Assembly (NCBI GenBank): GCA_018812485.1
Contig: JAHJDO010000042.1
Span: 9,512-73,511, forward strand
Source of the DNA: a bacterium
Lineage (GTDB): Bacteria > JAHJDO01
Length of the DNA stretch: 64,000 bases
Direction: 5' to 3'
Shown here: piece after piece, positions 1-64,000 of the stretch
Layout of the letters: every line of letters starts with the position of its first letter
Position numbering within the stretch: position 1 is the first letter of the stretch
Program-made: the position numbers and the translations under genes
The notes under the pieces: generated by a model
The model's input: the letters and a program-made list of their open reading frames with translations, nothing else
Database searches by the model: none
What the model was told of the DNA's origin: nothing

Positions 1-2120
1 TTCTGAGAAGTAATTTTTTCAGGAAAAGGTGATTGTCTGAAGTAATATTCACGACCCCAGCATTTAACAATGTTTTCTTCTACTTTAAGCGCTGTCCAGG
101 GCTTTGGTACTTCATTAATAATACCTATTTTTTCCGTGAGCCATTTAGGGGTTCCGATATAATCAAAAGGTTCTTTATGTGTAATAATAGATTCCCCGAG
201 TTTATTCCTAACAATTATCTCTAAATAATAATTCCCCGGTGTAATCCCGGAAATAGGTAGCTGACATCTGCCGCTCATTGTATTTAAATCAAGAGGCATA
301 ATCCCAGAATGCAAGGTTCTATTTTCTTTATCTTTAATAGCTGCAATAGCATTTCCTGTATTTTCATCAAGAAGTCCTGTGCAATCCACGTCAACCAAAA
401 GAAGCTTTTCTTTGTTGTTGAAATTGTACGTCATGATTAGTTTCTCAGGATATTTAACTGGTAAGAAGTGATCAAAAAATATTTGACCGCTTTCCCCTGC
501 CAGTTTTATACGGATAATTCCTGCGGACAGACCTGCAAGGCTCTTTTCGATATCTATTTTTTTCGATTCTCCTGGTGAAAGGCTTACCTTCTTTTCTTCA
601 GAGAAAAACGCTTTGCCGTCTACTGTCTGCGCAGTAATGGAAAGGATGGCTTTTTGGATGCTTTTTTTGTCCGGATTCAGAATTGTAGTAGAGCAGTTGA
701 ACTTTTTTGTAAGAAGACTGTCGTAATCTATGTCAAGACGCAGATACGGTTTTTTTTTAGTAAAAACCATTGTGCCAAACCTTTCAGCAAAAAGACCCTG
801 CGCACAAAAAGAAAAGGATGAAAATTCTGTTGCATCTAACTGCCAATCCCTGCAGAAATTAAAAAGCCACTGGGAGCTGTCTAAAGGCATCTTATTTGTG
901 AGTTCTGAAAATGCGATACTACACTCTGCTATCCATACTCCTTCGTAAATATCAGTTGCATATTCCCACTTACCATTCCATGATTTGTCTCCGCCGTATG
1001 CGTCATAATGGGCGCCTATAGAATTGCCAATGAACTGATAGTACTTTTCCTTTAATTCCTTCGCTGGAATTAAAAAAAGTTCAATCGCATCATCATTATA
1101 TACCGGTCCGTCACGTTGCTTGGCCAATGTTAGCAATTCTTTTTTGACAGGGGAAAGATATAAAAAATAAAGTTTTTCATTGTCATAGCATGCATATACT
1201 GTAGTATGTTTCTTCATTAAAAGCTCAGGTATCTCAACCTTGCAGAAGCCTGTAACTTTTGCAGCTGCTTTCCATTCGTCATAGGACACTTTCCCATCAA
1301 TAACCGGAGCATTTGTTACAAATGGGATTGAAAATACAGAAGCTTCAATACTTTTTTTATCTACCGATTGAGATTTAACCGAGGTGGAACCTAAATAAAG
1401 CTCTTTTATTTCATCAGCGCTGAGAGCTCTTTTAAAAATGCACAGTTCATCATAGGCCGTTATCTCCTTGGAGTCCTTCGGACCGTAGAGCGTATTATTG
1501 ATCGAAAATTGTTCTGGAATGACATTTGGAAATTTTTCAGCATCGAGTTTAATACCCTTTACAAGTTCTCCATTTATGTATAGCTCTATGATCTCTGTTT
1601 TTTTATTCCACGTTGAAGCAATATGCATCCATTCATTTTTTACCCAGTCTTCAGGCGTATTGGCATATTCATGCATTCTTTTCCCATCTTTTAAACCCGT
1701 CCTCTGTCCGCATAGGAACAAAAGACCGAGTTTTGGATTGAAGTGTTTGTAAATAATCAGGATGGTTTCATCCGGAGCTATGGCATAAAACAGAAAATGA
1801 AACATCTCCTTCTTTCCATCCCAGTTGACGGGTTTAACCCACATGCTGATAGTGCCTGCATCCAGATTAAGATTTTCTGCTGCTTTATAAATCAGTTTTG
1901 CATCGCCAAGTACAATGGCTTTGCCTTTTTTACCTTCTATGTAATCTACCTCACCTTTAACTTCTGCGGCAGGACTACCTATAGCAATTTCTGCTTCGGC
2001 CTTACCATCATATGGAGCATAGAAAAGAATATCTTCTGGATCAATACCTATAGCTAGCGCAGATCTAAAACATAAAACACTAAAAAACAGCCCCAGAACT
2101 AAATTAAAAGTTTTTTTCAT
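1..2120 (-). CDS. Partial CDS for a secreted protein with a concanavalin/LamG-like jelly-roll domain and a CBM9/DOMON-like carbohydrate-binding region. The start codon is at 2120 and the gene continues past the window start.
   Basis: I translated the minus strand by hand from the ATG at 2118-2120. It reads MKKTFNLVLGLFFSVLCFRSALAIGIDPEDILFYAPYDGKAEAEIAIGSPAAEVKGEVDYIEGKKGKAIVLGDAKLIYKAAENLNLDAGTISMWVKPVNW...DDAIELFLIPAKELKEKYYQFIGN... and I found no stops in the stretches I checked. The ORF track does not list it because there is no in-window stop. The N-terminus looks like a signal peptide. Only short scattered + ORFs occur in 1-2100, which fits a minus-strand gene occupying the region. Confidence 0.55.
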   Translation of the reverse strand, partial: MKKTFNLVLGLFFSVLCFRSALAIGIDPEDILFYAPYDGKAEAEIAIGSPAAEVKGEVDYIEGKKGKAIVLGDAKLIYKAAENLNLDAGTISMWVKPVNWDGKKEMFHFLFYAIAPDETILIIYKHFNPKLGLLFLCGQRTGLKDGKRMHEYANTPEDWVKNEWMHIASTWNKKTEIIELYINGELVKGIKLDAEKFPNVIPEQFSINNTLYGPKDSKEITAYDELCIFKRALSADEIKELYLGSTSVKSQSVDKKSIEASVFSIPFVTNAPVIDGKVSYDEWKAAAKVTGFCKVEIPELLMKKHTTVYACYDNEKLYFLYLSPVKKELLTLAKQRDGPVYNDDAIELFLIPAKELKEKYYQFIGNSIGAHYDAYGGDKSWNGKWEYATDIYEGVWIAECSIAFSELTNKMPLDSSQWLFNFCRDWQLDATEFSSFSFCAQGLFAERFGTMVFTKKKPYLRLDIDYDSLLTKKFNCSTTILNPDKKSIQKAILSITAQTVDGKAFFSEEKKVSLSPGESKKIDIEKSLAGLSAGIIRIKLAGESGQIFFDHFLPVKYPEKLIMTYNFNNKEKLLLVDVDCTGLLDENTGNAIAAIKDKENRTLHSGIMPLDLNTMSGRCQLPISGITPGNYYLEIIVRNKLGESIITHKEPFDYIGTPKWLTEKIGIINEVPKPWTALKVEENIVKCWGREYYFRQSPFPEKITSQ

Positions 2121-2212
2121 TGTATCTTCTCCTTTCCTTTTTTTGTCTTTTGTTTGTTAAGATTTGTGGTTTTAACATAACTTTTCTTTTCTGATAGCTC
2201 ATTAAACTTATT

Positions 2213-2917
2213 CTATGGAGTATATGTAACGATTTCTCCTGTAAAAACTGAATCATCAAGAGCATTTATTTTATCTATCCCTTCTTTAGAAAGAGATTCT
2301 ACGTGCCCATCGGCAAAGAGCATATTACCCATTCCATTGTGGCAGAGATTAAATAAGTGGTGTAGAGTATCCGTCGTAAAATAGGCAGTGGTGTCTATTC
2401 TATAGTATTGACAATAATCACCTGCATCATTCTTGAAAGAATCACCAATCACAGGGTACTGAGAAGGAGACTTTAGTTTTCTAAAGATTGTTCCGATACC
2501 AGTTCCTTGAATCCATCGATAGTCACTCGCATCCGTTGGTATTACCATTCCATAGCCACCCCTATAGGCATCATCAGGATAGGTGTATCCTTCATTCTTT
2601 TTCCCAGTAGGACAATAACATATCTTGTAATCCTTTAGATAACCTGTGTATTCAAGTGTCATTGCCCAAGTACGGCCTGGAGTGGTATTATAAAAAAGTG
2701 GTCCATATCCATCATTATCATCTACATACATTATTAAGACCAACCCTAACTGCTTTAGATTACTCATACATTTTGCTTTTCTTGCCATCTCTCTTGCTTT
2801 TGACAGCGCAGGCAAGAGCATTGATGCAAGTAGGGCAATGATCGCTATTACAATCAAAAGTTCGATTAAAGTAAAACAATTTTTGCTTCCCCAAATTTTC
2901 CTTATTCTATTTAACAT
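2213..2917 (-). CDS. DUF1559 protein with a prepilin-type N-terminal cleavage/methylation domain (type IV pilin-like)
   Basis: The N-terminus [24 protein letters not shown] is the classic prepilin methylation motif with a hydrophobic helix. The C-terminal FADGHVESL is the conserved motif of the DUF1559 family, which is expanded in Planctomycetota, Verrucomicrobiota and Omnitrophota. Confidence 0.8.
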
Positions 2918-2972
2918 TTTTTAACCACCTTCTCTTTCGCGTTGTAACAGCTATGCTTTAGTTCAAACTCAT

Positions 2973-3542
2973 TTAATTCAACAAATAAATTACCAGAATT
3001 TTTGCTTCACCTTGTCCAATATTTCTAGGCACATGGGGAATTCTGCCATCAAAAAATATTGAATCCCCTTTTCCTAAAAGTATTTTCTTTTTTCCATATT
3101 CAAATTCTATTTTCCCTTTTAATATAAAAAGGAACTCGTTTCCATCAGTTGAAACAAGTTTTCTTTTTGAACCCTTCTTTAAGGTTAAAATAAAGGATTC
3201 AAATAATGAAGTTTTTTTATTTTCCGTTATTATTAATGATTCATATATAAATCCTCTGGCATTTTCTCTTTCAATTATTTTCCTCTCATTTTTTCTTACA
3301 ATAATATAAGATTGCTTGTGTTTTTTATTTATTCCCTTAACAAGTTCAGCCATATCGACATTCAAAGCATTTGATATCCTTAACAAAACCGGCAGTGATG
3401 GAATGGTTCTAAAATTTTCTACTTTAGATAAAAGGCTTTTTGAAAGGCCGGTTCTATTTGCTATCTCCTGCAGACTCAAATTTTTATCTTTCCTAATGCG
3501 ACGAATCTGCAGACCTATTGTTATTAAATTAATTTCTTTCAT
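2973..3542 (-). CDS. XRE-family HTH transcriptional regulator with a C-terminal cupin domain
   Basis: The N-terminal helix-turn-helix is LSLQEIANRTGLSKSLLSKVENFRTIPSLPVLLRISNALNV. The C-terminal cupin-like motifs are GNEFLFILKGKIEFEY...GDSIFFDGRIPHVPRNIG. The gene is divergent from the downstream + operon. Confidence 0.8.
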   Translation of the reverse strand: MKEINLITIGLQIRRIRKDKNLSLQEIANRTGLSKSLLSKVENFRTIPSLPVLLRISNALNVDMAELVKGINKKHKQSYIIVRKNERKIIERENARGFIYESLIITENKKTSLFESFILTLKKGSKRKLVSTDGNEFLFILKGKIEFEYGKKKILLGKGDSIFFDGRIPHVPRNIGQGEAKILVIYLLN

Positions 3543-3655
3543 GATTTTGCATGTTACAACATAGTTTCTTATTTGTCAACAAAATTGTTATTAAACACCG
3601 TTTAGAAATACTCTATCCCGATGAATATCGTGATTTATCTGCCTTGCTTTTAAAA

Positions 3656-3684
3656 TTGCTATTTCATGCTTAATATAATATAAT
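3656..3684 (+). promoter_or_regulatory. Candidate sigma70-type promoter in the divergent intergenic region, with -35 TTGCTA, a 17-nt spacer and -10 TATAAT
   Basis: TTGCTA lies at 3656-3661 and a perfect TATAAT at 3679-3684, about 35 nt upstream of the GGGAGAAAG ribosome-binding site and ATG at 3721. It sits between the minus-strand regulator and the + operon. Confidence 0.3.
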
Positions 3685-3720
3685 TCGCAGCGCTGTTAAA
3701 AACATATTATGGGAGAAAGT

Positions 3721-4707
3721 ATGAGTAAAGAAACAGATAGGAAATTCTGGAAGAATAAAAGAGTATTTGTTACAGGTGCAAACGGGTTTTTAGGCTCGTG
3801 GCTCACAAAAGCATTGGTTACATCCGGCGCAAGAGTAGTGGTTTTGATTAGAGATTGGATCCCTGGCTCAGTCCTGACAAATATGAAGAATGTTTATAAC
3901 AGTTTGGAAGCTGTTGTAAAAGGCGATCTTATAGATTACCAGCTTATAACTCGTATCTTTAATGAGCATAATATAGACTCATGCTTCCACATTGGAGCGC
4001 AGACAATAGTAGGAATTGCAAATAGGTCTCCTATTTCTACATTTGAATCCAATATAAGGGGCACATGGAATATTCTTGAGGCAGCAAGGAACATAGGGCT
4101 AGAGCGAATAGTTATAGCATCCAGTGATAAGGCTTATGGAGAGCAGCAGGATTTACCATACAAAGAGTCCTATTCGCTAAATGCACTCCATCCATATGAC
4201 GCATCAAAGGCATGTACTGACATACTCGCAAGAACTTATGCCTGCACATATGATATGCCGATTGTTGTAACAAGATGTGCTAATATTTACGGAGGCGGAG
4301 ATCTGAATTTCTCAAGAATTATCCCGGATACGATTAGATCTATTCTCCAGAATAAAAATCCCATTATCAGGAGTGATGGAACTCCGCTGAGAGATTATAT
4401 CTATATTGACGATGCAGTTAATGCGTATCTTATTGCTGCAGAAAAGGCTGATAAAAAGGGCATAAAAGGTGAAGCATTCAACTTTGGATCAAATAATCCG
4501 ATAAAAGTATTGGATTTAGTAAAGAAAATTATTGCAGTTTCCGGAAGCAAGTCTTTGAATCCTATTATAAAAGGCAAAGGTAAAAGCAAGGGAGAAATAA
4601 ACAACCAATACCTATCAAGCACCAAAGCAGAAAGGCTTCTAGGATGGAAACCAGTTTACAGTCTGGAAAAGGGAATTAGGGAAACTATTGAGTGGTACAA
4701 AAATTGA
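3721..4707 (+). CDS. NAD-dependent NDP-sugar 4,6-dehydratase of the extended SDR family, CDP-glucose 4,6-dehydratase-like
   Basis: FWKNKRVFVTGANGFLGSWL resembles the RfbG N-terminus, and the catalytic YDASKA (YxxxK) is present. The ORF track starts at 3709, but the ATG at 3721 is preceded by a GGGAGAAAG Shine-Dalgarno sequence, so I place the start there. Confidence 0.6.
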   Translation: MSKETDRKFWKNKRVFVTGANGFLGSWLTKALVTSGARVVVLIRDWIPGSVLTNMKNVYNSLEAVVKGDLIDYQLITRIFNEHNIDSCFHIGAQTIVGIANRSPISTFESNIRGTWNILEAARNIGLERIVIASSDKAYGEQQDLPYKESYSLNALHPYDASKACTDILARTYACTYDMPIVVTRCANIYGGGDLNFSRIIPDTIRSILQNKNPIIRSDGTPLRDYIYIDDAVNAYLIAAEKADKKGIKGEAFNFGSNNPIKVLDLVKKIIAVSGSKSLNPIIKGKGKSKGEINNQYLSSTKAERLLGWKPVYSLEKGIRETIEWYKN

Positions 4708-5723
4708 AAATACTAATAACTGGCGGCGCTGGATTTATTGGCTGTAATGCAGCAAAACGGTTTATGGATAAAGGGTATGAGGTAGTGGTTCTGGACAACC
4801 TGTCAAGAAAGGGTTCTAAGGAAAATTTTGAATGGCTTAAACAGCAGGGAAAATTTGAGTTCATAGATTGCGATATCAGGGATTATGCAAAGGTCAAGAA
4901 GATTTTCGCAGATAGAAATAGTATTGATGTGGTATTGCATCTTGCTGCGCAGGTAGCAGTTGCAACTTCTGTTCTAGAGCCAAGAGAAGATTTCCAGATA
5001 AATGTGCTTGGAACATTTAATCTTCTGGAAGCAGTAAGAGAAAATAAGCTTAATCCAATATTTATTTATGCTTCCACAAACAAGGTTTATGGAGGAATGA
5101 CTGACATAAAAGTGATTGAAAGAAATGGCAGATATGAATACGAATCTCTGCCAGAAGGAATCTCTGAGAATAGAATCTTAGACTTTCATTCTCCTTACGG
5201 CTGCTCAAAGGGCGCAGCTGATCAATATGTTAGAGATTATTCCAGAATATACAGACTAAGGACTGTTGTTATGCGACAGAGTTGTATTTATGGATACAGA
5301 CAATTTGGAGTAGAAGATCAAGGTTGGGTTGCATGGTTTACTATAGCTGCATCTCTGGATAAGCCAATTACGATTTATGGAGACGGGAAACAGGTTAGAG
5401 ATGTACTGTTTATTGATGATTTAGTTGATGCATATGAAAAAGCTATAGAGAATATAGAAGCTGCTTCCGGGAAAATCTATAACATAGGCGGTGGCCCTAA
5501 TAATAAGATGTCTTTGCTTGAACTTATTTCCTTTCTTGAGAGATTCTTGAATAAGAAAATAGAATACAGTTTCAGTGATTGGCGGCCCGGTGATCAACCT
5601 GTGTTTGTATCTAACATTGAGAAAGCAGGAAAAGAGCTTGCATGGCAGCCTAAAATAGATGTAGAAACTGGAGTAAAGAAACTGTCTGATTGGGTCAACG
5701 AGAATATGTCATTGTTCAGATAA
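4692..5723 (+). CDS. NAD-dependent NDP-sugar epimerase, CDP-paratose/tyvelose 2-epimerase-like
   Basis: The Rossmann motif ILITGGAGFIGCNAAKRF and the catalytic YGCSKGAAD (YxxxK) are present. At 343 aa its length and motifs resemble the Tyv/RfbE-type epimerases that pair with CDP-glucose dehydratases. Confidence 0.55.
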   Translation: MVQKLKILITGGAGFIGCNAAKRFMDKGYEVVVLDNLSRKGSKENFEWLKQQGKFEFIDCDIRDYAKVKKIFADRNSIDVVLHLAAQVAVATSVLEPREDFQINVLGTFNLLEAVRENKLNPIFIYASTNKVYGGMTDIKVIERNGRYEYESLPEGISENRILDFHSPYGCSKGAADQYVRDYSRIYRLRTVVMRQSCIYGYRQFGVEDQGWVAWFTIAASLDKPITIYGDGKQVRDVLFIDDLVDAYEKAIENIEAASGKIYNIGGGPNNKMSLLELISFLERFLNKKIEYSFSDWRPGDQPVFVSNIEKAGKELAWQPKIDVETGVKKLSDWVNENMSLFR

Positions 5724-5769
5724 TGGGAGAATAAGTGAACAAGGTGTTTCAACCCCTTGTTGTGGTGTT

Positions 5770-7014
5770 ATGTTAGCACTCATTAAAAAGGACTCTCTGT
5801 ATAAAAACAGCGCATTACTTTTTATTGCATCAATTGCAGGCAACTTCTTTCAATATCTTTTTCAATTCTTTATGGGAAGAAATCTCTCCGTCGCTGATTT
5901 TGGCGCTATGAATGCATTGCTTTCATTTACAGTAATAACTTCAATAGGAACAGGAACTGTTGCCTTGGTTATCACAAAGTATATTGCAGGGTTCAAAGGC
6001 AAAAGCGAAATAGGGAAAATAAAAGGGATTATTTTAAAGTCTTCCAAGTATATTATTCCGGCAGGAATTATCGTCTCTATTTTAATTTTTGCAGCCAGAT
6101 TCCAGATTATGGATTATTATAAGCTAGAACATACTTCTCCTGTAATAATAGTTAGTTTCTCACTTTTTGTCTCCGGTATTTTAAGTTTATTTTTTGCTGC
6201 AGCAACAGGGCTTCAAAAATTTAATTATATCGCTTTAGGTCAAATTTTAGGTCCTTTATCAAGGATTGGAAGCGGAGCTCTGCTTGTATGGCTGGGATTT
6301 GGATTGAATGGAGCAATTCTTGCTTCTGTAGTGGCTAGCATAACAGGGATTTTGATATTTAGTAAAGTAATAAGAGATATTGTAAAGGTAAAGATTGAAT
6401 CAGTAAAGAAATACAAGAAAGAAATGCTGTTTTTTTGTATCCCAGTGGCTATGTCGATTTCTTTTTACGCAGTATTGACAATGATTGACATGACACTTGT
6501 GAAGCACTATTTCTCTGCGAATATCGCAGGCCAATATGCAGCAATATCCGTGCTTGGAAAAAGCGTCCTGTATCTGCCCGGAGCGATAGTGTTAGTCATG
6601 TTCCCAATGGTGGCTGAAGCACATACAATCAATAAGGATACTCTATCAATCCTGAAAAAAGCACTTATATCTACGGCATTTCTCTGTCTGGCGGGCATAC
6701 TAATCTTTTTTTTATTCCCTGATTTTCTATTGAGATTGATTTCACGCGGCAGATATATTGGCAATGTAAATCTCCTATGGATTTTTGGACTTGCTATGCT
6801 TCCATATGCGCTGATAGGAGTGATTAACAGCTTTCATATAGCGAGACATAAGATTAGTTTTATTATTGCGCTTGTAATTATGACAATAGTTCAGGTTGGC
6901 TTAATTTGCATGTTTCACAAGTCATTAGAACAGGTTATATACATACTTTTAATATGCGGAGTACTGCTTATATTGATAAACTTCGGATTGATTTTTTATG
7001 AAAGAAAGAGCTGA
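5770..7014 (+). CDS. Polysaccharide biosynthesis protein / Wzx-like flippase of the MOP superfamily
   Basis: The 414-aa translation is very hydrophobic with at least 12 predicted transmembrane segments. Its topology and position next to glycosyltransferases are typical of O-unit flippases. Confidence 0.55.
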   Translation: MLALIKKDSLYKNSALLFIASIAGNFFQYLFQFFMGRNLSVADFGAMNALLSFTVITSIGTGTVALVITKYIAGFKGKSEIGKIKGIILKSSKYIIPAGIIVSILIFAARFQIMDYYKLEHTSPVIIVSFSLFVSGILSLFFAAATGLQKFNYIALGQILGPLSRIGSGALLVWLGFGLNGAILASVVASITGILIFSKVIRDIVKVKIESVKKYKKEMLFFCIPVAMSISFYAVLTMIDMTLVKHYFSANIAGQYAAISVLGKSVLYLPGAIVLVMFPMVAEAHTINKDTLSILKKALISTAFLCLAGILIFFLFPDFLLRLISRGRYIGNVNLLWIFGLAMLPYALIGVINSFHIARHKISFIIALVIMTIVQVGLICMFHKSLEQVIYILLICGVLLILINFGLIFYERKS

Positions 7015-7966
7015 TTCAAAATACCCTTTTGTCTCAATAATAGTAGCTGCAAAAGAGGTCTCTGAATATCTGTCAGAGTGTATAGAAAACTGTCTCAATC
7101 TTGACTATCCGGAATTCGAGATTATATTCCTGCCGGATAAAGAAGAGCGCCTAAGTTACAAAAATGTCTCCGTTATTCCTACAGGCGAGACGGGACCTGC
7201 AATGAAGAGAAATATGGGAGTTAAAGAAGCTAAAGGAGAAATTGTTGCATTCATAGATGATGATGTTTATCCTGAAAAGAGTTGGTTAAAAAATGCAGTT
7301 CGGAATTTCATTGACCCGGAAGTAGCGGCCGTTGGTGGGCCTGCTGTAACTCCTGATAAGGACGATGCCATGCAAAAAGCCAGCGGATTGGTATATTCAT
7401 CTAAACTTGTTAGCGGAGAATATAGTTATAGATATATCAAAGGAACAAGAAAAGAAGTAGAAGACTTTCCGTCATGTAATTTGATTGTAAGAAAAAGTGT
7501 TTTCGAAAAATTGGAAGGATTCAATACTAATTTCTGGCCTGGAGAGGATACCGTTTTATGTCTGGAGATAACAAAAAAATTAGGAAAGAAAATAATCTAT
7601 GAACCTGAAGCCCTAGTATATCACCATAGAAGACGTTTGTTTAAAGAACATCTTAAACAGATTGCGAACTATGCTAAACACAGAGGCTATTTTGTTAAAA
7701 GATTCCCGGAGACGTCTAAAAGGTTTTCCTATTTTGTTCCTTCATTGCTTGTTGCTGGAATAGTAACAGGTGCATTCTTTACAGGACTTTGTGTTTTCTT
7801 TAAAGCTATGTATTTTATTATACTTGGCATATATCTGATTTCAGTAGCATTTGAAACAGTAAAGTCCGGAAATCTTTTAGTATTTCCGGGAATTATCTCT
7901 ACGCATTTTGCCTACGGGATCTTTTTTATAAAAGGACTAGTTTCCAGAAGGCTGGAAGAAGAATGA
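6998..7966 (+). CDS. Family 2 glycosyltransferase with C-terminal transmembrane helices
   Basis: VSIIVAAKE...YPEFEIIFLPD and the DDD/DxD region FIDDDVYPE are GT-A hallmarks. The tail SLLVAGIVTGAFFTGLCVFF is membrane-spanning. Confidence 0.7.
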   Translation: MKERADSKYPFVSIIVAAKEVSEYLSECIENCLNLDYPEFEIIFLPDKEERLSYKNVSVIPTGETGPAMKRNMGVKEAKGEIVAFIDDDVYPEKSWLKNAVRNFIDPEVAAVGGPAVTPDKDDAMQKASGLVYSSKLVSGEYSYRYIKGTRKEVEDFPSCNLIVRKSVFEKLEGFNTNFWPGEDTVLCLEITKKLGKKIIYEPEALVYHHRRRLFKEHLKQIANYAKHRGYFVKRFPETSKRFSYFVPSLLVAGIVTGAFFTGLCVFFKAMYFIILGIYLISVAFETVKSGNLLVFPGIISTHFAYGIFFIKGLVSRRLEEE

Positions 7967-9420
7967 AAATAGTTATTGCATATCCGCCGCTTAGCCGCAA
8001 AGGAGATAAAAAATTGGTTCCACTTCTTTCCCAGAACAGACAGTTTCAATGGTTTCACAGTCCTACCTACATCTATCCCATTGTTCCTGCCTATGCGGCA
8101 ACCATGCTCAAGAATGCTGGATATGAGGTGATCTGGTATGACGGAATAGCCGAGAAAAAGACGTATAAAGAATTTCTAAATTTTGTTGCTGAAGAAAATC
8201 CGGATTTAATAATGATGGAGACGAAAACGCCAGTAGTCAAACAGCACTGGAAAATCATCAACGAACTCAAAACTCAAAATTCAAAACCCAAAACTGTCCT
8301 TGTCGGCGACCATGTGACTGCATTGCCTGAAGAAAGCATGGAGAAATGTAAAGTTGATTTTATTCTAACTGGTGGAGATTACGATTTCCTTCTCCTCAAT
8401 CTTTGCAAGGTTCTGGAAAAACTCACCACTGAACTGGAACCAGGCATCTGGTACAGGCATAACGATAAAATAAAAAATACGGGCAAGTTCAGGCTTGATC
8501 ATGATCTAAATACTCTTCCCTTTATTGACAGAGATCTAACAAAGTGGCAGTTATATGCATATAAGAACGGAAATTATAAACGAACACCCGGCACTTATAT
8601 AATGGCAGGAAGAGACTGCTGGTGGGGGAAGTGCAAGTTTTGTTCATGGACCACACTCTATCCGAATTTTAGAACAAGAAAGCCGGAGCATGTTCTGGAT
8701 GAGATAGGAATATTGATTGAGAAATATCACATAAAAGAGATTATGGATGATACAGGAACATTCCCTGCAGGAGAATGGCTAAAAGAGTTTTGCGAGGGAA
8801 TGATAGCGAGGGGATACAATAAAAAAATAAGATTTAACTGCAATATGAGATTTGGAACACTAAAGCAAAAAGATTATGATTTAATGGCGAAAGCCGGTTT
8901 CAGATTTATACTCTACGGCTTGGAATCTGCAAGACAGGAAACACTTGATAGGATACATAAAAACCTCAAGGTTCCAGAAATAACAGAAGGCGTAAGAATG
9001 GCTAAGCAAGCAGGACTGCATCCGCATCTTACAACAATGATAGGATATCCATGGGAAACCAAGGAAAATGCATTAAGGACAATTCAACTCGCAAAGGAGC
9101 TTTTTCGCAAGGGCTATGTAAATACACTGCAAGCAACAATAGTAATACCATATCCAGGAACGCCTCTTTTTGACGAATGCAAAAAAGGCAATCAGCTGAG
9201 AACTCTGGATTGGAACAGATATGACATGCAGGAACCTGTAATGGAGACACCCCTCACAGATGCTGATGTAAAACAATTTACGCAGGGACTTTACAAGTCT
9301 TTTATAACCCCAGGTTTTATATTCAGAACTATAACTTCTATAAGGGACTTTGATGATATAATTTTTATTTTACGTGCAGCAAAATCAGTTCTTGGGCATT
9401 TAACGGATTTTAGAAAATAA
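7963..9420 (+). CDS. B12-binding-domain radical SAM protein (class B-like) with a variant Cx4Cx2C cluster motif
   Basis: The N-terminus is a Rossmann-like cobalamin-binding region (IVIAYPP...DLIMMETKTP). The radical SAM core reads GRDCWWGKCKFCSW, which is C-x4-C-x2-C rather than the canonical C-x3-C-x2-C. Confidence 0.65.
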   Translation: MKIVIAYPPLSRKGDKKLVPLLSQNRQFQWFHSPTYIYPIVPAYAATMLKNAGYEVIWYDGIAEKKTYKEFLNFVAEENPDLIMMETKTPVVKQHWKIINELKTQNSKPKTVLVGDHVTALPEESMEKCKVDFILTGGDYDFLLLNLCKVLEKLTTELEPGIWYRHNDKIKNTGKFRLDHDLNTLPFIDRDLTKWQLYAYKNGNYKRTPGTYIMAGRDCWWGKCKFCSWTTLYPNFRTRKPEHVLDEIGILIEKYHIKEIMDDTGTFPAGEWLKEFCEGMIARGYNKKIRFNCNMRFGTLKQKDYDLMAKAGFRFILYGLESARQETLDRIHKNLKVPEITEGVRMAKQAGLHPHLTTMIGYPWETKENALRTIQLAKELFRKGYVNTLQATIVIPYPGTPLFDECKKGNQLRTLDWNRYDMQEPVMETPLTDADVKQFTQGLYKSFITPGFIFRTITSIRDFDDIIFILRAAKSVLGHLTDFRK

Positions 9421-9450
9421 AAAAGAAAAAAATAAGGACAGACATATTTA

Positions 9451-10284
9451 ATGGATGTTTCAGTAGTTATCACAACTAAAAATGAGGAGAAAAATATAGA
9501 GAGTTGTTTAAGGTCAATTAGAAATGTGACTTATCCTCAGGACAAAATTGAAATAATCGTAGTGGACAATAACTCAACAGACAAAACGAAAGAAATAGTT
9601 GAAGAGTTTAAAAAATGGTTTACCCCGTTGAATGTGCAACTATTCAACGGGGGCCCAGAACGCTCCGCTCAGAGAAACTTTGGCATAGAACGGGCAAACG
9701 GTAAATATGTTTTATATCTGGATGTCGATATGATATTGTCTGAAAGTGTTGTATCTGAATGTGTAGAAAAATGCGAAAAAGAAGGGTGTATTGCTTTATA
9801 TATTCCGGAGAGGATTATTGGCAAAGGATTCTGGATAAAAGTAAGGGATTTTGAAAGAAGTTTTTACAATGCAACAGTAATAGATTGCGTTCGATTTGTC
9901 CGCAGGGATAAATTTCTGGAAATAGACGGATTTGATAAGACTCTAACTGGTCCTGAAGATTGGGATTTTGATAGAAGGATTAAAGAAATAGGTAAAGTCA
10001 GTATTGTAGATTCACCTATTTATCATAACGAAGGAGAATTTAATCTCAAAAGATATATAAATAAAAAATCTTATTATGCTAAGACATTTGATGAATATAT
10101 TAATAAATGGGGAAAGAATGATAGGACAATAAGAAAACAACTGGGATTTTGCTACAGATATTTTGGGGTATTTATGGAAAGAGGGAAATGGATGAGGTTC
10201 TTTTCTCATCCCGTTTTATTCTTAAGCGTGTATTTCCTGAGATTTATGTTAGGATTAAGATATATTTTAAAAGAAAGAGGCTGA
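9451..10284 (+). CDS. Family 2 glycosyltransferase
   Basis: VSVVITTKNEEKNIESCLRSI, VVDNNSTD and YLDVDM (DxD) are GT-A fold signatures. Confidence 0.7.
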   Translation: MDVSVVITTKNEEKNIESCLRSIRNVTYPQDKIEIIVVDNNSTDKTKEIVEEFKKWFTPLNVQLFNGGPERSAQRNFGIERANGKYVLYLDVDMILSESVVSECVEKCEKEGCIALYIPERIIGKGFWIKVRDFERSFYNATVIDCVRFVRRDKFLEIDGFDKTLTGPEDWDFDRRIKEIGKVSIVDSPIYHNEGEFNLKRYINKKSYYAKTFDEYINKWGKNDRTIRKQLGFCYRYFGVFMERGKWMRFFSHPVLFLSVYFLRFMLGLRYILKERG

Positions 10285-10291
10285 AAAACTA

Positions 10292-11437
10292 ATGAAGAGG
10301 AAAAGCATATTAATAATCTCACCTTTTTTTAGACCAAATGTCGGAGGAGTGGAAGCCTATCTAAGTGATCTGTGTGAGTATCTGAGAAAGCGTAATTACA
10401 TGGTATATGTGCTCACTTATCAGCCTCTTACGACTAGAATAAAGGGTAAAAAATATGAAAAAAAAGAAAATTTGGAAGTTCGTAGAATTCTTTGGTTTGG
10501 TCATAACTGGTTTCATAAACTGGAATCATACCCTGTGTTAGAATTTCTTTATTTAACTCCCTGTCTTTTTTCCCATGTTCTTTCCTTCCTGATTAGAAAC
10601 CACAGAAAGATTGATGTGTTGCATGCCCATGGTTTAGTTGCTGCCTTTATTACCAAATTTATGGGAAAGATTTTTAAAAAAAGATTGATAATGAGCACTT
10701 GTGCGGTTTATAACTTACGGAGAGGCACTTTGTTTGCGGATGGGGTGAGATGGTTACTCTCTGGTTTTGATAAAATTCTACCCTTGGCTGATTTCTCAAA
10801 GCAGGAATTAGTTTGTATCGGTTTACCAGAGAACAAAATGGATGTCTACTATCTTTGGACTGATCTAGAATTATATAAACCCATGGATAAAAAAGAAAGT
10901 AAAGAGATAATACATTTAGCGGGAAAGTTCATCGTTCTTTTTATAGGTCGTTTAATCAGGATAAAAGGGGTGGAGATATTAATTGAGGTTGCAAAACAGA
11001 TGGATAAAAAAATAAATTTTGTTTTTATTGGTGATCATGGCCCTTTACTTGAAGTTATAGAGGAAGCAGCATCGCAGCATGAAAATATTATTTTAGTAAA
11101 GGGTGTTTACGGATCTCAACTAATTCCTTATTATCAATCAGCCGATATTCTAATAGTACCTTCACAATATGAGGAGGCTTTTGGCAAGGTAATTATTGAG
11201 TCTTTATCGTGTGGTACTCCTGTAATCGCTGCAAATAAGGGGGCTATCCCGTATATTCTTGATTTATCCGTCGGCAGGCTCATTGAACCTACGGGAGAAA
11301 ATATAAAGAGAGAAGTTGAATATTTTTATAATCAGCCGGATATTTTGTCACAATTAACAGCTAATTGTCGTCCTTATGCTGAAAAATATTTCAGCAACAA
11401 AAATGCTGCGGTTATTGCAGCAAGTTATTATTCCTGA
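10292..11437 (+). CDS. Family 4 glycosyltransferase (GT-B fold)
   Basis: The C-terminal motif EAFGKVIIESLSCGTPVIAANKGAIPYIL is the conserved E-x7-E region of GT4 enzymes. Confidence 0.7.
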   Translation: MKRKSILIISPFFRPNVGGVEAYLSDLCEYLRKRNYMVYVLTYQPLTTRIKGKKYEKKENLEVRRILWFGHNWFHKLESYPVLEFLYLTPCLFSHVLSFLIRNHRKIDVLHAHGLVAAFITKFMGKIFKKRLIMSTCAVYNLRRGTLFADGVRWLLSGFDKILPLADFSKQELVCIGLPENKMDVYYLWTDLELYKPMDKKESKEIIHLAGKFIVLFIGRLIRIKGVEILIEVAKQMDKKINFVFIGDHGPLLEVIEEAASQHENIILVKGVYGSQLIPYYQSADILIVPSQYEEAFGKVIIESLSCGTPVIAANKGAIPYILDLSVGRLIEPTGENIKREVEYFYNQPDILSQLTANCRPYAEKYFSNKNAAVIAASYYS

Positions 11438-11456
11438 TAGAAAGAAGCTGTGAGTA

Positions 11457-12212
11457 ATGTGTACCAGTAGCGAAAAAGAGCATTTTGAAGTTCAATATAA
11501 AAAGAACGCATTTTTTTCTCCCAAAGAGGTACAATTTGTAATATACGATAAAAAAATATGGAGTTTTGCCAAGGAACTTTTGCGAGATAGTAAAACAGTA
11601 GCAGATATAGGTGCAGGGGGAGGTACACTCTTATATAATATTTCAAAGATTACCACGGCAAAACTAATAGCTGTTGACTTTTCGGATATTGCTGTAACCT
11701 ATTTAAAAAGAATGGTTCCTGAAGCAACTATTCTTAAGGAAGATGTAACAGAAACATCTTTAGGTAACGAAAGTTTGGATTTTGTTGCTAGTACTATGAC
11801 TATTGAACATGTAGATGATGATAAGCTTTTAAAAGAAGTTAGAAGAATTCTGAAAGACAAAGGATATTTTTTAATTACTACTGTCTTAAAAACTCGGAAT
11901 GCATGGTATTTTTATAAGGATAAAAATGGCAAATCTGTTTTAGAGCCGTCCCATTTGCAGGAATACGGTTCATTAAGTAGTTTTTTAAAATTATTAAATA
12001 AGTATGGGTTTATTATATTAAAGGCTGAAACGCCAAGACTGAAATTTCCTTTGATAGATCCCTTACTAAAAAGGGTCTTTGGGCTTTTTAGAAACGATTT
12101 TTGGAATGCAATACCTGCTACTAAACCAGTAGAGTTTTTGAGAAAAATAAGTATGTTTCCCATACCTGGTTATTATGCAATAGAAGTAATAGCTCAGAAG
12201 AAAACTAAATAG
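11457..12212 (+). CDS. Class I SAM-dependent methyltransferase
   Basis: It has the SAM-binding motif I VADIGAGGGTLL and the MTase_11/12-like post-I motif DFVAST. Confidence 0.65.
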   Translation: MCTSSEKEHFEVQYKKNAFFSPKEVQFVIYDKKIWSFAKELLRDSKTVADIGAGGGTLLYNISKITTAKLIAVDFSDIAVTYLKRMVPEATILKEDVTETSLGNESLDFVASTMTIEHVDDDKLLKEVRRILKDKGYFLITTVLKTRNAWYFYKDKNGKSVLEPSHLQEYGSLSSFLKLLNKYGFIILKAETPRLKFPLIDPLLKRVFGLFRNDFWNAIPATKPVEFLRKISMFPIPGYYAIEVIAQKKTK

Positions 12213-12220
12213 GACAAATT

Positions 12221-12859
12221 ATGGATTATTATGAAAGATATTGGAAAAGAAGTTTTGGACAAAATGGGGTGGCTGCTTCACCTCCTTCGTGGAACGAAAA
12301 AGATCTTATAAAAATCACGGATATAGCAAAACCATATTGTTATGGGAATGTATTGGACATAGGATGCGGAGATGGAACTTTTACTTCTTATTTGAGTAAA
12401 TTCAGTAAAGTTAAAAAAATAACAGGGGTTGATATATCTCAAAATGCTATTTCTCAGGCAAAAAGGAAATATCCTGAAATTGAGTTTAAAGTTGTTTCTC
12501 AGGCAACACTGCCTTTTTCTAAAGAGAGCTTTGATTTCATAACAATGGTGGAGGTAGTTGAGCATATAATGGATACAGAGCAGATATTTAAAGAAGCCAA
12601 TAAAATTTTAAAACCAGGTGGTTGTATTTTAATTACAACAACGGATTTTAATCTGGCGAAAAAAATAATTGTAGCAGCTTTCTTTTGGGGAAAATATTTT
12701 TATCCAACTAATCCTCATATAAGATTTTTTACAAAAGCGACACTAAAAGACATTTTGGACAAAACAGGGTTTAAGGCGATCAAGCATAAGTGGAATGGAA
12801 GCTATCTGGGTTTAATGCCAAAAGGACAAATAATGATTGCGAAAAAACCATGTTTTTGA
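12221..12859 (+). CDS. Class I SAM-dependent methyltransferase
   Basis: Motif I is VLDIGCGDGTFTSYL, the acidic-loop region is VDIS, and there is an ILKPGG motif. Confidence 0.7.
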   Translation: MDYYERYWKRSFGQNGVAASPPSWNEKDLIKITDIAKPYCYGNVLDIGCGDGTFTSYLSKFSKVKKITGVDISQNAISQAKRKYPEIEFKVVSQATLPFSKESFDFITMVEVVEHIMDTEQIFKEANKILKPGGCILITTTDFNLAKKIIVAAFFWGKYFYPTNPHIRFFTKATLKDILDKTGFKAIKHKWNGSYLGLMPKGQIMIAKKPCF

Positions 12860-13893
12860 AACTGTCTCAATACGCATCGTTTGTATATATTAAGGCGTCC
12901 ATTGAAAAACCATGGATAATAGATGGAATAATGCACCTTGTCAATTTGCCTCTGTTGGTACAAGCATACCAACGCCTATATTCTCCAGTGATTTCTAAAA
13001 AACTTTCTTTGCCGTCTAAACAAATCGCAATTGAGACCTACAATATTTGTAACTTGAAATGTATAATGTGTCCATATCCAAAAATGACCCGTCCCAAAAC
13101 CAAGATGTCAATGAGCCTTTTTCAGAGAATTGTAGACGATGTCTCTAAAAATGGTTTCACTGAACTAAATTTAAGCCTGTATAGTGAGCCGCTATTGGAT
13201 GATTTACTCTTCCAAAGAATCAGCTATGCAAAAGAAAAAGGGCTAAAAGTAGGTTTTACATCAAACGGGACTCTGCTGACACCTGATAAAATTCAGGGAA
13301 TTTTGGAAAGCGAACTTGATTGGATAGTCTTTAGTGTTGATAGTGACAAAAAGAAGTCTTATGAGCATATAAGAGTTGGCGCTGATTTTGAGGAGACCTG
13401 TGCCAATATTAAAGAACTAATAGATTGCCGTCGGGAAAAAAACAGTGCTAAACCACAGATCATCATTCACTCCACAATAGTGACAAAGGATAATTTACAC
13501 GCGTCCAAATTACTGGCGCAAATTTTAACGGGTGCAGACCACTTCACTATGGCATTAGCCGACTCTCGGCGAGAGGATGATTTCTGCTTCACAAAAAAGT
13601 CCTTCTCAAAGGTTCATAAGGGGCGTCTCTATCCATGCCCCATACTATGGGGTGCGCCTACGGTTATGAGCAATGGGAAAGTAGTCCTTTGTTGTAAGGA
13701 TTATGATGGTTCCATTGAACTCGGAGACCTGAACAAACAGACAATCAGGGAAATCTGGAATTCTGACAAGCTGAGCAGAATAAAAGAACTTCATTTAAGA
13801 GGGGAGGGATGCAAAATAGAACTTTGCAAAAATTGCGACTCTCTATACCGAGCAAGCTTAAGCTGGTGGGTTAAGCAGGAAATCAAAGTATGA
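12850..13893 (+). CDS. Radical SAM protein with a C-terminal SPASM/twitch Cys-rich domain
   Basis: The radical SAM motif is NICNLKCIMCPY (Cx3Cx2C). The C-terminal auxiliary-cluster cysteines are CPILWGAP...VVLCCKDYDGS...GCKIELCKNC. The ORF track begins at 12790, but I place the start at the ATG at 12850 (MFLKLSQY), which overlaps the upstream methyltransferase by only a few bases. Confidence 0.7.
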   Translation: MFLKLSQYASFVYIKASIEKPWIIDGIMHLVNLPLLVQAYQRLYSPVISKKLSLPSKQIAIETYNICNLKCIMCPYPKMTRPKTKMSMSLFQRIVDDVSKNGFTELNLSLYSEPLLDDLLFQRISYAKEKGLKVGFTSNGTLLTPDKIQGILESELDWIVFSVDSDKKKSYEHIRVGADFEETCANIKELIDCRREKNSAKPQIIIHSTIVTKDNLHASKLLAQILTGADHFTMALADSRREDDFCFTKKSFSKVHKGRLYPCPILWGAPTVMSNGKVVLCCKDYDGSIELGDLNKQTIREIWNSDKLSRIKELHLRGEGCKIELCKNCDSLYRASLSWWVKQEIKV

Positions 13894-15092
13894 GTAAGAC
13901 TTCAGCGATTAATATTATTGCTAATGCTGCCTTAGGACCTCTTTTAAGCGGAGGGGATAATATATTTATTGAGTGCGCAAGACGATGGGCACAAATGGGG
14001 CATAAAATAAACATTTTTGTCTGGGAAGAAGGGCTTGAAATGTGCAGGAAAAATCATTTAACAGGAGTTAATTATATCATTTGGAAAGCTGCAAGGTTTA
14101 AGCGAGCAGGATTCCCTATACTTTATTTTTCACGTGTTATTATTGGATGCATGAAATCTTTGAGATGCAATTTAAAATTACCGGCTATTATATATTCTTC
14201 TTCTGATTTCTGGCCGGATTCAATCCCTGCGTTTATAATGAAGATAAAAAATAAGCAGGCAAGGTGGATTGCAGGATTTTACCTCTTTGCCCCCAAACCA
14301 TGGCAGGAAGATTCTCCTTACAAAGGTAAAAGATGGATAATTGGGCTGTTTTATTGGTTAATGCAGCTGCCTGTTTATTGGATTGTCAAAAAATTTGCGG
14401 ATATGGTTTTTGTGACGAGTGAACCAGATGTCGAAAAATTTGTAACAGAAAAAAGAGACAGAAACAAAATCATAGTAATTCGAGGTGGAGTGGATATATA
14501 TCCTTCCGAAAAATATTTAAATTCTAATAAGATTATACCTGTTGAAGAAAGAAAGTATGATGCTGTTTTTATAGGAAGATTCCATCCACAGAAGGGAGTT
14601 TTGGAACTTATAGATATTTGGAATTTGGTTTGCGAAAGGAAGCCAGCAGCAAAACTTGCGATGATAGGAAGCGGTCCTCTGGAGAATGAGATCAGACAAA
14701 GAATTGAACGCAGCGACCTGGAGCGCAATATTGATTTATTGGGGTTTAAGGATGGAGAAGAAAAATACAAAATCTTTAAACAAGGTAAAATAGTAATTCA
14801 TCCAGCAATCTATGATAGTGGTGGCATGGCAGCTGCAGAAGCTATGGCATGGGGGATTCCAGGAGTAGGCTTTGACCTGGAGGCATTAAAGACTTATTAT
14901 CCTAGAGGGATGGTTAAAGTGGCACAGGGTGATTACAAAAAATTCGCTAAGGAGATTATTGAACTTCTGGAGAATAAAGGTTATTATTTAAAGGTTTCCG
15001 ACGAGGCAAGAGATTTGATAATTAAGGAATGGGATTGGGATAAAAGGGCAAAATTTATCTCTAATAAGATTTTATCAAAGACTATAAATTAA
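13890..15092 (+). CDS. Family 4 glycosyltransferase (GT-B)
   Basis: The GT4 C-terminal motif is GGMAAAEAMAWGIPGVGFD. The overall length is 400 aa. Confidence 0.65.
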   Translation: MSKTSAINIIANAALGPLLSGGDNIFIECARRWAQMGHKINIFVWEEGLEMCRKNHLTGVNYIIWKAARFKRAGFPILYFSRVIIGCMKSLRCNLKLPAIIYSSSDFWPDSIPAFIMKIKNKQARWIAGFYLFAPKPWQEDSPYKGKRWIIGLFYWLMQLPVYWIVKKFADMVFVTSEPDVEKFVTEKRDRNKIIVIRGGVDIYPSEKYLNSNKIIPVEERKYDAVFIGRFHPQKGVLELIDIWNLVCERKPAAKLAMIGSGPLENEIRQRIERSDLERNIDLLGFKDGEEKYKIFKQGKIVIHPAIYDSGGMAAAEAMAWGIPGVGFDLEALKTYYPRGMVKVAQGDYKKFAKEIIELLENKGYYLKVSDEARDLIIKEWDWDKRAKFISNKILSKTIN

Positions 15093-15126
15093 TATGAACA
15101 AAAATTAGTTTTTAAAATATAAAAGC

Positions 15127-16620
15127 ATGTCAAATAAAAGCCCAAGTTCAAAAAAACTCAATTCGTTGGATTTGTTAAAATTACGGAAAAAATTTATAAC
15201 TGAAAGTTATGATAATGTAGCTTCTCAAAGAGATAGTTGGATAGAAAAAAATAAGTACTACTATGATTATTTTAAAAAGATTCTAAGATTTATTGTTGAG
15301 CCACAGAGTTCAGTCTTACAAATTAAATGTGAAACAGGGTATTATCTTGATGCTGTAAATCCCAGATATGGTCTCGGTCTTGATTATAGTATCAATATGG
15401 TTCAAGTTGCAAAGGATAGATACAAACATCTTGATTTTGAGGTACAGGATTTAGAAAACATTAATATAAAACAGAAATTTGAGTATGTTCTTTTAGTGAA
15501 TGCACTTGGAGATGTTGTAGATGTCCAAAAGTTATTGAGTGGATTTAAAGACGCAGTAGACCATAAGACAAGAATAATAATTATAAATTATAATGCTTTA
15601 TGGCAGCCTTTAATAAATTTGGCCAATCTGTTGAGACTTAAGATAAAACAGCCTACTCAGAATTGGTTATCTGCTTGCGATATGGAAAACTTGTTGTATT
15701 TAACGGGATATGAAATTGTAAAAAGTTTTAATATTATTCTTTGTCCGATCTATATTCCTGTTATTGCAAATTTTTTAAATAATATAGTTGCAAGACTTCC
15801 TTTATTGCAAAGATTATGCCTGGACCATGTATTCGTCGTAAGAAAGGTTGTAAGCCGAAAAAATTATAGGGATTATTCCGTTTCTGTTGTTATTCCATGT
15901 AAAGATGAAAAGGATAATATTGAAAATATCGTGCAGAGAATACCTCAAATTGGTAAACACACAGAAATGATTTTTTGTGACGATAAGTCGCAAGACGGAA
16001 CTGTTGAAGAAATTCTGCGGGTTAAGGGAAAATATTCTAATAAAAACATAAAATTGATTTATGGGCCCGGTATCTGCAAGTCAAAAAATGTCTGGGCGGG
16101 TTTTGAAGCGGCTAAAGGTGATATATTGATGATACTTGATGCAGACTTAACTGTTATTCCCGAGGAATTGACTTATTTTTTTGAGGCAATTGTTGAGGGA
16201 AAAGGAGAATTTATAAATGGGTCTCGTCTAATCTATCCTATGGAAGAAGGTGCTATGAATTTTTCTAAGATATTAGGGAACAAGTTCTTTAGCTTGCTGT
16301 TTTCTTACATTTTGGACCAAAGGATAAAAGATACGCTTTGTGGGACTAAAGTTTTTTGGCGAGATGATTATTTTCGAATGAAAAAATACATCGGTCATTG
16401 GGGAGCTGATGATTTATGGGGAGATTACGATCTTTTATTTAGCGCAACAAAATTAAATCTAAAAATCATTGACCTTCCAGTCCATTACTTTGATAGAACA
16501 TATGGATATACTAAAATGAAAAATGTACTATTCAATGGCACTAGAATGTTGCGGATATCTTTGGCGGCATTGACTAAAGTAAAATTTCTTAAGGGTGCCA
16601 AATCTCTAATGGGGGAATAG
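15127..16620 (+). CDS. Fusion of an N-terminal methyltransferase-like domain with a C-terminal GT2 glycosyltransferase
   Basis: The C-terminal half has YSVSVVIPCKDEKDNIENIVQRI...FCDDKSQDGT...ILDADL, which is DPM/DPG-synthase-like GT2. The N-terminal 240 aa resemble a class I MTase fold (LGLDYSINMV...LLVNALGDVVDV). Confidence 0.55.
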   Translation: MSNKSPSSKKLNSLDLLKLRKKFITESYDNVASQRDSWIEKNKYYYDYFKKILRFIVEPQSSVLQIKCETGYYLDAVNPRYGLGLDYSINMVQVAKDRYKHLDFEVQDLENINIKQKFEYVLLVNALGDVVDVQKLLSGFKDAVDHKTRIIIINYNALWQPLINLANLLRLKIKQPTQNWLSACDMENLLYLTGYEIVKSFNIILCPIYIPVIANFLNNIVARLPLLQRLCLDHVFVVRKVVSRKNYRDYSVSVVIPCKDEKDNIENIVQRIPQIGKHTEMIFCDDKSQDGTVEEILRVKGKYSNKNIKLIYGPGICKSKNVWAGFEAAKGDILMILDADLTVIPEELTYFFEAIVEGKGEFINGSRLIYPMEEGAMNFSKILGNKFFSLLFSYILDQRIKDTLCGTKVFWRDDYFRMKKYIGHWGADDLWGDYDLLFSATKLNLKIIDLPVHYFDRTYGYTKMKNVLFNGTRMLRISLAALTKVKFLKGAKSLMGE

Positions 16621-16622
16621 AT

Positions 16623-17699
16623 ATGTTACCAAAATCAGTATCCAGAGCTAGAATCGGGCTTGCAATGTGGATGTATAATCTTCTTGGTATTAGAAGACCA
16701 TTGACATCTCAAATTCTGGTCACTAAGTACTGCAATTTAAATTGTAAAATGTGCTTTGTCTATCCATTAGACAAAAAAGAAAAAATCGCGAATACCAAAG
16801 AACCAACTTTTGAACAATTGGAATACTTGATTGATGAATCTTGTAAACTAGGAGCTCAGGTTATTGTTCCATTTGGAGGAGAGCCTTTATTAAGAAAAGA
16901 TATTGGCGAAATAATAAAGGCTATCAAACAAAGAAACAGGTATTGCCTATTGTACACCAATGGGACCTATGTAGAGGAAAAAATCAATGATTTACTACCT
17001 GTTGATCAGCTTGTAATAAGTATAGATGGAGATGAACATACTAATGATAGCATTAGAGGTAAGGGTGTTTACAAAAAAGCAATTGCAGCGCTGGAACTTG
17101 CTTTAGAACATGGTATTGTGTGTAGGTTGCACTCTTGTTTGATTCCAGAAACAATATGCACTTTAGAACATATGTCAGCTTTATCTAAGAAGTACGATGT
17201 AATGATCAATTATGGATATTGCGATATAACAGCTTTCACAAAACCAGCTGAGAAGGACATTTCGTTGGGTCGAGAAGATGTTATAGCATTTTTGAAGAGA
17301 TATTACGAAATGAAAAAATCGGGAGTGCGAATATCTACCCCAGCAAGAGTGATAAAGGAATGTATTAGGATTATGGAAGATTGGCCAGTAGATAACACTA
17401 TCCTTTCAAAAAGTGAGGCAAAGGAATTTTCTAAACTGAGAATACCTAGATGCGCTTTGGCATCATCCAATATTTATATTGATAGTGATGGTAGTGCCTA
17501 TCCCTGTTTGCCGCTATGGGGTAAAGAGGTTAATCCTCCCAATGTTTACGAACTAGGCCTGAGGAAGGCATGGAATTATTATAAAAAATTGGACTGTCAC
17601 CAATGCGCCTCGATTTTTACTATTGAGAAGAGTCTTTTTTACAGTTTTGATGTAATGACATTGCTTCAATATATTTCAGGATATCAGTTTCTCAGATGA
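16623..17699 (+). CDS. Radical SAM/SPASM-domain protein
   Basis: The cluster motif is VTKYCNLNCKMCFVY followed by GGEPLL. The C-terminal Cys-rich region is CALASS...YPCLPLWG...CHQC. It is paralogous to the 35933 gene. Confidence 0.7.
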   Translation: MLPKSVSRARIGLAMWMYNLLGIRRPLTSQILVTKYCNLNCKMCFVYPLDKKEKIANTKEPTFEQLEYLIDESCKLGAQVIVPFGGEPLLRKDIGEIIKAIKQRNRYCLLYTNGTYVEEKINDLLPVDQLVISIDGDEHTNDSIRGKGVYKKAIAALELALEHGIVCRLHSCLIPETICTLEHMSALSKKYDVMINYGYCDITAFTKPAEKDISLGREDVIAFLKRYYEMKKSGVRISTPARVIKECIRIMEDWPVDNTILSKSEAKEFSKLRIPRCALASSNIYIDSDGSAYPCLPLWGKEVNPPNVYELGLRKAWNYYKKLDCHQCASIFTIEKSLFYSFDVMTLLQYISGYQFLR

Positions 17700-17759
17700 G
17701 GAACAAATATAAAGTTTAATAGTGGATTAATGTTAAAAAATCAATAGAATATTGTTTAT

Positions 17760-18479
17760 ATGGATCAGCGTATTCTAAACGAAATTGAACATGGGAGAAA
17801 AATAGTTAACTTTGCTGGTAAAGTTTGGGGTTGGGAAACTCCTGCTGGTAGAGAACGATGGAAGCGTAGAGTTGAGATGCTCGTTTCTAATGTTACGCCC
17901 GAGATGAAGGTGCTGGAAGTGGGTTGTGGAATAGGCTACCTGACAAAGTCGCTTCAGAATAAAAAGGCAACGATAGTATCAATTGATATTTCTTATGATT
18001 TGATTGAAGTTGCGAAAAGCAATGTTGGTATTGGCAACATTACCTTTTTGTTACAGAATGCATCCAGTTTAGGCTTAGCAGATAATTTATTTGATATAGT
18101 TATAGGAAGTTCAGTATTACATCATCTTGAAGTAGATAAAGCTTTAGCTGAATTTTACCGAGTTTTAAAGAAAGAGGGCTTGTTGGTTTTCACTGAACCT
18201 AATATGATGAATCCCCAAATTGCTGTTCAGAAGAATATTTCACTTTTTAAAAAATTAGCCGGGGATTCTCCTGATGAGGCAGCTTTTTTTCGCTGGCTAT
18301 TGAAGAAAAAATTAATAAAACACGGATTTCGTGATATCAAACTTAAAACTTTTGATTTTTTGCATCCAGAGACTCCAAAGGGTTTGGTCCCCTTTATGAA
18401 AGACATAGGTGACTTTGCAGAATCAATTCCGCTTATTTCTGAAATAGCCGGGTCAATATATATTGAAGCAAGAAAATAA
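17760..18479 (+). CDS. Class I SAM-dependent methyltransferase
   Basis: Motif I is VLEVGCGIGYLTKSL. LVFTEPN is a post-II motif. Confidence 0.7.
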   Translation: MDQRILNEIEHGRKIVNFAGKVWGWETPAGRERWKRRVEMLVSNVTPEMKVLEVGCGIGYLTKSLQNKKATIVSIDISYDLIEVAKSNVGIGNITFLLQNASSLGLADNLFDIVIGSSVLHHLEVDKALAEFYRVLKKEGLLVFTEPNMMNPQIAVQKNISLFKKLAGDSPDEAAFFRWLLKKKLIKHGFRDIKLKTFDFLHPETPKGLVPFMKDIGDFAESIPLISEIAGSIYIEARK

Positions 18480-18491
18480 AGAAAAAGGATT

Positions 18492-20252
18492 ATGAAGCAA
18501 AAGACAAATTTAATAGAAAGACGGTATATCTGCTTTATGCTCGCTCTTGTAGTTGCTGCTGGAGTCAGCTTTGTTAGATATAGAGCTTTGAATCTAAATG
18601 CTGCCGGCGCCTCATTTACAGCTTTTTTTGTTGATTATGAAGAAAAAACTCGTCATGAACATTGGAGCGAAATGGTTGAAAAAGAACAAGATCCTTTTAT
18701 TGAAAAAATATTCAATAACCAAAAAGAGTACTCTGTTAATTGGGGATTATATAATTTTTTTAATCTTCCAACACATTTCTTCTATAAAACATTTCATCTT
18801 AGAGGCATTAATTTATGGCTTGCAAATAAGTTATTGGCCACATGTATGGGTATAGGCGTAGCTTTGCTTGTTTTTCTAATTGCTGATTTATTCTATGGTC
18901 CTTTGGTCGGATTGATTTCAAGTATATTGATGGCATTTTCTCCGCATATATGGGTTCTTTATAATTTTAGCGCTGACCCAGCTCAACCATATAACTTGTT
19001 CTTCAGTTTGCTGACCATCTATTTTTTTCTGCTGTTTATGGAACGAAATAGGTGGTATTTCATGCTTATCTCAGGCTTTGTTATGGGAATTAATTTCTTA
19101 TTTTTTCATGTTGGTTCTTTCTTAATTCCCATAATAATATTTGTTTTTTGTATATATAACGTTGTTACAAAAAGAAGGATTTGTTACATTGGGCACTTTT
19201 TTATAATCGCATTAATCGCTATCTTTTCTGGAGCTGCCTTAAATTATTTTCACTCCTCTTATTTGAATTTATCCTTTAATCCACTTATTACATATATTAA
19301 AAATTACATTTCCTGGGGACCAACGGCATCTCACACAATACATGGAATTATGTTGTTTGACTGGAGTAAGCTGGTTCTGAACACTAGGCACCATATTCAA
19401 GGTGTGTTTATTAATGGGAAAACCCAGGACTGGCATCATGGCGCTTCTCTCCCATCAATTCCGATGGTCTATAACTACCTAATCTCTCTTTTCTTTGCAA
19501 TTGCTTGCTTTATTCATATTCGCAGCAGGAAACGGAAAGATGTGTTTTTCTTCATTTGGTTTCTGACTTATTTCGCCATTTATAGTTTTATTATTTTTGT
19601 AAGGCAGAAGAACATTTTTGGAGAACTCCCCCCTGTTTTTATTCTGGCAGCAAGTTCAGTGCCTGTAGTGGGTGCGTTTTTGTATAGAAAAAGAGAAAGC
19701 AAGTGGATGCATTTTCTTCTGCGTCAGAAAATAAAAATAACATCAAAAAGTAAGTCAATTTATTTCTTAGCAATTTTATTAACCGTTTCTTCTATGGGAA
19801 TAGGATCTTTTATAATTTTTAGATATCTTCCAAGCAAGAATTTTTATAGTTCTTATAGAGCCCACTATAAGATTTATCAACATTTTTCTAAAAAAGGCTA
19901 TACTGACAAGACAAAAATAATCATTACAAGTGCTGTCGGTTTGCCCGATGCAAATATGATGATGCGTCTTTTTACAGAGAATATTCCTCAAATTATCAAT
20001 TTAACGGATTTTGGAATACATCAGAGTACAGACAATAAAGATAAGAATAAGTGGGTGCAAATGGAATCCACTCTCAAAGAAAATAGCGATAAAATGTTTT
20101 ACTGCTTCGCTTACCTCGATGACCATATGTGGGCTAAGTATTCTGACGAAGCCTGGAGAAATATCTTTATGAAGATTCATCCTGAATCTATTCCTTTTGA
20201 TATAAAAGGTCTTGATGGTAAAATAATTTGGCGAATTTATGAAATAGAATAA
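18492..20252 (+). CDS. Polytopic membrane protein, possibly a GT-C-fold glycosyltransferase of the ArnT/PMT type
   Basis: The 586-aa translation has about 11-13 transmembrane helices. An acidic DYEE motif sits in the first extracytoplasmic loop after TM1, reminiscent of the GT-C DE motif, and the soluble C-terminal domain is about 150 aa. Confidence 0.35.
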   Translation: MKQKTNLIERRYICFMLALVVAAGVSFVRYRALNLNAAGASFTAFFVDYEEKTRHEHWSEMVEKEQDPFIEKIFNNQKEYSVNWGLYNFFNLPTHFFYKTFHLRGINLWLANKLLATCMGIGVALLVFLIADLFYGPLVGLISSILMAFSPHIWVLYNFSADPAQPYNLFFSLLTIYFFLLFMERNRWYFMLISGFVMGINFLFFHVGSFLIPIIIFVFCIYNVVTKRRICYIGHFFIIALIAIFSGAALNYFHSSYLNLSFNPLITYIKNYISWGPTASHTIHGIMLFDWSKLVLNTRHHIQGVFINGKTQDWHHGASLPSIPMVYNYLISLFFAIACFIHIRSRKRKDVFFFIWFLTYFAIYSFIIFVRQKNIFGELPPVFILAASSVPVVGAFLYRKRESKWMHFLLRQKIKITSKSKSIYFLAILLTVSSMGIGSFIIFRYLPSKNFYSSYRAHYKIYQHFSKKGYTDKTKIIITSAVGLPDANMMMRLFTENIPQIINLTDFGIHQSTDNKDKNKWVQMESTLKENSDKMFYCFAYLDDHMWAKYSDEAWRNIFMKIHPESIPFDIKGLDGKIIWRIYEIE

Positions 20253-23200
20253 TGATAGGACTTATGCAAAATCGATTAACACAGTGTGTATGTGGTATTA
20301 ATATTATCCGTTCAAAGTGGCAGGCTATATACTCAAGGCTGGCAAAGAGGCCGTTGCTCAGTTCTTTCATTATAATTCTTGTTTCATCTACAATATTCGG
20401 ACTGTGGTTCAAGATTAAACAGTTATCAGTAGCTTCCAGCAAATTAATATATTGTTATCCTCTGAGCTGGTATGGTATCTCCATCATGCAATTCTTATTG
20501 ATTTTTTGTGTTTTGTGGCTGGGGCTGAGTTTAATTAGTTTAATTATTGATCAAAAAAGAGAGGGAATAGCAAATAATCTATTGGTTTGTTCATTACCTT
20601 TCACTGCGTTCTGGCTATCGGCCTGTAATGTTAAACTTCTGTATCCTGTATGTTTGTTTTGGATATTTTCAACAGTTATTATATTTTTAAAGATTCGCCG
20701 GAATAAAAAGTTCTACGATAAGATAAAAGAGCCGCTTATTGTTTTAATAATTTTAGCAAGTGTATTTCTAGTAACATTCAAAAGTCTTTCACCTCTTTAT
20801 CATACAAGTTTTTTTGATGCATGGGGCAGGATTGATTTTTTTCTAAATTTCGAGCATCAATGGGAGAATGCAAAGGCATATGATTTCATAGGTAATTTTA
20901 CACAGCAGGGCAAGCTTGGCGGCTATTCACAGGGTATCTACATGATCAGCGAATTATCCTCATTAATTGTTTTATTGTTTGATATTCCTTTAGTAGATAC
21001 GCTGGGTAAATATGCTTCAATCAAGTTTATGTTTTTTTGGTTATATGTATTTGGTTCCTATGGATGTTATCTCTTGCTTCGTTACGGACTAAGATTATCC
21101 TTTTCACCTTCATTTATAGGCGGACTGGGATTTATTCTTGGTAATGCAGCATTTTTGTCTTTTAACAGCACAGAGTATTCTATTCATCAGGTTCCATTTC
21201 TCTTTCTTCCATGGGTTTTATTTTTACTTAATCGTGCTTACTCGCTAAATAAGTCTGCTATAGGTATATTGAGTGGTATAGGGCTGGCAGGGCTGGTGGC
21301 AAGTCTTTCTGAATACACACTGAGCTCTCATCCTGAGATAAATTTTCTCTATTTCTCTTTCTGCAATTCATATAATATTTACTTAGCGTTTCTTCTATTT
21401 AAGAGAAATCCTTTCAAGCTAAAGTCAATCCCCCAATTTTTTATAAATATAGCAATTTTCCCAATCATTCATATGGTAAGTTTGTCCTATAAATTGATAC
21501 CTCTGTTTAACTCATTGATAGGAAGAGAATATGCTTTGTATGATTCTAACCCTTACGCAGGGCTGCCTTGGGACTCATCATTAGTACATTGGTCAACCTT
21601 CTTTTTCAGAATCAGGGAGAATGTAATAACAACCCGGCTTGTTAGTCCGATTGCTAATCCGCCAATATTCTTTTTTACAAGCCAGTTTGTGATGTTAATG
21701 ATTTATAGCGCAGTTATTATTTTTTGTTTACATATTTTAAGTAAATTATTCAAGAACAGAGCAGGTTGCAGTCAGAATGCATCAATAGGGAATTCTTTCT
21801 TTTTTCTGGCGACACTGCTTTTTTTAGGTATAAACATGGCTATTGGAACACATTCATGGTTATCAGAATTAATGAGATTTACAGGTCGTCTTAGAGTTCA
21901 TGATTTTATCAGAATGAATATATTTTATTTCTTTTTTGCTTTAGTGGGAGCTATGATTGGGCTTGATTATATGCTTAAATTAAAAAGGCTAAAGATTGTT
22001 AACATAGTTTTCATTGTATATATATTGAATCTGATATTTGTGTACTTCTTACCATCATCTCCGAAGCACCCTGAGAAAATATATTTGGATATATGCATTT
22101 TAACTGGGATATATTTACTGATTTATTCATCAATAAGGTTTAAAGATATTAACCTGCAATGTTTGATTAAATTAATGCTTATTTCTGTTGCGCTCTTATC
22201 ATTTTTTACCATTGATGCTCGTGTTACTAAATTAGTAATAGAAAAAAATAATAAACAACTAAAATCAAAGGATAATATATATACCTCCTTTCGCACTGCT
22301 GTTACGTATTTAAAAAACAATCAGCATGACAAAGCGAGTTTCAAATATTTAGAGCGAAAGCTAAATAAATTTAACCAAAAAGTTGAAGCAACAAAAAAAG
22401 ACAAGACGGAATTGTATCTTAAAAAAATCATTTCGAAAGAAACTTATAAAGAAACTATGGATTATTATAAAAAGATCAAAAATATTCTTGATAAAAATTA
22501 TACTAATCAGCTCCAACTTTTTGAAGCAATTGCCCCTGAGATAGATAATTTCTATATGAATTATGGTCCGATACAGATAGTAATTGGGGCATCTCCCGCA
22601 GCTTGGGCGCCTTTAATAGTTGACACCTATAATGCAGTTCAGTTTTATCTCCCTGACAAATACAATCTTATAGTCAACACTTCGGGAAGTACTCAGTCTA
22701 CATTATTGCCGGTCGGCAAAAATTCTGAATTGTCAGCAGGGCTTTTCTACGGTCTTGGTCCGGCTTTTCCCTCAATAGATGTTAGCTTCCATTTAAAGAG
22801 CCTTTACCCTGATCTTTTAGCTAACAGGCATCCAGGAGAAACAGCCTATCATTGCTGGCCAATAGAATTAAAACACCTTATTTCAAAGAATTTTTCCGAT
22901 ACTCTGGGCAGACCAAAAATGAAGGATGTGAAAAAATTAACGCCGATGGCGTTAAAAAATATGCCGGATATTAAAAAACTTTTAAACATTTATGGCGTGG
23001 ATTACGTTATGTACCTTAAATATTATCTTAGGATGAGTGAGAAGGAGCATATAGGGCCCGGAGCTCTTTTCGATGTAGATAATCTTAAGAAGATGGGCTT
23101 TATACCTTTGAGATTGCCAGAATCTTACAGATTTACACCCAGATTTAATGAGCATTATGAGATGGGAGTTTTAGAGAACACTCAATCCTATGGCAAGGCA

Positions 23201-23740
23201 TATATTGCCAGGTGGGTAAAAGTGATCAAGCCGAGTGAAAATTTAGTAAATCTAAAAAAATACAGTTATTTTAATAAGTGGCCTCTTTCAGAAGATTTGA
23301 TATATAATTTTTCACATCATATGTCCAGCATACCGGATAATATGTGGAGGTCAGTTTTAATAGAGTCATCAGAATCTGAGGATTATTCAGATGTGCCATA
23401 TATTAACGCTACAGATAATAAGGTAAAGATAGTAAAAATTATTGGTTCAAAGGCGGTATTTGAGGTAGAATGCGGAAAAGATAATAGTTGGTTTGTTTAT
23501 AATACAGCTGCTTTAAAGGGGTGGAGAGCTTTTTTAGGCGCAAAAGAGATTCAGATACATAAAGCAAATCTAGGATTTATAGGAGTAAAGTTAAATAAAG
23601 GCAAGCATTTTTTGTGGATGGAGTACAAGCCGCTTTCAAGCAATATAGGTTTTGTCGTAACTTTTCTTGGTTGGATTCTTGTGTTTTTGTGTTTGATTTT
23701 TAAGTTGCCTTATGTGTTCATACAGACTAAAACGGAATAA
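20252..23740 (+). CDS. Very large polytopic membrane protein with YfhO-like architecture
   Basis: The 1162-aa translation has an N-terminal block of at least 14 transmembrane helices, a long coiled-coil/K-rich linker, a large extracytoplasmic domain and a final C-terminal helix (IGFVVTFLGWILVFLCLIF). This layout is typical of YfhO-family glycosyl-transfer membrane proteins. Confidence 0.35.
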   Translation: MIGLMQNRLTQCVCGINIIRSKWQAIYSRLAKRPLLSSFIIILVSSTIFGLWFKIKQLSVASSKLIYCYPLSWYGISIMQFLLIFCVLWLGLSLISLIIDQKREGIANNLLVCSLPFTAFWLSACNVKLLYPVCLFWIFSTVIIFLKIRRNKKFYDKIKEPLIVLIILASVFLVTFKSLSPLYHTSFFDAWGRIDFFLNFEHQWENAKAYDFIGNFTQQGKLGGYSQGIYMISELSSLIVLLFDIPLVDTLGKYASIKFMFFWLYVFGSYGCYLLLRYGLRLSFSPSFIGGLGFILGNAAFLSFNSTEYSIHQVPFLFLPWVLFLLNRAYSLNKSAIGILSGIGLAGLVASLSEYTLSSHPEINFLYFSFCNSYNIYLAFLLFKRNPFKLKSIPQFFINIAIFPIIHMVSLSYKLIPLFNSLIGREYALYDSNPYAGLPWDSSLVHWSTFFFRIRENVITTRLVSPIANPPIFFFTSQFVMLMIYSAVIIFCLHILSKLFKNRAGCSQNASIGNSFFFLATLLFLGINMAIGTHSWLSELMRFTGRLRVHDFIRMNIFYFFFALVGAMIGLDYMLKLKRLKIVNIVFIVYILNLIFVYFLPSSPKHPEKIYLDICILTGIYLLIYSSIRFKDINLQCLIKLMLISVALLSFFTIDARVTKLVIEKNNKQLKSKDNIYTSFRTAVTYLKNNQHDKASFKYLERKLNKFNQKVEATKKDKTELYLKKIISKETYKETMDYYKKIKNILDKNYTNQLQLFEAIAPEIDNFYMNYGPIQIVIGASPAAWAPLIVDTYNAVQFYLPDKYNLIVNTSGSTQSTLLPVGKNSELSAGLFYGLGPAFPSIDVSFHLKSLYPDLLANRHPGETAYHCWPIELKHLISKNFSDTLGRPKMKDVKKLTPMALKNMPDIKKLLNIYGVDYVMYLKYYLRMSEKEHIGPGALFDVDNLKKMGFIPLRLPESYRFTPRFNEHYEMGVLENTQSYGKAYIARWVKVIKPSENLVNLKKYSYFNKWPLSEDLIYNFSHHMSSIPDNMWRSVLIESSESEDYSDVPYINATDNKVKIVKIIGSKAVFEVECGKDNSWFVYNTAALKGWRAFLGAKEIQIHKANLGFIGVKLNKGKHFLWMEYKPLSSNIGFVVTFLGWILVFLCLIFKLPYVFIQTKTE

Positions 23741-23750
23741 TACGAGGAAA

Positions 23751-24902
23751 ATGAATTTCAGACTGGCTGCACTTCTGGATAAATTCGTGGGGAGGGTATT
23801 AGTTCAGTTAATCACTCTTTTACCCCCTTTTCCAAAACAAATTCCCCAAAATGCGAATTTTGAAAATATTCTAATAATAAAATTCTGGGGGTTTGGTTCC
23901 ATTTTGGAGGCAACACCTTTTTTCCACTCTTTAAAGCAGTCATATTCTGACGTAGCGCTGGATATCCTCACATTCTCAGATAATAAGCAGATAGTTGAGA
24001 GTCTTGGATTATTTCGAAATGTACATGTAATGGATTCACGAAAGGGAATTTTAAATTTTTTCAAACAAACAATTCGATTCATCCTGTCCTACAGACAAAA
24101 ATATTCACTGGTAATAGATATGGACTTCTTCGCGTATTTTTCAGCCTTAATAACTAAAATATCGGGTAGTATATACTCTTTGGGATTTAAGAGTTTTTTC
24201 CCCAGAAGAAACCGTTGCTATTCCTGCACGGTTGTCTTTGACCATTCCAGTCATATTCGGATGATCTTTCTTAAATTTTTGGATGCTCTTCACATAAAAA
24301 ACCCCGAAGATATTAGTTTGCTAGCGCCTAATGTTCCTGAAGAGAAGAAACTTTCGGTTATGGAAAAATTTCCGGAACTAAAGGATAATCGCCCAAAAAT
24401 TGCGGTAAATATTAATGCAGGTAATCTTTTCATGGGAAGACGATGGCCTGAGGAAAACTTTCGAAAGCTGATTGGTTTAATCCAGCAGGATTGTAATAAT
24501 CTGCAGATATATCTTGTCGGCGGAAAAGAGGACTTGCCTGTAGTAATATCTTTTTATGAATCGCTCCCGGACAAAAGAGGGGTTCATGTTACAGCCGGCA
24601 AGCTCGATATCATGGAATTTTCATACGTCCTATCTAAGATGGACTGTCTAATTACAAGCGATAGCGGACCGTTGCATATCGCTGAGGCAATAGGAATTCC
24701 TATAGTTGGTTTCTTTGGTCCGGAAACACCAAATCTTTACGGTCCGATGTCAGATAGAAGTTTAGTTTTCTATAAGAATCTATTTTGCAGTCCCTGCCTT
24801 AACACATACAACCACAAGATGAGTGATTGTACAAACAATCAGTGTCTTAAACTTATTTCGGCAGAAGATGTCTATGAGAAAATAAAAGACAGATATTTTT
24901 AG
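23751..24902 (+). CDS. Family 9 glycosyltransferase (heptosyltransferase-like)
   Basis: The N-terminus ILIIKFWGFGSILEATPFFHSLKQSY and the C-terminus ITSDSGPLHIAEAIGIPIVGFFGPETP are classic GT9 (WaaC/WaaF-type) motifs. I place the start at the ATG at 23751, which has a GAGGAAA ribosome-binding site, rather than at the track's overlapping 23712. Confidence 0.75.
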   Translation: MNFRLAALLDKFVGRVLVQLITLLPPFPKQIPQNANFENILIIKFWGFGSILEATPFFHSLKQSYSDVALDILTFSDNKQIVESLGLFRNVHVMDSRKGILNFFKQTIRFILSYRQKYSLVIDMDFFAYFSALITKISGSIYSLGFKSFFPRRNRCYSCTVVFDHSSHIRMIFLKFLDALHIKNPEDISLLAPNVPEEKKLSVMEKFPELKDNRPKIAVNINAGNLFMGRRWPEENFRKLIGLIQQDCNNLQIYLVGGKEDLPVVISFYESLPDKRGVHVTAGKLDIMEFSYVLSKMDCLITSDSGPLHIAEAIGIPIVGFFGPETPNLYGPMSDRSLVFYKNLFCSPCLNTYNHKMSDCTNNQCLKLISAEDVYEKIKDRYF

Positions 24903-24945
24903 AATAAGTTTTACCTGATTTCATGAAAGCATGTAAGGAAATTCA

Positions 24946-26988
24946 ATGAAGACAAACCTAATGCTATCAGTAGTTGTACCAGTTTATAATGACCAGAAAT
25001 ACCTAGAAGGGTGTTTAAGGTCTATATTTGGCTCAGATTACCCTGATTTTGAGGTAATAGTGGTAAATGATGCTAGTACTGATGATTCTTTAGAGATAGC
25101 GAGAAAATTCCCCTGTCAAATTGTAGATCTAAAAACAAATGCTGGTGTAGCCAATGCTAGAAATAAAGGGGCTAATAATGCCAAAGGCGATATACTGGTC
25201 TTTTTTGATTCAGATGTGGAAGTTGAGCGGGATACCTTGTCAAGATTTGCCAAAGCCCACCAAAGGACAGATATTAAAGTATGCCAATGCCAAATATCTC
25301 CTTGCTCTTTGACTCCAGGATATATTCCAGAACTGATGGCAGTAATCTGGAATTATGTAGCTTGCTTAATGGCGCCATATAGTACAGCTGTTCGTTCAAT
25401 GTCCTTTTCAATTGATAAATCAGTATTTTTTGAGATTGGAGGATTTAATACCGTTTTTAAGTCAGCTGGCGGGGAAGAATATGAGATTGGAAGAGTCATC
25501 CAACAGCACGATTACAGGATATTTCTAGACTCCTCATTTCGTATACACCATAATTTTGAGAATTTTTTATCAAGATTTAAGAAGTTATTTAGAAGAAGTT
25601 ACGTCTATGGAAGGTTTGTCCTTCAAAGAAACTTCAAACTCGATAGAGGCCATGGGACTTTAAAAGAGGGCATTAATTCCCTGCTTTCGGTAATTGGAAT
25701 CTTAGAACTTCTTATTTCGTCGTTTATAGGTTGGACTTTCCTTTTGTTTTTAGCTACCATTATAATCCAACTTCTTTCTGACCTTGATCAGGGTATTTAC
25801 GTCACTAGAAAGAAAGGATTATTCTTTTTCATTCGTTCAATCCCCATAACTTATCTTTGGTATTTTGCAATGGGTCTAGGGGTTATTAAAGCAGGATTAA
25901 TGCATTATTTTACAAAGGTGTGTTCGACCTTAAGGAAGATAACTTTTTTGTTATCAAAAACTCCGGCATATGTCATATTCTTCGTAACTGCTAAATGTAA
26001 CGCTGGCTGTAAACATTGTTTTAATTGGAAGAAGGTACAAGAACAGGGTGTATCAGACGATCTTAGTTTAGAAGAGATTGAAAAGATGTCTAAATCTTGG
26101 GGTAACATAAAATACATGACCTATAGTGGTGGAGAACCCAGTTTAAGAGAAGACATTGTGGAGATAACTCAAAGCTTCTTTAAGAATAACCACTTAGAAA
26201 TGCTAAATTTTATTACCAATGGCTTTGCAGTTACCTCAGTTGTTAGCAAGATAAAAAAAATACTGAGAACTTGTCCTGGTTTAGACCTTACAGTGAGTTT
26301 TTCTATCGATGGTCTTGGGGATCAACATGATTCAATAAGAAACGCACCGGGAATCTTTGGGAGAGTGTTAGAGTCTATAGATAAAATAAGAAACCTAGAA
26401 AAGTATTACCCTAACCTGAAAATACTTGCTATAACCACTTATTCTAGCTTTAACAGAGATAATATATTTGATATTGTTGATTATATAACTAAAGGATTAA
26501 AATTAGAAATGATCCTGAATTATGTTCGCGGGGATACATTGGAAAAAAGCGCAGACCAAGTTGATTTGGATACCTATATGAAAGCGACCGAGACAATCGC
26601 AAAGCAAAACGCAATCAATTCCAGAAGATCCAGCATAGTTAGGGCACTGGATAATGTCTGCTTTAAGTTAATCGCCAAAACAAAAGAAGAAAAGAAGAGC
26701 TTAATACCTTGTTTGGTAGGAAAAAAGCTTATAGAAATAGGTAATGACGGTAGAATTTTCCCCTGTGAGATGTTGGATGTTGACTTTGGTAATGTATGCG
26801 ATTTCAATTACGATATAAATAAAGTTTTAAAAACAAAAAAAGCTTATGATTTTTTTAAGTTTCTAAATAAAAGGGATTGCTTTTGTACCTGGGAATGTGC
26901 AATGAAAAATAATATCGTTTACTCTATACCGAAATACCCTAGTCTGTTTTTAGAATGGTTTAGACAAGGTTTAAGCTTAAAGAATTAA
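24946..26988 (+). CDS. Tri-partite fusion: N-terminal GT2 glycosyltransferase, central transmembrane helices, C-terminal radical SAM/SPASM domain
   Basis: The N-terminus is LSVVVPVYNDQKYLEGCLRSI...VVNDASTDDS...FFDSDV (GT-A). Hydrophobic segments follow (LLSVIGILELLISSFIGWTFLLFLATIII). Then comes FVTAKCNAGCKHCFNW (Cx3Cx2C) with SGGEPSL and a C-terminal SPASM-like CLVGKK...FPCEM...CDF...CFCTWECAM. Confidence 0.7.
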   Translation: MKTNLMLSVVVPVYNDQKYLEGCLRSIFGSDYPDFEVIVVNDASTDDSLEIARKFPCQIVDLKTNAGVANARNKGANNAKGDILVFFDSDVEVERDTLSRFAKAHQRTDIKVCQCQISPCSLTPGYIPELMAVIWNYVACLMAPYSTAVRSMSFSIDKSVFFEIGGFNTVFKSAGGEEYEIGRVIQQHDYRIFLDSSFRIHHNFENFLSRFKKLFRRSYVYGRFVLQRNFKLDRGHGTLKEGINSLLSVIGILELLISSFIGWTFLLFLATIIIQLLSDLDQGIYVTRKKGLFFFIRSIPITYLWYFAMGLGVIKAGLMHYFTKVCSTLRKITFLLSKTPAYVIFFVTAKCNAGCKHCFNWKKVQEQGVSDDLSLEEIEKMSKSWGNIKYMTYSGGEPSLREDIVEITQSFFKNNHLEMLNFITNGFAVTSVVSKIKKILRTCPGLDLTVSFSIDGLGDQHDSIRNAPGIFGRVLESIDKIRNLEKYYPNLKILAITTYSSFNRDNIFDIVDYITKGLKLEMILNYVRGDTLEKSADQVDLDTYMKATETIAKQNAINSRRSSIVRALDNVCFKLIAKTKEEKKSLIPCLVGKKLIEIGNDGRIFPCEMLDVDFGNVCDFNYDINKVLKTKKAYDFFKFLNKRDCFCTWECAMKNNIVYSIPKYPSLFLEWFRQGLSLKN

Positions 26989-27124
26989 CTATTTGAACTA
27001 ATCGCCAGACTTTTTTATTTCTTTGATTCGCAAACGTTCTATAGTGGTTGTTCCCCAGGATTTTCCTACATGAATTTTTAAGACAATGCTTCCTTCGGTT
27101 TCTTTATTTTTACAACACTAGACG

Positions 27125-27151
27125 TTGACAGCCTCATCTGTTTGATATAAA
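27125..27151 (+). promoter_or_regulatory. Candidate internal sigma70-like promoter, TTGACA then 15-16 nt then TATAAA(AT)
   Basis: A perfect -35 TTGACA lies at 27125-27130 and TATAAAAT at 27146-27153. This is in the only intergenic gap larger than 150 bp inside the locus, about 60 nt upstream of the start I prefer at 27213. Confidence 0.25.
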
Positions 27152-27212
27152 ATCTAAATTGAGGGTAAAGTGGTGGGGTTTACCTGATTTCGTAAAAAAT
27201 AAGGGATTAATC

Positions 27213-28256
27213 ATGTTAAGGTTTGGAGTTGTGGGATTTGGTAAAATGGGGATGCTGCATACCAGTATTTTGAATTCACTTAAGAACGTTGAACTTGCTG
27301 CGATTGTAGATAACTCTAAACTTATCCTGAGTTCTATCCAGACTTTAATGCCTCATGTTAAAACATATAAAGACCACAAAAACATGTTAATGAATGAAAA
27401 TCTGGATTTTGTCGTAATATCTACGCCGGTTCACACACATACAAAGATAGCAATAGATTGTATAGAGAATGGATGCCACGTATTTCTTGAAAAACCAGCG
27501 GCGCAGAATTTAGAAGATTTTTACACCTTAAGGGAAGCAAGTTTGAGAAATAGTGATTTGATGATAATTACAGGCTACTGTTACAGGTACAGAAGCACTT
27601 TTAAGAAGGTAAAGGAAATACTTGATAGCGGTCTGCTCGGTAAAATTATTCTTTTTAACGGTGTAATGTACTCTTCAGACATTCGTAAGCCTGAGAGAGG
27701 ATGGCGTTTCAAGAAAAGCGAATCAGGCGGGGGAGTCATCATAGATTCCACTTCTCATGTTATTGATATGTTAGCCTGGTATCTGGGAAAACCTCATGAA
27801 ATTATGGCAAGAACATCTAATTGGTATTCAAAAGAGGTAGAGGACTATGTGCACGCGGTATATAGCTTCAATGATGGGCTGACGGGATGGATTGAATCTT
27901 CATGGGCAGTGCCAAACTACCGCGTTCCCAGCATGAAAATACATCTGATAGGAACAAAAGGTGAGGTGATAGTAACAACAGACGAAGTTAGATTGTTTTT
28001 AAATGAAGGCGGTGGGGCATACAAAAAAGGATGGACAGTTCAGTACGCTGTAGACCTGAGGCCCCCCGTAAATTTTGAAATATTCGAAGAGTTTTACACT
28101 CTGCAGTTAGAAGAATTCATCGCATGTATAACTCACAAGTCAGATCATTTAAACAGTCTGCCTCATACGGGTGTTACACAGCAAATAATTGAAACAATCT
28201 ATAAGTCTTCAGCCGTGAATGGTCAGGGAATAACGATGGATTTGGAGGAATTATAA
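27213..28256 (+). CDS. Gfo/Idh/MocA-family NAD(P)-dependent oxidoreductase (a likely sugar or NDP-sugar dehydrogenase)
   Basis: MLRFGVVGFGKMGMLH is the Rossmann N-terminus typical of the family, and there is an EKP motif (VFLEKPAA). The ORF track begins at a TTG at 27159, but the ATG at 27213 has an AAGGGA ribosome-binding site and gives the canonical N-terminus. Confidence 0.75.
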   Translation: MLRFGVVGFGKMGMLHTSILNSLKNVELAAIVDNSKLILSSIQTLMPHVKTYKDHKNMLMNENLDFVVISTPVHTHTKIAIDCIENGCHVFLEKPAAQNLEDFYTLREASLRNSDLMIITGYCYRYRSTFKKVKEILDSGLLGKIILFNGVMYSSDIRKPERGWRFKKSESGGGVIIDSTSHVIDMLAWYLGKPHEIMARTSNWYSKEVEDYVHAVYSFNDGLTGWIESSWAVPNYRVPSMKIHLIGTKGEVIVTTDEVRLFLNEGGGAYKKGWTVQYAVDLRPPVNFEIFEEFYTLQLEEFIACITHKSDHLNSLPHTGVTQQIIETIYKSSAVNGQGITMDLEEL

Positions 28257-28258
28257 GT

Positions 28259-29155
28259 ATGTCTGCAAGGATTGACAATATAATTTTAGGAGATAACCAA
28301 TTTTCAGGCGTTAATCATTTATCTCAAGCTCTCGGACAACTCAAGGCAATCAAGTTTCAGGATGATAACGAAATTAAAAAAATAATCGAATATGCGATCT
28401 CTCAAGGGGCGCAAGGCATGATGTTATCAACCCATGCAGAAGTGGAAAGGATTCTTAATATTATTAGAAACGACGATCTTCTTCAGAATAATCTTAATAT
28501 TTACCCCAATATTCCTGATATTGCTAAATATGTAAGACGAGCAACAACGCAGGGTGGAATAACAGGGCTAATGAAATCTATCCTGAGTCAGCTCAGCTTC
28601 GGTATGAAAGCCAGTCTTATAATTGAGGGCGGAAAAGGTCTGATGAAAAAAGATATTCTCAAGATGTTAGAAGTATTAATAGATTTAGAGATGGCTTTTT
28701 TTAGAGGTTTGAAAATAAAAGCCATATTTCTACATACCATAGTTGTTGATTTAGCGCTTGGCCTTGGCCTTGACCAAATACTTTCACACTACTATTCTTA
28801 TATAAAGGATAAATATAATGTTATTCCCGGTTTTGGGACTCTAAATCTGCCAAAACTTCTTAATAAACTCCAGATGTTAGGGATTGATTACCCGTTGATA
28901 ATGACATCGGTTAACAAAAAAGGATTTTATATGAATCCAAGCAAGGCAGCATGTGAAGAAGTTATAAACGATGGTAAGTGCGAGATTTTAGCAATAGGAA
29001 CGCTTGCATCCGGAGCCATTTCTCTGCGTGAAGCGTATGAATATCTTTTTTCATTTCATAACATAAAATCATTAGTCATCGGCGCATCAACTAAAGATCA
29101 TATTAAACAGTCTTTCGATTTGGTGAAGTCTTACCATGCTCATAGGCAACAATAG
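28259..29155 (+). CDS. Hypothetical protein
   Basis: The 298-aa ORF is co-directional and tightly packed with its neighbours. I recognise no motif in it. Confidence 0.3.
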   Translation: MSARIDNIILGDNQFSGVNHLSQALGQLKAIKFQDDNEIKKIIEYAISQGAQGMMLSTHAEVERILNIIRNDDLLQNNLNIYPNIPDIAKYVRRATTQGGITGLMKSILSQLSFGMKASLIIEGGKGLMKKDILKMLEVLIDLEMAFFRGLKIKAIFLHTIVVDLALGLGLDQILSHYYSYIKDKYNVIPGFGTLNLPKLLNKLQMLGIDYPLIMTSVNKKGFYMNPSKAACEEVINDGKCEILAIGTLASGAISLREAYEYLFSFHNIKSLVIGASTKDHIKQSFDLVKSYHAHRQQ

Positions 29156-31475
29156 GCATAGGATTAGTTCTGCTTTGAAAATAATATCTAAATTTTACAA
29201 TGAAGAGCTTGAAAGCATCTTTGCTAGAATCTTATACTTCTTTAACACGATTGATACATATTTTATTCTTGTAGGAATCAGCTCTTTTGTCATCGTTTTT
29301 CCGGGAAAAGTCAATGTTATAGTGCTGGTGCTATCTCTGTTGTTTGCGTTGATTACGGCAAAAATCGCTGATTTTTATCCCAGTTTTGTGATACTTGCTA
29401 TTCCTGTACTTATTATACTTGGAATTGTATTAGATCTTTCAGGGTCATTAATAATGGCTCTTTTTATTGTAAATACAGCCCTGTTTTTTATAATACAGTT
29501 TGTTTTTATGGGCATACCTGATTCAATAGTTGCCCGTGATATACGAGTTGCTTTTATAAAAATATACAATTCATTATTTACGGTTGCTCCAACAACAGTT
29601 TCTTTTTCTATGAGTGTCTTCTTTTCATTCTATGTATCCTTTTGTATAGCTGCAGCCGTTTCATGCCGAGCAATAAAGGATTATACCTTGCTTGGGGCAG
29701 CGGGAGTAATTCTCTTTTTTTGTGCTTTGCTTGCCCGTTCAATGCGACCCAAAAACCTTTTCAGCAAGTTCCATAAGCCGGATGTCAGGGCTAACCCGAT
29801 ATTTAAACGGGTAGTGATTCTGAATATAGATGGTGTAAGAAAAGATGTTTTTGACTCATTAAATTTACCTGCAATAGCCAGATTAACCAAGGAGGGTACA
29901 AGCCATGCATTTGGACTGGAGACTGTATATCGGGCGTTAACCAATCCTGCATTTGCAAGTATATTTACGGGTACTATTCCCAGTGTTCACGGCGTCCGCA
30001 GCAACAACTTCGGACAATCAATTGTAACAGAGGGTTTGCCTGATATTGTCCCGTCTATTGCATACGGTTCAATGCATGTTAAACATTTTTGCAAGAAGTA
30101 CTGGCAGACACGTATAGTCTCATTGCCCCGCCATTCCGTATATCTTTCCGACGATATAATGGTAGACTGGCTTAAAGATGATATGCTTAATAGACCAGAG
30201 ATACGTCTTTTTGTCGCAGATTTCAGCGAAGCGGATTTTCTTGCTCACGCCTACGGCAGTAAGTCTAGGCAATACAAGGAAGCTCTTCAGAGGATTGATA
30301 AGCGTATAGGAGATTTTATAGATTGGATGAAATCAAATAACATGTCAGATGATACAGCGGTTATTGTATGTTCTGATCATGGAATAGCGGCAATTGACCA
30401 CAGCTATCTTATAGCTGATTCAGAAAGATATGTGCCCTTTTTGATTTATGGGAAGGGTATCAAAAAAGGATTCCATATACAGCGGCCGGGAACAATTATG
30501 GATATTTGCTGTACAGTCGCATACTTTCTTGGAATCCGATATCCCTATAATTCAAGAGGACAGGTCTTTACTGAAGCGCTTGAGGATTCTGATCTTGAGT
30601 CAGAGAAAGAAACATTTGTCAGTAGATTCAACCAGTTGAAGTATGATGCTGAAGCTGAGCAGTACCATTGTGACCATGTTGAGATTTATGCCGGAGACGC
30701 ACAGTGGTGGGATCAGTGTATTTCGAAGTTTATAATGGACAAAAAATGCGATCTGAGAGTGCTTGATATCGGATGCGGCAATGGCTTTGTGGGTGAAAGA
30801 TTTGTCGCAATGGGGGTCAATTTTAGTGATTTTGTATGTATGGATATTTCTAAAAACATACTTGAGGAAGCTAAGAAAACGCTTGGGAAATATCCCGGAT
30901 TTTCCTTTACAACCAGTTTAGATGATGTTAATGGAACATTTGACATAATTACTGCCAGCTCGGTTTTTCATCATGTTGTTCATCCGGATAAGCTTGCAGA
31001 TATCATTGACAGGTTTCTCGCAGAAGATGGAATTGTGATTGGAAGCCATGAGCCAAATAAGGAAGCATTTAAAAAGAAGTTGTTTTATGCAGGAGCAGCT
31101 TTATATAAAGGAATAGGCGGAAGTATAAGTATTAGCAATGAAGTCGTGCGTGAGTTCAATGATCTGCTCCGTAACAGATATCCAAATGCTCCCGGCGTCT
31201 GCCGTGAAGAGATACTTCAGATGGTAGAGTATCACTCTCCTTTGGAGCAGTATGATAAGTCTATTGATTTACAAAGCGGGTTCATACCGGATGAGTTCTG
31301 CAAACTATGCTTTCCAGGATATAAAGTACTCCTGCTTGAGACCTACTCAACATTTTCTCATAGGCTATGGCTGTCAAAACATAAAAGAATACAATCTTTG
31401 CTTGTTGCTATGTTTAATCTTTTATTTAAACGGGGCAATCTCTTCAGATTCGTCTTGAGGAAAAAGGAGATATGA
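29136..31475 (+). CDS. Fusion of membrane-anchored alkaline-phosphatase-superfamily (type I phosphodiesterase/NPP-like) domain with a C-terminal class I SAM methyltransferase domain
   Basis: About six N-terminal transmembrane helices come first. VVILNIDGVRKDVFDS and VIVCSDHGIAAIDHS then match the metal-ligand motifs of the Phosphodiest/AP superfamily. The C-terminus VLDIGCGNGFVGERF...IITASSVFHHV is a methyltransferase motif I plus post-II. Confidence 0.55.
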   Translation: MLIGNNRHRISSALKIISKFYNEELESIFARILYFFNTIDTYFILVGISSFVIVFPGKVNVIVLVLSLLFALITAKIADFYPSFVILAIPVLIILGIVLDLSGSLIMALFIVNTALFFIIQFVFMGIPDSIVARDIRVAFIKIYNSLFTVAPTTVSFSMSVFFSFYVSFCIAAAVSCRAIKDYTLLGAAGVILFFCALLARSMRPKNLFSKFHKPDVRANPIFKRVVILNIDGVRKDVFDSLNLPAIARLTKEGTSHAFGLETVYRALTNPAFASIFTGTIPSVHGVRSNNFGQSIVTEGLPDIVPSIAYGSMHVKHFCKKYWQTRIVSLPRHSVYLSDDIMVDWLKDDMLNRPEIRLFVADFSEADFLAHAYGSKSRQYKEALQRIDKRIGDFIDWMKSNNMSDDTAVIVCSDHGIAAIDHSYLIADSERYVPFLIYGKGIKKGFHIQRPGTIMDICCTVAYFLGIRYPYNSRGQVFTEALEDSDLESEKETFVSRFNQLKYDAEAEQYHCDHVEIYAGDAQWWDQCISKFIMDKKCDLRVLDIGCGNGFVGERFVAMGVNFSDFVCMDISKNILEEAKKTLGKYPGFSFTTSLDDVNGTFDIITASSVFHHVVHPDKLADIIDRFLAEDGIVIGSHEPNKEAFKKKLFYAGAALYKGIGGSISISNEVVREFNDLLRNRYPNAPGVCREEILQMVEYHSPLEQYDKSIDLQSGFIPDEFCKLCFPGYKVLLLETYSTFSHRLWLSKHKRIQSLLVAMFNLLFKRGNLFRFVLRKKEI

Positions 31476-32989
31476 AGATAATTTTTCCTGTTATGGGTGC
31501 TGAGAATATATCAGTCAGCTATCTTTCGACAGTTCTTAAAGAGGCTGGGCATATAGTTAAGGTGGCTTTTGATCGTTCACTATTTGATGATAAGCAATAT
31601 TTTTCCGTTCCTTTTCTCAGCCGTATGTTCACTGAAAAAAAGAGAATGATAAAAGAAATAATCAGGGAGAAGCCTGATATTCTTGCTATGTCTGTATTCG
31701 CCGATAATTACCAATGGGGTCTTGAAGTGGTACGTGAAGTACGTAAATGCCACATGTGCATTACTGTATGGGGTGGAATGCATCCTACTTCCTGCTCGGA
31801 GGAAGTTATCAGTAGAGACGAGGTGGATTACATGATTGTAGGGGAGGGGGAAACCCCTTTCATGGAATTGCTTGAAGCGCTTGAAAAGAAGGAATCGCCA
31901 GAAAGTATTTCCAATTTGTGGATGAAGAAAAACGGCAAGGTAATTCGTAACAAGCCTAGATTATTAATGGACCCCAAAGCTTTTCCAGCTGTAGACAAAA
32001 CCATATATGAAAAGTTTATCCCAATGAAGGACTATTACCTTACTGTTACATCTAAGGGGTGTATTGCCCACTGCAGTTATTGTACGCAGAATTTTCTCTG
32101 GAAATGGGAAAAAGAAGAAGGATTAGGACATTTTCTCAGAGAAAAATCTGTTGATGCTGTATTAGACGAATTAAAGGCAATGAAAAAACGTTATAGTATC
32201 CGTTATGTTGATATAAAAAATAATGTACTTTCAGGTAACAGCAAATGGTTTGATGAGTTTCTTGCGCGTTATCCTGAAGAGATTCAGTTGCCTTTCAGAA
32301 TAATGGGACATCCTCTGTTGTTTCAAAAAGACCTGGCAGTCAAATTAAAAAAGGCAGGCTGTCATCATATTCAAATAGGAATTGAATCATTAAATCCCGA
32401 AGTAAGAAAAAAAGTGCTGTTTCGCAACGAGACTAACGAGCAGATTATCAGAGCGCTTGATAATATTGAAAAAGCAGGTATTAATTTTTCCGCAGATCTG
32501 ATGTTGGGTCTTCCGGGAGAGTCGGAGGACGACCTGATTTTAGCTCTTAAAACTCTTGCAAAATATCGCAGACTCATACGTTCGTCCGTATTCTGGCTTC
32601 AGTATTTGCCAAGCGTTGATATTACCAGAATGGCCATATTGAAAGGCTATATAAACAAAGGAAACGAAATAAAAATTGTTCAGGGGCTTCAGAATAACTA
32701 CTTATCAACAGGCTCATCAATGGAGCCGCAGAGAATGAGAATACTCAAGACATACCATATCATGTTCCGTTTACTTCCTATTGTTTCTCAGAGAATCATG
32801 AATTTTCTGATAAACTCTGGGATATATCGCATATTCAGGTATATCCCATTCCAGATATTTGCTATCATCGTCATTGATGTGTTTGTTTCTTTTGTGCGCA
32901 AGGACTACTATGCAAAATGGATTATGGGATGGTATTTCAAACAGCTGTTTAAGCATCTTACCGGAAAGGTAGAGACAATTTCAGATTAA
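31472..32989 (+). CDS. B12-binding-domain radical SAM protein (class B-like)
   Basis: The N-terminal cobalamin-binding-like domain (MKIIFPVMGAENISVSYLSTVLKEAGH...DILAMSV) precedes TSKGCIAHCSYCTQ (Cx3Cx2C). This is the first of three tandem paralogs. Confidence 0.75.
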   Translation: MKIIFPVMGAENISVSYLSTVLKEAGHIVKVAFDRSLFDDKQYFSVPFLSRMFTEKKRMIKEIIREKPDILAMSVFADNYQWGLEVVREVRKCHMCITVWGGMHPTSCSEEVISRDEVDYMIVGEGETPFMELLEALEKKESPESISNLWMKKNGKVIRNKPRLLMDPKAFPAVDKTIYEKFIPMKDYYLTVTSKGCIAHCSYCTQNFLWKWEKEEGLGHFLREKSVDAVLDELKAMKKRYSIRYVDIKNNVLSGNSKWFDEFLARYPEEIQLPFRIMGHPLLFQKDLAVKLKKAGCHHIQIGIESLNPEVRKKVLFRNETNEQIIRALDNIEKAGINFSADLMLGLPGESEDDLILALKTLAKYRRLIRSSVFWLQYLPSVDITRMAILKGYINKGNEIKIVQGLQNNYLSTGSSMEPQRMRILKTYHIMFRLLPIVSQRIMNFLINSGIYRIFRYIPFQIFAIIVIDVFVSFVRKDYYAKWIMGWYFKQLFKHLTGKVETISD

Positions 32990-32993
32990 AACT

Positions 32994-34466
32994 ATGAAAA
33001 TATTATTTATTGATAATTTTTCGTTTAATTTTGGCATCGCATCTATTTCATCTGTATTGAAACAGAGTGGTCATGATGTGGAGTTGTTATATTACACATT
33101 TTCTAAAATGAAAGGCATCGATATTTATCGTAATCCCAGTAAATATTATTCGTTTAATAAGATAGCTGATGAGATAATTGGAAGGAAACCTGATATTATA
33201 GGGTTTTCTGTTTTAAGCTCAAATTACATGTTCTATAAAAACACAGCTGAAGCCATTCGCAGAAGAACAGATATTCCTATTTTAACAGGAGGTGTGTTCC
33301 CGACTATGAGTCCAGATTTTTTTATAGAGAATACCTGCTGCGACTTTGTATTCAGGGGAGAAGCAGAACCTGTAATTGTGGAACTTATTGAAAAAATAGC
33401 TTTAGGAAAGTATTATGATGTGCCAAATATCGTTTACAGAGAAAAAGGAGGGACTGTTGTTCACAACGAAATGTCCAGCTTTGTCGATGACCTAGATGCT
33501 CTTCCGTTTTATGATAAGGAAGTATATCCAGGTGTTCCATTTCAGTTGAATATGTCAACCAGCCGTGGATGTGTCAATTCCTGCAGCTATTGTTCTTCCG
33601 GGAAATATACCAGACTAACGGTCAGAGGAGGAGCTGGAAAAGTCAGGAAAAGAAGCGTGGACTCTATTATTAAAGAGATAAAACAAGCTTTGCGAAAATG
33701 GCCATATAAAGAGATCTCTTTCTGGGACGATTTTTTTATTACAACACCTAAATGGTTATCGGAATTTGTGGAGAAATATAGCAAAGAAATAAATCTTCCT
33801 TATAATTGCATAGCTTTTCCTGCGGTGATAAATAATGAGGTAGCGTCATTATTAGCCGGGTCTGGATGCAATGTTGTATGTATGGGATTTCAGACTGCAA
33901 ATGAAGAATATAAAAAGAATGTACTAAGAAGAAGAGAAACTAAAAAACAAGTTGCTAAAGCCATAAACCATCTGGAAGAGCATGGAGTTAAATACAGCTT
34001 AGACCATATTTTTAATTTACCAGGTGAGACAAAAGAGCATATTGAAGAATCTTTGGATTTTTTTATCAATAACAAAGTAAAATGGGTATCAATATATTTC
34101 CTTAATTATTATCCTGATTCCGATATTACAAAGTATTCCTATGATAATGGTTTTATTGGCTCTGAGCAGTTCTCTAAAATCATGAAAAATGAACTGATTG
34201 GCGATCAGGCATTTAAAGGAACCATCGTTGATAAAAAGAAATCTAAAGAGCAGGTTCAGTACGCTTTACTTTTTAGATTGATTAATTTACTGCCTGCCAA
34301 ATGGTTGAAACGGATGCTAAAGAATGATATTCAAAAAAGGTTTCCGACTAATAAATATTTATACTATAGTCTTTCTTTGTTAACCTTGTTTAAAGCGCAG
34401 GGTTTTAGAAGAGTTTTGACATTTGTCAATCCTTATTTCAAATTCAGGAAAAACGTATGCGAATAG
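32994..34466 (+). CDS. B12-binding-domain radical SAM protein (class B-like)
   Basis: The N-terminal B12-like domain precedes TSRGCVNSCSYCSS. Confidence 0.75.
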   Translation: MKILFIDNFSFNFGIASISSVLKQSGHDVELLYYTFSKMKGIDIYRNPSKYYSFNKIADEIIGRKPDIIGFSVLSSNYMFYKNTAEAIRRRTDIPILTGGVFPTMSPDFFIENTCCDFVFRGEAEPVIVELIEKIALGKYYDVPNIVYREKGGTVVHNEMSSFVDDLDALPFYDKEVYPGVPFQLNMSTSRGCVNSCSYCSSGKYTRLTVRGGAGKVRKRSVDSIIKEIKQALRKWPYKEISFWDDFFITTPKWLSEFVEKYSKEINLPYNCIAFPAVINNEVASLLAGSGCNVVCMGFQTANEEYKKNVLRRRETKKQVAKAINHLEEHGVKYSLDHIFNLPGETKEHIEESLDFFINNKVKWVSIYFLNYYPDSDITKYSYDNGFIGSEQFSKIMKNELIGDQAFKGTIVDKKKSKEQVQYALLFRLINLLPAKWLKRMLKNDIQKRFPTNKYLYYSLSLLTLFKAQGFRRVLTFVNPYFKFRKNVCE

Positions 34467-34479
34467 GAAAAGAGTAAAA

Positions 34480-35898
34480 ATGAAAATAACTTTAATAAAT
34501 CCGCCGCTTACTCTGGATGAAGCATATGGAAACTACAGCGACTTAGCTTCTTTTCTGCCTCAACTGGGTTTATGCGCTTTGGCCAGCTATTTAATAAAAT
34601 ATGGATACAAAGAAGTAAGGATAATTGATGCTAATGTATTAGGGAGCAGTCTCAGCAATATCGTCAAAGACGTTATGAGCGATTCTCCAGATTTAATAGG
34701 AATATATAACAGTACATCTAACTACTTTTCTGTATCTAGTTTGGTTTCTGAAATAAAAAAAACGAAAAGATCACAAAAAATAGTCTTAGGCGGACCACAT
34801 CCCAGTTTTCTTCCTGAAGAGATATTAACCGAAACCGCAGTTGACTATTGCGTAATAGGGGAAGGAGAAGAGACTTTATTAGAATTAGTTCAACATATTG
34901 AAGGTAATTCTGATGAGCTAAACAAAATAGATGGATTGGCTTATAAGACCAGTGATGACAAAATAATAATAAACAAACCGAGAAAACGGATTGATGATTT
35001 AGACAGCCTGCCATTTCCAGCCGTTCATCTGTTACCTCCGCTTTCAAAATATAAATTTTATCCTTTGCAATCCAAGAGATCGCCGTATATGACATTGATA
35101 ACATCAAGAGGGTGCCCATATAATTGCGTTTTTTGTGAGACTCCTTTTGGCAAGACAGTGCGATATCATAGTCCGGAGTACGTGGTTAATTATATAGATT
35201 ATTTGGTTAAGCAATTCGGTGTTAAAGAATTATGTTTCGTTGATGATACCTTTACTCTTAAAGAAAAGAGAGTTTTTGAAATATGCGGTCTGATACAAAA
35301 GATAAATCTTGATGTTAGCTGGTACTCTGCTACGCGTGCAAACATAAAAGACAAAACCATTTTTAATGAAATGAGAAAAGCAGGTTGCTGGATCTGCGCC
35401 ATAGGCGCAGAGTCCGGAGATCCTGAGGTACTTCGTTTGATAGGGAAGGGGGTCTCTCTGGATGAGATTAAATCATCCTGCGAGGCGGTTCTAAAAGCAG
35501 GGATAGTGTTAAAAACATTTTTTATTCTCGGGAATCCAGGTGAAACGCTTGAAACAATAGAGAAAACAATAAAATTTGCAAAGTCCCTGAAAGCACATTA
35601 TCCAGTTTTCAGCCTGATGACTCCGTTTCCAGGAACTGAATTATGGAATACAGCTGAAAAATATGGCACTTTTGATCGCTCAAATTTTCAGAAACTTATA
35701 ATTTCTACTGCGGATCCTGTATTTGTCCCCTATGGTTTGACAAAAGAAATTTTGTTGAAGAAGCAAAAGGAAGCCTTCAGAAGAACCTATTTTAGCTTAG
35801 GTATGGTCAAAAAGCAGTTATGCGCTATTAAATCTATAGATGATGTCAAGAAACTGGGCAAAGCAGCTATTGCTTTCTTAAAGTTACAGTTTAACTGA
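34480..35898 (+). CDS. B12-binding-domain radical SAM protein (class B-like)
   Basis: MKITLINPP...DLIGIYNS precedes TSRGCPYNCVFCETPF. I place the start at the ATG at 34480, which has a GGAAAAGAG ribosome-binding site, rather than at the overlapping 34423. Confidence 0.75.
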   Translation: MKITLINPPLTLDEAYGNYSDLASFLPQLGLCALASYLIKYGYKEVRIIDANVLGSSLSNIVKDVMSDSPDLIGIYNSTSNYFSVSSLVSEIKKTKRSQKIVLGGPHPSFLPEEILTETAVDYCVIGEGEETLLELVQHIEGNSDELNKIDGLAYKTSDDKIIINKPRKRIDDLDSLPFPAVHLLPPLSKYKFYPLQSKRSPYMTLITSRGCPYNCVFCETPFGKTVRYHSPEYVVNYIDYLVKQFGVKELCFVDDTFTLKEKRVFEICGLIQKINLDVSWYSATRANIKDKTIFNEMRKAGCWICAIGAESGDPEVLRLIGKGVSLDEIKSSCEAVLKAGIVLKTFFILGNPGETLETIEKTIKFAKSLKAHYPVFSLMTPFPGTELWNTAEKYGTFDRSNFQKLIISTADPVFVPYGLTKEILLKKQKEAFRRTYFSLGMVKKQLCAIKSIDDVKKLGKAAIAFLKLQFN

Positions 35899-35932
35899 TT
35901 GTGATGATACCTGTAAAAAAGGAGTAAAGGAT

Positions 35933-36988
35933 ATGAGTTCGAAGCTTACGACACTTATTAGAGGGCGTAAGGCAATGTTTAGCCTGTTGAAGTGTAAATT
36001 TAGCAAGAAGCGTATTCCGGTCAGAGCAAGCTTTTTGGTAACGAAATATTGCAATCTGAGATGCTTTTATTGTTACACTAAGGATATTCTAAATGATAAA
36101 AACGTACACGAGCCAACCATTGATGAGTTAAAAAACACTATTGATCAAATTTATGAGGCTGGATGCCGCTGGATAAACATTTTAGGTGGCGAGCCTCTTA
36201 TGAGAGATGATATCGAAGAATTCATTAATTATGTCAGTAATAAAGGAATGTTTATGGAGATAACCACAAATGGTTTTTTCGTAAAGAAGAGGATAAAAGC
36301 ATTAAAGAAAGTAGATCATCTTTGTATAAGTTTGGATGGAAATAAAGAGTCTAATGATAAAAGTCGCGGTAAAGGATCTTTTGAGAAAATCGTTGAAGGG
36401 ATTGAATACGCTGTAACAAACGGTCTAAGCGTAAGAGTACATGCGACACTATGCAAAAGGACAATGCAGGGTAAATCATTGGAGTTTTTGTCAGATTTTT
36501 GCAACAGACTGAAAATAAAACTGAACTATTCAGAGAACGGTCTGCCAGGAATAGAGAAGATGGATCCTGATTTTCTTCTTTCCAGAGAGGAAACCATGAA
36601 TTTCTACAGAAGTTATAAAAGTTTAAGGAATAAAGGATTTCCTATAATTAGTTCAGACGTGGCGGTAGAATATGCATCAAAATGGCCTCTTCAAGGACAG
36701 ACAATCATTTATAAGAAAGACCTTCACAAAATTCCAAAAGGCAGTTTTTATCCCTGTGAGCTTGGGAGAAGCCAATGTTTTATTACCAGTGACGGTTATG
36801 TATACCCTTGTTCAAAAAAATGGGGTTATGGGAAAAATCTATATGAGGTAGGATTTAAAGAAGCTTGGAATTATTTGGAAAATCTAGACTGCGTAGCTTG
36901 TAAAGAGCTTGGGACTATAGAGCAAAGTCTTATTACAGGTCTTAATCCCAGCGCTTTGTTCAACGCCATAACAAATTTTGCGCTATAA
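35933..36988 (+). CDS. Radical SAM/SPASM-domain protein
   Basis: The cluster motif is VTKYCNLRCFYCY with GGEPLM. The C-terminal region is CFITSDGYVYPCSKKWGYG...CVACKELG. It is a paralog of the 16623 gene. Confidence 0.7.
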   Translation: MSSKLTTLIRGRKAMFSLLKCKFSKKRIPVRASFLVTKYCNLRCFYCYTKDILNDKNVHEPTIDELKNTIDQIYEAGCRWINILGGEPLMRDDIEEFINYVSNKGMFMEITTNGFFVKKRIKALKKVDHLCISLDGNKESNDKSRGKGSFEKIVEGIEYAVTNGLSVRVHATLCKRTMQGKSLEFLSDFCNRLKIKLNYSENGLPGIEKMDPDFLLSREETMNFYRSYKSLRNKGFPIISSDVAVEYASKWPLQGQTIIYKKDLHKIPKGSFYPCELGRSQCFITSDGYVYPCSKKWGYGKNLYEVGFKEAWNYLENLDCVACKELGTIEQSLITGLNPSALFNAITNFAL

Positions 36989-37007
36989 ATTTAAAGGAAT
37001 TAAAGTC

Positions 37008-37625
37008 ATGAACTGTAAATATTGTATAGATGATATAAAGTACACAGTGGAAGTTGTTGATATAGAGACAAAGTGCAAATATCATAAGAAAATAGGAGAG
37101 GTATATTCGTCATCAGCGGTTGCTCCTGCTGGTTTATGCCGCGAACTTTTTTACACAGCTTATCCAAGATGCCTGGCTGTGCTTTACAGCGGAAAGCCTA
37201 CGCGCGGATGGTTAAGGGGAAAAGGAGTGCGGAGTATGACTGTTCGGTGTCCTGCAGCAAACGGCATAAAAGTATTGATTAGAGTAGAAGATATTTTTAT
37301 CCCGCCGATACGCATGGTTAAGGAGCTTGTTGAAGAATTATGTAAAGTTATATATAGGCCATTGGATGGTCCTTTTAGAAAAGTTGCTATTGAGATTATT
37401 GAAACAGGTTCCGATTGTCCAAAAGGATATCACATGGGAGATACCTTTTACTTTAATGTAGATAAGCAAGATGAATTGTGTCCTGCTGGGTTTGCAACTA
37501 TATATCCATATTTAAGGCGTATGAGAAATACCAAGAAAAATAATGGTTTGCTACACTCAATTAAAGTGCACTGTCCTGATTGTGTCGGCGTAACATATAA
37601 TGTAACTATTAAAGAAGATAAATGA
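37008..37625 (+). CDS. Cys-rich protein with two internal repeats, resembling the uncharacterised TIGR04076 family
   Basis: Two copies of the module C-P-x3-5-G-x2-F ... P-x-G-(F/L)-C-x3-(I/F)-Y-(P/T)-Y are present: CRELFYTAYPRC...VRCPAANGIKV and DCPKGYHMGDTFYF...ELCPAGFATIYPYL...HCPDCVG. I place the start at the ATG at 37008, which has an AAAGGA ribosome-binding site. Confidence 0.4.
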   Translation: MNCKYCIDDIKYTVEVVDIETKCKYHKKIGEVYSSSAVAPAGLCRELFYTAYPRCLAVLYSGKPTRGWLRGKGVRSMTVRCPAANGIKVLIRVEDIFIPPIRMVKELVEELCKVIYRPLDGPFRKVAIEIIETGSDCPKGYHMGDTFYFNVDKQDELCPAGFATIYPYLRRMRNTKKNNGLLHSIKVHCPDCVGVTYNVTIKEDK

Positions 37626-37647
37626 TGTTGTTGTAATCGGAGGTTTT

Positions 37648-38142
37648 ATGCAAGATTTTAAAAATATTTGTAAATTCTGTAATGAGATAAAGTTGAATTT
37701 GGTTTGCGGTGGTAAAGAATTCGTATTGGGCGATATATTACCCGATAATATTTGTCCTCTTGCTTTTCATAGTATCTATCCTTATATAATTACCCTTTCG
37801 AAAGGCGGCTGGCTTAATTGGGTGGGGCATGATGAACATGTTATTGTAAATTGTCCATTTGGGCGTGGTGTCGCTATGTACGTTAAGGCTCCTTCTTTAA
37901 AATCACAACAGTATCTAGAAGTTGAGGTGATGAAAATCAGAGAGAATAACGAATGTTATAAAGGATATGTGTTAAAAAAAGTTTTTCAATTTAATATAAG
38001 CGATGAGAATATGTTTAAGTTGGGGTTATTATATAGATCTATTCCTTTTATTCTAAGCAGAGATGATGATAACAATAGTGATCCGATGGAAATTTGTTAC
38101 AATTTTGAAGGGGAAAAAGTTCAATGTCAGGTGGAGTTTTGA
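37648..38142 (+). CDS. Cys-rich TIGR04076-like protein, paralog of the upstream gene
   Basis: ICPLAFHSIYPYIITLSKGGWLNW...VNCPFGRGVAMYVKA parallels CRELFYTAYPRCLAVLYSGKPTRGWL...VRCPAANGIKVLIRV in the upstream protein. A GGAGG ribosome-binding site precedes the start. Confidence 0.4.
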   Translation: MQDFKNICKFCNEIKLNLVCGGKEFVLGDILPDNICPLAFHSIYPYIITLSKGGWLNWVGHDEHVIVNCPFGRGVAMYVKAPSLKSQQYLEVEVMKIRENNECYKGYVLKKVFQFNISDENMFKLGLLYRSIPFILSRDDDNNSDPMEICYNFEGEKVQCQVEF

Positions 38143-38948
38143 TAGATAAACTACGAAATAAGACTGTGCTGATTACTGGCGCATCGAAGGGAATTGGTAG
38201 GGCTATAGCCCTACTATTCAGCGGTTACAATATGAAAATTGGTTTGATAGCTCGTTCTGAAGATAAACTTAAAGAGGTATCCAATTGTGTGAATTCAGCT
38301 GGTGGCGAAGCTTTGATATTAAATACAGATTTGAGGGATCGAAAAGCCATAGAAGATGCAGTGCTTGAATTTAAAAATAAATTTGGTGAACCTGATTTTT
38401 TAATTAATAATGCAGGAATAGCTGCTCGTGGTTTTTGGCAGGATATTTCGCTTGATTCAGAGCTTGATGTAATGAACGTTAATTACACAGCAGCTGTTAT
38501 TCTTATGCGCCTTCTGTTGCCTGGTATGATGCAAGCCGACAGTGGGCATATAATAAATATTAGTGCGATTGCAGGAATATATACTGCTCCATATCAGGGA
38601 GCATATTGTGCAAGCAAGGCAGCTCTCCTGGCTTATTCAGTAAGTCTTGGTTATGAGTTAGAGAAGACAAATGTAAAGATTTCCTCAATATTATTTCCAG
38701 GTCCAGTCGATACTGATTTTTTGAAAAGCCCAAATTTTGAAAGTTTTAGAAAATTTAAAGATATAATATCTCCAGACCTTATAGCTCAGAGCGTTCTGTC
38801 AGTAATTGAGAATCCAAAAGAAATGGTTTTCGTAGGGCCACTATGGAAATTAATTGCAGCAAAGATTGCAAGTTTAAAGCCCGAATTCTTCAGGAAAATA
38901 ATTGAAAAAAAGAATACGCCTCCAGAATCTCTTGATGTTTTTAAGTAA
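38124..38948 (+). CDS. Short-chain dehydrogenase/reductase (classical SDR)
   Basis: VLITGASKGIGRAIA is the TGxxxGxG motif. NNAG is present, and the catalytic tetrad has Y at YCASKAA (YxxxK). Confidence 0.75.
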   Translation: MSGGVLIDKLRNKTVLITGASKGIGRAIALLFSGYNMKIGLIARSEDKLKEVSNCVNSAGGEALILNTDLRDRKAIEDAVLEFKNKFGEPDFLINNAGIAARGFWQDISLDSELDVMNVNYTAAVILMRLLLPGMMQADSGHIINISAIAGIYTAPYQGAYCASKAALLAYSVSLGYELEKTNVKISSILFPGPVDTDFLKSPNFESFRKFKDIISPDLIAQSVLSVIENPKEMVFVGPLWKLIAAKIASLKPEFFRKIIEKKNTPPESLDVFK

Positions 38949-38953
38949 ATATT

Positions 38954-40015
38954 ATGTTTGAAATTATTCTAGGATATATAGATTTTTTGTCTCTAAGAAA
39001 ACTTGGAGTGCTACCCAGAGCTGTGCGGGGCGTGTTCGATAGAGCTGTTCTTAAAAAGCCCCATTTAAGAGTAGCAGAGATTGCTACAACATTCATGTGT
39101 AATTCCAATTGTATAATGTGCTCTTGCGCAAAATTCTACAATTGCGAAAAAGAGAAAAACCGAATGAGTGTTTCTGAATATAAATCTCTTGGCAGGGAGC
39201 TTGACAAACTCGGATGTATTTCTGTAAATGTCACTGGAGGAGAACCGCTCATTCGTAAAGATATTGACGATGTAATTATCGCATTAAAGCCAAAAAATAA
39301 AATTGTTAATTTAATAACCAATGGAATTAATTTAACTCGTGAGAAAATAAAATATTATTCATCCATTGGTATTGACAGTATTGTTGTTAGTCTGGAAAGC
39401 ATTTCTGCAGAGGAGAATGATAAAATTCGTGGGCATGAGGGTCATTTTCAGGTAGTTATGAATGCAATTCAGTGGGCTAAGGAAGAAAAAGTCAAGTTTG
39501 GTATTAGTCTTACACTTGGAGATTTTAATTTTAAAAAAGTCTATGAACTGATTCAGTTTGCGCAAAGCAAATCGATTTTTCTTTGTATTGCCCATTGCGG
39601 TAGTATCGGAAAATGGGCAGGCAATGATTCAATGTTTCTATCTGGAAAAAACGCAATAAAAGTAATCAGCTTAATCAAAAAACATGGTAAGATTAAAATA
39701 GACTTCAGCGCAAATCTCAGCTTAAAGCCGGGCTGTCCGGCTTTTATTGAGAAGATATATATTACGCCGTATGGTGATGTACTGCCATGTACCTTTAATC
39801 CTATCTCGTTTGGTAATCTTCGCGAAGAATCTCTATCAATCATCTGGAACCGCATGTTAAAATTTTATAACGAAAATGTGCATAGTAAAACATTATGCTT
39901 GCGAAGTTATGATAAGGAATTTATTGGGAAATTCCTTAATCCTATAAAAAACATGAAACAGCCTGTACGGATAGATGAACATCCATATTTCAAAACACAT
40001 GGAAGTTTAAAATAG
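38954..40015 (+). CDS. Radical SAM/SPASM-domain protein
   Basis: The cluster motif is ATTFMCNSNCIMCSC followed by TGGEPLI. The C-terminal Cys pairs are CPAFIEKIYITPYGDVLPC and CLRSY. Confidence 0.7.
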   Translation: MFEIILGYIDFLSLRKLGVLPRAVRGVFDRAVLKKPHLRVAEIATTFMCNSNCIMCSCAKFYNCEKEKNRMSVSEYKSLGRELDKLGCISVNVTGGEPLIRKDIDDVIIALKPKNKIVNLITNGINLTREKIKYYSSIGIDSIVVSLESISAEENDKIRGHEGHFQVVMNAIQWAKEEKVKFGISLTLGDFNFKKVYELIQFAQSKSIFLCIAHCGSIGKWAGNDSMFLSGKNAIKVISLIKKHGKIKIDFSANLSLKPGCPAFIEKIYITPYGDVLPCTFNPISFGNLREESLSIIWNRMLKFYNENVHSKTLCLRSYDKEFIGKFLNPIKNMKQPVRIDEHPYFKTHGSLK

Positions 40016-40016
40016 G

Positions 40017-40832
40017 ATGAGTATGACGAAAACCCTGAATTTTCTTAGAGATAGAATAAAGACTGTGCCGGAAATCCTTATAATATTGGGATCCGGTTTT
40101 GCGAAAGTAGCAGATAAGATGAAAATAAGAGTCGAAATACCTTATCAGGATATACCTCATTTCAAGAAGACAAGTGCACCTACTCATAGCGGTAATCTTA
40201 TAGCCGGGAAAATAAACGGCAGGGATGTATTAGTGATGCAGGGCAGGTATCATGTTTACGAAGGTTATGAAATTAGTTTTACTACTTATCCCGTGCGCGT
40301 GGCAGCCGAATTAGGAGTAAAAAAATTAATAACCACTAACTTATCCGGCGGTATTAACGAGAATTTTAACATAGGTGATTTTATGCTTGTCAAAGATCAC
40401 CTAAATGTATCCGGTGTCAACCCTTTGATTTGGGATTCAGGGAGAACATCCGGTCAATTTACAGATATGTATGAAGCATATTCTTCGCATTTAATCAGGC
40501 TGTTAGAAAGGTCCGCTTCTGAATTGGGTATTACCTTGCATAAGGGAGTATTGGCCTATCTAACTGGTCCTAATTTTGAAACCCGATCTGAATTAAAAAT
40601 GTTAAAACTTCTGGGTGCAGATGCTGTTGGTTGGTCTCTGGTGCCGGAAGTTCTGGAAGCTCGCAGATATGGCATGGACGTTTTAGGTATCGTTTGCATC
40701 AGTGACCTTTCCAATCCGGATAGCTTCAACCCTGTTAATTTAGAAGAGATATATCAAATCGGAAAAGAAAAAGCTGACACACTATTTCTCTTACTGGCGA
40801 GTTTTATGTCTAAATTGCAGAATGGAGCTTAA
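40017..40832 (+). CDS. Phosphorylase of the purine nucleoside phosphorylase / 5'-methylthioadenosine phosphorylase family (PNP/MTAP family 2)
   Basis: ILGSGFAKVADKM, HSGNLIAGKINGRDVLVMQGRYHVYEGY and GPNFETRSELKMLKLLGADAVGWSLVPEV match conserved blocks of trimeric PNP/MTAP. Confidence 0.7.
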   Translation: MSMTKTLNFLRDRIKTVPEILIILGSGFAKVADKMKIRVEIPYQDIPHFKKTSAPTHSGNLIAGKINGRDVLVMQGRYHVYEGYEISFTTYPVRVAAELGVKKLITTNLSGGINENFNIGDFMLVKDHLNVSGVNPLIWDSGRTSGQFTDMYEAYSSHLIRLLERSASELGITLHKGVLAYLTGPNFETRSELKMLKLLGADAVGWSLVPEVLEARRYGMDVLGIVCISDLSNPDSFNPVNLEEIYQIGKEKADTLFLLLASFMSKLQNGA

Positions 40833-40840
40833 TTGGCTGG

Positions 40841-41521
40841 ATGAAAAAACTAATTAAAATAAGACGATATAAAAATGAAAAGCATTACGAAGTAAATATA
40901 GATGGATTAAAGCGATTATGTCCATTATATAAAGTTGCTCCTGAGACCTGGATTGTTGGAAATGAGCATATCTCTTTCGGCACAGATATAGAGTTTACTC
41001 AAAAAATTGGGAGAAAGCTGGCAGAAAAAATATCTAAGTTTAAAGCAGATTGTATTTTAACAGCAGAAGCTAAATCTCTGGGCGCAGCTTATGAAGTTGC
41101 TAGAAATTTGGGTCACAAAAATTTTGCCATCGCCAGGAAAAGCATCAAGCCGTATGACAAGAATTACATTTCCACGGAAATAAAATCAATAACATCCGCA
41201 AAAAAAGAGCTTCTGTACTTAGATGATTTCAACATTGCCCGCATTAGAGGTAAAAAGATAGTGCTATTTGATGACGTTATCTCCACATGCAGTACCATGC
41301 TCGGACTTATAGAACTGGCAAAAAAGGCAGGGGCAGAAGTTTGCGCTATGGCAGCAATCTGGCTGGAAGGCTCTTTGGTCTTTGAACAGTTCATAGAGGA
41401 ATTTAAAGCGGGGCGGTTAATACATATAGATATTCTTCCTATTTTTACCATTGGTAAAACCTATGACAAATTACGCAATAAAAATATTTCTATTGAAAGG
41501 CTTTTAGAGCGTCGGAGATAA
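40841..41521 (+). CDS. Type I phosphoribosyltransferase-domain protein, possibly an adenine/purine PRTase
   Basis: The PRPP-binding motif is KIVLFDDVISTCSTMLGLIELAKKAGAEV (hydrophobic-DD-hydrophobic...T). The gene sits immediately after the PNP/MTAP-like gene. Confidence 0.45.
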   Translation: MKKLIKIRRYKNEKHYEVNIDGLKRLCPLYKVAPETWIVGNEHISFGTDIEFTQKIGRKLAEKISKFKADCILTAEAKSLGAAYEVARNLGHKNFAIARKSIKPYDKNYISTEIKSITSAKKELLYLDDFNIARIRGKKIVLFDDVISTCSTMLGLIELAKKAGAEVCAMAAIWLEGSLVFEQFIEEFKAGRLIHIDILPIFTIGKTYDKLRNKNISIERLLERRR

Positions 41522-41523
41522 CA

Positions 41524-42468
41524 ATGAAAGGAAAATACCCTGGAGCTTATAATTTTCTGAAAACTATTGGAGTAAGAAAAGAAGAAAGCGTTCTTATACT
41601 GACGGACGAGCTTGCGGAGAGTGATGCAATCCAGGTAATAAGAAGGGTATTTTATGATAAATGTTCAAAAGTCAATGTAGAAACTCTACCCCTGGAACTT
41701 CAACATGATTTTCCCGAGAACGTTTGTCAGCTAATCGAAGATTTTGATGTAATAATTCTGGCAGCCAGCCAGTCCTGGTACCAGGTTCCAGCGAGAAGAA
41801 AGGCCAAGTACCGGAGCAAAAAACGGGTAGTGGAATGTTATAATTTGACATTGGAAATGATGAAGGAAGGTGCGTTATGTGCTAATTATGAAGACATCAG
41901 GCTTTTTACAGCGGATTATAAGAAAAGCTTTAAGCTCGGAGCTTCTTTGACCATAAAAACAGACCAAGGTACGAATCTTTCAGCAGTAATTAGAGATGTA
42001 TTTGATGAGACTGGGTGTTATGATAAGCCCGGGTCTGGCGGGAATTTACCGGCAGGCGAAATTTCTTTAGGAGTAACAGAAGGCGAGACCTATGGAGAAA
42101 TAGTTTTCGATATTAGCTTTGATGTACTTGGCAGATTAGAGAAAAAACCGCTAAAAGTTTTCGTAGATAAAGGCCGGGTAGTGAAAGTTGAGGGCAAGTC
42201 TAGAGAAAATTTCGAGAAATTATTTGAAAATGATGAGTACTTGCGTAATGTTGCAGAAGTAGGAATTGGTACTAATAGTTATGCTATTATAGGGCGGTCA
42301 GTGCTGGAAGATGAGAAAAAAACAGGGACAGCTCATATCGGTTTTGGAAATGACACATATTTTGGCGGTAATGTAGAAGGCTGTCATTTAGATGGAGTTT
42401 TCTTATCGCCAAAAATTACTGTAGATGGCAAAGATGTAATCGGAGATTTAGTGAGCAATAAAAGATGA
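41524..42468 (+). CDS. M29 (AmpS/PepS)-like aminopeptidase-fold protein, or hypothetical protein
   Basis: GNLPAGEISLGV and TAHIGFGND resemble the conserved GN(I/L)PSGE and HiAxG blocks of family M29. At 314 aa it is shorter than typical members. Confidence 0.35.
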   Translation: MKGKYPGAYNFLKTIGVRKEESVLILTDELAESDAIQVIRRVFYDKCSKVNVETLPLELQHDFPENVCQLIEDFDVIILAASQSWYQVPARRKAKYRSKKRVVECYNLTLEMMKEGALCANYEDIRLFTADYKKSFKLGASLTIKTDQGTNLSAVIRDVFDETGCYDKPGSGGNLPAGEISLGVTEGETYGEIVFDISFDVLGRLEKKPLKVFVDKGRVVKVEGKSRENFEKLFENDEYLRNVAEVGIGTNSYAIIGRSVLEDEKKTGTAHIGFGNDTYFGGNVEGCHLDGVFLSPKITVDGKDVIGDLVSNKR

Positions 42469-43517
42469 TAGGGAAAATACGCAGGTTTTTATCTCCTGCT
42501 GCAAAAGAGAAGATTTTAAATTCTCTGCCATATAAATTTTTAACTCGTATTCGATTGCATAGGCACGAGATACGATTTAGCTGCGAGTTGACAACCAGAT
42601 GTAATGCTAAGTGTGATATCTGTACTCGGGACTCTCTTATTAAAAAGGGGCAGCTATATGTTGGCGATATGGGAAAAGATCTTATCAAACGTGTTATGGA
42701 GGAGATTAAGAAATTTCATAATGATGGAAGACGTATTTATTTTGTGCCTATGGGTTTAGGTGAACCGCTTTTATATAAGGGCTTATTTGACTTGTTTCAG
42801 GACATTAAATATATTTCAAAAAAAATTGGCATCGTACTTGTGACTAATGGACTTTCACTTGATGACCGTTGTTGTAAAGAACTTATTTCCTTGGGAATTG
42901 ATGAAGTTACTGTCAGTTTAAATGCTATCAACGCTTCAAGTTATCAACAACATATGGGTGTGGATGGGTATGATAAAGTTTGTCATAATATTGAAAATTT
43001 AATAAATTTGCGTAACAAAAGTGGCAAAAAACTGCCGAATGTCTTCGTTCAATATATTGACTATGACAATAATCAAAAATTATTTCAAAAAGCTGTCAAG
43101 AGATGGTCGAACATAATGCGATACAACGACAAGTGTTATGTTCACCCTATTATGAATCAGGCTAATTTCTTTTTAGGCGAATGTACGTCCAAATATTCAG
43201 ATGTGAGATATCCCTGCACTCAACCTCTATGGAGAATCGCAATAAAAGTTAATGGAGATATTTATCCATGTGATCCTAGTTTTTATTCCGGGAACCAAAA
43301 AATAACTTTTCTTTATCTGGGCAATATCATAAATAAAAGCCCCTTTGATATATTGATGAACAAAAAGAGCAAGCCATTTAAGATATTGGAAAGTATGCGA
43401 AAAGATGATTACTCACAAATTCCCGAATGTGCGAAGTGCAACACTTATAAATTAGAATGCAATTCTTATTTTGAACTTCCCAGGCCATTGAGGACTAAGG
43501 AATGTAAATGGCTATGA
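42465..43517 (+). CDS. Radical SAM/SPASM-domain protein
   Basis: The cluster motif is LTTRCNAKCDICTRD followed by GLGEPLL. The C-terminal region is CTQPLWRIAIKVNGDIYPCDP...CAKCNTYKLEC. Confidence 0.7.
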   Translation: MIGKIRRFLSPAAKEKILNSLPYKFLTRIRLHRHEIRFSCELTTRCNAKCDICTRDSLIKKGQLYVGDMGKDLIKRVMEEIKKFHNDGRRIYFVPMGLGEPLLYKGLFDLFQDIKYISKKIGIVLVTNGLSLDDRCCKELISLGIDEVTVSLNAINASSYQQHMGVDGYDKVCHNIENLINLRNKSGKKLPNVFVQYIDYDNNQKLFQKAVKRWSNIMRYNDKCYVHPIMNQANFFLGECTSKYSDVRYPCTQPLWRIAIKVNGDIYPCDPSFYSGNQKITFLYLGNIINKSPFDILMNKKSKPFKILESMRKDDYSQIPECAKCNTYKLECNSYFELPRPLRTKECKWL

Positions 43518-44473
43518 ATAAAAAAACTGTTTTTGTTACTGGTGGAACAGGAAAGATCGGGCACTCTTTAGTTGCTCGCTTAGCATCACTTGGTTTTTGT
43601 GTAAAAGTATTATCAAGAAGGCAAGATTATCCTTGGGATGGGATTGATAACATCCAAATTATTAAGGGAGATATTCTTGATGAAGAGACTGTTCGAAAAG
43701 GGCTTGAAGGATGTGATTATTTGTTCCATCTGGCTGTTTACCAGAATATTAACGATAAAAGAAAAGACATGTTTCGACGAATTAATGTTGAAGGAACAAA
43801 AACAATTTTAAATTCTTCAATAAATTCAGGTATTGAGAGGGTTGTATATGTTTCCACGGCGATGGCCTTTCAGGCAACAGGAAAGCTTGAAAGAGATGAG
43901 AAATGGATTCAAAAAATCTCCTGTACATGTGACAATTATCTTCAGACAAAGATAGAAGCATTAGCGCTCGTCCGTCAGATGAAGAAAGTTTTACCCGTTG
44001 TTATTGTTTATCCAACGGCAGTTATAGATTTAAAGGATTTTTCTTCCTCAGCGCCGGTTCAATCTACAGGATGGCAAAATTTTTTGTGGAGAAGGGTAGG
44101 CGGAGGAATTCCAGGAGGTTTGATTAGTCTCATTGGTTCTAAAGACAGAATTTTTAATTATGTCGTTGTTGATGATTTGGTTGAGGGCATAATTCAGGCG
44201 GCGATAGTTGGTCAAGCCGGGGAAGAATATATTTTAGGAGGAGAGAATATCACGGCAGAGAATTATTTGCGCGCTGCTTCTCAACGAGTGAGTAAAAAAG
44301 TGTTTGCTTTTCGAATTCCGATTTATCCTTTTAAAGTCATTTCTCGATTTCGGCGATTCGTATCAGTAACGCCGATTATTAACTTAATATCGCAGAATTC
44401 CCAAGGCGATATGTGCTTTTCTTCTGAGAAAGCCATGAAAATTTTGGGATATAATCCAAAGCTAAAACTTTAA
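43508..44473 (+). CDS. NAD-dependent epimerase/dehydratase of the extended SDR family
   Basis: The N-terminal Rossmann motif is VFVTGGTGKIGHSLVARL, and the YxxxK-like region is YLQTKIEA. Confidence 0.65.
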   Translation: MAMNKKTVFVTGGTGKIGHSLVARLASLGFCVKVLSRRQDYPWDGIDNIQIIKGDILDEETVRKGLEGCDYLFHLAVYQNINDKRKDMFRRINVEGTKTILNSSINSGIERVVYVSTAMAFQATGKLERDEKWIQKISCTCDNYLQTKIEALALVRQMKKVLPVVIVYPTAVIDLKDFSSSAPVQSTGWQNFLWRRVGGGIPGGLISLIGSKDRIFNYVVVDDLVEGIIQAAIVGQAGEEYILGGENITAENYLRAASQRVSKKVFAFRIPIYPFKVISRFRRFVSVTPIINLISQNSQGDMCFSSEKAMKILGYNPKLKL

Positions 44474-44477
44474 AACA

Positions 44478-46031
44478 ATGGCGGAAGTATTACTTTTTAA
44501 TCAGTATTTTACTTCAGATGCAAAATCTCCAGATAGGATATTGGCGACGCTGCCAATAAATCTATTATGTCTTGGCTCATATTTAAAAGACAAAGACATA
44601 AGTTGTAAAATATACGAATTAGGAATCTTTGATTTCGATAAAATTATTGTAAAAAATGACAGGATAAGATGCGGAATTAGCGATGAAGAAATAATATCTA
44701 TAATAAAAAATGAGGCTCCAAAGATAATAGGTCTGGGATGTGTGTATTCAAGGCATTATATTGATATCATATCAATAACCAGATTAATAAAAAAAATAGA
44801 TCCTTTTATAAAAGTTGTACTGGGCGGTAATCATGCTACTGCTTTTTACGATATGGTGTTAAAAGAACCAACCGTTGATTTTGTAGTAAGGGGCGAGGGA
44901 GAAATAACATTCCATGAATTATGCGATGAAATTCTTTCCAATAACAATGGGTTTAAAAATATAAGCGGACTTGCCTATAATTCCGATGGAAGTATTCTAA
45001 AGACCAAAGATAGAGAATTAATTAAAGATCTGGATGAGCTGCCTAATGATTATTCGCTTTTAGATGTCGAACAATACGCTAATGTTGCTTATACAACGCC
45101 ATTTTTGATGAGATATCCTGCTATTGGAATCATCTCCAGCCGTGGATGTCCTGGCAATTGTATATATTGTACAGTTAAAGCAGTTTGGGGGAGAACATGG
45201 AGAGCTAAAAGCGCAAAAAAGACAGTTGATGAGATGGAATTACTTTATAAGAATTACGGGGTCAAGGAAATTTTATTTTTAGACGATAGCGCCTCTATTG
45301 ATAAAAAAAGATGGAGCAGTATATGTGACGAAATTATAAATAGAAAATTGAATATAAGATGGACAACGCCTAACGGGATTGCGCATTGGACACTAGACAA
45401 ACCAATTTTAAAAAAAATGTATAAATCAGGTTGTTATCGAATTACCTTTGGTATTGAATCAGGTAATCCTGAAACAAGGAAATTTTTAGGTAAATCCTTT
45501 CCGCTTTCTCAAGCAAAGGAGATAATTGAGTACGCAAATAAAATAGGTATGTGGACGATCTGTACAAACATATTGGGGTTTCCATATGAAACGGGGAAAG
45601 CAATGGAGGATACTATAAAATTTGCGCAAAAGTCAGGAACAGATTTTGCAACATTTTATCTACTTGCTCCTTTAGTTACTTCTGATGTTTACAACTGTTT
45701 CAAAAAAGAAGGCTTACTTAATTTCGATCATATCTTTAAGGATAACGTCTTTGATGAAAAAAAATACGAGGAAATGAACAAGATAGTCAACGACGGAGGT
45801 ACGCCTACGAAGAATTTCAGCCCCGAAGAACTAAAACGGATCCAAGAAAAAGCTTATAGAAGATTTCTTATTTATCGCTTAATAACCTATATCGTTAAAC
45901 CAGCGCATTTATTGAGAAAAATACGGTCTGTAGAAAGTCTGATGTATACGATAAGACTTATATCATCGGGGTTAAAAATTTTCATAAAGACTTTTTATAA
46001 AAAAACAACCAAGGCGTTGTTATATGAATAA
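44478..46031 (+). CDS. B12-binding-domain radical SAM protein (class B-like)
   Basis: The N-terminal B12-like domain precedes SSRGCPGNCIYCTVK. At 517 aa it is the longest of the six. Confidence 0.75.
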   Translation: MAEVLLFNQYFTSDAKSPDRILATLPINLLCLGSYLKDKDISCKIYELGIFDFDKIIVKNDRIRCGISDEEIISIIKNEAPKIIGLGCVYSRHYIDIISITRLIKKIDPFIKVVLGGNHATAFYDMVLKEPTVDFVVRGEGEITFHELCDEILSNNNGFKNISGLAYNSDGSILKTKDRELIKDLDELPNDYSLLDVEQYANVAYTTPFLMRYPAIGIISSRGCPGNCIYCTVKAVWGRTWRAKSAKKTVDEMELLYKNYGVKEILFLDDSASIDKKRWSSICDEIINRKLNIRWTTPNGIAHWTLDKPILKKMYKSGCYRITFGIESGNPETRKFLGKSFPLSQAKEIIEYANKIGMWTICTNILGFPYETGKAMEDTIKFAQKSGTDFATFYLLAPLVTSDVYNCFKKEGLLNFDHIFKDNVFDEKKYEEMNKIVNDGGTPTKNFSPEELKRIQEKAYRRFLIYRLITYIVKPAHLLRKIRSVESLMYTIRLISSGLKIFIKTFYKKTTKALLYE

Positions 46032-46059
46032 GAATGTTAGCTTATAAGAAAGGGCTGAG

Positions 46060-46869
46060 ATGAATACAGGAGAAAGACCTATTTCAGATTCATTTGAATC
46101 ATTACCCTCGCTTATGAAAGAAACGTATAAACTTTGTATAGAATATGTCAAAAATAAAGACGTATTAGATATTGGCTGCGGTGAAGGTTATGTAGATCTG
46201 TATCTCAGTGATGTGGCTAAACATGTGGCTGGCATAGATGTTGATCAAGGAGTTGTAGACAAAGCAAATAAACTATTTTCCGAAAAAAATATGACTTTTT
46301 ATAGAATGTCAGGTGATGATTTAAAATTCCAATCTAATTCATTTGATGTTATTATATCGTCGCAGTCTATTGAGCATATGAAAAATGATGAAAAATTCTT
46401 AAGCGAGGTACATAGGCTATTGAAAAACAATGGGATTTTTATTTGTACAACACCTAATAAACTTGCAATGGTTCCTCCGGGTGAAAAGATATATAATGAT
46501 CCGTTTTATCCATTTCACGTTAGAGAATACATGCCCCATCAATTCTATGGTTTATTGAGCAAGTATTTCAGAGAAGTCAAAAAGGTCTGTTTTTATAATC
46601 CTGATCGAAGCCTAAAATTGATTAAAAATCCAAGAGCAAAATTTATTTATCGAATAAGCCGTTTTAGAATCGTTAGGTGGCTTGGCAGAAATTCACCGTT
46701 AAGCCTAAAAGAATTTATTTTGTTTTTTAGGCAGAAGGAGTTAAAACCAAAAGATATGGGAACAGCTGTTTGTGATTATAACGATAAGTTAGACCTAGTT
46801 CCAGAAGTTTTATGCGGTATATGTATAAAAATAGCCGAGAGGAATAAAAAGGGGAAAGATTCTGAATGA
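46060..46869 (+). CDS. Class I SAM-dependent methyltransferase
   Basis: Motif I is VLDIGCGEGYVDLYL, and DVIISSQSIEHM is a post-II motif. Confidence 0.65.
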   Translation: MNTGERPISDSFESLPSLMKETYKLCIEYVKNKDVLDIGCGEGYVDLYLSDVAKHVAGIDVDQGVVDKANKLFSEKNMTFYRMSGDDLKFQSNSFDVIISSQSIEHMKNDEKFLSEVHRLLKNNGIFICTTPNKLAMVPPGEKIYNDPFYPFHVREYMPHQFYGLLSKYFREVKKVCFYNPDRSLKLIKNPRAKFIYRISRFRIVRWLGRNSPLSLKEFILFFRQKELKPKDMGTAVCDYNDKLDLVPEVLCGICIKIAERNKKGKDSE

Positions 46870-48611
46870 ATATAAAACCTAATCAATATATTTTCTTTTT
46901 AATATTATACATAGTTTTACTAGCACTCGCGTTAGCCCCTTATTATATAAACAATACAATTATATTAGGTATGGAAGGCGACTATGTTTTGGATTTTTCC
47001 GCTCATTTAAGCAAATTTACTTTTATGTGGTTTCCCGTCTATGGCGTTGGTTTACAAAATATGTCTCCGAGCGGGACAGGTCTTAATATTCTTTTGCTTT
47101 GCTTAATTGAAAAGTTGACAGGAAGTATACCTATCACGAATTTTGTTTTAATATTTTCAATTTATTTCTTTCCCTTTTTAGCCATGTATTTAGTATGTAA
47201 GGCAATAAAAGCAACTCCTTTTACCTCGTTTGCTATAGCGCTCTTTTATGTTTTTAATCCTTTTGTACTTTATTATCTGACTTGCATAAATCAATGGAAT
47301 GTTTTTGGTGTGACTGTAATGCCCATGTTTTTATGGGTTATCTTGAAGTACTATCATAGCAATTTTAAATTATTCTTTTTCTTTGGACTTATATCAGCGT
47401 GTTTTTCCTTTACTTATAGCAATCCCCCAATACTGGTAATAATACACATTTCAGTTGTGTTTTCCATGGTTATGGTGTCTTATTATCGTAATAAAAAATT
47501 TATCCTTTTAGAAATACTCAAAAAATATAGCATTGTAATTGTATCATTTATTGCATTCAATCTTTGGTGGATTTTGAACCTTTTTGTTGGGGCAGTAGCA
47601 ACCGCGAAAGAAATATATTCAGCCTCGTGGGCGCACTCTTGGTTAAACACAACAGTAAGCGGGCATAGGCCTATCCTTGCCAGGATGTTTTCTATTACAA
47701 CAATGATTGGAATTAACCCTTCATGGGACTTCTTTACGTGGTGGTATAGTACCATGCTTGCGAGATTAATTACTCTTGTCCCTATTTTTATGATAATTTA
47801 TTTCGTGCTGATGGTTAAAAGTAAAAAAACGAGAAATTCATTAAATCTAGCAATTTTTAGCACATTATTACTTGTATTATTTTTTGTAAAAGGGAATGCA
47901 AGTCCGTTTGGTTTTATTTACGATTTAATGTTCAAACATCTCCCATTTTTTTATATCTTTAAATCTCCTGTGGAAAAATTTGGACTCCTCTATATATTTA
48001 TTTTATCTGTGTTGCTGTTATTGATTATGAACGGTATTAAGGCTCATAAGTACTATAAACCAATCCTGTGTATATTTACAGTTTACTTAATCGTTTGCAG
48101 TGTACCTGTTCTTACAGGGAATATTATCCCCGATTATAATCTTGGCTCTTTGGGATATGGTTCGAGAAAGTATAAAGATAAAAATGGATACAGGCAGTTT
48201 AGAGAATCAGTTAATAAGGATAATTTCCAGTATAGAATTTTTAGTTTACCTGGTGTTGGAAACTATCAGGTATGTCTGCCTAACTATAACGGCAAGAAAT
48301 ACACCGGATTAGATCCTGTTCTCATGAATACTAATAAGCCTTTTATTGCGCCTTATAACGGAATAGGTGTACTATACAATAATATCTCTTCAGCTAAGTA
48401 TGCAAAACTTTTGGGAATATATAATATCGGGAAAATAATGATTAATGAAGATCTTATACCATGGTTTGGAATCATGGAAAAGGAAAGCATTCCGGAATTA
48501 AAAACAATATTTGATAAATCCATGGCATCAAAAAAATGGGAAAACATAACTCTTTACAATAATGAAGATTATTTTTTGCCGCGTATTTACACTTCAGGTA
48601 ATTCTAATTGA
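46866..48611 (+). CDS. Polytopic integral membrane protein (GT-C/YfhO-like or polymerase-like; function unknown)
   Basis: The 581-aa translation has at least 12 transmembrane segments in the first ~430 aa and a ~150-aa C-terminal soluble domain. Its N-terminus resembles that of the final ORF in the window. Confidence 0.4.
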   Translation: MNIKPNQYIFFLILYIVLLALALAPYYINNTIILGMEGDYVLDFSAHLSKFTFMWFPVYGVGLQNMSPSGTGLNILLLCLIEKLTGSIPITNFVLIFSIYFFPFLAMYLVCKAIKATPFTSFAIALFYVFNPFVLYYLTCINQWNVFGVTVMPMFLWVILKYYHSNFKLFFFFGLISACFSFTYSNPPILVIIHISVVFSMVMVSYYRNKKFILLEILKKYSIVIVSFIAFNLWWILNLFVGAVATAKEIYSASWAHSWLNTTVSGHRPILARMFSITTMIGINPSWDFFTWWYSTMLARLITLVPIFMIIYFVLMVKSKKTRNSLNLAIFSTLLLVLFFVKGNASPFGFIYDLMFKHLPFFYIFKSPVEKFGLLYIFILSVLLLLIMNGIKAHKYYKPILCIFTVYLIVCSVPVLTGNIIPDYNLGSLGYGSRKYKDKNGYRQFRESVNKDNFQYRIFSLPGVGNYQVCLPNYNGKKYTGLDPVLMNTNKPFIAPYNGIGVLYNNISSAKYAKLLGIYNIGKIMINEDLIPWFGIMEKESIPELKTIFDKSMASKKWENITLYNNEDYFLPRIYTSGNSN

Positions 48612-48630
48612 ATTATAAAAGATTTTACAT

Positions 48631-49770
48631 ATGAGCAGGATAGACATTTTAGCATATAAAACGCAATCCTATGATACCGATTCCTTTATTGAAGATATTC
48701 TTCGTTATAGTAAAAACTCTGTTTTGTTAATATTCGACTTTGATGAAATAACGGTTCATCACAAACCTTCAAACATTAGTCTTAAAAATAAAACCATAAG
48801 ATTTTTTAAAACTAAGAACCATAAGTTAAACTATTACCTTTCGCCATTATTGTTAGTAGTGCACATATTCATAATCTTCAAACTTTTTTTTGTGTTGTGC
48901 TATAAATATAGACCAAAAGTATGCTGGATAGAGAATTCTTATGTTGCATTAATCGTAGGATTTCTGCGTAGATTAGGTTTATGCAGCAAATCTATATATG
49001 GTGCAGGAGATTGGGTTGCGGTTGGAAGTAACAGGCAAAAAGTTTTGAGTTATGTGGGCAATAATTTTATTTTCCCGATTGTTGATTATTTAGCATGTAA
49101 ATTCAATGATGTAGTTTTAAATCATACAGAAGAAATAGCCAAAGCGAGACATGAATTTTGGGGTAGGGAAATAGCAAAAAAAGAAAAATTATATGTCTAT
49201 AAAATGCAGATTAAAACAAGAGATTCTTATAATAATAAACAGAGAAAAACCTTTTGTTTTATTGGAGACGTGAGAGAAGATTCTGGTCTGGATATAGCGA
49301 TTAAATCTTTGGCTGATATAAGAAGGAAACAGAAATTTATTTTAAAAATTATTGGACCTCAACGGCAGTATTATAATTATATCAAAAAAACATCCATTAA
49401 GTATAATGTTAATAAATATCTCCAATTTCTCGGTTTTGTTGATACGGATAAATTAGTAGAAACATTATCTGATTGCTTTTGTGGGATCAGTTTGATAACG
49501 AGCAATAATAGTTATTCTGCTTATACCATTTCCGGGAAATTGATTCACTATCTTCAGTATTTATTACCCGTGATAGTTACAGAAGGGGCAGGAGCTTTTG
49601 TCCCAGTTATTAGGAATAACGAATTAGGGATTGTTATAGAACCAACAAAAGAGGCATTTATTAATGCGGTATTCACAATTTATGATGAGCAAGAGCAGTA
49701 CAGACGGAATATTGTTAAGTATATTAATTCTTTGCCTGAAATTGATATTAAAGGATTGATTGAGAATTGA
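48631..49770 (+). CDS. Putative GT-B-fold glycosyltransferase (GT4-like)
   Basis: The C-terminal half (FCFIGDVREDSGLDIAIKSL...KIIGP...LQFLGFVDTDKL) follows the GT-B C-domain pattern. The canonical E-x7-E motif is degenerate. Confidence 0.4.
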   Translation: MSRIDILAYKTQSYDTDSFIEDILRYSKNSVLLIFDFDEITVHHKPSNISLKNKTIRFFKTKNHKLNYYLSPLLLVVHIFIIFKLFFVLCYKYRPKVCWIENSYVALIVGFLRRLGLCSKSIYGAGDWVAVGSNRQKVLSYVGNNFIFPIVDYLACKFNDVVLNHTEEIAKARHEFWGREIAKKEKLYVYKMQIKTRDSYNNKQRKTFCFIGDVREDSGLDIAIKSLADIRRKQKFILKIIGPQRQYYNYIKKTSIKYNVNKYLQFLGFVDTDKLVETLSDCFCGISLITSNNSYSAYTISGKLIHYLQYLLPVIVTEGAGAFVPVIRNNELGIVIEPTKEAFINAVFTIYDEQEQYRRNIVKYINSLPEIDIKGLIEN

Positions 49771-49784
49771 AAGTTTAAAGCTGT

Positions 49785-50711
49785 ATGGATAAAGATACAA
49801 AAATTTATATTGCAGGTCATACCGGCTTGGTAGGATCAGCAGTTGTAACGGCATTTAAGAAAGAAAGATATAGAAATATAGTAACAAAGACTCATCAAGA
49901 ACTTGATTTGTTACAGCAATCAGATGTTGAGAATTTTTTCAAAGCAGAAAGACCAGAATGCGTTATTTTAGCTGCAGCGAAGGTTGGGGGGATTAAGGCT
50001 AACATAGACTATCCAGCTCAATTCATCTATGACAATCTTACAATTCAGACCAATGTAATTCATTTATCATATAAGTATGGAGTTAAAAAACTTTTGTTTT
50101 TTGGAAGTGCGTGTGCCTATCCACGTGAGTGTTCCCAACCGATGAAGGAGGAATACTTGCTTTCAGGATATTTAGAGCCAACGAATGAGCCATATGCTGT
50201 TGCAAAAATTGCAGGAATAAAGCTATGCGAGGCTTATAATAAACAGTATAGCACAAATTTTATATGTGGAATTCCTGCCACTATTTACGGTCCCAATGAT
50301 AATTTTGACCCTGATAATTCTCATGTAATTCCTGCTTTAATAGCTAAGTTTCATGAAGCCAAAGTAAAAAATTTACCTTCAGTTACAATCTGGGGCTCGG
50401 GAAAACCGCGTAGAGAATTCGTATACGTGGAAGAGGTTGCTGAGGCTTGTCTTTTTTTGATGCATAACTGCGATGAAGATGTTATCAATGTTGGATGTGG
50501 AGAGGATATATCTGTTAAAGATTTAACTCTGCTTATAAAAGATATTGTCAGATTTGAAGGAGAGATAACTTTTGACAGATCAAAACCTGATGGTATGTTG
50601 AAAAAACTTTTAGATAATAGTAAAATCAAAAGCTTAGGTTGGAAGGCGAATGTTAACCTTGAGGAAGGACTCAAGAGAACCTATGAGTGGTATAAAAAGG
50701 GCATAAAATGA
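49785..50711 (+). CDS. fcl: GDP-L-fucose synthase family enzyme: 4-keto-6-deoxy sugar 3,5-epimerase/4-reductase (Fcl, or the homologous GDP-L-colitose synthase ColC)
   Basis: KIYIAGHTGLVGSAV, AAAKVGGI, LEPTNEPYAVAKIAGIKLCEAYNKQY, SHVIPALI and GSGKPRREF align block-for-block with E. coli Fcl. Confidence 0.8.
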   Translation: MDKDTKIYIAGHTGLVGSAVVTAFKKERYRNIVTKTHQELDLLQQSDVENFFKAERPECVILAAAKVGGIKANIDYPAQFIYDNLTIQTNVIHLSYKYGVKKLLFFGSACAYPRECSQPMKEEYLLSGYLEPTNEPYAVAKIAGIKLCEAYNKQYSTNFICGIPATIYGPNDNFDPDNSHVIPALIAKFHEAKVKNLPSVTIWGSGKPRREFVYVEEVAEACLFLMHNCDEDVINVGCGEDISVKDLTLLIKDIVRFEGEITFDRSKPDGMLKKLLDNSKIKSLGWKANVNLEEGLKRTYEWYKKGIK

Positions 50712-51640
50712 AAATATTAGTTACTGGAGCTGCAGGATATATAGGCTCTGTATTAGTTCCTGAGTTGTTAAAGAACGAGCACAGCGTAATTGCCGTAGAT
50801 AACTTTATGTACAATCAAGCATCTTTACTGAATTGTTGTTGTGATGAAAAGTTTACTTTGATTCGTGGAGATGCACGTGACAAAAGTTTAATTGCTAAAT
50901 GTTTGAAAAAAGCGGATGTAATTATTCCATTAGCCTGTTTTACAGGGGCGCCTCTTTGTAAAAAGTATCCGTCTGAGGCTAGACTGGTAATTGTAGATGC
51001 TGTAAAGATGATATTGAAATTGCGCAGTAAAGAGCAAATAATTGTTTATCCTACTACTAACAGTGGTTATGGAATAGGACAAAAAGATGTTTATTGTACT
51101 GAAAAAACTCCTTTAAGCCCTGTCTCTTTATATGGAAAACTAAAAGTGGAAACAGAGAAAAACTTATTAGACTCAGGCAATACTATTACCTTAAGACTTG
51201 CAACAGCTTTCGGAATTAGCCCTCGTATGCGACTTGACCTTTTAGTTAATGATTTTACTTACCGTGCAGTAACAGATCATTTTATTGTTCTTTTTGAGGC
51301 GCATTTTAAGCGAAACTATATTCATGTTCGCGACGTGTCCAAGGCGTTTATTTACTCTTTGAGTAATTTTGAGCGAATGAAAAATGAACCCTATAATGTT
51401 GGCTTAAGTAATGCTAACTTAGATAAGTGGGAGTTATGTGAAGAGATTAAAAAACAAATTCCGGAATTTGTTTTTATTGAAGCAGAAATTGGAGAGGATC
51501 CGGATAAGAGGGATTATATCGTAAGCAATGAAAAAATTGAGAAGACAGGATTCAGGCCTGATGTATCTCTGCAAGATGGGATAACAGAATTAATAAAAGG
51601 ATACCAGATTATCCAAAAAAATCAGTTTTCCAATATTTAG
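50708..51640 (+). CDS. NAD-dependent epimerase/dehydratase of the extended SDR family
   Basis: The Rossmann motif is ILVTGAAGYIGSVLV, and YGKLK is the YxxxK motif. Confidence 0.65.
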   Translation: MKILVTGAAGYIGSVLVPELLKNEHSVIAVDNFMYNQASLLNCCCDEKFTLIRGDARDKSLIAKCLKKADVIIPLACFTGAPLCKKYPSEARLVIVDAVKMILKLRSKEQIIVYPTTNSGYGIGQKDVYCTEKTPLSPVSLYGKLKVETEKNLLDSGNTITLRLATAFGISPRMRLDLLVNDFTYRAVTDHFIVLFEAHFKRNYIHVRDVSKAFIYSLSNFERMKNEPYNVGLSNANLDKWELCEEIKKQIPEFVFIEAEIGEDPDKRDYIVSNEKIEKTGFRPDVSLQDGITELIKGYQIIQKNQFSNI

Positions 51641-51690
51641 GTAGATTTACTGGCACTTATGTTCAGTAGAATTAAAGATGTGAGAGTGAT

Positions 51691-53199
51691 ATGAAAAGTT
51701 CAACAGATGTTTTATTTATAAATCCCGGTAATCATAAAAAAACATATCAAGGTTTATCAAAAGAATTCACAGCAATTGCTCCACCTGTCTGGACATCTTT
51801 ATTAGCTAATTATATCCGCAAGGAGGGGTACAGCGCTGCAATTTATGATGTAAATGTTGAAGGCTGGGATAATGGCAAAGTGAAAGAGATAATAGCCGGA
51901 TATAATCCTAATTTAGTTGTTATGATGGTTTATGGTCATCATCCGTCTGCTTCTACGCAAACAATACCGTCTGCAGGCCAAATAGCAAGAGACATAAAAA
52001 TATATAACAGGGATATTCCGGTTGCAATGGGAGGAACGCACCCTTCTGCTTTACCTGAAAGGACGCTTGGAGAAGAAGATATTGATTTTGTGATACAGGG
52101 AGAAGGAGTATATACAATAAAAGGATTAGCAGACTGGACAAAAGGGAAGAGAGATATTAAGAAGATAAAGGGATTATGGTGCAAAAATGGGAACCTAACA
52201 TCTTTCACAACACCGCCACCTGTTGTTGAAAACTTGGATGATGAGCTGGATAATTATGCATGGGATTTGTTACCTGAAATAAATAATTACAGAGCCCATA
52301 ATTGGCACTGTTTTCAAGAATTTGAAAAAAGCAGGCAGGATGATTTTTTAGATGTCAGAACGCCTTATATCGCAATGAACACATCTTTGGGATGTCCCTA
52401 CTCATGTAACTATTGCTGCATAAATGCGATATTTGGGAAACCTCGCATAAGATACTGGTCGTTAGATAGGGTTTTTTTATGGATTGATACACTTGTCAAC
52501 AGATATAAAGTAAAGAGCATAAGATTTGATGATGAACTTCTTATATTATCTTCTAAAAGAATGGAGAGATTTTGTGATATGCTCATTGAAAGAAGTTACG
52601 ACTTGAATCTTTTTGCGTATGGGAGAGTTGATACTATTCAGGAGAAACTTCTCGGGAAATTGAAAAAGGCAGGAGTGAATTGGATATGCCTTGGAATAGA
52701 ATCTGCAAATGAAAAGGTGAGAGCAGGGGTAAACAAAAAGATAAAAAAAGATATAAAAGAAGTGGTTAGAATGATACAGAGTAATAATATAAATGTTCTC
52801 GGCAATTATATGTTTGGTTTGCCTGATGACAATCTGGAAACAATGGAAGAAACACTTCAACTGGCGATGGAATTAAATTGCGAATTTGCCAATTTCTATA
52901 GCGTAATGGCTTATCCAGGTTCAGCATTGTATGAATGGGCATCTAATAAGAACGGTTATTTACCAAAATCATGGGGAGCATTTTCTCAGCACAGTTATGA
53001 AACTCAACCTTTGCCTACCAAATATCTCCCAGCGAAAGACGTATTAAAGTTCAGAGATGAAGCATATTTAAGATACTTTGAAAATCCAAGGTATTTGAAA
53101 CATGCAAAAGATAAGTTTGGACAAAAAGTAGAATCTCATATACAAAAGATGACGCAAATAAAATTAAAAAGAAAATTATTGGAGGAGAATTTATGTTAA
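51691..53199 (+). CDS. B12-binding-domain radical SAM protein (class B-like)
   Basis: The N-terminal B12-like domain (VLFINPGNH...LVVMMVYGHH) precedes TSLGCPYSCNYCCINA. Confidence 0.75.
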   Translation: MKSSTDVLFINPGNHKKTYQGLSKEFTAIAPPVWTSLLANYIRKEGYSAAIYDVNVEGWDNGKVKEIIAGYNPNLVVMMVYGHHPSASTQTIPSAGQIARDIKIYNRDIPVAMGGTHPSALPERTLGEEDIDFVIQGEGVYTIKGLADWTKGKRDIKKIKGLWCKNGNLTSFTTPPPVVENLDDELDNYAWDLLPEINNYRAHNWHCFQEFEKSRQDDFLDVRTPYIAMNTSLGCPYSCNYCCINAIFGKPRIRYWSLDRVFLWIDTLVNRYKVKSIRFDDELLILSSKRMERFCDMLIERSYDLNLFAYGRVDTIQEKLLGKLKKAGVNWICLGIESANEKVRAGVNKKIKKDIKEVVRMIQSNNINVLGNYMFGLPDDNLETMEETLQLAMELNCEFANFYSVMAYPGSALYEWASNKNGYLPKSWGAFSQHSYETQPLPTKYLPAKDVLKFRDEAYLRYFENPRYLKHAKDKFGQKVESHIQKMTQIKLKRKLLEENLC

Positions 53200-54023
53200 A
53201 AGATTTTAGAAAATTGGAAGATAAAGCCCATTACATCTGCAATCAAGTTTTGGATATGTGTATTAAGGCGGGTACTGGACATGTTACATCTTCACTTTCG
53301 TGCGCAGAAATTCTTGTAGCGCTTTATTATGGAGGAATACTTAATTATGATGCTTCTAATCCTGAGTGGTGTGATCGGGATAGATTTGTCCTGAGCAAGG
53401 GACAAGCAAGTCCTATTTTGTATACAATATTGGCTGATGTCGGGTTTTTCCCAAAAACTAAACTGGCTAAGTTTGGCCAGGCAAATGGTGCTGTTGGAGT
53501 TCATATGCAGTGCGATGTTGCCGGAGTAGAAATTACTGCTGGTTCCCTGGGTCATGGTTTAGGGATTGGGGCAGGTATGGCACTTGCGGCAAGAATGGAT
53601 AGAAAGCATTATCTGACTTTTGTTCTTTTGGGAGATGGAGAATGCCATGAAGGCTCAATATGGGAGTCTGCCATGTTTGCAGGTCATCACCAACTAAATA
53701 ATTTAATTACCATAGTTGACAGAAATTGGCTTTGCGCTACGGACTTTACAGAAAATTGCGTTCGTCTCGATCCTATGGATGAAAAATGGAAAGCATTTGG
53801 TTTTGAGGTAGTTAGTATTAATGGGCATAGTTTTCAGGAAATCTTTAGTGCTCTTGATGGATTTCGTTCAAGGAGACTCCATAAGCCATTAATGATTATT
53901 GCAAACACGGTGAAAGGTAAGGGAATAAGTTTTATGGAAGATCAACCGTTATGGCATTCTGTAGCTCCCAAAGGCAAAGACGCTAAAAGAGCAAAAATTG
54001 AGTTAAGTAAAAGAGGAGAGTAA
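53193..54023 (+). CDS. Transketolase N-terminal (TPP-binding) subunit of a split transketolase
   Basis: GHVTSSLSCAEILVALYY is the histidine TPP-binding block, and LLGDGECHEGSIWES is the GDG-x-x-EG diphosphate-binding motif. Confidence 0.8.
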   Translation: MLKDFRKLEDKAHYICNQVLDMCIKAGTGHVTSSLSCAEILVALYYGGILNYDASNPEWCDRDRFVLSKGQASPILYTILADVGFFPKTKLAKFGQANGAVGVHMQCDVAGVEITAGSLGHGLGIGAGMALAARMDRKHYLTFVLLGDGECHEGSIWESAMFAGHHQLNNLITIVDRNWLCATDFTENCVRLDPMDEKWKAFGFEVVSINGHSFQEIFSALDGFRSRRLHKPLMIIANTVKGKGISFMEDQPLWHSVAPKGKDAKRAKIELSKRGE

Positions 54024-54027
54024 AAAA

Positions 54028-54963
54028 ATGGCAAGTATTACGATGAGGGATGCATTTTTTAATAAATTATATGAAATTGCTAAGAATGATAGAAATGTTA
54101 TTGTTGTTAGTGCTGATATGGGAGCTCCAAGTCTTGATAAGTTTAGAAGGGACTTACCTTCTCAATTTATCAATGTTGGTATAGCTGAACAAAATATGGT
54201 GACTGTTGCGACAGGTTTAGCTCTAACTGGCAAAAATGTTTATACTTACGCCATCATGCCGTTTGCTTCATTGCGATGTTATGAATTTATAAAAGTTGAT
54301 TTTTCTCTTATGAATATTGGTGTGACCACTATAGGTGTTGGTTCAGGCTTTGGTTATCCTGATTCAGGACCTACCCATCATTCTACAGAGGATATCTCTG
54401 CTTTGCGTGCGCTTCCAAATATGACGATACTAAATTCGTCTAGTAACCGGATGGTAGAAAAGTTTACGGAGATATCATATAACATGTCAACTCCATGCTA
54501 CATCAGGTTAGATAGAGGATTAGTGCCTGAAGTTTATGATAAAAGCGAAAATTTCTCCAATGGATTAGCAATGCTTAAAACAGGCAAAGACCTGTATATA
54601 ATTGCAACCGGGAATATGGTTGATCAAGCATTTAAAGTTGTTAAAAAGCTATCAGAACATTCTATAGATGCAGGGATTATCGATTTATATAGAATAAAGC
54701 CTATTAATACAAAATTACTCATAAAATACATAAAAAACGCGCATCGAATAGTAACATTGGAAGAACATTTTCTTGCTGGGGGAATGGGGTCTGCTGTTGT
54801 GGAAAATTTAACTGACAATGGGATAAGTATTCCAATTAAACGTATTGGGGTTCCGGATAAATATTATTATGCTTATGGCAATAGAGATGACATAAATCTT
54901 GAGTGTGGATTGGATACAGAGACTGTTGCTAAAATAATTTTAAAATGGGTAAAAAAGATCTAA
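54028..54963 (+). CDS. Transketolase C-terminal (pyrimidine-binding) subunit of a split transketolase
   Basis: INVGIAEQNMVTVATGLAL and GSGFGYPDSGPTHH are present. At 311 aa it is typical of the split TK-C subunit. Confidence 0.8.
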   Translation: MASITMRDAFFNKLYEIAKNDRNVIVVSADMGAPSLDKFRRDLPSQFINVGIAEQNMVTVATGLALTGKNVYTYAIMPFASLRCYEFIKVDFSLMNIGVTTIGVGSGFGYPDSGPTHHSTEDISALRALPNMTILNSSSNRMVEKFTEISYNMSTPCYIRLDRGLVPEVYDKSENFSNGLAMLKTGKDLYIIATGNMVDQAFKVVKKLSEHSIDAGIIDLYRIKPINTKLLIKYIKNAHRIVTLEEHFLAGGMGSAVVENLTDNGISIPIKRIGVPDKYYYAYGNRDDINLECGLDTETVAKIILKWVKKI

Positions 54964-54987
54964 CTAGGTAAACAAACTGACAAAATA

Positions 54988-55980
54988 ATGATTATTAGCA
55001 GAACTCCATTTCGAATCTCTTTTTTTGGAGGTGGAACTGATTATCCTGTCTGGTATAGAGAGAATAGCGGAGCAGTTCTTTCAACAACTATAGATAAATA
55101 TTGTTATATAACTTGTCGGCGACTCCCTCCTTTCTTTGAATACAAGCACAGAATTGTCTATTCAAAGTACGAACATGTTAACGAAATAGATGAAATTGTG
55201 CACCCTGCCGTTAGAGAGGCATTTAGATTTATGGATATTAAGGATGGATTAGAGATACATCATGACGGGGACCTCCCCGCGCGATCCGGTCTAGGATCGA
55301 GTTCGTCTTTTACTGTAGGGTTATTGCATGCTCTATATGCTTTAAAAGGGGAAATGGTTACAAAAAAACGCTTGTCTCTTGAAGCTATTCATATTGAGCA
55401 GGAGATGATAAAAGAAAATGTAGGTTCACAAGACCAGGTGAGTGTAGCGTTTGGAGGCCTAAATAAGATTGAATTTTCCGGTAATCATGATATTGAAGTC
55501 AGACCCATAACTATAAGAGAGCCGAGGTTGCAGGAATTGCAGGATTGTTTAATGCTATTTTTTACTGGTTTTACAAGGATAGCTTCAGATGTAGCAGGAG
55601 ATAAAATATCTCAAATCCCAAATAAAAAGAAGGAACTTAATATATTGCATGATATGGTTAATAACGCTATAGATATCTTAAATGGAAACTATGACCTTGT
55701 TGAATTTGGCAAATTGCTTGATGAAAGCTGGAAAATTAAGAAAAGTTTGTCTAGTAAAGTATCAAACAGGAACATAGACAATATTTATGAGAGCGCAATT
55801 AAGGCTGGTGCAACTGGTGGGAAGATTTTAGGCGCTGGTAGTGGGGGCTTTATTTTGTTTTTTGTGAGGCCTGAGAAAAGAGATAGAGTAAAGAAAGCAT
55901 TAAGTCCTTTATTGCACGTGCCTTTTCGTTTTGATAAAACAGGAAGCCAGATTATTTATTATAGTGAAAGCGGAGTGTAA
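54988..55980 (+). CDS. GHMP-family sugar kinase, HddA-like (D-glycero-D-manno-heptose 7-phosphate kinase / fucokinase type)
   Basis: SRTPFRISFFGGGTDYP is the N-terminal signature of HddA-type kinases, and GLGSSSSFTVGLLHAL is the GHMP ATP-binding motif. Confidence 0.7.
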   Translation: MIISRTPFRISFFGGGTDYPVWYRENSGAVLSTTIDKYCYITCRRLPPFFEYKHRIVYSKYEHVNEIDEIVHPAVREAFRFMDIKDGLEIHHDGDLPARSGLGSSSSFTVGLLHALYALKGEMVTKKRLSLEAIHIEQEMIKENVGSQDQVSVAFGGLNKIEFSGNHDIEVRPITIREPRLQELQDCLMLFFTGFTRIASDVAGDKISQIPNKKKELNILHDMVNNAIDILNGNYDLVEFGKLLDESWKIKKSLSSKVSNRNIDNIYESAIKAGATGGKILGAGSGGFILFFVRPEKRDRVKKALSPLLHVPFRFDKTGSQIIYYSESGV

Positions 55981-55983
55981 TAA

Positions 55984-57183
55984 GTGAAAATTCCTTTTGG
56001 AACAATTTCTATAACGAAAAAATCCAGAGAATTAATAAAAGAAATTCTCAAATCAAATAGATTATCCAGTGGGAAGCACGTAAGAGAATTCGAAAAAAAA
56101 TTCGCAAAACTTATAGGCACAAAAGAAGCGATTGCGGTTAGCAGTGGAACTGATGCTCTTGTGTTAGCATTGGCAGTGTTATATGAATTTGGCGCAAGAC
56201 GGGGAGACGAGATCATAGTTCCAGCCCTATCGTTTGTAGCAACAGGCAATGCTGTGTTGCATGCTGGGTTTACTCCTGTTTTTGTGGATATTAATAAAAA
56301 AACTTTAAATATTGACTGTTCTAAGATTGAAGGCGTTATTACAAAAAAGACCAAAGCGATTTTGCCTGTTCATTTAATGGGGAAGCCTGCAGATATGGAT
56401 ACCATAAATAGTATTGCAAAAAAACACAATCTCTATGTAATTGAAGATGCAGCAGAGGCGCACGGAGCAGTCTATAAGAACAAAAATATAGGCACTATAG
56501 GGGATATGGCTGCATATAGTCTTTATGTTGCGCACATAATCAGTACTGTAGAAGGAGGCATTATTACTACAGATAATCAGAACTTTGCTGAAACAATAAG
56601 GTCATTAAGAAGTCATGGGAGAGCATGTAAGTGTGAAAGCTGTGTGCTTAATACTGCATCTGCTTATTGTCCAAAGAGGTTTAAGTATAAAGATAATGCA
56701 GATATTAGATTTATATTTGAACGAGTCGGTTTTTCATCTAAGATGAATGAGATGGAGGCAGCAATAGGGATCGGGAACCTGGATATATATAATGATATTC
56801 TTAGCAGAAGAAGAGAAAATCTTTATTATCTTATAAAAAAATTCAAAAATTTTGAACCCTATATGGCAACAATAGAAAAGGAATCTTATGAGGAGATAGG
56901 GCCACACGCTTTTCCCATGATTATTCAAGAGGGTGTAAAATTTACCCGTAATCAGCTTGTAACTTTTCTAGAAAAAAATGAGATTGATACAAGAAGCTTG
57001 TTCTCTTCTATGCCCACGCAATGTCTTGGCTTTAAATTCTTGGGTTATAAAGAAGGAGATTTTCCAAATGCTGAGTACATAGGAGAACATGGGATTCATA
57101 TAGGAGTCCATCAGGATTTAGATAAAGAGAAATGCGATTACATTATTAATACAATAGGAAAATTTTTATCAAAAAATGGCTAG
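55984..57183 (+). CDS. DegT/DnrJ/EryC1 fold PMP/PLP-dependent sugar 3-dehydratase (ColD/E1-like), with His in place of the usual internal-aldimine Lys
   Basis: GDEIIVPALSFVATGNAV and especially SLYVAHIISTVEGGIITTD align with ColD SFYSHHIATMEGGCIVTDD. Aminotransferases of this fold carry Lys where this protein has His. The start is a GTG at 55984. Confidence 0.55.
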   Translation: MKIPFGTISITKKSRELIKEILKSNRLSSGKHVREFEKKFAKLIGTKEAIAVSSGTDALVLALAVLYEFGARRGDEIIVPALSFVATGNAVLHAGFTPVFVDINKKTLNIDCSKIEGVITKKTKAILPVHLMGKPADMDTINSIAKKHNLYVIEDAAEAHGAVYKNKNIGTIGDMAAYSLYVAHIISTVEGGIITTDNQNFAETIRSLRSHGRACKCESCVLNTASAYCPKRFKYKDNADIRFIFERVGFSSKMNEMEAAIGIGNLDIYNDILSRRRENLYYLIKKFKNFEPYMATIEKESYEEIGPHAFPMIIQEGVKFTRNQLVTFLEKNEIDTRSLFSSMPTQCLGFKFLGYKEGDFPNAEYIGEHGIHIGVHQDLDKEKCDYIINTIGKFLSKNG

Positions 57184-57748
57184 GACGTCTAAAAAAGTAC
57201 AACCATGGCAACTATTGTCTACTAAAGAGTTGTTTGCAGTTTCTCCCTGGATTAAAGTTTATGAAGATACGATAAAACTTCCCAGTGGGAGAATCGTTGA
57301 GGATTATTATCGGATTGCACTTCCTGAATATGCAATGATTTATGCTCAGAGAAAGGATGGAAAGGTTCTCTTTGAACGACAATATAAACATGGTCTTGGG
57401 AAAATAACACTTGTTTTGCCAGCAGGAGCTCTGGAAAAAGGGGAAAGGGCTATTGAAACTGCAAAAAGAGAACTGCTTGAAGAAACAGGTTACCAGGCAG
57501 GTAGATGGAAATATGTTGGGTCATTTTTAGTGAATGGAAATAAAGGATGCGGAAGAGCTCACTTTTTTATTGCAAAAGAACTAGAAAAGATTTCTGAGCC
57601 GGTAATTGATGATATGGAGGAACCTGAAATTGTGTTTATTTCTGAGCATTCTATCATGAAGGCAATATTTAACGGTGAAATTTCTACTCTTGCTACTGCG
57701 TCTTTAGTAGCAATTGCAACAAACCCCGCTATATCCCAAATCTATTAG
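57176..57748 (+). CDS. NUDIX hydrolase (likely an NDP-sugar pyrophosphatase)
   Basis: The Nudix box is GALEKGERAIETAKRELLEETGY (GX5EX7REUXEEXGU). Confidence 0.7.
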   Translation: MARTSKKVQPWQLLSTKELFAVSPWIKVYEDTIKLPSGRIVEDYYRIALPEYAMIYAQRKDGKVLFERQYKHGLGKITLVLPAGALEKGERAIETAKRELLEETGYQAGRWKYVGSFLVNGNKGCGRAHFFIAKELEKISEPVIDDMEEPEIVFISEHSIMKAIFNGEISTLATASLVAIATNPAISQIY

Positions 57749-57766
57749 ATAAATAAAGATAGAATA

Positions 57767-58468
57767 ATGAAAGCTATTATTTTGGCAGGCGGATTTGGTT
57801 TGCGTTTACGTGGAACCGTTAAGAATTTACCAAAACCAATGGCTCCGATAACCGGAAGACCTTTCCTTGAATACTTAGTATTACAGCTTAAAAAATGGGG
57901 AATTAACGAAATAATACTTGGGGTAGGATATCTAAAAGGAAAAATTAAATCTTATTTCGGTAATGGCAAACAGTGGGATGTGCATATTATATATTCTGAG
58001 GAAAATAAGCCCTTAGGAACAGGGGGAGCTATCAAGAAGGCGGTTGAATTAATAGATGATGATGAGTTTTTGGTAATGAATGGAGATTCTTTTCTTGATT
58101 TGGATTTCAATCGGATTATTAGTTTTCATCGGAAACAAAAAGCAGTAGCTACTATAGGTATAACCTGTGTTGATGATTTAAGCCGTTATGGTAAGGTAGA
58201 AATTAATAGTAAAAACGAGGTAATTAAGTTTGTTGAAAAAGATTCTGATGTGGGCAGATTTATTAATGGAGGAGTGTACGTCTTCACTCGTAAGATTATT
58301 AATTGCATTCCTATGGGTAAAGTTTCTTTGGAACATGATGTTTTACCTGCCCTTATCAATCAAGGATTATATGGTATGATAACAAAAGGGTTCTTCGTAG
58401 ATATAGGCGTGCCTCAGGATTTCTTTGACCTATGCAAAAATCCCGAAAAGTTATTGAATGCTGTATGA
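57767..58468 (+). CDS. Sugar-1-phosphate nucleotidyltransferase, HddC-like (heptose/mannose-1-phosphate guanylyltransferase type)
   Basis: MKAIILAGGFGLRLRGTVKNLPKPMAPITGRPFLEYLVLQLKKWGINEIILGVGY closely parallels the HddC/GmhD N-terminus. It is a short (233 aa) single-domain nucleotidyltransferase. Confidence 0.7.
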   Translation: MKAIILAGGFGLRLRGTVKNLPKPMAPITGRPFLEYLVLQLKKWGINEIILGVGYLKGKIKSYFGNGKQWDVHIIYSEENKPLGTGGAIKKAVELIDDDEFLVMNGDSFLDLDFNRIISFHRKQKAVATIGITCVDDLSRYGKVEINSKNEVIKFVEKDSDVGRFINGGVYVFTRKIINCIPMGKVSLEHDVLPALINQGLYGMITKGFFVDIGVPQDFFDLCKNPEKLLNAV

Positions 58469-58492
58469 AAAATTAAGGTAACGTAATTAAAA

Positions 58493-60616
58493 ATGTGCGA
58501 TTTCTTTATGAGAGATAAACAAGGATTATTGGCTTTAATAATAGGTGTTTGTCTTTTATTTTGCCTTACTACAAGTTCTTTTTCTGAGTCGACATTAGTT
58601 GAAGGCAATAGTGACTTGATTGTTTTTACTTATACTAAGTATTTAGATGGTAAGCCAGTTTTAATTTTTAGTGAACAAGTATCAGAAAAGTTATCCAATC
58701 TACTCAATAAAGTCGATAATATAGTATTTTGTGATAGTACCCGGCAGGATTTGGCGCTGAAGTTAATTAAGGGAAAGTCAGAGGCAGAAGTTTGGCAGAG
58801 AATGAAGAGCTCTGAACCTGAGATAGCGTACATATTTACAAAAGATGGGGAATTCTATGTGCCAGAAACCATTAAAAATTATGAGTTAAAGGTAAAACTA
58901 AAGCCAAAGGCAGTAGAATCCCGCGTTTACATAAGACCAAAGATACTATCTGACACTTCCCTTCTTGATTCTGGAGCACAACATATGCCTCACGAAGATT
59001 TTCCAGATATTATACTTCAAGGAACTCCCGTATTATTCACCAAAGATATAGAGGCGGATTTAGAAGAATTTCCTGCTTTTAAGCTGGAAGCAGAATTTGA
59101 GAACAAGGGATCAAGTAAGTTACTTATATACCTCGGAATTGATTATACAGGAGATAATATTATTGATAGTTGTCTGAAATTCGAAGATGTGAGTGTGTGT
59201 GAATATAATATTTTTGAATTGGCAAAAACTAAATGGAAAAAGTTCAATAAATTTGTATTAAAAGAAATCTGCTTTCAGATTTTGCCTGAGGATAAAAAAA
59301 AGAATGAGAAAGAAAAAGCAGAAGCAGGGATTTTTAGGATAAAAGATATAAGTTTATTTAACGAGAATTCATTGGCCGTAGTGGAAAAAAAGTATCAGAG
59401 AGCTCAATTGAAATTTCAAGAAGTGAATGCTAAATCCAGCATTATAGAAAAGGATGATACAATTAATATCTCTGTTTGCGTTGAGGATGAACCTGTAGAG
59501 AAGGATCACAAAAAAAAGAGAACCGGGAAGATAAAGATTCAAGTTCCGCTAGAGATAAGAAATTTCCATTATTTTTCATTTAATTATGAATTAGAGGATC
59601 CGGAATTTCAGGATATTAAACTTGCAATTTCAATAAATAAGGAGAATAAAAGAAGGACAATTGGTATTCCTGCAAGCCGGTATACAAAACTTAGAGAAAC
59701 CCAAAAGATAGAAGTCAATCTTAAAAGGATAATCCCTAAAGGATATGAAGTTGAAGATTTAATTATTATACTTGAGCAGAAAGAACTTGATGAAAATGTT
59801 TCTCGAAAAAATAAGTGGCGTCGATTTCAGTTGGCTAATCTCCAGTTATACGAGAAATTTCCTTATTCTTTAAAAACAGAGCAGGGAAAAGAAAATTTTT
59901 TATCTTTGTTATCAATAGTAAATCCACCTCTTGTAAAAATAGATAATCAAATTTTCCACTTAAATGATTTTGTAAGTTGGAAAAATTTCAAAGATTTAGA
60001 AAACAATATTTTGCTAAAGAAATTCGCATTTTCAGTGGGAGAGCATAAGTATGAAAAATTTGAAAATGAAACTTTAGATGTTGAATGGGTGATAATAGAA
60101 CCAGAGGGCGGAGGACAGAGGACAGAGGGCAGAAATGGACCAGAGATTACGTTTAAAAAGATAAATCCTGTAAAATATTTGGTAAAGGTTAAAGGAGCAA
60201 AATCTGCTTTTTGGATGGTGTTTAGTGAGAGTTTTCATAAGCAGTGGAAACTTTATAAAATCAAAAATCAAAAATCAAAAATCAAAAATTTATTTGATGA
60301 AATTGTGGCGGATTATCCGGAATTAGGAGTAAAAGAAGCAAAGAAACTTGTAAAGTTTATTCCTCAGGATATAAACTTTTTATTTGAAAAACCATTAGAA
60401 GCGTCACATCAACTGGTTAATACTTATGCCAATGGTTGGTATATAGAGCCAAGAAAACTGGGATTAGGAGAGGATTTTGTTTTGACAATATATTTCTGGC
60501 CTCAAAGTTTATTTTATCTTGGACTTGGAATATCTGGGCTAACGTTACTTTGTTGTTTAATTTATTTGACATATAGATGTTTTCCCTTCTCTGTCAAGAG
60601 AAGGGGTAGGAGGTGA
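58493..60616 (+). CDS. Secreted/cell-surface protein with an N-terminal signal-anchor and a C-terminal transmembrane helix; it contains an in-frame heptanucleotide simple repeat
   Basis: The N-terminus LLALIIGVCLLFCLTTSSFS is hydrophobic. The body is K/E-rich and soluble. The C-terminus FYLGLGISGLTLLCCLIYLTY is a transmembrane helix followed by a basic tail RRGRR. I recognise no catalytic motif. Confidence 0.4.
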   Translation: MCDFFMRDKQGLLALIIGVCLLFCLTTSSFSESTLVEGNSDLIVFTYTKYLDGKPVLIFSEQVSEKLSNLLNKVDNIVFCDSTRQDLALKLIKGKSEAEVWQRMKSSEPEIAYIFTKDGEFYVPETIKNYELKVKLKPKAVESRVYIRPKILSDTSLLDSGAQHMPHEDFPDIILQGTPVLFTKDIEADLEEFPAFKLEAEFENKGSSKLLIYLGIDYTGDNIIDSCLKFEDVSVCEYNIFELAKTKWKKFNKFVLKEICFQILPEDKKKNEKEKAEAGIFRIKDISLFNENSLAVVEKKYQRAQLKFQEVNAKSSIIEKDDTINISVCVEDEPVEKDHKKKRTGKIKIQVPLEIRNFHYFSFNYELEDPEFQDIKLAISINKENKRRTIGIPASRYTKLRETQKIEVNLKRIIPKGYEVEDLIIILEQKELDENVSRKNKWRRFQLANLQLYEKFPYSLKTEQGKENFLSLLSIVNPPLVKIDNQIFHLNDFVSWKNFKDLENNILLKKFAFSVGEHKYEKFENETLDVEWVIIEPEGGGQRTEGRNGPEITFKKINPVKYLVKVKGAKSAFWMVFSESFHKQWKLYKIKNQKSKIKNLFDEIVADYPELGVKEAKKLVKFIPQDINFLFEKPLEASHQLVNTYANGWYIEPRKLGLGEDFVLTIYFWPQSLFYLGLGISGLTLLCCLIYLTYRCFPFSVKRRGRR
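60261..60288 (+). repeat. Perfect tandem heptanucleotide simple repeat, (TCAAAAA) x 4, inside the coding sequence
   Basis: It is read directly at 60261-60288, with flanking A-runs extending it to about 60257-60290. It encodes ...KIKNQKSKIKN... Confidence 0.85.
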
Positions 60617-60626
60617 GTTAAAAACA

Positions 60627-61577
60627 GTGAAACAAAAAATTAGATATATAATTTTCATTGTTTTATTAGGTTTTGTTATAGGTTTTTTATATAACCACAT
60701 CGTAATTCAAGACTCTTATAGGAAAGATCTGTTCTGCTATAAGAATAGTATTAAATTACATAATTCAGAATACATTAACCTAACCTACATAATTCGTTAT
60801 AAAGAAACCCTGCTTCTGAAAATAGTTTCTTCATCTGCAAAAAAAACAATTGTTTTTAATAATAAAGTTTTAACCCCGTATAAAACACAAAAACACTTTA
60901 GAAAATTAAATAATCTTTTCGTGAAAGAATATTATACGAAACCTATTGATTATGTTCTTATCCCAGCAGATATAGTAAATGTCGGAAAGAATTTACTCAA
61001 AATATCATTCCTGCAAGATGTTCGTGATTGCGTAACAATAAAAATGGGGAATTACCATCGCAATACTAATGATCAGATATTTATCTTATTTAAAGATTCT
61101 CATGTTTTGCCCTTAAAGAAAAGCTCTATTACATATCTATATTCAGCCTTGATTGTCTTATCTCTATCTTTGTTATTAGCGTGGATATCGAAAATTTTAT
61201 TTATTAGAAGACTAGGAACGAAAAAGGATGATATTTATTTAAAGATTCTCATTTTCTTTCTACCTGCGAATATTTTATTTTTTCCAGCATATATAATCCC
61301 AAGAATAGTTGAGCTGAGATTATTTACTACAGCAAGGTTTTTTTATATGCTACAAGCAGTTTCGTTAGGTATTATGTATTCTATATTTTTATATAATTGT
61401 AATAAGGGAATAATAATTGAAAATATTGAGAAATCGTATGCAGACTTAAGAAAGGGGTTTTTGCCAGTACATGCTTTTATGATTGCTATAACCATTATAA
61501 TTATACGCTGTCTAAGATATTTGCGCTCACGAATGATATCACTTTGGCAGTCTATTTCGCGTGTCTTGGATACTTAG
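60627..61577 (+). CDS. Membrane protein, copy 1 of a tandem paralog pair (function unknown)
   Basis: An N-terminal transmembrane helix, a ~150-aa extracytoplasmic region, then 4-5 transmembrane helices. The GTG start at 60627 has an upstream GGAGGTGA. It is at least 70% identical to the next gene. Confidence 0.5.
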   Translation: MKQKIRYIIFIVLLGFVIGFLYNHIVIQDSYRKDLFCYKNSIKLHNSEYINLTYIIRYKETLLLKIVSSSAKKTIVFNNKVLTPYKTQKHFRKLNNLFVKEYYTKPIDYVLIPADIVNVGKNLLKISFLQDVRDCVTIKMGNYHRNTNDQIFILFKDSHVLPLKKSSITYLYSALIVLSLSLLLAWISKILFIRRLGTKKDDIYLKILIFFLPANILFFPAYIIPRIVELRLFTTARFFYMLQAVSLGIMYSIFLYNCNKGIIIENIEKSYADLRKGFLPVHAFMIAITIIIIRCLRYLRSRMISLWQSISRVLDT

Positions 61578-62660
61578 AATTTAGGTTTGTGAAGAGCAAG
61601 AAAAAAGCGGGAAAAAGAATAAGGGATATATAAACAATGAAACGGAAAGTTAGATATATAATTTTTTCTGGTTTATTAAGTCTAATTATAAGTTTTTTCT
61701 ATAACTGCAGCGTAATTCCAGATTCTTATGAGAAAGAGCTGTTCTTCTATGAGGATAGTATTAAGTTACGTGATTCAAAATACATTAATATGACCAACCT
61801 AATTCCTTATAAAGAAACCTTGCTTCTGAAAATAGCCTCTTTATATAAAAGGAAGACAATTATTTTTAATAATAAAATTTTAATTCCGTATAAAACAAAA
61901 AAATATTCCAGGAAATTAAAGAATCTTTTCGTGAAAGAATATTATATAAAACCTGTTGATTATGTTCTCATTACAGCAGATATAGTAAATGTCGGAAAAA
62001 ATTCACTCAAAGTATCTTTCCCTCGAGATGTTCGTGATTGCGTAACAATAAAAATAGGGAATTACCATCGCAATACTAATGATCAGATATTTATCTTATT
62101 TAAAGATTCTCATGTTTTGTCCTTAAAGAAAAGCTCTATTACATATCTATATTCAGCCTTGATTGTCTTATCTCTATCTTTGTTATTAGCGTGGATATCG
62201 AAAATTTTATTTATTAGAAGACTAGGAACGAAAAAGGATGATATTTATTCAAAGATTCTCATTTCCTTTCTACCTGCGAATATTTTATTCTTCTCGACAT
62301 ATATGATCTCAATGACAGCTGATTTAAAACTATTTGTAACATCGGGTTATTTTTATATGCTGCAGATGATTTCATTGGGTATTACGTATTCTATATTTTT
62401 ATATAATTGTAATAAGGAAATAATAATTGAAAATATTGAGAAATCGTATGCAGATTTAAGAAAGGGTTTTTTGCCAGTACATGCTTTTATGATTGCTGTA
62501 ATCGTTATAATTACACGCTGCTTAAGATATCTGCATTCACGGACGATACTATTCTGGCGGTGGTTAAAGTCAAGGTCATTCAGTGATAAATGTGTAATTC
62601 TATTTATGTTCCTTCTCATTGTCTGTACTTTACTATTAATTGCACATTTAGAAATAGCGG
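60640..62660 (+). repeat. Tandem direct duplication, roughly 1010 bp per unit, each unit carrying one paralog gene and containing near-identical DNA blocks
   Basis: 61021-61260 and 62031-62270 are nearly base-for-base identical (ttcgtgattgcgtaacaataaaaat[g/a]gggaattaccatcgcaatactaatgatcagatatttatc...). 61375-61490 and 62385-62500 are likewise. The offset is about 1010 bp. Confidence 0.7.
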
Positions 62661-62746
62661 CAGAGCAGCTGGCAAGTATTGCGTATCTTGCATTGTGTTT
62701 TGGTGTCATTATTAAGTTGGTAAAATCAGTAAGAGAAAAAGATTGA
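61637..62746 (+). CDS. Membrane protein, copy 2 of a tandem paralog pair with an extended C-terminus
   Basis: MKRKVRYIIFSGLL... is collinear with copy 1 and has extra C-terminal transmembrane helices. Confidence 0.5.
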   Translation: MKRKVRYIIFSGLLSLIISFFYNCSVIPDSYEKELFFYEDSIKLRDSKYINMTNLIPYKETLLLKIASLYKRKTIIFNNKILIPYKTKKYSRKLKNLFVKEYYIKPVDYVLITADIVNVGKNSLKVSFPRDVRDCVTIKIGNYHRNTNDQIFILFKDSHVLSLKKSSITYLYSALIVLSLSLLLAWISKILFIRRLGTKKDDIYSKILISFLPANILFFSTYMISMTADLKLFVTSGYFYMLQMISLGITYSIFLYNCNKEIIIENIEKSYADLRKGFLPVHAFMIAVIVIITRCLRYLHSRTILFWRWLKSRSFSDKCVILFMFLLIVCTLLLIAHLEIAAEQLASIAYLALCFGVIIKLVKSVREKD

Positions 62747-64000
62747 ATGAATAATAAATTATATAATTTGATAGCGATAATTCTCTTCACAATTCTTGCT
62801 CTTATAGTTACCTTTCCTGTTATATTTAATATGAGTAAACTAATCTATGGTTATCCTGATGATACAATTGGAACTTTATCTTGTATTTGGTATTATAAGT
62901 TTGCAGTTCTTCATCATTTTAATCCATGTATAAATTTTCACGTTGGTTTTCCTTTTGAAGAATCCTCTCTTGGCTCTGGTGCGATTATTGAGAAGATAAT
63001 AACAGGTCCTATAGCGATTTTAACTAGTGAAATATTTACATGGAACTTGTTTAGTATTTTGAATTTTGCTTTATCTGCAATTCTAATGTATAGCCTGGTA
63101 AGGTATTTGACAGACAACAAAATATCAGCCTTTATCTCAGGAATTATATACGGTTTTTGCCCTCATATTTGTATGCAGTCATTTAATCATATACAGATTG
63201 CTGCAATTCAGTGGATGCCTCTCTACATTTTATTTCTTATGAAATTATTATTTGAGAAAAATTATAAAAATGCACTCTTTTGCGGAATTTTCTATGCATT
63301 AGTCCTGTTGTCAAACGCATACTATGGCTATTACATGCTTTTGTTTACAGTGATATTTATTGTCTTCTTAGTATTAAAACATATCAAAAATCCAGGAGCA
63401 GTGATAAAGAAAAATAGATTCAAAATATTGAAATTAGCTGGTGTAGGCTTTTTAACTTCATTAATTATTATTATTCCATATGAATACAAAATAATTAAGC
63501 CAATTTTTTCAAAAGACAAGAATAATCCAGCTGTGTTCAATCGGCCACTACAGGGATTGATATTTTCCGCAGCCCGACCCAAGGATTTTCTGCTTCCTCC
63601 GCGTACAAATCCTGTGCTCAAGAATATATCCAAGCCATTTATGTCTCCTGATTTCGGCAGTATGATAGACCATACCTTGTATCTTGGATATACACCGCTA
63701 ATTCTATCCATTATAGCAGCAGGCTTTTGGTGGAAAAGAAGGGAAAAGGAAAAAGGGAAAATGGGGAAGTTTAATTTTGTTGTACCATTTTTCGTGGCAG
63801 TCTTCTTCGTCTTTGGAATTATGTCTTCTCCGCCGTGGATTCCTATTGGCGCAGCGAAGCTGAACAGCGCGCCATTCAAGCTTCCAATGCCGTCATATTT
63901 TCTTCATAAAATATTCCCAATGTTCAGGTATTACTCAAGAATGGTTGTTGTAATGATGATATCATTGAGCGTCCTTTCGGGAATTGGGATAAAATTCTTA
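62747..64000 (+). CDS. Partial CDS for a polytopic membrane protein (GT-C/YfhO-like N-terminal architecture); the start is at 62747 and it continues past the window end
   Basis: I translated it by hand from the ATG at 62747: MNNKLYNLIAIILFTILALIVTFPVIFNMSKLIYGYPDDTIGTLSCIWYYKFA... with no stop through position 64000. The ORF track omits it because there is no in-window stop. It has multiple transmembrane helices. Confidence 0.5.
   Translation, partial: MNNKLYNLIAIILFTILALIVTFPVIFNMSKLIYGYPDDTIGTLSCIWYYKFAVLHHFNPCINFHVGFPFEESSLGSGAIIEKIITGPIAILTSEIFTWNLFSILNFALSAILMYSLVRYLTDNKISAFISGIIYGFCPHICMQSFNHIQIAAIQWMPLYILFLMKLLFEKNYKNALFCGIFYALVLLSNAYYGYYMLLFTVIFIVFLVLKHIKNPGAVIKKNRFKILKLAGVGFLTSLIIIIPYEYKIIKPIFSKDKNNPAVFNRPLQGLIFSAARPKDFLLPPRTNPVLKNISKPFMSPDFGSMIDHTLYLGYTPLILSIIAAGFWWKRREKEKGKMGKFNFVVPFFVAVFFVFGIMSSPPWIPIGAAKLNSAPFKLPMPSYFLHKIFPMFRYYSRMVVVMMISLSVLSGIGIKFL

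What the first reader, a model, noticed from the sequence alone, without database searches (positions are those of the whole stretch)
3721..58468. A ~55-kb co-directional glycan locus with 12 radical SAM enzymes, six of them B12-binding
One strand-consistent locus carries six class-B (cobalamin-binding domain) and six SPASM/twitch radical SAM genes. Alongside them are roughly nine glycosyltransferases (GT2 x4 including fusions, GT4 x3, GT9, GT-C/YfhO-like), seven class I methyltransferases, a flippase and NDP-sugar tailoring enzymes. I am not aware of a described polysaccharide locus with this density of radical SAM tailoring. It implies extensive anaerobic, radical-based modification of sugars or a glycoconjugate, such as C-methylation, epimerisation or oxidation at unactivated carbons. 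This is the strongest candidate here for a previously undescribed system.
Basis: partly seen in the sequence, partly recalled or inferred. Interest (0 to 1): 0.85.

Follow-up and report, generated by a model that had tools for sequence, protein, structure and literature searches.

The report
Modular radical-SAM-rich surface glycan locus
An uncultured anaerobic bacterium carries a sugar-coat gene cluster of at least 60 kb in which a quarter of the genes are uncharacterised radical SAM enzymes, and seven of them sit in a roughly 17-kb stretch whose core genes recur, with no known product, in unrelated bacteria.

Summary
Pfam finds 12 radical SAM (rSAM) genes on one strand between 7963 and 53199. 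Six have an N-terminal B12-binding domain. Six are SPASM/twitch type, one of them fused to a GT2 glycosyltransferase. They sit among about 11 glycosyltransferases, 5-6 methyltransferase domains, a Wzx flippase and sugar-nucleotide enzymes. None of the 12 reaches any curated NCBIfam cutoff.

The interpretation needs revising in three ways.
- The locus is a mosaic, not a 12-gene unit. Relatives share a 5' module (3709-9420, 77-95% aa identity in two relatives) and a 3' sugar-nucleotide module (50708-58468, 89-98% in one contig). The middle differs between them.
- Seven of the 12 rSAMs lie in a 29136-46869 stretch. Its core recurs at 33-94% identity in up to five other contigs, two of them named Spirochaetales and Uhrbacteria. 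The core is an NPP-type phosphodiesterase (fused to a methyltransferase in the window and Uhrbacteria), class-B and twitch rSAMs, two TIGR04076 proteins and an SDR. It usually comes with purine enzymes (PNP+PRTase+NicX-like, or PurH-like) and often a GT9.
- The density is not unprecedented. Brachyspira plasmid pBHWA1 has 7 rSAM genes in 13 kb of rfb and glycosyltransferase genes.

The chemistry remains unknown. The best reading is a hypervariable surface-glycan locus with radical tailoring modules. I found no description of the cassette.

The parts
2973..3542 (-). Divergent XRE-HTH + cupin regulator upstream of the locus
   Evidence: NCBIfam PuuR-like HTH/cupin hits. An HTH_3 + Cupin_2 gene sits at the same position upstream of the conserved 5' module in relatives L091/L092.
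3709..9420 (+). Conserved 5' module: CDP/dTDP-hexose 4,6-dehydratase-like SDR (3709), second SDR (4692), Wzx-type flippase (5770), GT2 with two C-terminal TM helices (6998), class-B rSAM with CX4CX2C (7963)
   Evidence: Pfam, NCBIfam, TM scan. 86-95% aa identity in GCA_043824255.1 and 77-90% in L091/L092.
9451..29155 (+). Variable glycosyltransferase/methyltransferase region. Contents: GT2 (9451), GT4 (10292), MT (11457, 12221), rSAM-SPASM (12790), GT4 (13890), MT-GT2 fusion (15127), rSAM twitch (16623), MT (17760), GT-C PMT_2 (18492), 1162-aa YfhO GT-C (20252), GT9 (23712), GT2-TM-rSAM fusion (24946), GFO/IDH/MocA oxidoreductase (27159), unknown 298 aa (28259).
   Evidence: Pfam. In the relative most of these genes are 45% identical or less, or absent. 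The fusion family was characterised.
24946..26988 (+). GT2 - transmembrane helical region - radical SAM (twitch/SPASM-like) fusion protein
   Evidence: Pfam GT2 110.7 bits and rSAM 61.5 bits. About 28 full-length homologue clusters at 27-63% identity. Invariant residues are DxD, CX3CX2C, C589, C607, C645, C647 and C651. AF2 gives pLDDT 89 and pTM 0.81, and the GT-A part is nearest to the membrane mannosyltransferase PcManGT and to TarS.
29136..46869 (+). Central stretch with 7 rSAMs. Contents: TM-anchored NPP-type phosphodiesterase + MT fusion (29136), class-B rSAMs (31472, 32994, 34423), twitch rSAM (35933), double-TIGR04076 protein (36978), TIGR04076-like protein (37648), SDR (38124), rSAM-SPASM (38954), purine nucleoside phosphorylase (40017), APRT-like PRTase (40841), NicX/M29-like protein (41524), rSAM-SPASM (42465), HpnA-like SDR (43508), class-B rSAM (44478), MT (46060). 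Only seven of these are shown to recur elsewhere as a core (29136, 31472, 35933, 36978, 37648, 38124, 38954), plus the PNP/PRTase/NicX trio in one contig. The outer bounds of the cassette are my estimate.
   Evidence: Pfam and NCBIfam.
- Orthologues of 29136, 31472, 35933, 36978, 37648 and 38124 occur at 33-76% identity in L094/L098 (Spirochaetales MAG), L096 (Uhrbacteria) and L097. L095 has four of these six.
- 38954 has 66-74% orthologues in L094 and L096.
- In the close relative REL, 31472 is 94% identical. The four other core members 35933, 36978, 37648 and 38954 match only at 29-32%.
- The PNP/PRTase/NicX trio is 58-65% identical in L094.
46866..49770 (+). Unknown 9-TM membrane protein (46866; candidate polymerase or GT-C, unproven) and GT4 (48631)
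   Evidence: No Pfam or NCBIfam hit for 46866. Nine hydrophobic segments. GT4 by Pfam. The GT4 is 57% identical in L093.
49785..58468 (+). 3' sugar-nucleotide cassette: GDP-L-fucose-synthase-like SDR (49785), SDR (50708), class-B rSAM (51691), split transketolase N/C (53193, 54028), HddA-like GHMP sugar kinase (54988), DegT/RfbH-like PLP enzyme (55984), NUDIX (57176), HddC/ManC-like nucleotidyltransferase (57767)
   Evidence: Pfam and NCBIfam. In contig L093, 50708-57767 are 89-98% identical and 49785 is 60%, in the same order, with no NUDIX gene called between the DegT and nucleotidyltransferase genes.
58493..64000 (+). Co-directional continuation beyond the finding: 707-aa secreted/anchored unknown protein (58493), two 76%-identical membrane paralogues (60627, 61637), and a second YfhO-type GT-C that runs off the window end (62747->)
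   Evidence: No family hits for 58493, 60627 or 61637. Paralogy. YfhO scores 39.7 bits against a gathering score of 28.5.

Best explanation
This is a single-strand, modular, hypervariable locus of at least 60 kb. It most likely builds a cell-surface glycoconjugate in an uncultured anaerobic bacterium, and radical SAM enzymes are a major part of its tailoring toolkit.

Shown:
1. The flanking modules are conserved among close relatives and the interior is swapped. The 5' module is NDP-hexose dehydratases, Wzx, a membrane GT2 and a class-B rSAM. The 3' module is an NDP-sugar cassette that contains another class-B rSAM.
2. Seven rSAMs sit in a central stretch whose core recurs across phyla. The core is an NPP-type phosphodiesterase, class-B rSAMs, MoaA/BlsE-like twitch rSAMs, two TIGR04076 proteins and an SDR. 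It usually comes with a purine module and often with a GT9.
3. One rSAM is physically fused to a membrane GT2.

Inferred mechanism:
1. Cytoplasmic NDP-sugars, or nucleoside-linked sugars, are made by the SDR, PLP, kinase and nucleotidyltransferase enzymes.
2. They are radically modified at unactivated carbons. Twitch enzymes would do BtrN/BlsE/AprD4-type oxidation, decarboxylation, deoxygenation or epimerisation. Class-B enzymes would do C-methylation or HpnJ/OxsB-type ring rearrangement.
3. GT2, GT4 and GT9 enzymes assemble the sugars on a polyprenyl-phosphate carrier.
4. Wzx flips the product, and the GT-C enzymes (PMT_2, YfhO x2) elaborate it outside the membrane from polyprenyl-P-sugar donors made by the TM-anchored GT2s.
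5. The PNP + APRT-like pair either recycles purine from the large 5'-deoxyadenosine/SAH output of about 18 SAM-consuming enzymes, or releases and recycles the base of a nucleoside-bound intermediate.

The swapping of modules between relatives would then generate surface-antigen diversity, as in O-antigen and capsule loci.
For: -
- The genes are tightly packed and co-directional.
- The mosaic pattern is shown by a conserved 5' module, a conserved 3' module and a divergent interior.
- The GT2-rSAM fusion family sits in glycan contexts with Wzy, WecG, Bac_transf, YfhO and PMT_2.
- The cassette core is conserved in L094/L098, L095, L096 and L097 and partly in REL. GT9, an ABC exporter, DegT and GT neighbours flank it in several loci.
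- The nearest solved structures are the sugar/nucleoside-modifying rSAMs AprD4, OxsB, BlsE and BtrN, plus MoaA.
- TM-anchored GT2s of GtrB/ArnC-like architecture occur together with GT-C proteins.
- Other multi-rSAM glycan loci exist: pBHWA1, pDCAR1, a Bacteroidales MAG with a Wzt ATPase, and others.
Against: - No initiating phosphoglycosyltransferase, recognisable Wzy, chain-length regulator or outer-membrane exporter is present in the window. The pathway type and the acceptor are therefore unknown.
- No substrate of any rSAM is known, and all family scores are far below curated cutoffs.
- In the Spirochaetales contig the only glycosyltransferase seen within 10 kb of the cassette is a GT9. 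The cassette could therefore make something that is not a polysaccharide component.
- The similarities to solved structures are remote (E of 1e-24 at best).
- Cobalamin supply could not be checked.
Confidence: 0.6

Rival explanations
1. The central stretch (29136-46869) is a self-contained pathway for a modified purine nucleoside/nucleotide or a nucleoside-derived sugar. It would follow one of two logics. In the first, as with HpnH/HpnG or MqnE/MqnB, an rSAM adds a 5'-deoxyadenosyl unit to an acceptor, PNP removes the base, and the PRTase recycles it. In the second, as with OxsB or BlsE, the rSAMs tailor the sugar while it is still attached to a base. The cassette would be a mobile unit that has merely inserted into, or feeds, the glycan locus, perhaps through the GT9, whose characterised relatives use ADP-heptose.
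For: - A purine module is present in five of six cassette loci. PNP+PRTase+NicX occurs in the window and L094. A PurH-like AICARFT_IMPCHas gene occurs in REL, L095 and L096.
- 40017 passes the curated cutoff for purine nucleoside phosphorylase (287 vs 218), and 40841 is just under the APRT subfamily cutoff (132.8 vs 143).
- The twitch rSAMs are nearest to the nucleotide-using enzymes MoaA, BlsE and viperin.
- Class-B 34423 hits AprD4 and OxsB.
- A GT9 lies near the cassette in four of six loci.
- Core genes are 40-76% identical between the window and the Spirochaetales and Uhrbacteria versions, which implies horizontal spread as a unit.
Against: - The purine genes could simply salvage 5'-deoxyadenosine and SAH by-products.
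- L097 shows no purine module in the 20 kb fetched.
- HpnH, HpnG and HpnJ equivalog cutoffs are not met.
- 40017 is of the inosine/guanosine PNP type, not the HpnG/MqnB nucleosidase type.
- No product is known.
Confidence: 0.2
2. Part of the locus modifies a membrane lipid and not a glycan. Candidates are a hopanoid-like, ladderane-like or membrane-spanning lipid, or a lipid A/core-type glycolipid. Class-B and twitch rSAMs would act on acyl or isoprenoid chains or on a glycolipid head group.
For: - The best NCBIfam hits of the class-B enzymes include HpnJ (233 bits for 34423), the TIGR04072 lipid-biosynthesis B12/rSAM protein and HpnR.
- The twitch enzymes hit HpnH and the tetraether synthase Tes.
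- 43508 is HpnA-like at 151 bits.
- 29136 has the architecture of EptA-type lipid A phosphotransferases, with about five N-terminal TM helices and an AlkP-superfamily domain.
- An LPG_synthase_TM gene lies next to the cassette in L095.
Against: - Every one of these scores is far below the curated cutoff (for example 233 vs 577.6).
- The window has no squalene-hopene cyclase and no fatty-acid, polyketide or isoprenoid synthase.
- The surrounding genes are overwhelmingly sugar-nucleotide and glycosyltransferase genes.
Confidence: 0.1
3. Some SPASM/twitch rSAMs are protein or peptide maturases. They could mature the AlkP-superfamily enzyme as anSME matures sulfatases, or modify the Cys-rich TIGR04076 proteins as RiPP-like substrates.
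For: - SPASM domains are typical of peptide and protein maturases.
- The best NCBIfam hits include StsB, PapB and PqqE, and the best solved-structure hit of 38954 is SkfB.
- The TIGR04076 proteins are always adjacent to twitch rSAMs, and the double-TIGR04076 protein carries 7 invariant Cys and 2 invariant His.
- An AlkP-superfamily gene is part of the cassette core.
Against: - 29136 has no C/S-x-P/A-x-R formylglycine motif. It has an NPP-type Thr-containing motif.
- The TIGR04076 proteins are 160-215 aa and are predicted to fold (pLDDT 81.6), with conservation spread along the whole length. That looks like an enzyme, a carrier or a metal-binding partner and not a leader-core peptide.
- No small precursor ORFs were noted.
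Confidence: 0.08

Closest known systems
Wzx-dependent O-antigen / capsule biosynthesis loci (hypervariable surface polysaccharide gene clusters)
   Same: A long co-directional cluster. It contains NDP-sugar enzymes, many GT2/GT4 enzymes, a MOP-family flippase and methyltransferases. Conserved flanking modules enclose a swapped interior among close relatives.
   Different: No recognisable Wzy, Wzz or initiating phosphoglycosyltransferase in the window. There are three or more GT-C proteins. A quarter of the genes are radical SAM enzymes, which are not part of the classical toolkit.
Brachyspira hyodysenteriae plasmid pBHWA1 (NC_012226.1) rfb/glycosyltransferase cluster
   Same: A glycan (LOS/glycosylation) gene set in an anaerobe, with 7 rSAM/SPASM genes packed among rfbA-D/F, epimerases and glycosyltransferases. 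It is uncharacterised biochemically and varies between strains.
   Different: The plasmid lists no protein annotated as B12-binding and no genes annotated as TIGR04076, NPP or PNP. Its rSAMs are only about 27% identical to those in the window. It is about 36 kb in total and plasmid-borne.
Hopanoid side-chain pathway (HpnH adenosylhopane synthase, HpnG nucleosidase/phosphorylase, HpnA, HpnI GT2, HpnJ class-B rSAM ring contraction)
   Same: The same combination of enzyme types: twitch-like rSAM, a PNP_UDP_1 family enzyme, an HpnA-like SDR, GT2s and HpnJ-like class-B rSAMs. HpnJ is proposed to act on a glucosamine ring (PMC9204698).
   Different: All scores are far below the equivalog cutoffs. 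There is no hopene cyclase. The PNP is of the inosine/guanosine phosphorylase type. This is an analogy of logic, not membership.
Sugar- and nucleoside-tailoring radical SAM enzymes of antibiotic pathways (AprD4, BtrN, BlsE, OxsB, GenK/Fom3/MoeK5)
   Same: These are the nearest solved or characterised relatives by sequence. They show that class-B and twitch rSAMs can deoxygenate, oxidise, decarboxylate, ring-contract or C-methylate sugars.
   Different: E-values of 1e-9 to 1e-24 over partial lengths. The context here is a cell-surface glycan locus with a flippase and GT-C enzymes, not an aminoglycoside or nucleoside antibiotic cluster.

Membership tests
Radical SAM superfamily | PF04055 core with a three-Cys motif (CX3CX2C or a variant) for the SAM-binding [4Fe-4S] cluster | tested here: met
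   All 12 proteins score above the Pfam gathering score (58-88 bits vs 29.5). Eleven have CX3CX2C and one has a conserved CX4CX2C.
Class B (cobalamin-dependent) radical SAM | N-terminal Rossmann-like B12-binding domain (PF02310) fused to the rSAM core | tested here: met
   Six proteins have PF02310 at 50.5-71 bits (gathering score 32.1) N-terminal to PF04055.
Class B (cobalamin-dependent) radical SAM | Actual cobalamin binding and use (methyl transfer or rearrangement) | not testable with these tools
   None of the six has a DxHxxG motif. AprD4, the closest solved relative of 34423 and the second closest of 51691, is from my own recollection not cobalamin-dependent.
SPASM/twitch radical SAM | C-terminal Cys-rich auxiliary Fe-S domain (PF13186 or a truncated twitch) | tested here: inconclusive
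   Above the gathering score in 12790 (51.7), 35933 (24.2), 38954 (36.6) and 42465 (32.2). 16623 scores 20.4 against 21.5. The 24946 fusion has no hit itself but has five invariant C-terminal Cys, and several homologues carry PF13186 hits.
Characterised rSAM equivalogs (HpnJ, BchE, HpnH, BzaD, PhpK, anSME, PqqE, MoaA, BlsE, AprD4, Tes and others) | NCBIfam curated whole-protein cutoff | tested here: not met
   Best cases: HpnJ 233 vs 577.6 (34423), BchE 192.7 vs 481 (44478), PqqE 102 vs 381 (38954), MoaA 89.7 vs 284 (35933).
Wzx/Wzy-dependent polysaccharide pathway | MOP-family flippase | tested here: met
   5770-7014 hits PF01943 at 47.7 bits (gathering score 28.2) and has 9 or more hydrophobic segments.
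Wzx/Wzy-dependent polysaccharide pathway | Wzy polymerase, initiating phosphoglycosyltransferase (WbaP/WecA) and chain-length regulator | tested here: not met
   No PF04932, PF02397, PF00953 or Wzz hits among the 50 ORFs. The unknown 9-TM protein 46866 could be a divergent polymerase, which was not resolved. The missing genes may also lie outside the window.
GT9 (heptosyltransferase family) | PF01075 domain; equivalog-level match to LPS heptosyltransferase I/II/III | tested here: inconclusive
   PF01075 scores 85.9 bits (gathering score 22), but heptosyltransferase II scores 96 against a cutoff of 134.6. It is a family member whose donor and acceptor are unknown.
TIGR04076 family | NCBIfam TIGR04076 cutoff (33 bits) | tested here: met
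   36978 scores 60.6 bits in two repeats. 37648 scores 32.4 bits, which is borderline. The function of the family is unknown. The only two papers found mention the name four times and once respectively, and I did not read them.
Anaerobic sulfatase-maturing enzyme / sulfatase pair | C/S-x-P/A-x-R formylglycine motif in the AlkP-superfamily partner | tested here: not met
   29136 has no such motif. The anSME model scores 34 against 349 for 42465.
Purine nucleoside phosphorylase (inosine/guanosine type) | NCBIfam NF006054 / TIGR01697 cutoffs | tested here: met
   40017 scores 287.3 vs 218 and 254 vs 197.1.

The most novel reading that the evidence does not exclude
The 29136-46869 stretch contains an undescribed, horizontally mobile biosynthetic pathway found from Patescibacteria to Spirochaetota. 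In it, up to seven radical SAM enzymes, two TIGR04076 proteins, an SDR and an NPP-type phosphodiesterase would remodel the sugar of a purine nucleoside, nucleotide or NDP-sugar. The remodelling could be ring contraction or carbocycle formation, C-methylation, deoxygenation, or 5'-deoxyadenosyl-derived chain extension. A PNP/PRTase module, or a PurH-like enzyme, would cycle the purine 'handle', and a GT9 would install the product on the cell surface. The result would be a new class of radically rebuilt sugars in environmental anaerobes.
Probability: 0.2. Interest if true: 0.9.

Novelty: new variant of a known kind. Interest (0 to 1): 0.68.

Why it matters
Radical SAM chemistry on carbohydrates is known almost entirely from antibiotic pathways such as BtrN, AprD4, GenK, BlsE and OxsB. 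Its role in building the cell surfaces of anaerobes is essentially unstudied, even though such genes appear in glycan loci from Brachyspira to candidate phyla.

This locus offers three concrete entry points:
- A GT2-rSAM fusion family that ties a radical enzyme to a glycosyl-transfer step.
- A compact sugar-nucleotide cassette with an embedded class-B rSAM, conserved at about 90% or more in a second contig.
- A seven-rSAM stretch whose core recurs across phyla with purine-handling genes and two proteins of unknown fold. It is small enough to synthesise and express.

Solving any of these would assign function to large uncharacterised rSAM subfamilies. It could also reveal new sugar structures that act as antigens, phage receptors or biomarkers in anoxic environments.

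Tried and rejected
- NCBIfam on all 12 rSAMs gave no equivalog assignment.
NCBI names the source only as 'bacterium'. A marker from a relative gave ambiguous phylum signals.
- anSME-type maturation of the AlkP enzyme was rejected because there is no formylglycine motif.
- A Rfam scan found no B12, SAM or other riboswitch in the window.
- Promoter and terminator consensus scans of 1-6000 were not above shuffled expectation for promoters.
- Foldseek of the whole fusion model was dominated by the GT-A domain, so it gave no information on the rSAM half.
- PDB sequence searches for 36978, 41524 and 28259 found nothing meaningful.
- Literature searches found no biochemical study of rSAM-rich polysaccharide loci and nothing titled or abstracted on TIGR04076 function.
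- The metagenome scan with the TIGR04076 alignment returned only 8 loci, most already seen.
- Pfam at E up to 1 gave no useful hit for 28259, 36978, 37648, 41524, 46866, 58493, 60627 or 61637.

Full report
**1. What is there**

The window carries 50 complete co-directional + strand ORFs from 3709 to 62746. A further + strand ORF starts at 62747 and runs off the window end. Only six intergenic gaps exceed 40 bp, and the largest is 170 bp at 26988-27159.

Pfam scans of every ORF confirm twelve radical SAM (rSAM) proteins.
- Six have an N-terminal B12-binding domain (class B): 7963, 31472, 32994, 34423, 44478 and 51691.
- Six lack it and are of the SPASM/twitch type: 12790, 16623, 24946, 35933, 38954 and 42465.
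- The SPASM model is above its gathering score in four of these. It is marginally below in 16623.
- It is absent in the 24946 fusion. That protein nevertheless has five invariant C-terminal cysteines, and several of its homologues carry PF13186 hits.
- Eleven proteins have CX3CX2C. The 7963 protein has CX4CX2C, identical in all 15 members of its 90% cluster.
- The twelve are 21-33% identical to each other, so they are ancient paralogues.

- Glycosyltransferases: GT2 x4 (two fusions), GT4 x3 and GT9 x1.
- GT-C proteins: at least three, namely PMT_2, a 1162-aa YfhO, and a second YfhO at the window edge.
- Methyltransferase domains: five clear ones plus one weak one.
- Also present: a Wzx-type flippase, five extended SDRs, a classical SDR, a GFO/IDH/MocA oxidoreductase, a DegT/RfbH-like PLP enzyme, a GHMP sugar kinase, a nucleotidyltransferase and a split transketolase.

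Twelve rSAMs in 47 genes is far beyond chance. The binomial P is about 1e-10 at an assumed 2% background.

**2. None of the rSAMs is a known enzyme**

Against NCBIfam, no rSAM reaches any curated cutoff.
- Best scores are HpnJ 233 vs 577.6 and BchE 193 vs 481 for class B.
- For the others they are PqqE 102 vs 381 and MoaA 90 vs 284.
- Four of the six class-B proteins score best against HpnJ or BchE. A review of this enzyme class describes both as non-methylases. It also notes that low identity makes function prediction unreliable (PMC9204698). C-methylation should therefore not be assumed.
- The nearest solved structures are sugar- or nucleoside-modifying rSAMs, at remote E-values. They are AprD4, OxsB and TokK for 34423, AprD4 for 51691, and MoaA, BlsE, viperin, SkfB and BtrN for the twitch enzymes.

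**3. Source and relatives: a mosaic, not a unit**

The window matches an NCBI MAG labelled only 'bacterium' (proteins MBU0477556-598, 78-kb contig) and a Logan assembly of SRR2544004. It is not among the GTDB species representatives.

A marker gene from a close relative has its best named hits in Sumerlaeota (68-70%) and in Ratteibacteria/Omnitrophica (66%). The phylum is unresolved. An upstream prepilin/H-X9-DG-like gene is the only other hint.

Three sets of relatives show that the locus is modular.
- GCA_043824255.1 (L086+L087, merged as REL) shares 3709-9420 at 86-95% and 9451 at 74%. It also keeps 13890 (76%), 31472 (94%) and 38124 (59%). Otherwise it has different genes, including its own set of 10 rSAMs (8 class B) in the 40 kb fetched.
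- L091/L092 share the upstream regulator and the first five genes at 77-90%. They then continue with ten non-rSAM sugar genes.
- L093 shares the 3' cassette in the same order. 50708-57767 are 89-98% identical and 49785 is 60%. It is preceded by a different mix of GT4s and class-B rSAMs.

Conserved ends with a swapped interior are the signature of a hypervariable surface-polysaccharide locus. The glycan context does not.

**4. The GT2-rSAM fusion**

ORF 24946 fuses a GT2 domain, a hydrophobic helical region (residues 242-280) and an rSAM domain.
- It defines a rare family of about 28 clusters at 27-63% identity among 5.8 billion proteins.
- GTDB representatives hold eight full-length matches, named as Woesearchaeota, Planctomycetia, Parcubacteria, Thermoanaerobaculaceae, Vicingus, Poseidoniia, Nanoarchaeia and one unclassified bacterium.
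- DxD, CX3CX2C and five C-terminal Cys are invariant.
- AF2 gives a confident model (pLDDT 89, pTM 0.81). Its GT-A half is closest to the membrane mannosyltransferase PcManGT and to TarS/TarP.
- In bacterial contigs the fusion lies in glycan loci with Wzy, WecG, Bac_transf, YfhO, PMT_2 and further class-B rSAMs. In one nanoarchaeal MAG it sits among housekeeping genes.
- This fusion is the most direct evidence here that an rSAM works on a glycosyl intermediate.

**5. The central stretch, the main new result**

The 215-aa protein 36978 is a double TIGR04076 protein (60.6 bits vs 33). Protein 37648 is a borderline single one. Homologues of 36978 form a tight family of 23 clusters at 47-69% identity, with seven invariant Cys and two invariant His. 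Their neighbourhoods are strikingly similar.

- **Spirochaetales MAG contig (L094/L098):** GT9 | rSAM | class-B rSAM | NPP phosphodiesterase | PNP | PRTase | NicX-like | rSAM | rSAM | TIGR04076a | TIGR04076b | SDR | rSAM-SPASM | rSAM | MT | amidohydrolase | class-B rSAM. That is 7 rSAMs in 16.6 kb.
- **Uhrbacteria (L096):** rSAM | NPP-MT fusion (same architecture as 29136) | class-B | PurH-like | class-B | rSAM | rSAM | TIGR04076a | TIGR04076b | SDR | rSAM-SPASM | rSAM | DUF6798 | ABC exporter | GFO | acetyltransferase | DegT | GT.
- **L095, L097 and REL** are variants of the same arrangement.

Orthology to the window genes was assigned by best non-overlapping tblastn hit.

| Window gene | Product | Identity in other loci |
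|---|---|---|
| 29136 | NPP-type phosphodiesterase (+/- MT) | 45-58% |
| 31472 | class-B rSAM | 51-94% |
| 35933 | twitch rSAM | 59-76% (32% in REL) |
| 36978 | double TIGR04076 | 49-61% (29% in REL) |
| 37648 | TIGR04076-like | 39-51% (32% in REL) |
| 38124 | SDR | 33-59% |
| 38954 | rSAM-SPASM | 66-74% (L094 and L096) |
| 40017, 40841, 41524 | PNP, PRTase, NicX-like | 58-65% (L094 only) |

- Seven of the window's twelve rSAMs lie in this 29136-46869 stretch.
- The identity levels between lineages named as different phyla imply horizontal transfer of the core as a unit.
- A purine module is present in five of six loci. It is either PNP+PRTase+NicX-like or a PurH-like AICARFT/IMP-cyclohydrolase homologue.
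- A GT9 lies near the cassette in four of six loci.
- 40017 passes the curated purine-nucleoside-phosphorylase cutoff. 40841 falls just short of an APRT subfamily cutoff.
- I found no paper describing this cassette.

**6. Precedents for rSAM-dense glycan loci**

- The B. hyodysenteriae plasmid pBHWA1 has seven rSAM/SPASM genes within about 13 kb of rfbA-D/F, epimerase and glycosyltransferase genes. A block of these genes correlates with virulence (PMC4267127; annotation).
- Solidesulfovibrio carbinolicus pDCAR1 has four rSAMs among glycosyltransferase, heptose and nonulosonate genes.
- A Bacteroidales MAG contig has five rSAMs in ten genes, next to a Wzt O-antigen ABC ATPase.
- Loci with 4-5 rSAMs per 20 kb occur in Woesearchaeota, Omnitrophica, Bacteriovoracaceae, Clostridia and unclassified MAGs.
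- Density in the window is one rSAM per 4.6 kb, which is lower than in several of these.
- What is unusual here is the absolute number in one locus and the combination of modules. None of these loci has been characterised biochemically in the literature I could search.

**7. Most likely mechanism**

Confidence is about 0.6, and the steps are marked as shown or inferred.
- *Shown:* the domain content, the modular architecture, the fusion protein and the cross-phylum recurrence of the cassette core.
- *Inferred:* NDP-sugars come from the two sugar-nucleotide modules. These supply 4,6-dehydratase-like SDRs, a Fcl-like reductase, an RfbH/PseC-like PLP enzyme, a HddA-like kinase, a HddC/ManC-like nucleotidyltransferase and a split transketolase.
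- *Inferred:* the rSAMs then tailor these sugars at unactivated carbons.
- *Inferred:* GT2, GT4 and GT9 enzymes assemble them on a polyprenyl-phosphate carrier, and Wzx flips the product.
- *Inferred:* the GT-C enzymes decorate it further, using polyprenyl-P-sugars made by the TM-anchored GT2s (6998, and possibly the fusion).
- *Inferred:* the central cassette probably delivers one special residue.
- *Inferred:* its purine enzymes either salvage the 5'-deoxyadenosine and SAH produced by about 18 SAM-using enzymes, or handle a nucleoside-bound intermediate.

Rivals are listed separately with their tests: a free nucleoside or natural product, a lipid modification, and protein or peptide maturation.

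**8. Verdict**

- 'Glycan locus with extensive radical tailoring' is the best-supported reading. The locus is a mosaic of exchangeable modules and not a conserved 12-rSAM system.
- rSAM-dense glycan clusters already exist in sequenced anaerobes.
- I classify it as a new variant of a known kind.
- The recurring TIGR04076/rSAM/NPP/purine cassette is the piece most likely to be truly new biochemistry.

Noticed in passing
window 7963-9420 (+): The class-B rSAM of the conserved 5' module has a CX4CX2C motif (CWWGKCKFC) in place of CX3CX2C. The motif is identical in all 15 members of its 90%-identity cluster.
   Followed up: partly
window 60627-61577 and 61637-62746 (+): Two tandem paralogues are 76% identical. 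They are multi-TM proteins with no Pfam or NCBIfam hit and look like a recent duplication at the 3' end of the locus.
   Followed up: no
window 62747-64000 (+): A second YfhO-type GT-C (39.7 bits) runs off the window end, so the co-directional locus is longer than the finding states.
   Followed up: partly
window 3-2156 (-) and 2213-2917 (-): A secreted protein of at least 718 aa with Laminin_G_3, CBM9-like and GH123_N-like segments runs off the window start. Next to it is a prepilin-type N-terminal methylation protein with an H-X9-DG-like C-terminus (16.8 bits vs 19).
   Followed up: partly
L003 8631-10739 / L004 5942-8050 (Nanoarchaeota MAG): A 46%-identical GT2-rSAM fusion lies among archaeal housekeeping genes, between a Tyw1-like rSAM (Wyosine_form) and deoxyhypusine synthase, and not in a glycan locus.
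   Followed up: no
window 53193-54963; L031 5684-8940; L045 7308-12053; L082 6710-10843; L016 1561-3249: A split transketolase N/C pair recurs next to rSAM genes in glycan-type loci of MAGs labelled Omnitrophica, Thermoanaerobaculaceae, Clostridia and unclassified. It may form a two-carbon branching or ketose-forming step coupled to radical chemistry.
   Followed up: partly
window 40017-42468; L094 3403-5835; L087 16149-17666; L095 11220-12734; L096 4835-6385: Two purine modules alternate within the same conserved cassette. One is PNP + APRT-like PRTase + NicX/M29-like. The other is a PurH-like AICARFT_IMPCHas protein.
   Followed up: partly
[not shown]
   Followed up: partly
window 29136-31475 (+): A 779-aa fusion of about five N-terminal TM helices, an NPP-type AlkP-superfamily domain and a class I methyltransferase. 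The same fusion (769 aa, 58% identity) occurs in Uhrbacteria (L096). The membrane topology of the methyltransferase domain is puzzling.
   Followed up: partly
window 28259-29155 (+): A 298-aa protein has no Pfam, NCBIfam or PDB sequence hit and is absent from all the relatives examined.
   Followed up: partly
whole window: The window has no tRNA gene and no Rfam family at gathering threshold. In particular there is no cobalamin or SAM riboswitch, despite six B12-domain enzymes and about 18 SAM users.
   Followed up: yes

What the first reader, a model, noticed from the sequence alone, without database searches (positions are those of the whole stretch)
12850..43517. Six SPASM/twitch radical SAM enzymes with no candidate precursor-peptide ORFs, suggesting sugar-directed chemistry
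SPASM-domain radical SAM enzymes usually modify ribosomal peptides or proteins. Examples are the anaerobic sulfatase maturases and the RiPP maturases. Here the paralogs at 12850, 16623, 35933, 38954 and 42465, plus the fused one at 24946, sit among glycosyltransferases with intergenic gaps too small for precursor peptides (at most ~35 bp, apart from one ~225-bp gap that holds a promoter-like sequence). A plausible alternative is BtrN/DesII-like oxidation, epimerisation or deamination of carbohydrate substrates. Another is action on the TIGR04076-like Cys-rich proteins at 37008-38142.
Basis: inference. Interest (0 to 1): 0.6.

Follow-up and report, generated by a model that had tools for sequence, protein, structure and literature searches.

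The report
Radical-SAM-rich surface glycan operon
An uncultured bacterium carries a roughly 59-kb sugar-polymer gene array containing twelve radical SAM enzymes, and the six flagged ones have no peptide to act on and most likely tailor sugars, two of them inside a rare conserved cassette with an uncharacterised cysteine-rich protein pair tied to a dehydrogenase.

Summary
Six genes at the stated coordinates encode radical SAM proteins with a C-terminal Fe-S domain. They sit in a single-strand array of 50 genes (3709-62746) that is rich in glycosyltransferases. The gaps contain no plausible precursor-peptide ORF, here or in 9 related loci.

Corrections:
- The six are not recent paralogs; only S2 and S4 share 33% identity.
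- Their conserved cysteines fit the one-cluster "twitch" pattern of BtrN, not full SPASM.
- Six more B12-binding radical SAM genes share the array.

The six fall into separate units, each with a non-peptide partner:
- S3 is a recurrent GT2-radical SAM fusion found in Wzy-type polysaccharide clusters.
- S6 travels with a B12 radical SAM, a nucleotide-sugar-type SDR and a GT4.
- S1 aligns with BtrN over the core and the twitch domain.
- S4 and S5 belong to a rare cassette seen only in uncultured genomes from several phyla. It also holds the two TIGR04076-like proteins and an SDR.

Elsewhere those TIGR04076-like proteins are fused to each other and to the same kind of SDR, so they are enzyme subunits rather than substrates.

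Sugar-directed chemistry is the best reading (about 0.6). It rests on context, and the product is unknown.

The parts
12850..13893 (+). S1: twitch radical SAM, BtrN-like. It lies between methyltransferase 12221 and GT4 13890.
   Evidence: Pfam Radical_SAM 62 bits and SPASM 52 bits. CX3CX2C at residue 67. Only BtrN matches in the PDB below E=0.001 (9e-13); the alignment covers the core (58-171) and the twitch domain (270-332) and shares the LCKNC motif.
16623..17699 (+). S2: twitch radical SAM, an in-array relative of S4 (33% identity).
   Evidence: C277, C295, C325 and C328 align with the 100%-conserved cysteines of the S4 family. Best PDB match is BlsE at 1e-7.
24946..26988 (+). S3: fusion of a GT2 glycosyltransferase with a twitch radical SAM domain.
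   Evidence: GT2 110.7 bits and Radical_SAM 61.5 bits. About 28 full-length fusion clusters at 27-63% identity. Bacterial homologs sit in Wzy-type polysaccharide clusters. Conserved C589, C607, C645, C647 and C651.
35933..36988 (+). S4: twitch radical SAM and core member of the T76 cassette.
   Evidence: Orthologs at 57-82% identity on many metagenomic contigs. An S4-family gene lies immediately upstream of T76a in every cassette locus that has context. C275-X17-C293...C320-X2-C323 are 100% conserved in 61 sequences.
37008..37625 (+). T76a: protein made of two TIGR04076 repeats, with 7 invariant Cys and 2 invariant His.
   Evidence: TIGR04076 60.6 bits against cutoff 33. Alignment A1. AF2 model pLDDT 81, no PDB fold match. 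Only 291 relatives among 1.84 billion representatives.
37648..38142 (+). T76b: paralogous partner of T76a.
   Evidence: TIGR04076 32.4 bits. Homologous to T76a at 3e-7. Natural T76a-T76b fusions P0097 and P0101. The fusion model is compact, pTM 0.84. Invariant C8, C36 and C69.
38124..38948 (+). Short-chain dehydrogenase (adh_short) that works with T76a/T76b.
   Evidence: adh_short 158.9 bits. Orthologs at 53-56% identity in cassette loci. SDR-T76b-T76a and T76b-T76a-SDR fusions exist whose SDR part matches this gene best.
38954..40015 (+). S5: twitch radical SAM with three conserved C-terminal cysteines; an accessory cassette member.
   Evidence: Orthologs at 63-74% identity in L007, L009 and L016. 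Conserved C261, C279 and C315. Best PDB matches are SkfB 1e-13, then BlsE, MoaA and PqqE.
42465..43517 (+). S6: twitch radical SAM of a second conserved module.
   Evidence: Orthologs at 43-71% identity lie next to a B5-like B12 radical SAM, an SDR like 43508 and a GT4 like 13890. C224, C251, C269, C322 and C325 are conserved, but C332 and C347 are not.
43508..46031 (+). Partners of S6: an NAD-dependent epimerase/dehydratase (43508-44473, HpnA-like) and the B12 radical SAM B5 (44478-46031).
29136..35898 (+). Cassette members upstream of S4: a membrane-anchored NPP-type phosphodiesterase fused to a methyltransferase (29136-31475), then the B12 radical SAMs B2, B3 and B4.
   Evidence: PDE, B2 and B4 orthologs in cassette loci. 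About 6 TM helices. Thr-nucleophile motif and no formylglycine motif. B4 is HpnJ-like at 233 bits, below the cutoff.
40017..42468 (+). Purine-nucleoside phosphorylase, an adenine-PRT-like phosphoribosyltransferase and a NicX-like protein.
   Evidence: The phosphorylase passes the curated cutoff (287 against 218), and the PRTase falls just below the adenine PRT cutoff (133 against 143). The NicX label (PF26233) comes from precomputed annotation; my own Pfam scans found no significant family for this protein. The trio is conserved at 58-65% identity in L009.
23712..24902 (+). GT9 (heptosyltransferase-family) glycosyltransferase; its orthologs open the cassette in other loci.
   Evidence: Orthologs at 33-39% identity in L007, L009 and L016; a GT9-family gene also opens the cassette in L059.
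3709..62746 (+). The whole same-strand array of 50 genes: flippase, GT2/GT4/GT9 and GT-C-like enzymes, 6 class I methyltransferase domains, 12 radical SAM genes and nucleotide-sugar enzymes.
27125..27153 (+). Promoter-like site in the only large intergenic gap.
   Evidence: TTGACA-17-TAAAAT, 11 of 12 positions. The total number of such sites in the region is not above chance.

Best explanation
The interval is the centre of a roughly 59-kb operon-like array that builds a heavily tailored envelope glycoconjugate of LPS, capsule or glycolipid type. The host is an uncultured diderm bacterium, probably of the PVC group or Omnitrophota.

The six flagged enzymes are twitch-type radical SAM enzymes with one auxiliary Fe-S cluster, like BtrN. 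They act on carbohydrate-type small molecules (nucleotide sugars, lipid-linked sugars or the growing glycan), not on ribosomal peptides.

They are four or five unrelated functional units, not one expanded family:
1. S4, and in some loci S5, works with a three-part oxidoreductase made of T76a, T76b and SDR 38124. This sits in a rare, horizontally scattered cassette that also carries a GT9 enzyme, a membrane phosphodiesterase and B12 radical SAM enzymes.
2. S6 works with a B12 radical SAM and a nucleotide-sugar-type SDR.
3. S3 is physically fused to a GT2 glycosyltransferase.
4. S1 is a BtrN-like dehydrogenase candidate.
5. S2 is a diverged relative of S4.

Inferred mechanism, by analogy with BtrN and with AprD4/AprD3 (from my own knowledge of those enzymes). 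The radical SAM partner abstracts a sugar C-H hydrogen and produces a keto-sugar, either by radical oxidation or by dehydration. The adjacent SDR then reduces it with NAD(P)H, giving net epimerisation or deoxygenation. The B12 enzymes add C-methyl groups or rearrange rings. The class I methyltransferases cap O or N atoms.

Shown: the domain content, the absence of peptides, the conserved modules and the fusions. Inferred: the substrate class and the chemistry.
For: - Domains and motifs.
- A tightly packed single-strand array with 4 GT2 domains, 3 GT4, 1 GT9, a Wzx-type flippase, PMT_2 and YfhO-like membrane proteins, and many NDP-sugar-type SDRs.
- In the operon tail the best NCBIfam matches are the GDP-heptose enzymes HddA (165 bits) and HddC (181 bits), GDP-fucose-synthase Fcl (449.5 bits against a cutoff of 500) and RfbH/PseC-type aminotransferases. 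This fits the GT9 enzyme.
- No precursor ORFs in the window, and no short ORF conserved across 9 related loci.
- No curated maturase model is reached, and no RRE domain was reported.
- The conserved cysteines follow C-X17-C...C-X2-C, and none keeps CX2CX5CX3C.
- The top PDB sequence matches are BtrN (S1, S6), BlsE (S2) and MoaA then BlsE (S4).
- The S3-type fusion recurs in about 28 clusters and sits among WecG, Bac_transf, Wzy_C and NeuB/CMP-sugar genes.
- Neighbours of S6 orthologs.
- More distant S4 relatives lie among B12 radical SAM genes with a PMT-type glycosyltransferase (L057) or with GT2 genes and a transaldolase/SIS/HAD/NTP-transferase sugar route (L058).
- T76a, T76b and the SDR are fused in other organisms.
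Against: - No substrate, product or activity is known for any protein of these families. The literature searches found no characterised member of these families or of this cassette.
- Similarity to BtrN, BlsE and MoaA is modest and partly reflects the shared radical SAM core.
- S5's best matches are the peptide-acting enzymes SkfB and PqqE.
- In Magnetococcales the T76 cassette sits beside multihaem cytochrome genes, with only one weak GT-like gene nearby. The cassette product therefore need not be a glycan.
- The window has no recognisable initiating phosphoglycosyltransferase and no Wzy polymerase.
- Every nucleotide-sugar assignment is below its curated cutoff.
Confidence: 0.62

Rival explanations
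1. The T76 cassette (GT9, PDE, B12 radical SAMs, S4-family radical SAMs, T76a/b, SDR, and either PNP+PRT+NicX-like or a PurH-like protein) does not tailor a glycan. It builds a separate small molecule, such as a lipid head group, a cyclitol or a nucleoside-derived unit. One possible route resembles HpnH/HpnG: the 5'-deoxyadenosyl radical adds to the substrate and the phosphorylase then removes adenine. The product is afterwards attached to the envelope.
For: - The cassette occurs without a large glycan cluster in Magnetococcales.
- A curated-cutoff purine-nucleoside phosphorylase and an adenine-PRT-like enzyme are conserved inside it.
- There are sub-threshold resemblances to hopanoid side-chain enzymes: B4 to HpnJ at 233 bits, 43508 to HpnA at 151 bits, and S2/S4 to HpnH at 66-77 bits.
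- Cassette loci carry a membrane-anchored phosphodiesterase, and some also carry an MprF-type flippase domain.
Against: - All Hpn similarities are far below the curated cutoffs.
- The window and the inspected loci contain no squalene-hopene cyclase or other lipid-backbone gene.
- In the window, L007, L009, L016 and L059 the cassette begins with a GT9-family gene, and in the window, L007 and L009 it is flanked by sugar-activating or sugar-modifying genes.
- The alternation between PNP/PRT and PurH-like genes is explained equally well by purine nucleotide supply for 18 SAM-using enzymes.
Confidence: 0.2
2. S4 and/or S5 act on the Cys-rich T76a/T76b proteins themselves. This would resemble QhpD acting on QhpC or anSME acting on sulfatases, installing cross-links or a protein-derived cofactor.
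For: - T76a always lies immediately downstream of an S4-family radical SAM, including in all 5 T76a-seeded loci that have usable context (L009, L011, L016, L017, L059).
- The T76 proteins have many invariant cysteines.
- S5 is closest to SkfB and PqqE.
Against: - T76a is conserved along its whole 200 aa (mean column identity 60%) and has no leader/core organisation.
- It gives confident folded models, and the a+b fusion is compact with pTM 0.84.
- T76 domains are fused to SDRs in both orientations, and once to DUF362 plus a ferredoxin domain. This is typical of enzyme subunits, not substrates.
- All six enzymes are twitch type and none has an RRE.
Confidence: 0.08
3. This is a cryptic RiPP system whose precursor is encoded elsewhere or is too short or unusual to be recognised.
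For: SPASM/twitch radical SAM enzymes are common RiPP maturases. S2 and S5 give their best, though sub-threshold, NCBIfam scores to StsB/PapB and PqqE.
Against: - No small ORFs in the gaps, and none conserved across 9 loci.
- No Pfam hit to an RRE, a peptidase-containing transporter or a leader-peptidase domain in any of the 50 array proteins.
- Scores are 4-10 times below the curated cutoffs.
- Every conserved neighbour is a sugar, SAM or redox enzyme.
Confidence: 0.03
4. The enzymes are anSME-like maturases that generate formylglycine in the cassette's sulfatase/alkaline-phosphatase-superfamily protein (29136).
For: The protein gives Sulfatase and Phosphodiest Pfam hits and is conserved in the cassette.
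Against: - It has no C/S-x-P-x-R motif.
- Instead it has invariant LNIDG and TNPAFASIxTGxxPxxHG blocks. By my reading of the NPP family these are the metal-site and Thr-nucleophile signatures.
- The anSME model TIGR03942 scores only 34 bits against a cutoff of 349 for S6 and does not appear among the best 25 families shown for the other five.
- The full SPASM cysteine set is absent.
Confidence: 0.02

Closest known systems
BtrN (2-deoxy-scyllo-inosamine dehydrogenase of butirosin biosynthesis), the founding twitch radical SAM enzyme
   Same: S1 aligns with BtrN in the radical SAM core and in the twitch domain, including the LCKNC cluster ligands. S6's best PDB match is also BtrN. The C-X17-C...C-X2-C pattern of S1, S2, S4 and S6 matches the four-Cys single auxiliary cluster of BtrN (plus my own knowledge of BtrN). 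BtrN also acts on a carbohydrate-derived small molecule with no peptide involved.
   Different: Identity is low: E=1e-12 for S1 and 3e-8 for S6, the latter over the core only. These proteins are about 100 aa longer. They sit in a surface-glycan array, not an aminoglycoside cluster. No 2-deoxy-scyllo-inosose synthase is present. The substrate is unknown.
AprD4/AprD3 (radical SAM dehydratase plus NADPH-dependent SDR reductase, C3' deoxygenation in apramycin)
   Same: A radical SAM enzyme is paired with an adjacent short-chain dehydrogenase. S4 lies three genes upstream of SDR 38124, S6 lies next to SDR 43508, and the S4-like gene in L058 has an adh_short gene directly downstream. The proposed logic is the same: a radical step makes a ketone and the SDR reduces it.
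   Different: The AprD4 model matches the B12-type enzyme B4 only weakly (99.5 bits against a cutoff of 500), not S4 or S6. Here the SDR comes with two extra Cys-rich subunits (T76a/b) that have no counterpart in the apramycin system.
BlsE (cytosylglucuronate decarboxylase) and MoaA: twitch-type radical SAM enzymes that act on nucleoside sugars or nucleotides
   Same: BlsE is the best PDB match for S2, and MoaA then BlsE for S4; both are among the top matches for S5. S5 keeps only three C-terminal cysteines, as MoaA does (plus my own knowledge of MoaA).
   Different: E-values are 1e-7 to 1e-14, mostly over the core. No curated model cutoff is reached: BlsE 55.8 against 400, MoaA about 90 against 284.
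Peptide- or protein-modifying SPASM enzymes (anSME, PqqE, SkfB, AlbA, QhpD)
   Same: They share the superfamily and the Pfam SPASM hit. S5 aligns with SkfB and PqqE through the C-terminal domain.
   Different: There is no precursor peptide, no RRE and no seven-Cys motif. Scores are far below the cutoffs. The sulfatase-like neighbour lacks the formylglycine motif.
Hopanoid side-chain pathway (HpnH radical SAM adenosylation, HpnG adenine removal, HpnJ B12 radical SAM ring contraction, HpnA SDR)
   Same: The enzyme types match: a twitch-like radical SAM, a PNP-family phosphorylase, an HpnJ-like B12 radical SAM and an HpnA-like SDR.
   Different: All matches are well below the curated cutoffs. The phosphorylase is a trimeric purine-nucleoside-phosphorylase type; the HpnG model is not among its NCBIfam matches. 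No hopene cyclase is present.

Membership tests
Radical SAM superfamily | CX3CX2C motif for the SAM-binding [4Fe-4S] cluster, and a Pfam PF04055 hit above the gathering score. | tested here: met
   All six have one CX3CX2C motif and score 58-88 bits against 29.5. The motif cysteines are 100% conserved in the ortholog sets of S2-S6.
Full SPASM domain (two auxiliary clusters) | A seven- or eight-cysteine set that includes CX2CX5CX3C. | tested here: not met
   None of the six contains CX2CX5CX3C. Only 3-5 C-terminal cysteines are conserved in the S2/S4, S3, S5 and S6 families, and S6's extra C332 and C347 are not conserved. S1 has 7 C-terminal cysteines but no orthologs were available to test their conservation.
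Twitch subclass (one auxiliary cluster, BtrN/MoaA type) | A truncated SPASM domain with C-X~17-18-C ... C-X2-C (four Cys) or a three-Cys variant. | tested here: met
   S2, S4 and S6 conserve C-X17-C...C-X2-C. S3 has C-X17-C...C-X-C-X3-C. S5 has C-X17-C-X35-C. S1 aligns with the BtrN twitch domain. Cluster content itself was not measured.
BtrN family (sugar or cyclitol dehydrogenase) | Full-length homology to BtrN and oxidation of a secondary alcohol on an aminocyclitol. | tested here: inconclusive
   S1 aligns with BtrN in two segments (core and twitch) at E=9e-13. S6 aligns over the core only, at 3e-8. Activity cannot be tested here.
RiPP maturase system | An adjacent precursor-peptide gene. 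| tested here: not met
   No candidate ORFs in the gaps. No short ORF is conserved among 9 related loci.
RiPP maturase system | An RRE (PqqD-like) domain in the enzyme or in a neighbour. | tested here: not met
   No PF05402 hit was reported for any array protein. The N-terminal extensions are only 36-66 aa. A dedicated RRE finder was not available.
RiPP maturase system | Membership in a curated maturase family (PqqE, AlbA, SkfB, StsB, PapB, CcpM, MftC and others). | tested here: not met
   The best scores are 30-102 bits against cutoffs of 265-850.
Anaerobic sulfatase-maturating enzyme (anSME) | The TIGR03942 model, and a sulfatase target with a C/S-x-P-x-R motif. | tested here: not met
   S6 scores 34 bits against 349. 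The AlkP-family protein 29136 and 6 orthologs have no such motif and carry an NPP-type Thr signature instead.
TIGR04076 family | The NCBIfam TIGR04076 model above its cutoff of 33 bits. | tested here: met
   T76a scores 60.6 bits in two repeats. T76b scores 32.4 bits, just below the cutoff, but it is homologous to T76a and is fused to it in P0097 and P0101.
Wzx/Wzy-dependent polysaccharide cluster | A flippase, a polymerase and an initiating phosphoglycosyltransferase alongside glycosyltransferases. | tested here: inconclusive
   A Polysacc_synt flippase is present at 5770 and eight GT domains are present. No Wzy_C, Bac_transf or Glycos_transf_4 hit was found in the window. Several polytopic membrane proteins have no Pfam hit (46866, 60627, 61637).
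GDP-heptose pathway (HddA/HddC type) | The curated HddA and HddC models, plus a GmhA isomerase and a GmhB phosphatase. | tested here: not met
   HddA and HddC are the best matches but fall below their cutoffs: 165 against 600 and 181 against 300. No SIS or HAD protein is present in the window. The resemblance is a lead only.
HpnH/HpnG-type adenosylation pathway | The HpnH model (TIGR03470), an HpnG-type nucleosidase and a hopene substrate. | tested here: not met
   S2 and S4 score 66-77 bits against 225. The phosphorylase passes the PRK08202 purine-nucleoside phosphorylase model instead. No cyclase is present.

The most novel reading that the evidence does not exclude
The conserved cassette would be an undescribed, horizontally mobile pathway. 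Its parts are GT9, a membrane phosphodiesterase, B12 radical SAMs, S4-family twitch radical SAMs, T76a/T76b and an SDR.

In this reading, twitch radical SAM enzymes cooperate with a new kind of three-part, Cys-rich (Fe-S or Zn) SDR oxidoreductase. Together they build a higher-carbon or carbocyclic sugar for the cell envelope by radical C-C and C-H chemistry.

One possible step is addition of the 5'-deoxyadenosyl radical to the substrate. The conserved purine-nucleoside phosphorylase would then remove adenine and the PRTase would recycle it.

That would be a fourth example of the adenosylate-then-deadenylate logic known from hopanoids, futalosine and arsenosugars, and the first in glycan assembly.
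Probability: 0.12. Interest if true: 0.85.

Novelty: new variant of a known kind. Interest (0 to 1): 0.64.

Why it matters
Radical SAM chemistry on sugars is known almost entirely from antibiotic pathways (BtrN, DesII, AprD4, GenK, BlsE). This array suggests that uncultured anaerobes use it on a large scale to decorate their cell surface: 12 radical SAM genes and 6 methyltransferase domains among 50 genes.

If that is right, envelope glycans contain C-methylated, deoxygenated, epimerised or carbocyclic sugars that current glycan chemistry has not described.

The analysis also gives the orphan TIGR04076 family its first concrete functional context. The evidence points to a two-subunit Cys-rich module joined to a short-chain dehydrogenase and always encoded next to a twitch radical SAM.

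The S4 + T76a + T76b + SDR set is small (four genes, about 3 kb) and can be reconstituted directly, so the question is open to experiment.

Tried and rejected
- Small-ORF scan on both strands of the window and cross-locus conservation of small ORFs in 9 related loci. Nothing was found. The few hits were fragments or frame shadows of large genes.
- Rfam and tRNA scans of the window found nothing.
- NCBIfam placement of S1-S6: no model cutoff was reached, so no family name can be assigned.
- An explicit tree with anSME, BtrN, PqqE and AlbA was not built, because no reference sequences could be imported. Profile and PDB score rankings were used as a proxy.
- Literature searches for TIGR04076, for radical SAM enzymes in polysaccharide, capsule or Omnitrophota contexts, and for twitch or BtrN in glycans found no description of this cassette. 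One paper only guesses a redox or Fe-S role for a single-domain TIGR04076 protein next to a glycyl-radical activase (PMC8667426).
- anSME/formylglycine hypothesis: rejected.
- MTA or 5'-deoxyadenosine phosphorylase identity for 40017: not supported. The protein passes the purine-nucleoside phosphorylase model (287 bits) and scores only 73-78 bits on the MTAP models. The idea that the trio recycles radical SAM by-products remains possible but untested.
- A search for a PurH-like gene in the window found none.
- The genome-collection scan for T76a gave only 5 loci, all from MAGs, so no cultured host is available.

Full report
**What is there.** The window is dominated by one same-strand array of 50 ORFs from 3709 to 62746, with about 35% GC throughout. 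Pfam and NCBIfam scans of every ORF show:
- a Wzx-type flippase;
- four GT2 domains, three GT4 enzymes and one GT9;
- PMT_2 and YfhO-like polytopic membrane proteins;
- six class I methyltransferase domains;
- seven SDR-type epimerase, dehydratase or reductase genes;
- a GFO/IDH/MocA oxidoreductase and a DegT aminotransferase;
- a split transketolase, a GHMP kinase, a NUDIX hydrolase and a sugar-1-phosphate nucleotidyltransferase;
- twelve radical SAM genes.

Immediately upstream on the other strand are an XRE/cupin regulator and a DUF1559 prepilin-type protein. From my own knowledge, DUF1559 proteins are typical of PVC-group bacteria and Omnitrophota. The identical contig exists in a public metagenome assembly and in an NCBI MAG labelled only "bacterium".

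**Checking the observation.** All six coordinates are correct. Each protein has a Radical_SAM hit of 58-88 bits and one CX3CX2C motif. The SPASM model is above its threshold for S1, S4, S5 and S6 and slightly below for S2 and S3. S3 has an N-terminal GT2 domain. Intergenic distances range from -70 to +60 bp. The one exception is a 224-bp gap (26989-27212), which contains the best sigma-70-like match in the region. The conclusion still holds: no free-standing ORF of 15-90 aa lies within the array, apart from meaningless short ORFs in the 224-bp gap and at three junctions. No Rfam family and no tRNA is present. TIGR04076 membership is confirmed for 37008-37625 and is borderline for 37648-38142.

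**The six are not paralogs.** Only S2 and S4 align over their full length (33% identity, E=2e-60). The other pairs that align at all share 23-35% identity over partial stretches, mostly the radical SAM core. None reaches the curated cutoff of any NCBIfam model. The best partial scores scatter over the "tungsten cofactor maturase" model, AhbC/AhbD, MoaA, PqqE and StsB/PapB.

**Twitch, not SPASM.** I aligned each protein with its orthologs: 61 sequences for the S4/S2 family, 25 for S3, 4 for S5 and 5 for S6. I counted only conserved cysteines.
- S4 and S2 keep C-X17-C...C-X2-C at 100%.
- S6 keeps the same four cysteines plus one more upstream. Its additional C332 and C347, which made it look like a full SPASM domain, are not conserved.
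- S3 keeps C-X17-C...C-X-C-X3-C.
- S5 keeps only three C-terminal cysteines.
- None contains the CX2CX5CX3C motif that ligates the second auxiliary cluster in full SPASM enzymes.
- S1 has no orthologs in my data, but it aligns with BtrN in the core and in the twitch domain and shares the LCKNC ligand motif.

By sequence, then, these are one-auxiliary-cluster enzymes of the BtrN/MoaA kind. Among PDB sequences the top matches are:
- BtrN for S1 and S6;
- BlsE for S2;
- MoaA and then BlsE for S4;
- an unnamed radical SAM protein (9dfn) and SkfB for S3;
- SkfB, BlsE, MoaA and PqqE for S5.

**No peptide, no RRE, no sulfatase target.** Besides the negative ORF scan in the window, I compared all short ORFs in the gaps of nine related loci. 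None is conserved between loci. No Pfam scan of the array proteins reported a PqqD/RRE domain, and the segments before the CX3CX2C motif are only 36-66 aa. The cassette's alkaline-phosphatase/sulfatase-superfamily protein (29136) could in principle be an anSME client. It lacks C/S-x-P-x-R and carries an invariant NPP-type threonine signature, so it needs no formylglycine.

**The enzymes belong to separate conserved modules.**

(a) S3. The GT2-radical SAM fusion is a stable architecture, with about 28 full-length clusters at 27-63% identity. In bacterial contigs it lies among classic polysaccharide genes. L013 has GT1, WecG, Bac_transf and Wzy_C. L015 has NeuB, a UDP-GlcNAc 2-epimerase, a CMP-sugar synthetase, two B12 radical SAM genes, a WecA-type transferase, Wzy_C and GT9. 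A homolog that NCBI assigns to a Nanoarchaeota MAG stands alone among housekeeping genes.

(b) S6. Orthologs at 43-71% identity are flanked by a B5-like B12 radical SAM (3 of 4 loci), the 43508-type NAD-dependent epimerase/dehydratase, orthologs of GT4 13890 (3 of 4 loci) and methyltransferases.

(c) S4 and S5. These belong to what I call the T76 cassette:
- Its constant core is one to four S4-family radical SAM genes together with T76a and T76b.
- The adh_short SDR 38124 is usually present.
- S5, a membrane-anchored phosphodiesterase with or without a methyltransferase domain, B2- and B4-type B12 radical SAM genes and a GT9 gene are often present.
- Each locus examined has either the PNP/PRT/NicX-like trio (the window and L009) or a PurH-like AICARFT protein (L003/L004, L005, L007/L008, L058, L059).

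The cassette is found in MAGs labelled Magnetococcales, Thalassospiraceae, Spirochaetales, Omnitrophota, "Uhrbacteria" and unclassified. Only 5 loci were found among 185,579 species-representative genomes.

More distant S4 relatives again sit among many B12 radical SAM genes plus sugar enzymes. One, on a contig whose protein NCBI assigns to Lokiarchaeia, lies next to a PMT-type glycosyltransferase. Another lies next to a transaldolase/SIS/HAD/NTP-transferase set, which is typical of NDP-heptose or NDP-octose synthesis.

The window's own tail gives HddA, HddC, Fcl and RfbH/PseC as best, sub-threshold matches. That points to a modified GDP-heptose-like sugar and fits the GT9 heptosyltransferase-family enzyme.

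**The TIGR04076-like pair.** T76a is about 200 aa and consists of two TIGR04076 repeats. It has seven invariant cysteines, one nearly invariant cysteine and two invariant histidines, and its mean column identity is 60% over its whole length. T76b is a shorter paralog with three invariant cysteines and a GGWxNWV...VIVxCP motif.
- Two database proteins are natural T76a-T76b fusions. AlphaFold2 models one of them as a single compact body (pLDDT 81, pTM 0.84).
- Neither that model nor the T76a model matches any solved structure by Foldseek.
- An exhaustive profile search of 1.84 billion representative proteins finds only 291 relatives.
- The long relatives are fusions to short-chain dehydrogenases. 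The orders found are SDR-T76b-T76a, T76b-T76a-SDR, and a T76 part followed by an NAD-dependent epimerase/dehydratase. One further protein is fused to DUF362 plus a 4Fe-4S ferredoxin domain.
- In the three adh_short fusions the SDR part matches 38124 better than any other window protein.

The gene order T76a-T76b-SDR in the cassette is therefore also found as a single polypeptide elsewhere. This argues that the three form one oxidoreductase, and that the T76 proteins are subunits (metal-binding, substrate-holding or electron-handling) and not substrates of the radical SAM enzymes.

**How it most likely works.**
- *Shown:* a co-oriented, tightly packed array that combines sugar activation, sugar modification, glycosyl transfer, flipping and periplasmic transfer functions with 12 radical SAM and 6 methyltransferase domains. 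Also shown are the lack of peptide substrates, the twitch-type cysteine sets, and the module structure with its fusions.
- *Inferred:* S1-S6 abstract hydrogen from carbohydrate C-H bonds. By analogy with BtrN (radical oxidation of a secondary alcohol to a ketone) and AprD4/AprD3 (radical dehydration followed by SDR reduction), the pairs S4 with T76ab-SDR and S6 with SDR 43508 would give net epimerisation or deoxygenation of a nucleotide- or lipid-linked sugar. These analogies come from my own knowledge of those enzymes.
- *More speculative:* S3 would modify the sugar that its own GT2 domain transfers. The B12 enzymes would C-methylate or rearrange rings; B4 is most like the sugar-ring-contracting HpnJ, at 233 bits and below the cutoff. 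The class I methyltransferases would finish the decoration.
- *Open:* the PNP/PRT trio, or in other loci the PurH-like protein, may simply support the purine nucleotide economy of 18 SAM-consuming enzymes. Alternatively it may process an adenosylated intermediate. I could not distinguish these.

**Rivals.**
- The cassette may make a non-glycan small molecule (0.2). In Magnetococcales it lies beside cytochrome genes with only one weak GT-like gene.
- The T76 proteins could be substrates (0.08). The fusions and their fold-like conservation argue against this.
- A hidden RiPP (0.03) and anSME-type maturation (0.02) failed the tests described above.

**Novelty and verdict.** Sugar-acting radical SAM enzymes are a known kind. 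A surface-glycan array with twelve of them, the recurrent GT2-radical SAM fusion, and the cassette that couples twitch enzymes to a TIGR04076-SDR oxidoreductase do not appear in the literature I could search. I rate it a new variant of a known kind, with interest 0.64.

Noticed in passing
window 7963-9420, 31472-32989, 32994-34466, 34480-35898, 44478-46031, 51691-53199: Six B12-binding radical SAM genes share the array with the six twitch enzymes, which makes 12 radical SAM genes among 50. They are as divergent from each other as the twitch set (21-32% identity). B4 (34480) is most like the hopanoid ring-contracting enzyme HpnJ (233 bits, cutoff 578).
   Followed up: partly
window 40017-42468; L009 5403-7835: The trio of purine-nucleoside phosphorylase (passes its curated cutoff), adenine-PRT-like phosphoribosyltransferase and NicX-like protein is conserved at 58-65% identity in a marine cassette locus. 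The other cassette loci carry a PurH-like AICARFT protein instead. Both options make purine nucleotides. The reason is unknown: it could be SAM by-product salvage or processing of an adenosylated intermediate.
   Followed up: partly
window 29136-31475: A three-part protein with about six N-terminal transmembrane helices, an NPP-type alkaline-phosphatase domain (invariant LNIDG and TNPAFASIxTGxxPxxHG blocks, no formylglycine motif) and a C-terminal class I methyltransferase. Its architecture resembles EptA/LtaS-type periplasmic phospho-transferases. It is conserved in the cassette, and in some loci the methyltransferase is a separate gene.
   Followed up: partly
window 49785-58468: The operon tail looks like a modified GDP-heptose or deoxy-amino-sugar route. 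It has an Fcl-like synthase (449.5 bits against a cutoff of 500), a split transketolase, an HddA-like GHMP kinase, an RfbH/PseC-like aminotransferase, a NUDIX hydrolase and an HddC-like guanylyltransferase. All are below their curated cutoffs, and no GmhA or GmhB homolog is present.
   Followed up: partly
window 1-2200: About 2.2 kb at the left edge has no ORF longer than 104 aa on either strand and a negative GC skew, unlike the rest of the window. It could be a degraded gene or non-coding DNA. It has no Rfam hit.
   Followed up: no
window 2213-2917 (-) and 2973-3542 (-): A DUF1559 protein with a prepilin N-terminal methylation motif, which from my own knowledge is typical of PVC-group bacteria and Omnitrophota, and an XRE-HTH/cupin regulator. 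They are transcribed divergently from the array. The regulator is a candidate controller of the operon.
   Followed up: partly
window 20252-23740 and 46866-48611: A very large (1162 aa, about 14 TM helices) membrane protein with only a C-terminal YfhO match, and a 581-aa protein with about 9 TM helices and no Pfam hit. Both may be GT-C-type glycosyltransferases or polymerases. The window has no recognisable Wzy polymerase or initiating phosphoglycosyltransferase.
   Followed up: no
L005 346-1329, L015 12097-12963, L059 7909-8934: An MprF-type flippase domain (LPG_synthase_TM) recurs next to the radical SAM genes in three related loci. This hints that a lipid-linked intermediate is flipped across the membrane.
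   Followed up: no
proteins P0251, P0300, P0312, P0317, P0331: T76-family domains occur fused to adh_short SDRs in both orientations, to an NAD-dependent epimerase/dehydratase, and once to DUF362 plus a 4Fe-4S ferredoxin domain. This gives the orphan TIGR04076 family its first functional link.
   Followed up: yes
L013 2475-3368: In one S3-type locus, a B12 radical SAM gene appears broken into several short ORFs that match window B4 and B5 in pieces. This suggests pseudogenisation of a tailoring enzyme in that lineage.
   Followed up: no

Follow-up and report, generated by a model that had tools for sequence, protein, structure and literature searches.

A fused GT2–membrane–radical SAM gene in a surface-glycan locus

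The window (the whole 64,000-nucleotide stretch analysed) carries a co-directional, plus-strand surface-glycan locus of ~59 kb (3709..62746), recognised by Pfam scans and containing 12 radical SAM domains together with GT2, GT4, GT9 and GT-C-like genes, a Wzx-like flippase, methyltransferases and NDP-sugar enzymes. Inside it lies an uninterrupted open reading frame (24946..26988, +) whose 680-residue product joins a GT2 glycosyltransferase, membrane helices and a radical SAM/Twitch-like region in a single polypeptide, as an earlier note had read from its translation. The frame has no internal stop, against 68 and 70 stops in the other two forward frames, and a Shine-Dalgarno-like AAGGA (24935..24939, +), read from the sequence 6 nt 5' of the ATG, is its putative ribosome-binding site. 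A Logan contig from run SRR27458548 matches window positions 24255..28099 with 100% identity and without gaps, domain junction included. The AlphaFold2 model of the full-length protein, a check that the earlier note had suggested, has a pLDDT of 87.8 and a pTM of 0.80, and was built on 22 sequences only.

Both domains are present in ~93 of the 176 relatives retrieved, and fusion persists down to 25% identity, with full-length fused homologues at 25–63%. The linker between the halves aligns unbroken in 22 full-length homologues; the closest relatives (46–63% identity; from JGI, ENA, NCBI and Logan) are all fused, with the linker conserved. In a 1.84-billion-protein library clustered at 50% identity, no fewer than 60 representatives share the architecture. 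The expectation that this arrangement was undescribed holds in so far as a full-text literature search found no description of a GT2–radical SAM fusion, and no curated family was found either; but the arrangement is not rare, and its halves have already been annotated automatically (JGI names both in P0004, and NCBI labels P0017 and P0025 only 'glycosyltransferase').

The same two activities are also encoded by adjacent separate genes, GT2-TM followed by radical SAM, at L006 (Planctomycetia), L011 (Parcubacteria) and L018 (Vicingus), and by GT2-TM and radical SAM genes less than 2 kb apart at L007 (Bacteriovoracaceae); in one MAG (L015) the two halves occupy different, overlapping frames. No GT2-TM partner was found within 10 kb of the radical SAM gene at L008, L010, L012–L014, L016, L017, L019 and L020, so the radical SAM family is not obligately tied to GT2-TM. 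On a rough tree of the radical SAM domain, fused and stand-alone forms interleave with at least 27 state changes, which, as far as sequence comparison goes, points to a persistent functional partnership of the two activities.

The split forms and the overlapping frames of L015 are what might be said for an artefact, an error of sequencing or assembly that joined two neighbouring genes, GT2-TM and radical SAM. The earlier note had raised such a merge and had looked to separate genes in related genomes as its sign; these genes do literally exist in three lineages (L006, L011 and L018), but as natural split forms, which are no indication of error here because the closest relatives are all fused. 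Given an independent assembly identical across the junction, a conserved linker, the many fused cluster representatives and other frames full of stops, the artefact is barely credible; it was rejected as effectively refuted by the identical contig and the fused closest orthologues. The GT2/membrane/radical SAM fusion is a real gene and is evolutionarily maintained.

A GT-A domain followed by membrane helices

Residues ~1–230 (24946..25635, +) form a GT-A fold GT2 domain according to Pfam and the fold model, in agreement with the GT-A motifs noticed earlier in this region. Glycos_transf_2 (PF00535) matches residues 8–127 with E=9.2e-32 and 110.7 bits (cut-off 23.3), and this above-threshold match, the DxD motif and the Rossmann-like GT-A fold place the domain in glycosyltransferase family 2. 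The motif, D88-S89-D90 (25207..25215, +), is the predicted metal/NDP-sugar binding site; D88 and D90 are unchanged in the 22 fused homologues and likewise in 9 fused or split GT halves, and E177 and H202 are also invariant in the alignment of the 22 full-length homologues. PF13506 (Glyco_transf_21) is matched as well, at 25.0 bits against a cut-off of 21.7, and SunS is a weak match. By inspection, no QxxRW acceptor motif was seen, the corresponding interface helix having the family consensus FRRSY; without this motif and a multi-helix transmembrane channel, the domain does not qualify as a processive GT2 of the cellulose, hyaluronan or chitin synthase type. Among NCBIfam models the best match of the GT half is EpsD, with 86 bits against a cut-off of 370.

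Between the catalytic domains, the AlphaFold2 model contains helices at residues 207–228, 239–257, 264–278, 280–290 and 292–336, with which hydropathy is in accord, so that the hydrophobic segment anticipated between the two halves is borne out. Residues 207–228 (RFKKLFRRSYVYG; 25564..25629, +) form a basic amphipathic interface helix, and the segment around it (205–238) has a mean of 8.1 K+R across the family. Two transmembrane helices are predicted at residues 239–257 and 264–278 (25660..25779, +) from Kyte-Doolittle hydropathy, which peaks at residues 251–275, from the model and from the charge pattern, an uncharged loop lying between them and positive charges flanking them. The long third hydrophobic/amphipathic helix, residues 292–336 (25819..25953, +), runs into the radical SAM domain and is flanked by K/R on both sides.

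Altogether the hydrophobic helices span residues 239–318, and in split-gene forms the GT gene stops at around residue 320. If all three crossed the membrane, an odd number of spans, one domain would lie on each side of it. Helix 292–336 is here assumed to be interfacial or re-entrant rather than membrane-spanning, since the cytoplasm is where an Fe-S/SAM enzyme has to be and since K/R occur on both flanks. Fused forms always have the radical SAM domain after the membrane helices, and the split point always comes after the third hydrophobic helix, which suggests that the radical SAM enzyme works at the membrane. The apparently stand-alone radical SAM proteins P0158, P0161, P0164 and P0242 keep a hydrophobic N-terminal extension and may be contig-truncated fragments.

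A radical SAM core with a truncated auxiliary-cluster region

The C-terminal half contains a radical SAM partial TIM-barrel core at residues ~342–560 (25969..26625, +), identified by Pfam and the fold model; Radical_SAM (PF04055) matches residues 347–484 with E=1.5e-16, and Fer4_12 is matched too. C351-x3-C355-x2-C358 (25996..26019, +) provides the predicted ligands of the SAM-cleaving [4Fe-4S] cluster, and GGEP at residues 395–398 (26128..26139, +) is the SAM-binding 'GGE' motif. Both are invariant in the 22 full-length homologues, as are C589, G592, G602, C607, C645 and C647, with C651 and C443 almost so. The Cx3Cx2C and GGE motifs and the partial TIM barrel make the protein a member of the radical SAM superfamily, and the complete core previously read from the translation is confirmed by the Pfam match and the invariant cysteines.

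Downstream, conserved cysteines outline a truncated SPASM/Twitch-like auxiliary-cluster region (26710..26898, +) with the pattern C589-x12-G602-x4-C607 ... C645-x-C647-x3-C651. A full SPASM domain has a seven-Cys motif, CX9-15GX4C ... CX2CX5CX3C ... C, and binds two auxiliary clusters, whereas Twitch is a truncated SPASM that uses a β-hairpin Cys pair and a downstream Cys to bind one auxiliary [4Fe-4S] cluster. The 'SPASM-like Cys-rich tail' of the earlier note is thus apt for its first half-motif, but the second half is CxCx3C rather than Cx2Cx5Cx3C and the terminal Cys is absent, leaving five cysteines instead of seven in a truncated, Twitch-like arrangement. SPASM (PF13186) matches residues 589–648 with E=0.005 and 17.4 bits, under its gathering score of 21.5, and with only C589, C607, C645, C647 and C651 conserved the tail falls outside the SPASM domain. 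Stand-alone radical SAM relatives have the same Cys pattern, P0178 containing exactly 3+5 = 8 cysteines. The number and spacing of the tail cysteines fit Twitch, and such a five-Cys region can, by prediction, hold one auxiliary [4Fe-4S] cluster; the NCBIfam model N_Twi_rSAM gives the relatives 45–61 bits against a cut-off of 170.

The nearest folds of the radical SAM half are SkfB, the sugar-nucleoside decarboxylase BlsE, SuiB and anSME, with CteB and PqqE also near; peptide maturases (SkfB, SuiB, anSME, CteB and PqqE) are as numerous among them as sugar enzymes. An NCBIfam scan of the fusion and nine relatives (eight radical SAM proteins and the stand-alone GT half P0154) yielded no named family for the radical SAM half at cut-off: the best match is TIGR03961 (68.6 bits, cut-off 306), and none of the curated equivalogs (PTO1314 family, NirJ/AhbD, MoaA, PapB and others) reached its threshold. 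A PDB sequence search returned weak matches only, and protein cluster names are generic ('radical SAM protein', for example). By Pfam, the fusion protein lacks the cobalamin-binding domain PF02310, which six further genes of the window do carry, and so falls outside the B12-binding radical SAM class; no RRE/PqqD-like or peptide-binding Pfam domain was detected in it.

A recurrent glycan-assembly neighbourhood

Every fused or split-pair locus examined has a glycan-assembly setting, with Wzx/Wzy, Bac_transf, WecG, GT4, GT9, GT-C and NDP-sugar enzymes. Wzy is encoded both at L002, along with WecG and Bac_transf, and at L003, along with NeuB/CMP-sugar genes, a MraY-like GT4 and GT9; directly upstream lie a PMT_2 GT-C gene at L005 and Wzx at L018. 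GT-C genes (PMT_2, YfhO-like) occur near the fusion or its relatives in the window, L005 and L010. Among the loci compared no universally conserved neighbour was found; Gfo/Idh/MocA oxidoreductases, B12-radical SAM proteins and methyltransferases recur near the family, inconsistently. The gaps flanking the fusion gene (43 and 170 bp) contain no convincing precursor peptide gene, only two 26-aa ORFs.

Because of these glycan-assembly loci, the lack of a Pfam RRE or peptide-binding domain and the lack of a convincing peptide gene, a glycan or its carrier is the best reading of the target of the fusion. The earlier proposal that the radical SAM enzymes of the locus act on a glycan or carrier, not on a peptide, is therefore favoured for this protein, but for the other 11 radical SAM genes it is drawn from context.

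Proposed function and alternatives

With modest confidence, we favour a bifunctional membrane enzyme with a place in a bacterial surface-polysaccharide assembly line, where it would both add a sugar to a membrane-bound glycan intermediate and modify a sugar of that intermediate by radical chemistry. From sequence and fold, the N-terminal domain is an intact inverting-type GT-A/GT2 transferase with its DxD, whose fold runs on into the interface and membrane helices much like 'minimal cellulose-synthase-like' membrane GT2s. At the cytoplasmic face, it would use an NDP-sugar to glycosylate an acceptor in the membrane, for which an oligosaccharide linked to polyprenyl diphosphate is the likeliest candidate. 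The C-terminal domain is, by its sequence, an intact radical SAM enzyme, with SAM cluster, GGE and five-Cys Twitch-like tail, and would be kept by the membrane helices at the same membrane face; SAM would there be cleaved reductively, and the 5'-deoxyadenosyl radical would abstract hydrogen from one of the sugars on this lipid-linked intermediate, the newly added or the acceptor residue. Epimerisation, or oxidation that gives a keto-sugar, would be the most plausible outcome, by analogy with HygY, NeoN and BtrN, which are Twitch radical SAM enzymes acting on sugars (PMC10991966). The fusion may report an obligatory partnership of the GT2 and radical SAM activities, because the same two are adjacent separate genes in other lineages.

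Donor-side coupling would have the radical SAM domain modify a soluble NDP-sugar and pass an unusual, possibly unstable donor to the fused GT2, the helices serving the transferase only. DesII and BlsE exemplify radical SAM action on nucleotide- or nucleoside-linked sugars, with deoxygenation, epimerisation and decarboxylation among the reactions. We consider this unlikely for the fusion, given that the radical SAM domain constantly follows the membrane helices in fused forms, the location of the split beyond the third hydrophobic helix, the hydrophobic extensions kept by the four apparently stand-alone (possibly contig-truncated) relatives, and the failure to identify a nucleotide-binding signature. 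Membrane lipids are glycosylated by ceramide glucosyltransferase (GT21) and HpnI, and ring contraction to a cyclitol has been proposed for HpnJ and the calditol synthase Cds. The GT2 half might likewise glycosylate a membrane lipid whose head group the radical SAM half rearranges, for example by cyclitol ring contraction, or the latter might alter the lipid or polyprenyl chain. The PF13506 match, weak matches to Tes and HpnH, and the precedent of HpnI/HpnK/HpnJ and Cds for a glycosyltransferase-then-radical SAM order on a lipid-linked sugar (PMC13459092) are consistent with such remodelling, which is nonetheless improbable: all loci resemble Wzx/Wzy-type polysaccharide clusters rather than lipid-biosynthesis clusters, HpnJ is a B12-binding enzyme whose cobalamin domain the fusion lacks, and many other radical SAM families match just as well as Tes and HpnH.

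Most remote among these functions is a peptide or protein maturase, in which the SPASM-like domain would form a thioether or cross-link on a ribosomal peptide or surface protein while the GT2 glycosylates the same polypeptide in the manner of SunS. The nearest folds of the radical SAM half do include SkfB, SuiB, anSME, CteB and PqqE, and there are weak NCBIfam matches to PapB and WgkB besides that of the GT2 half to SunS. However, hydrophobic helices take the place of an RRE/PqqD-like domain N-terminal to the radical SAM core, the neighbours vary between loci and are glycan genes, and the tail has five cysteines against the seven typical of peptide-modifying SPASM enzymes; of the two features that define a RiPP radical SAM/SPASM maturase, an RRE was not detected by Pfam in the protein, and a convincing precursor peptide gene was not found in the flanking gaps.

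Significance

Judged by its homologues, the fusion belongs to a widespread, unstudied family in cell-surface sugar-polymer clusters, and radical chemistry probably tailors cell-surface polymers at the membrane. Surface polysaccharide diversity is usually credited to soluble NDP-sugar pathways and glycosyltransferases, while the known cases of radical SAM enzymes working on glycans come mostly from the aminoglycoside and nucleoside antibiotics. A conserved, membrane-anchored GT2–radical SAM pair, fused or adjacent, in loci with up to a dozen radical SAM genes suggests that glycan intermediates on lipid carriers are tailored by radical chemistry, and that this is a common but unstudied source of glycan diversity in uncultured bacteria and DPANN archaea. 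A more speculative extension, entertained only tentatively, is an unrecognised 'transfer-and-rearrange' membrane class, whose radical SAM domain alters the skeleton or stereochemistry of the sugar just attached by its own GT2 on a lipid-linked glycan, and whose module has also moved repeatedly between bacteria (PVC, CPR, Bacteroidota and Acidobacteriota) and DPANN or Poseidoniia archaea in radical-SAM-rich glycan loci. The alteration could be C-epimerisation, oxidation, C–C bond formation or a ring contraction that yields a carbasugar; if true, the class would give sugar residues unobtainable from the NDP-sugar pool. As one polypeptide with two separately mutable active sites, the fusion offers an experimental handle through which a substrate might be identified for the first time in this radical SAM family.

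Comparison with known systems

Only 13–19% identity relates the GT2 half to PcManGT of Pyrobaculum calidifontis (PDB 6yv7) and to the cores of hyaluronan and cellulose synthases (8snc, 4p00); these proteins have no radical SAM domain, and in the fusion no QxxRW was seen and the two to three hydrophobic helices could not make up a translocation channel. The GT2 half might belong with the polyprenyl-phosphate glycosyltransferases of three-component glycosylation systems (GtrB/CsbB/ArnC/DPMS), a subgroup marked by a GT-A domain, juxtamembrane helices and a C-terminal TM pair: it resembles them as a ~320-aa GT2 with membrane helices at its C-terminal end, and through the GT-C genes near it in the window and near its relatives at L005 and L010.

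For the radical SAM half, the dehydrogenase BtrN and the epimerases HygY and NeoN are a distant match with no family membership at the sequence level, the cysteines of the fusion being arranged as CX12GX4C...CxCx3C; moreover, these enzymes are soluble, stand-alone members of aminoglycoside pathways, whereas the fusion has a polysaccharide-assembly context. From the SPASM enzymes anSME, SkfB, SuiB and PqqE it differs by its five rather than seven tail cysteines, a score under the SPASM gathering threshold, the lack of a detected RRE and its glycan-assembly context. HpnI (GT2/GT21), HpnK and HpnJ (radical SAM), which make the cyclitol ether of bacteriohopanepolyol, are separate proteins, unlike the fusion, and the HpnJ/Cds systems have a hopanoid or GDGT lipid acceptor, in place of the polysaccharide intermediate proposed for the fusion, and, in HpnJ, a B12-binding domain, a distinction from the fusion that is drawn by description. 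Nevertheless, the logic of HpnI/HpnK/HpnJ and of the proposed glycosyltransferase and Cds route is the one proposed for the fusion: a hexose is first attached to a lipid-linked acceptor by a membrane glycosyltransferase and is afterwards remodelled by a radical SAM enzyme (PMC13459092).

One open reading frame encodes both domains

The fusion gene (24946..26988, + strand) is a single open reading frame of 680 codons with AAGGA lying 6 nt 5′ of its ATG; the other two forward frames of the span contain 68 and 70 stops, and the flanking gaps of 43 bp and 170 bp hold nothing but two 26-residue ORFs. Pfam assigns residues 8-127 to Glycos_transf_2 (E=9.2e-32), with three further related GT2 models above their cut-offs, and residues 347-484 to Radical_SAM (E=1.5e-16), with Fer4_12 also matched; SPASM scores below threshold over residues 589-648 (17.4 versus 21.5 bits). 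Hydropathy peaks at residues 243-278, and an AlphaFold2 model (pLDDT 87.8, pTM 0.80, from a shallow alignment of 22 homologues) places helices 207-228, 239-257, 264-278, 280-290 and 292-336 between the catalytic domains. Reading frame, Pfam domains, hydropathy and predicted helices thus bear out the earlier note's description of a GT2 domain, a membrane segment and a radical SAM domain, its account of the tail aside.

That an assembly join created the fusion, a concern raised with it, has a probability close to nil: a separately assembled Logan contig from run SRR27458548 is 100% identical and gap-free over 24255..28099, and the closest relatives are fused with a conserved linker. Among 5.8 billion proteins searched by word index, about 28 relatives with both domains (27-63% identity) came to light, from JGI, ENA, NCBI and Logan assemblies, and 22 of these relatives align end to end with conservation of linker positions F294, Y306, G310, G312, P340 and Y342. 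When 1.84 billion representatives (clusters at 50%) were searched with a profile, at least 60 proteins of 670-785 residues matched it over its full length as a single stretch, and separate HMMs for each half detected both in 93 of 176 retrieved proteins. The representative search also brought up giant proteins of 1,500-4,400 residues (P0155, P0165, P0171, P0188, P0204, P0220 and others), unrelated to the window, each with 4-9 separate stretches matching the profile, the best of them on its GT2 part.

A membrane GT2 joined to a five-cysteine radical SAM domain

Family-wide alignment shows D88 and D90 of the DxD motif, E177 within GGEE, and H202 to be invariant. By sequence the GT half is a generic GT2; its PDB profile matches are chondroitin synthase, GalT1, TarS, heparosan synthase and PcManGT, with GtrB, ArnC and DPMS scoring lower. 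As in cellulose-synthase-like GT2s, the match continues into interface and membrane helices, but the fusion lacks the QxxRW motif and has too few helices for a channel. On these sequence features, we read this half as a probable non-processive membrane GT2 with a membrane-bound acceptor. Family-wide, the residues leading up to the first helix are strongly basic (8.1 K+R), the 258-263 loop is uncharged, and both the 279-291 loop and the segment beyond residue 313 are basic. Because radical SAM enzymes require cytoplasmic Fe-S assembly, SAM and reductant, we infer two true spans (239-257 and 264-278) and take helix 292-336 to be interfacial or re-entrant.

In the radical SAM half, C351x3C355x2C358, G395-G-E-P398, C589, G592, G602, C607, C645 and C647 are invariant among homologues, and C443 and C651 almost so. 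The tail, C589-x12-G602-x4-C607 ... C645-x-C647-x3-C651, has the first half-motif of SPASM followed by three cysteines rather than four, the terminal one being absent; exactly this pattern recurs in stand-alone radical SAM relatives (34-40% identity), and all eight cysteines of one relative, P0178, belong to the conserved set. As five cysteines can, by their number and spacing, accommodate one auxiliary [4Fe-4S] cluster, the tail, previously called SPASM-like and indeed cysteine-rich, appears closer to a Twitch-like or truncated SPASM domain. For neither the fusion nor the nine relatives scanned did any NCBIfam model reach its cut-off, and source databases give relatives generic names. Identity to the five other small radical SAM/SPASM genes of the window is only about 24%, or undetectable.

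Fused and split forms of the pair

The window, a JGI contig (L002), loci L003 and L004, and a Woesearchaeota MAG (L005) carry the fused form. Split pairs, in which a GT2-plus-helices gene of about 315-330 residues, ending near residue 320 of the fusion, is directly followed by a radical SAM gene of about 350-380 residues, are found in Planctomycetia (L006), Parcubacteria (L011) and Vicingus (L018). In a Bacteriovoracaceae MAG (L007) the separate genes lie within 2 kb. Near lower-scoring radical SAM relatives (L008, L010, L012-L014, L016, L017, L019 and L020), no GT2-plus-helices partner was found within 10 kb. Since a rough neighbour-joining tree of the radical SAM domain intermixes fused and stand-alone forms (at least 27 changes by parsimony, a merely indicative count given the crude tree and stand-alone calls made without context), their distribution argues for a stable functional pair, apparently fused and split repeatedly.

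In a Thermoanaerobaculaceae MAG (L015, 6140-8430) the halves occupy different overlapping frames (6140..7333 and 6523..8430), which may reflect a frameshift in a fusion gene or faulty assembly of that MAG. P0154 (334 residues) is a lone GT2-plus-helices half, and several radical SAM proteins of 450-490 residues (among P0158, P0161, P0164 and P0242) keep a hydrophobic N-terminal extension without a GT-A domain; these could be fragments truncated at contig ends, or genuine membrane-anchored variants.

The nearest named homologues are labelled Woesearchaeota (57%) and Nanoarchaeota (46%), despite a pseudopilin-like ORF in the window (2213..2917, − strand) with a GspG-type prepilin N-terminus and, at the C-terminus, H-x9-DG, a motif typical of Planctomycetes, Verrucomicrobia and Lentisphaerae. 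The organism is bacterial, and as these motifs suggest a member of the PVC group, the archaeal labels imply inter-domain transfer or mis-binned MAG contigs.

A surface-glycan locus rich in radical SAM genes

The fusion is part of a co-directional stretch of about 59 kb (3709..62746) whose genes encode NDP-sugar dehydratases and epimerases, a Wzx-like flippase, GT2, GT4 and GT9 transferases, methyltransferases, a DegT aminotransferase and an NTP-transferase. Its 12 radical SAM domains comprise six with B12-binding domains (7963, 31472, 32994, 34423, 44478 and 51691), five in small radical SAM/SPASM-like genes (12790, 16623, 35933, 38954 and 42465) and the fusion's own. Two GT-C-like membrane proteins, a 586-residue PMT_2 protein (18492) and a 1162-residue protein with a C-terminal YfhO match (20252), are encoded at 18492-23740, just 5′ of a GT9 gene and the fusion.

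Homologues occupy comparable loci, with WecG, Bac_transf and Wzy (L002); NeuB/CMP-sugar genes, two B12-radical SAMs, an MraY-like GT4, Wzy and GT9 (L003); a PMT_2 gene directly upstream and three B12-radical SAMs (L005); or Wzx directly upstream (L018). PMT_2 genes flank relatives in L005 and L010, and B12-radical SAMs and methyltransferases recur beside homologues in L003, L005, L011, L030 and L044.

Amid the radical SAM genes, a PNP_UDP_1 nucleosidase (MTA/SAH-nucleosidase-like) and a phosphoribosyltransferase (40017-41521) may salvage 5′-deoxyadenosine or adenine from heavy radical SAM turnover. A series at 53193-58468, consisting of a split transketolase (N-terminal part, then pyrimidine-binding and C-terminal parts), GHMP kinase, DegT aminotransferase, NUDIX hydrolase and NTP-transferase, looks like a route to an unusual amino NDP-sugar, possibly chain-extended or branched. 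Two other bifunctional fusions pair a methyltransferase with a GT2 (15127-16620, 497 residues) and a type I phosphodiesterase/sulfatase-like domain with a methyltransferase (29136-31475, 779 residues), and two adjoining TIGR04076 matches (36978-38142) lie between a radical SAM/SPASM gene and an SDR.

A proposed role and its precedents

Both active sites are intact and conserved in sequence, and the pair is evolutionarily coupled; the surrounding locus is one of surface-glycan assembly, and the GT domain has a membrane-embedded type of fold. We modestly favour a general model of GT2 glycosylation and radical SAM tailoring of the same polyprenyl-linked intermediate: the GT2 domain would transfer a sugar to a polyprenyl-linked oligosaccharide at the cytoplasmic face, and the tethered Twitch-type radical SAM domain would tailor this intermediate by abstracting hydrogen from one of its sugar residues. 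By analogy with the Twitch sugar enzymes HygY, NeoN and BtrN (PMC10991966), the reaction is most plausibly an epimerisation or oxidation, a suggestion far more tentative than the model itself. Action of the radical SAM domain on the NDP-sugar donor instead is unlikely, and remodelling of a glycolipid head-group or lipid is decidedly improbable. Maturation of a peptide or protein is a very slim prospect; Pfam detects no RRE domain in the fusion.

For glycosyl transfer followed by radical SAM chemistry on a lipid-linked sugar, the HpnI/HpnK/HpnJ hopanoid route and the proposed calditol synthase route offer precedent (PMC13459092). The earlier view that the architecture is not a described one holds for the literature searched, which yielded no description of a GT2-radical SAM fusion, but not for sequence databases, where it is not rare and the automatic annotation of some proteins names both halves. 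Relative to known systems, then, the combined logic is precedented as separate proteins and both domains come from well-known superfamilies; what is new is the covalent membrane-anchored fusion with its split-pair equivalent, and a distinct five-cysteine radical SAM family without a curated model or characterised member.
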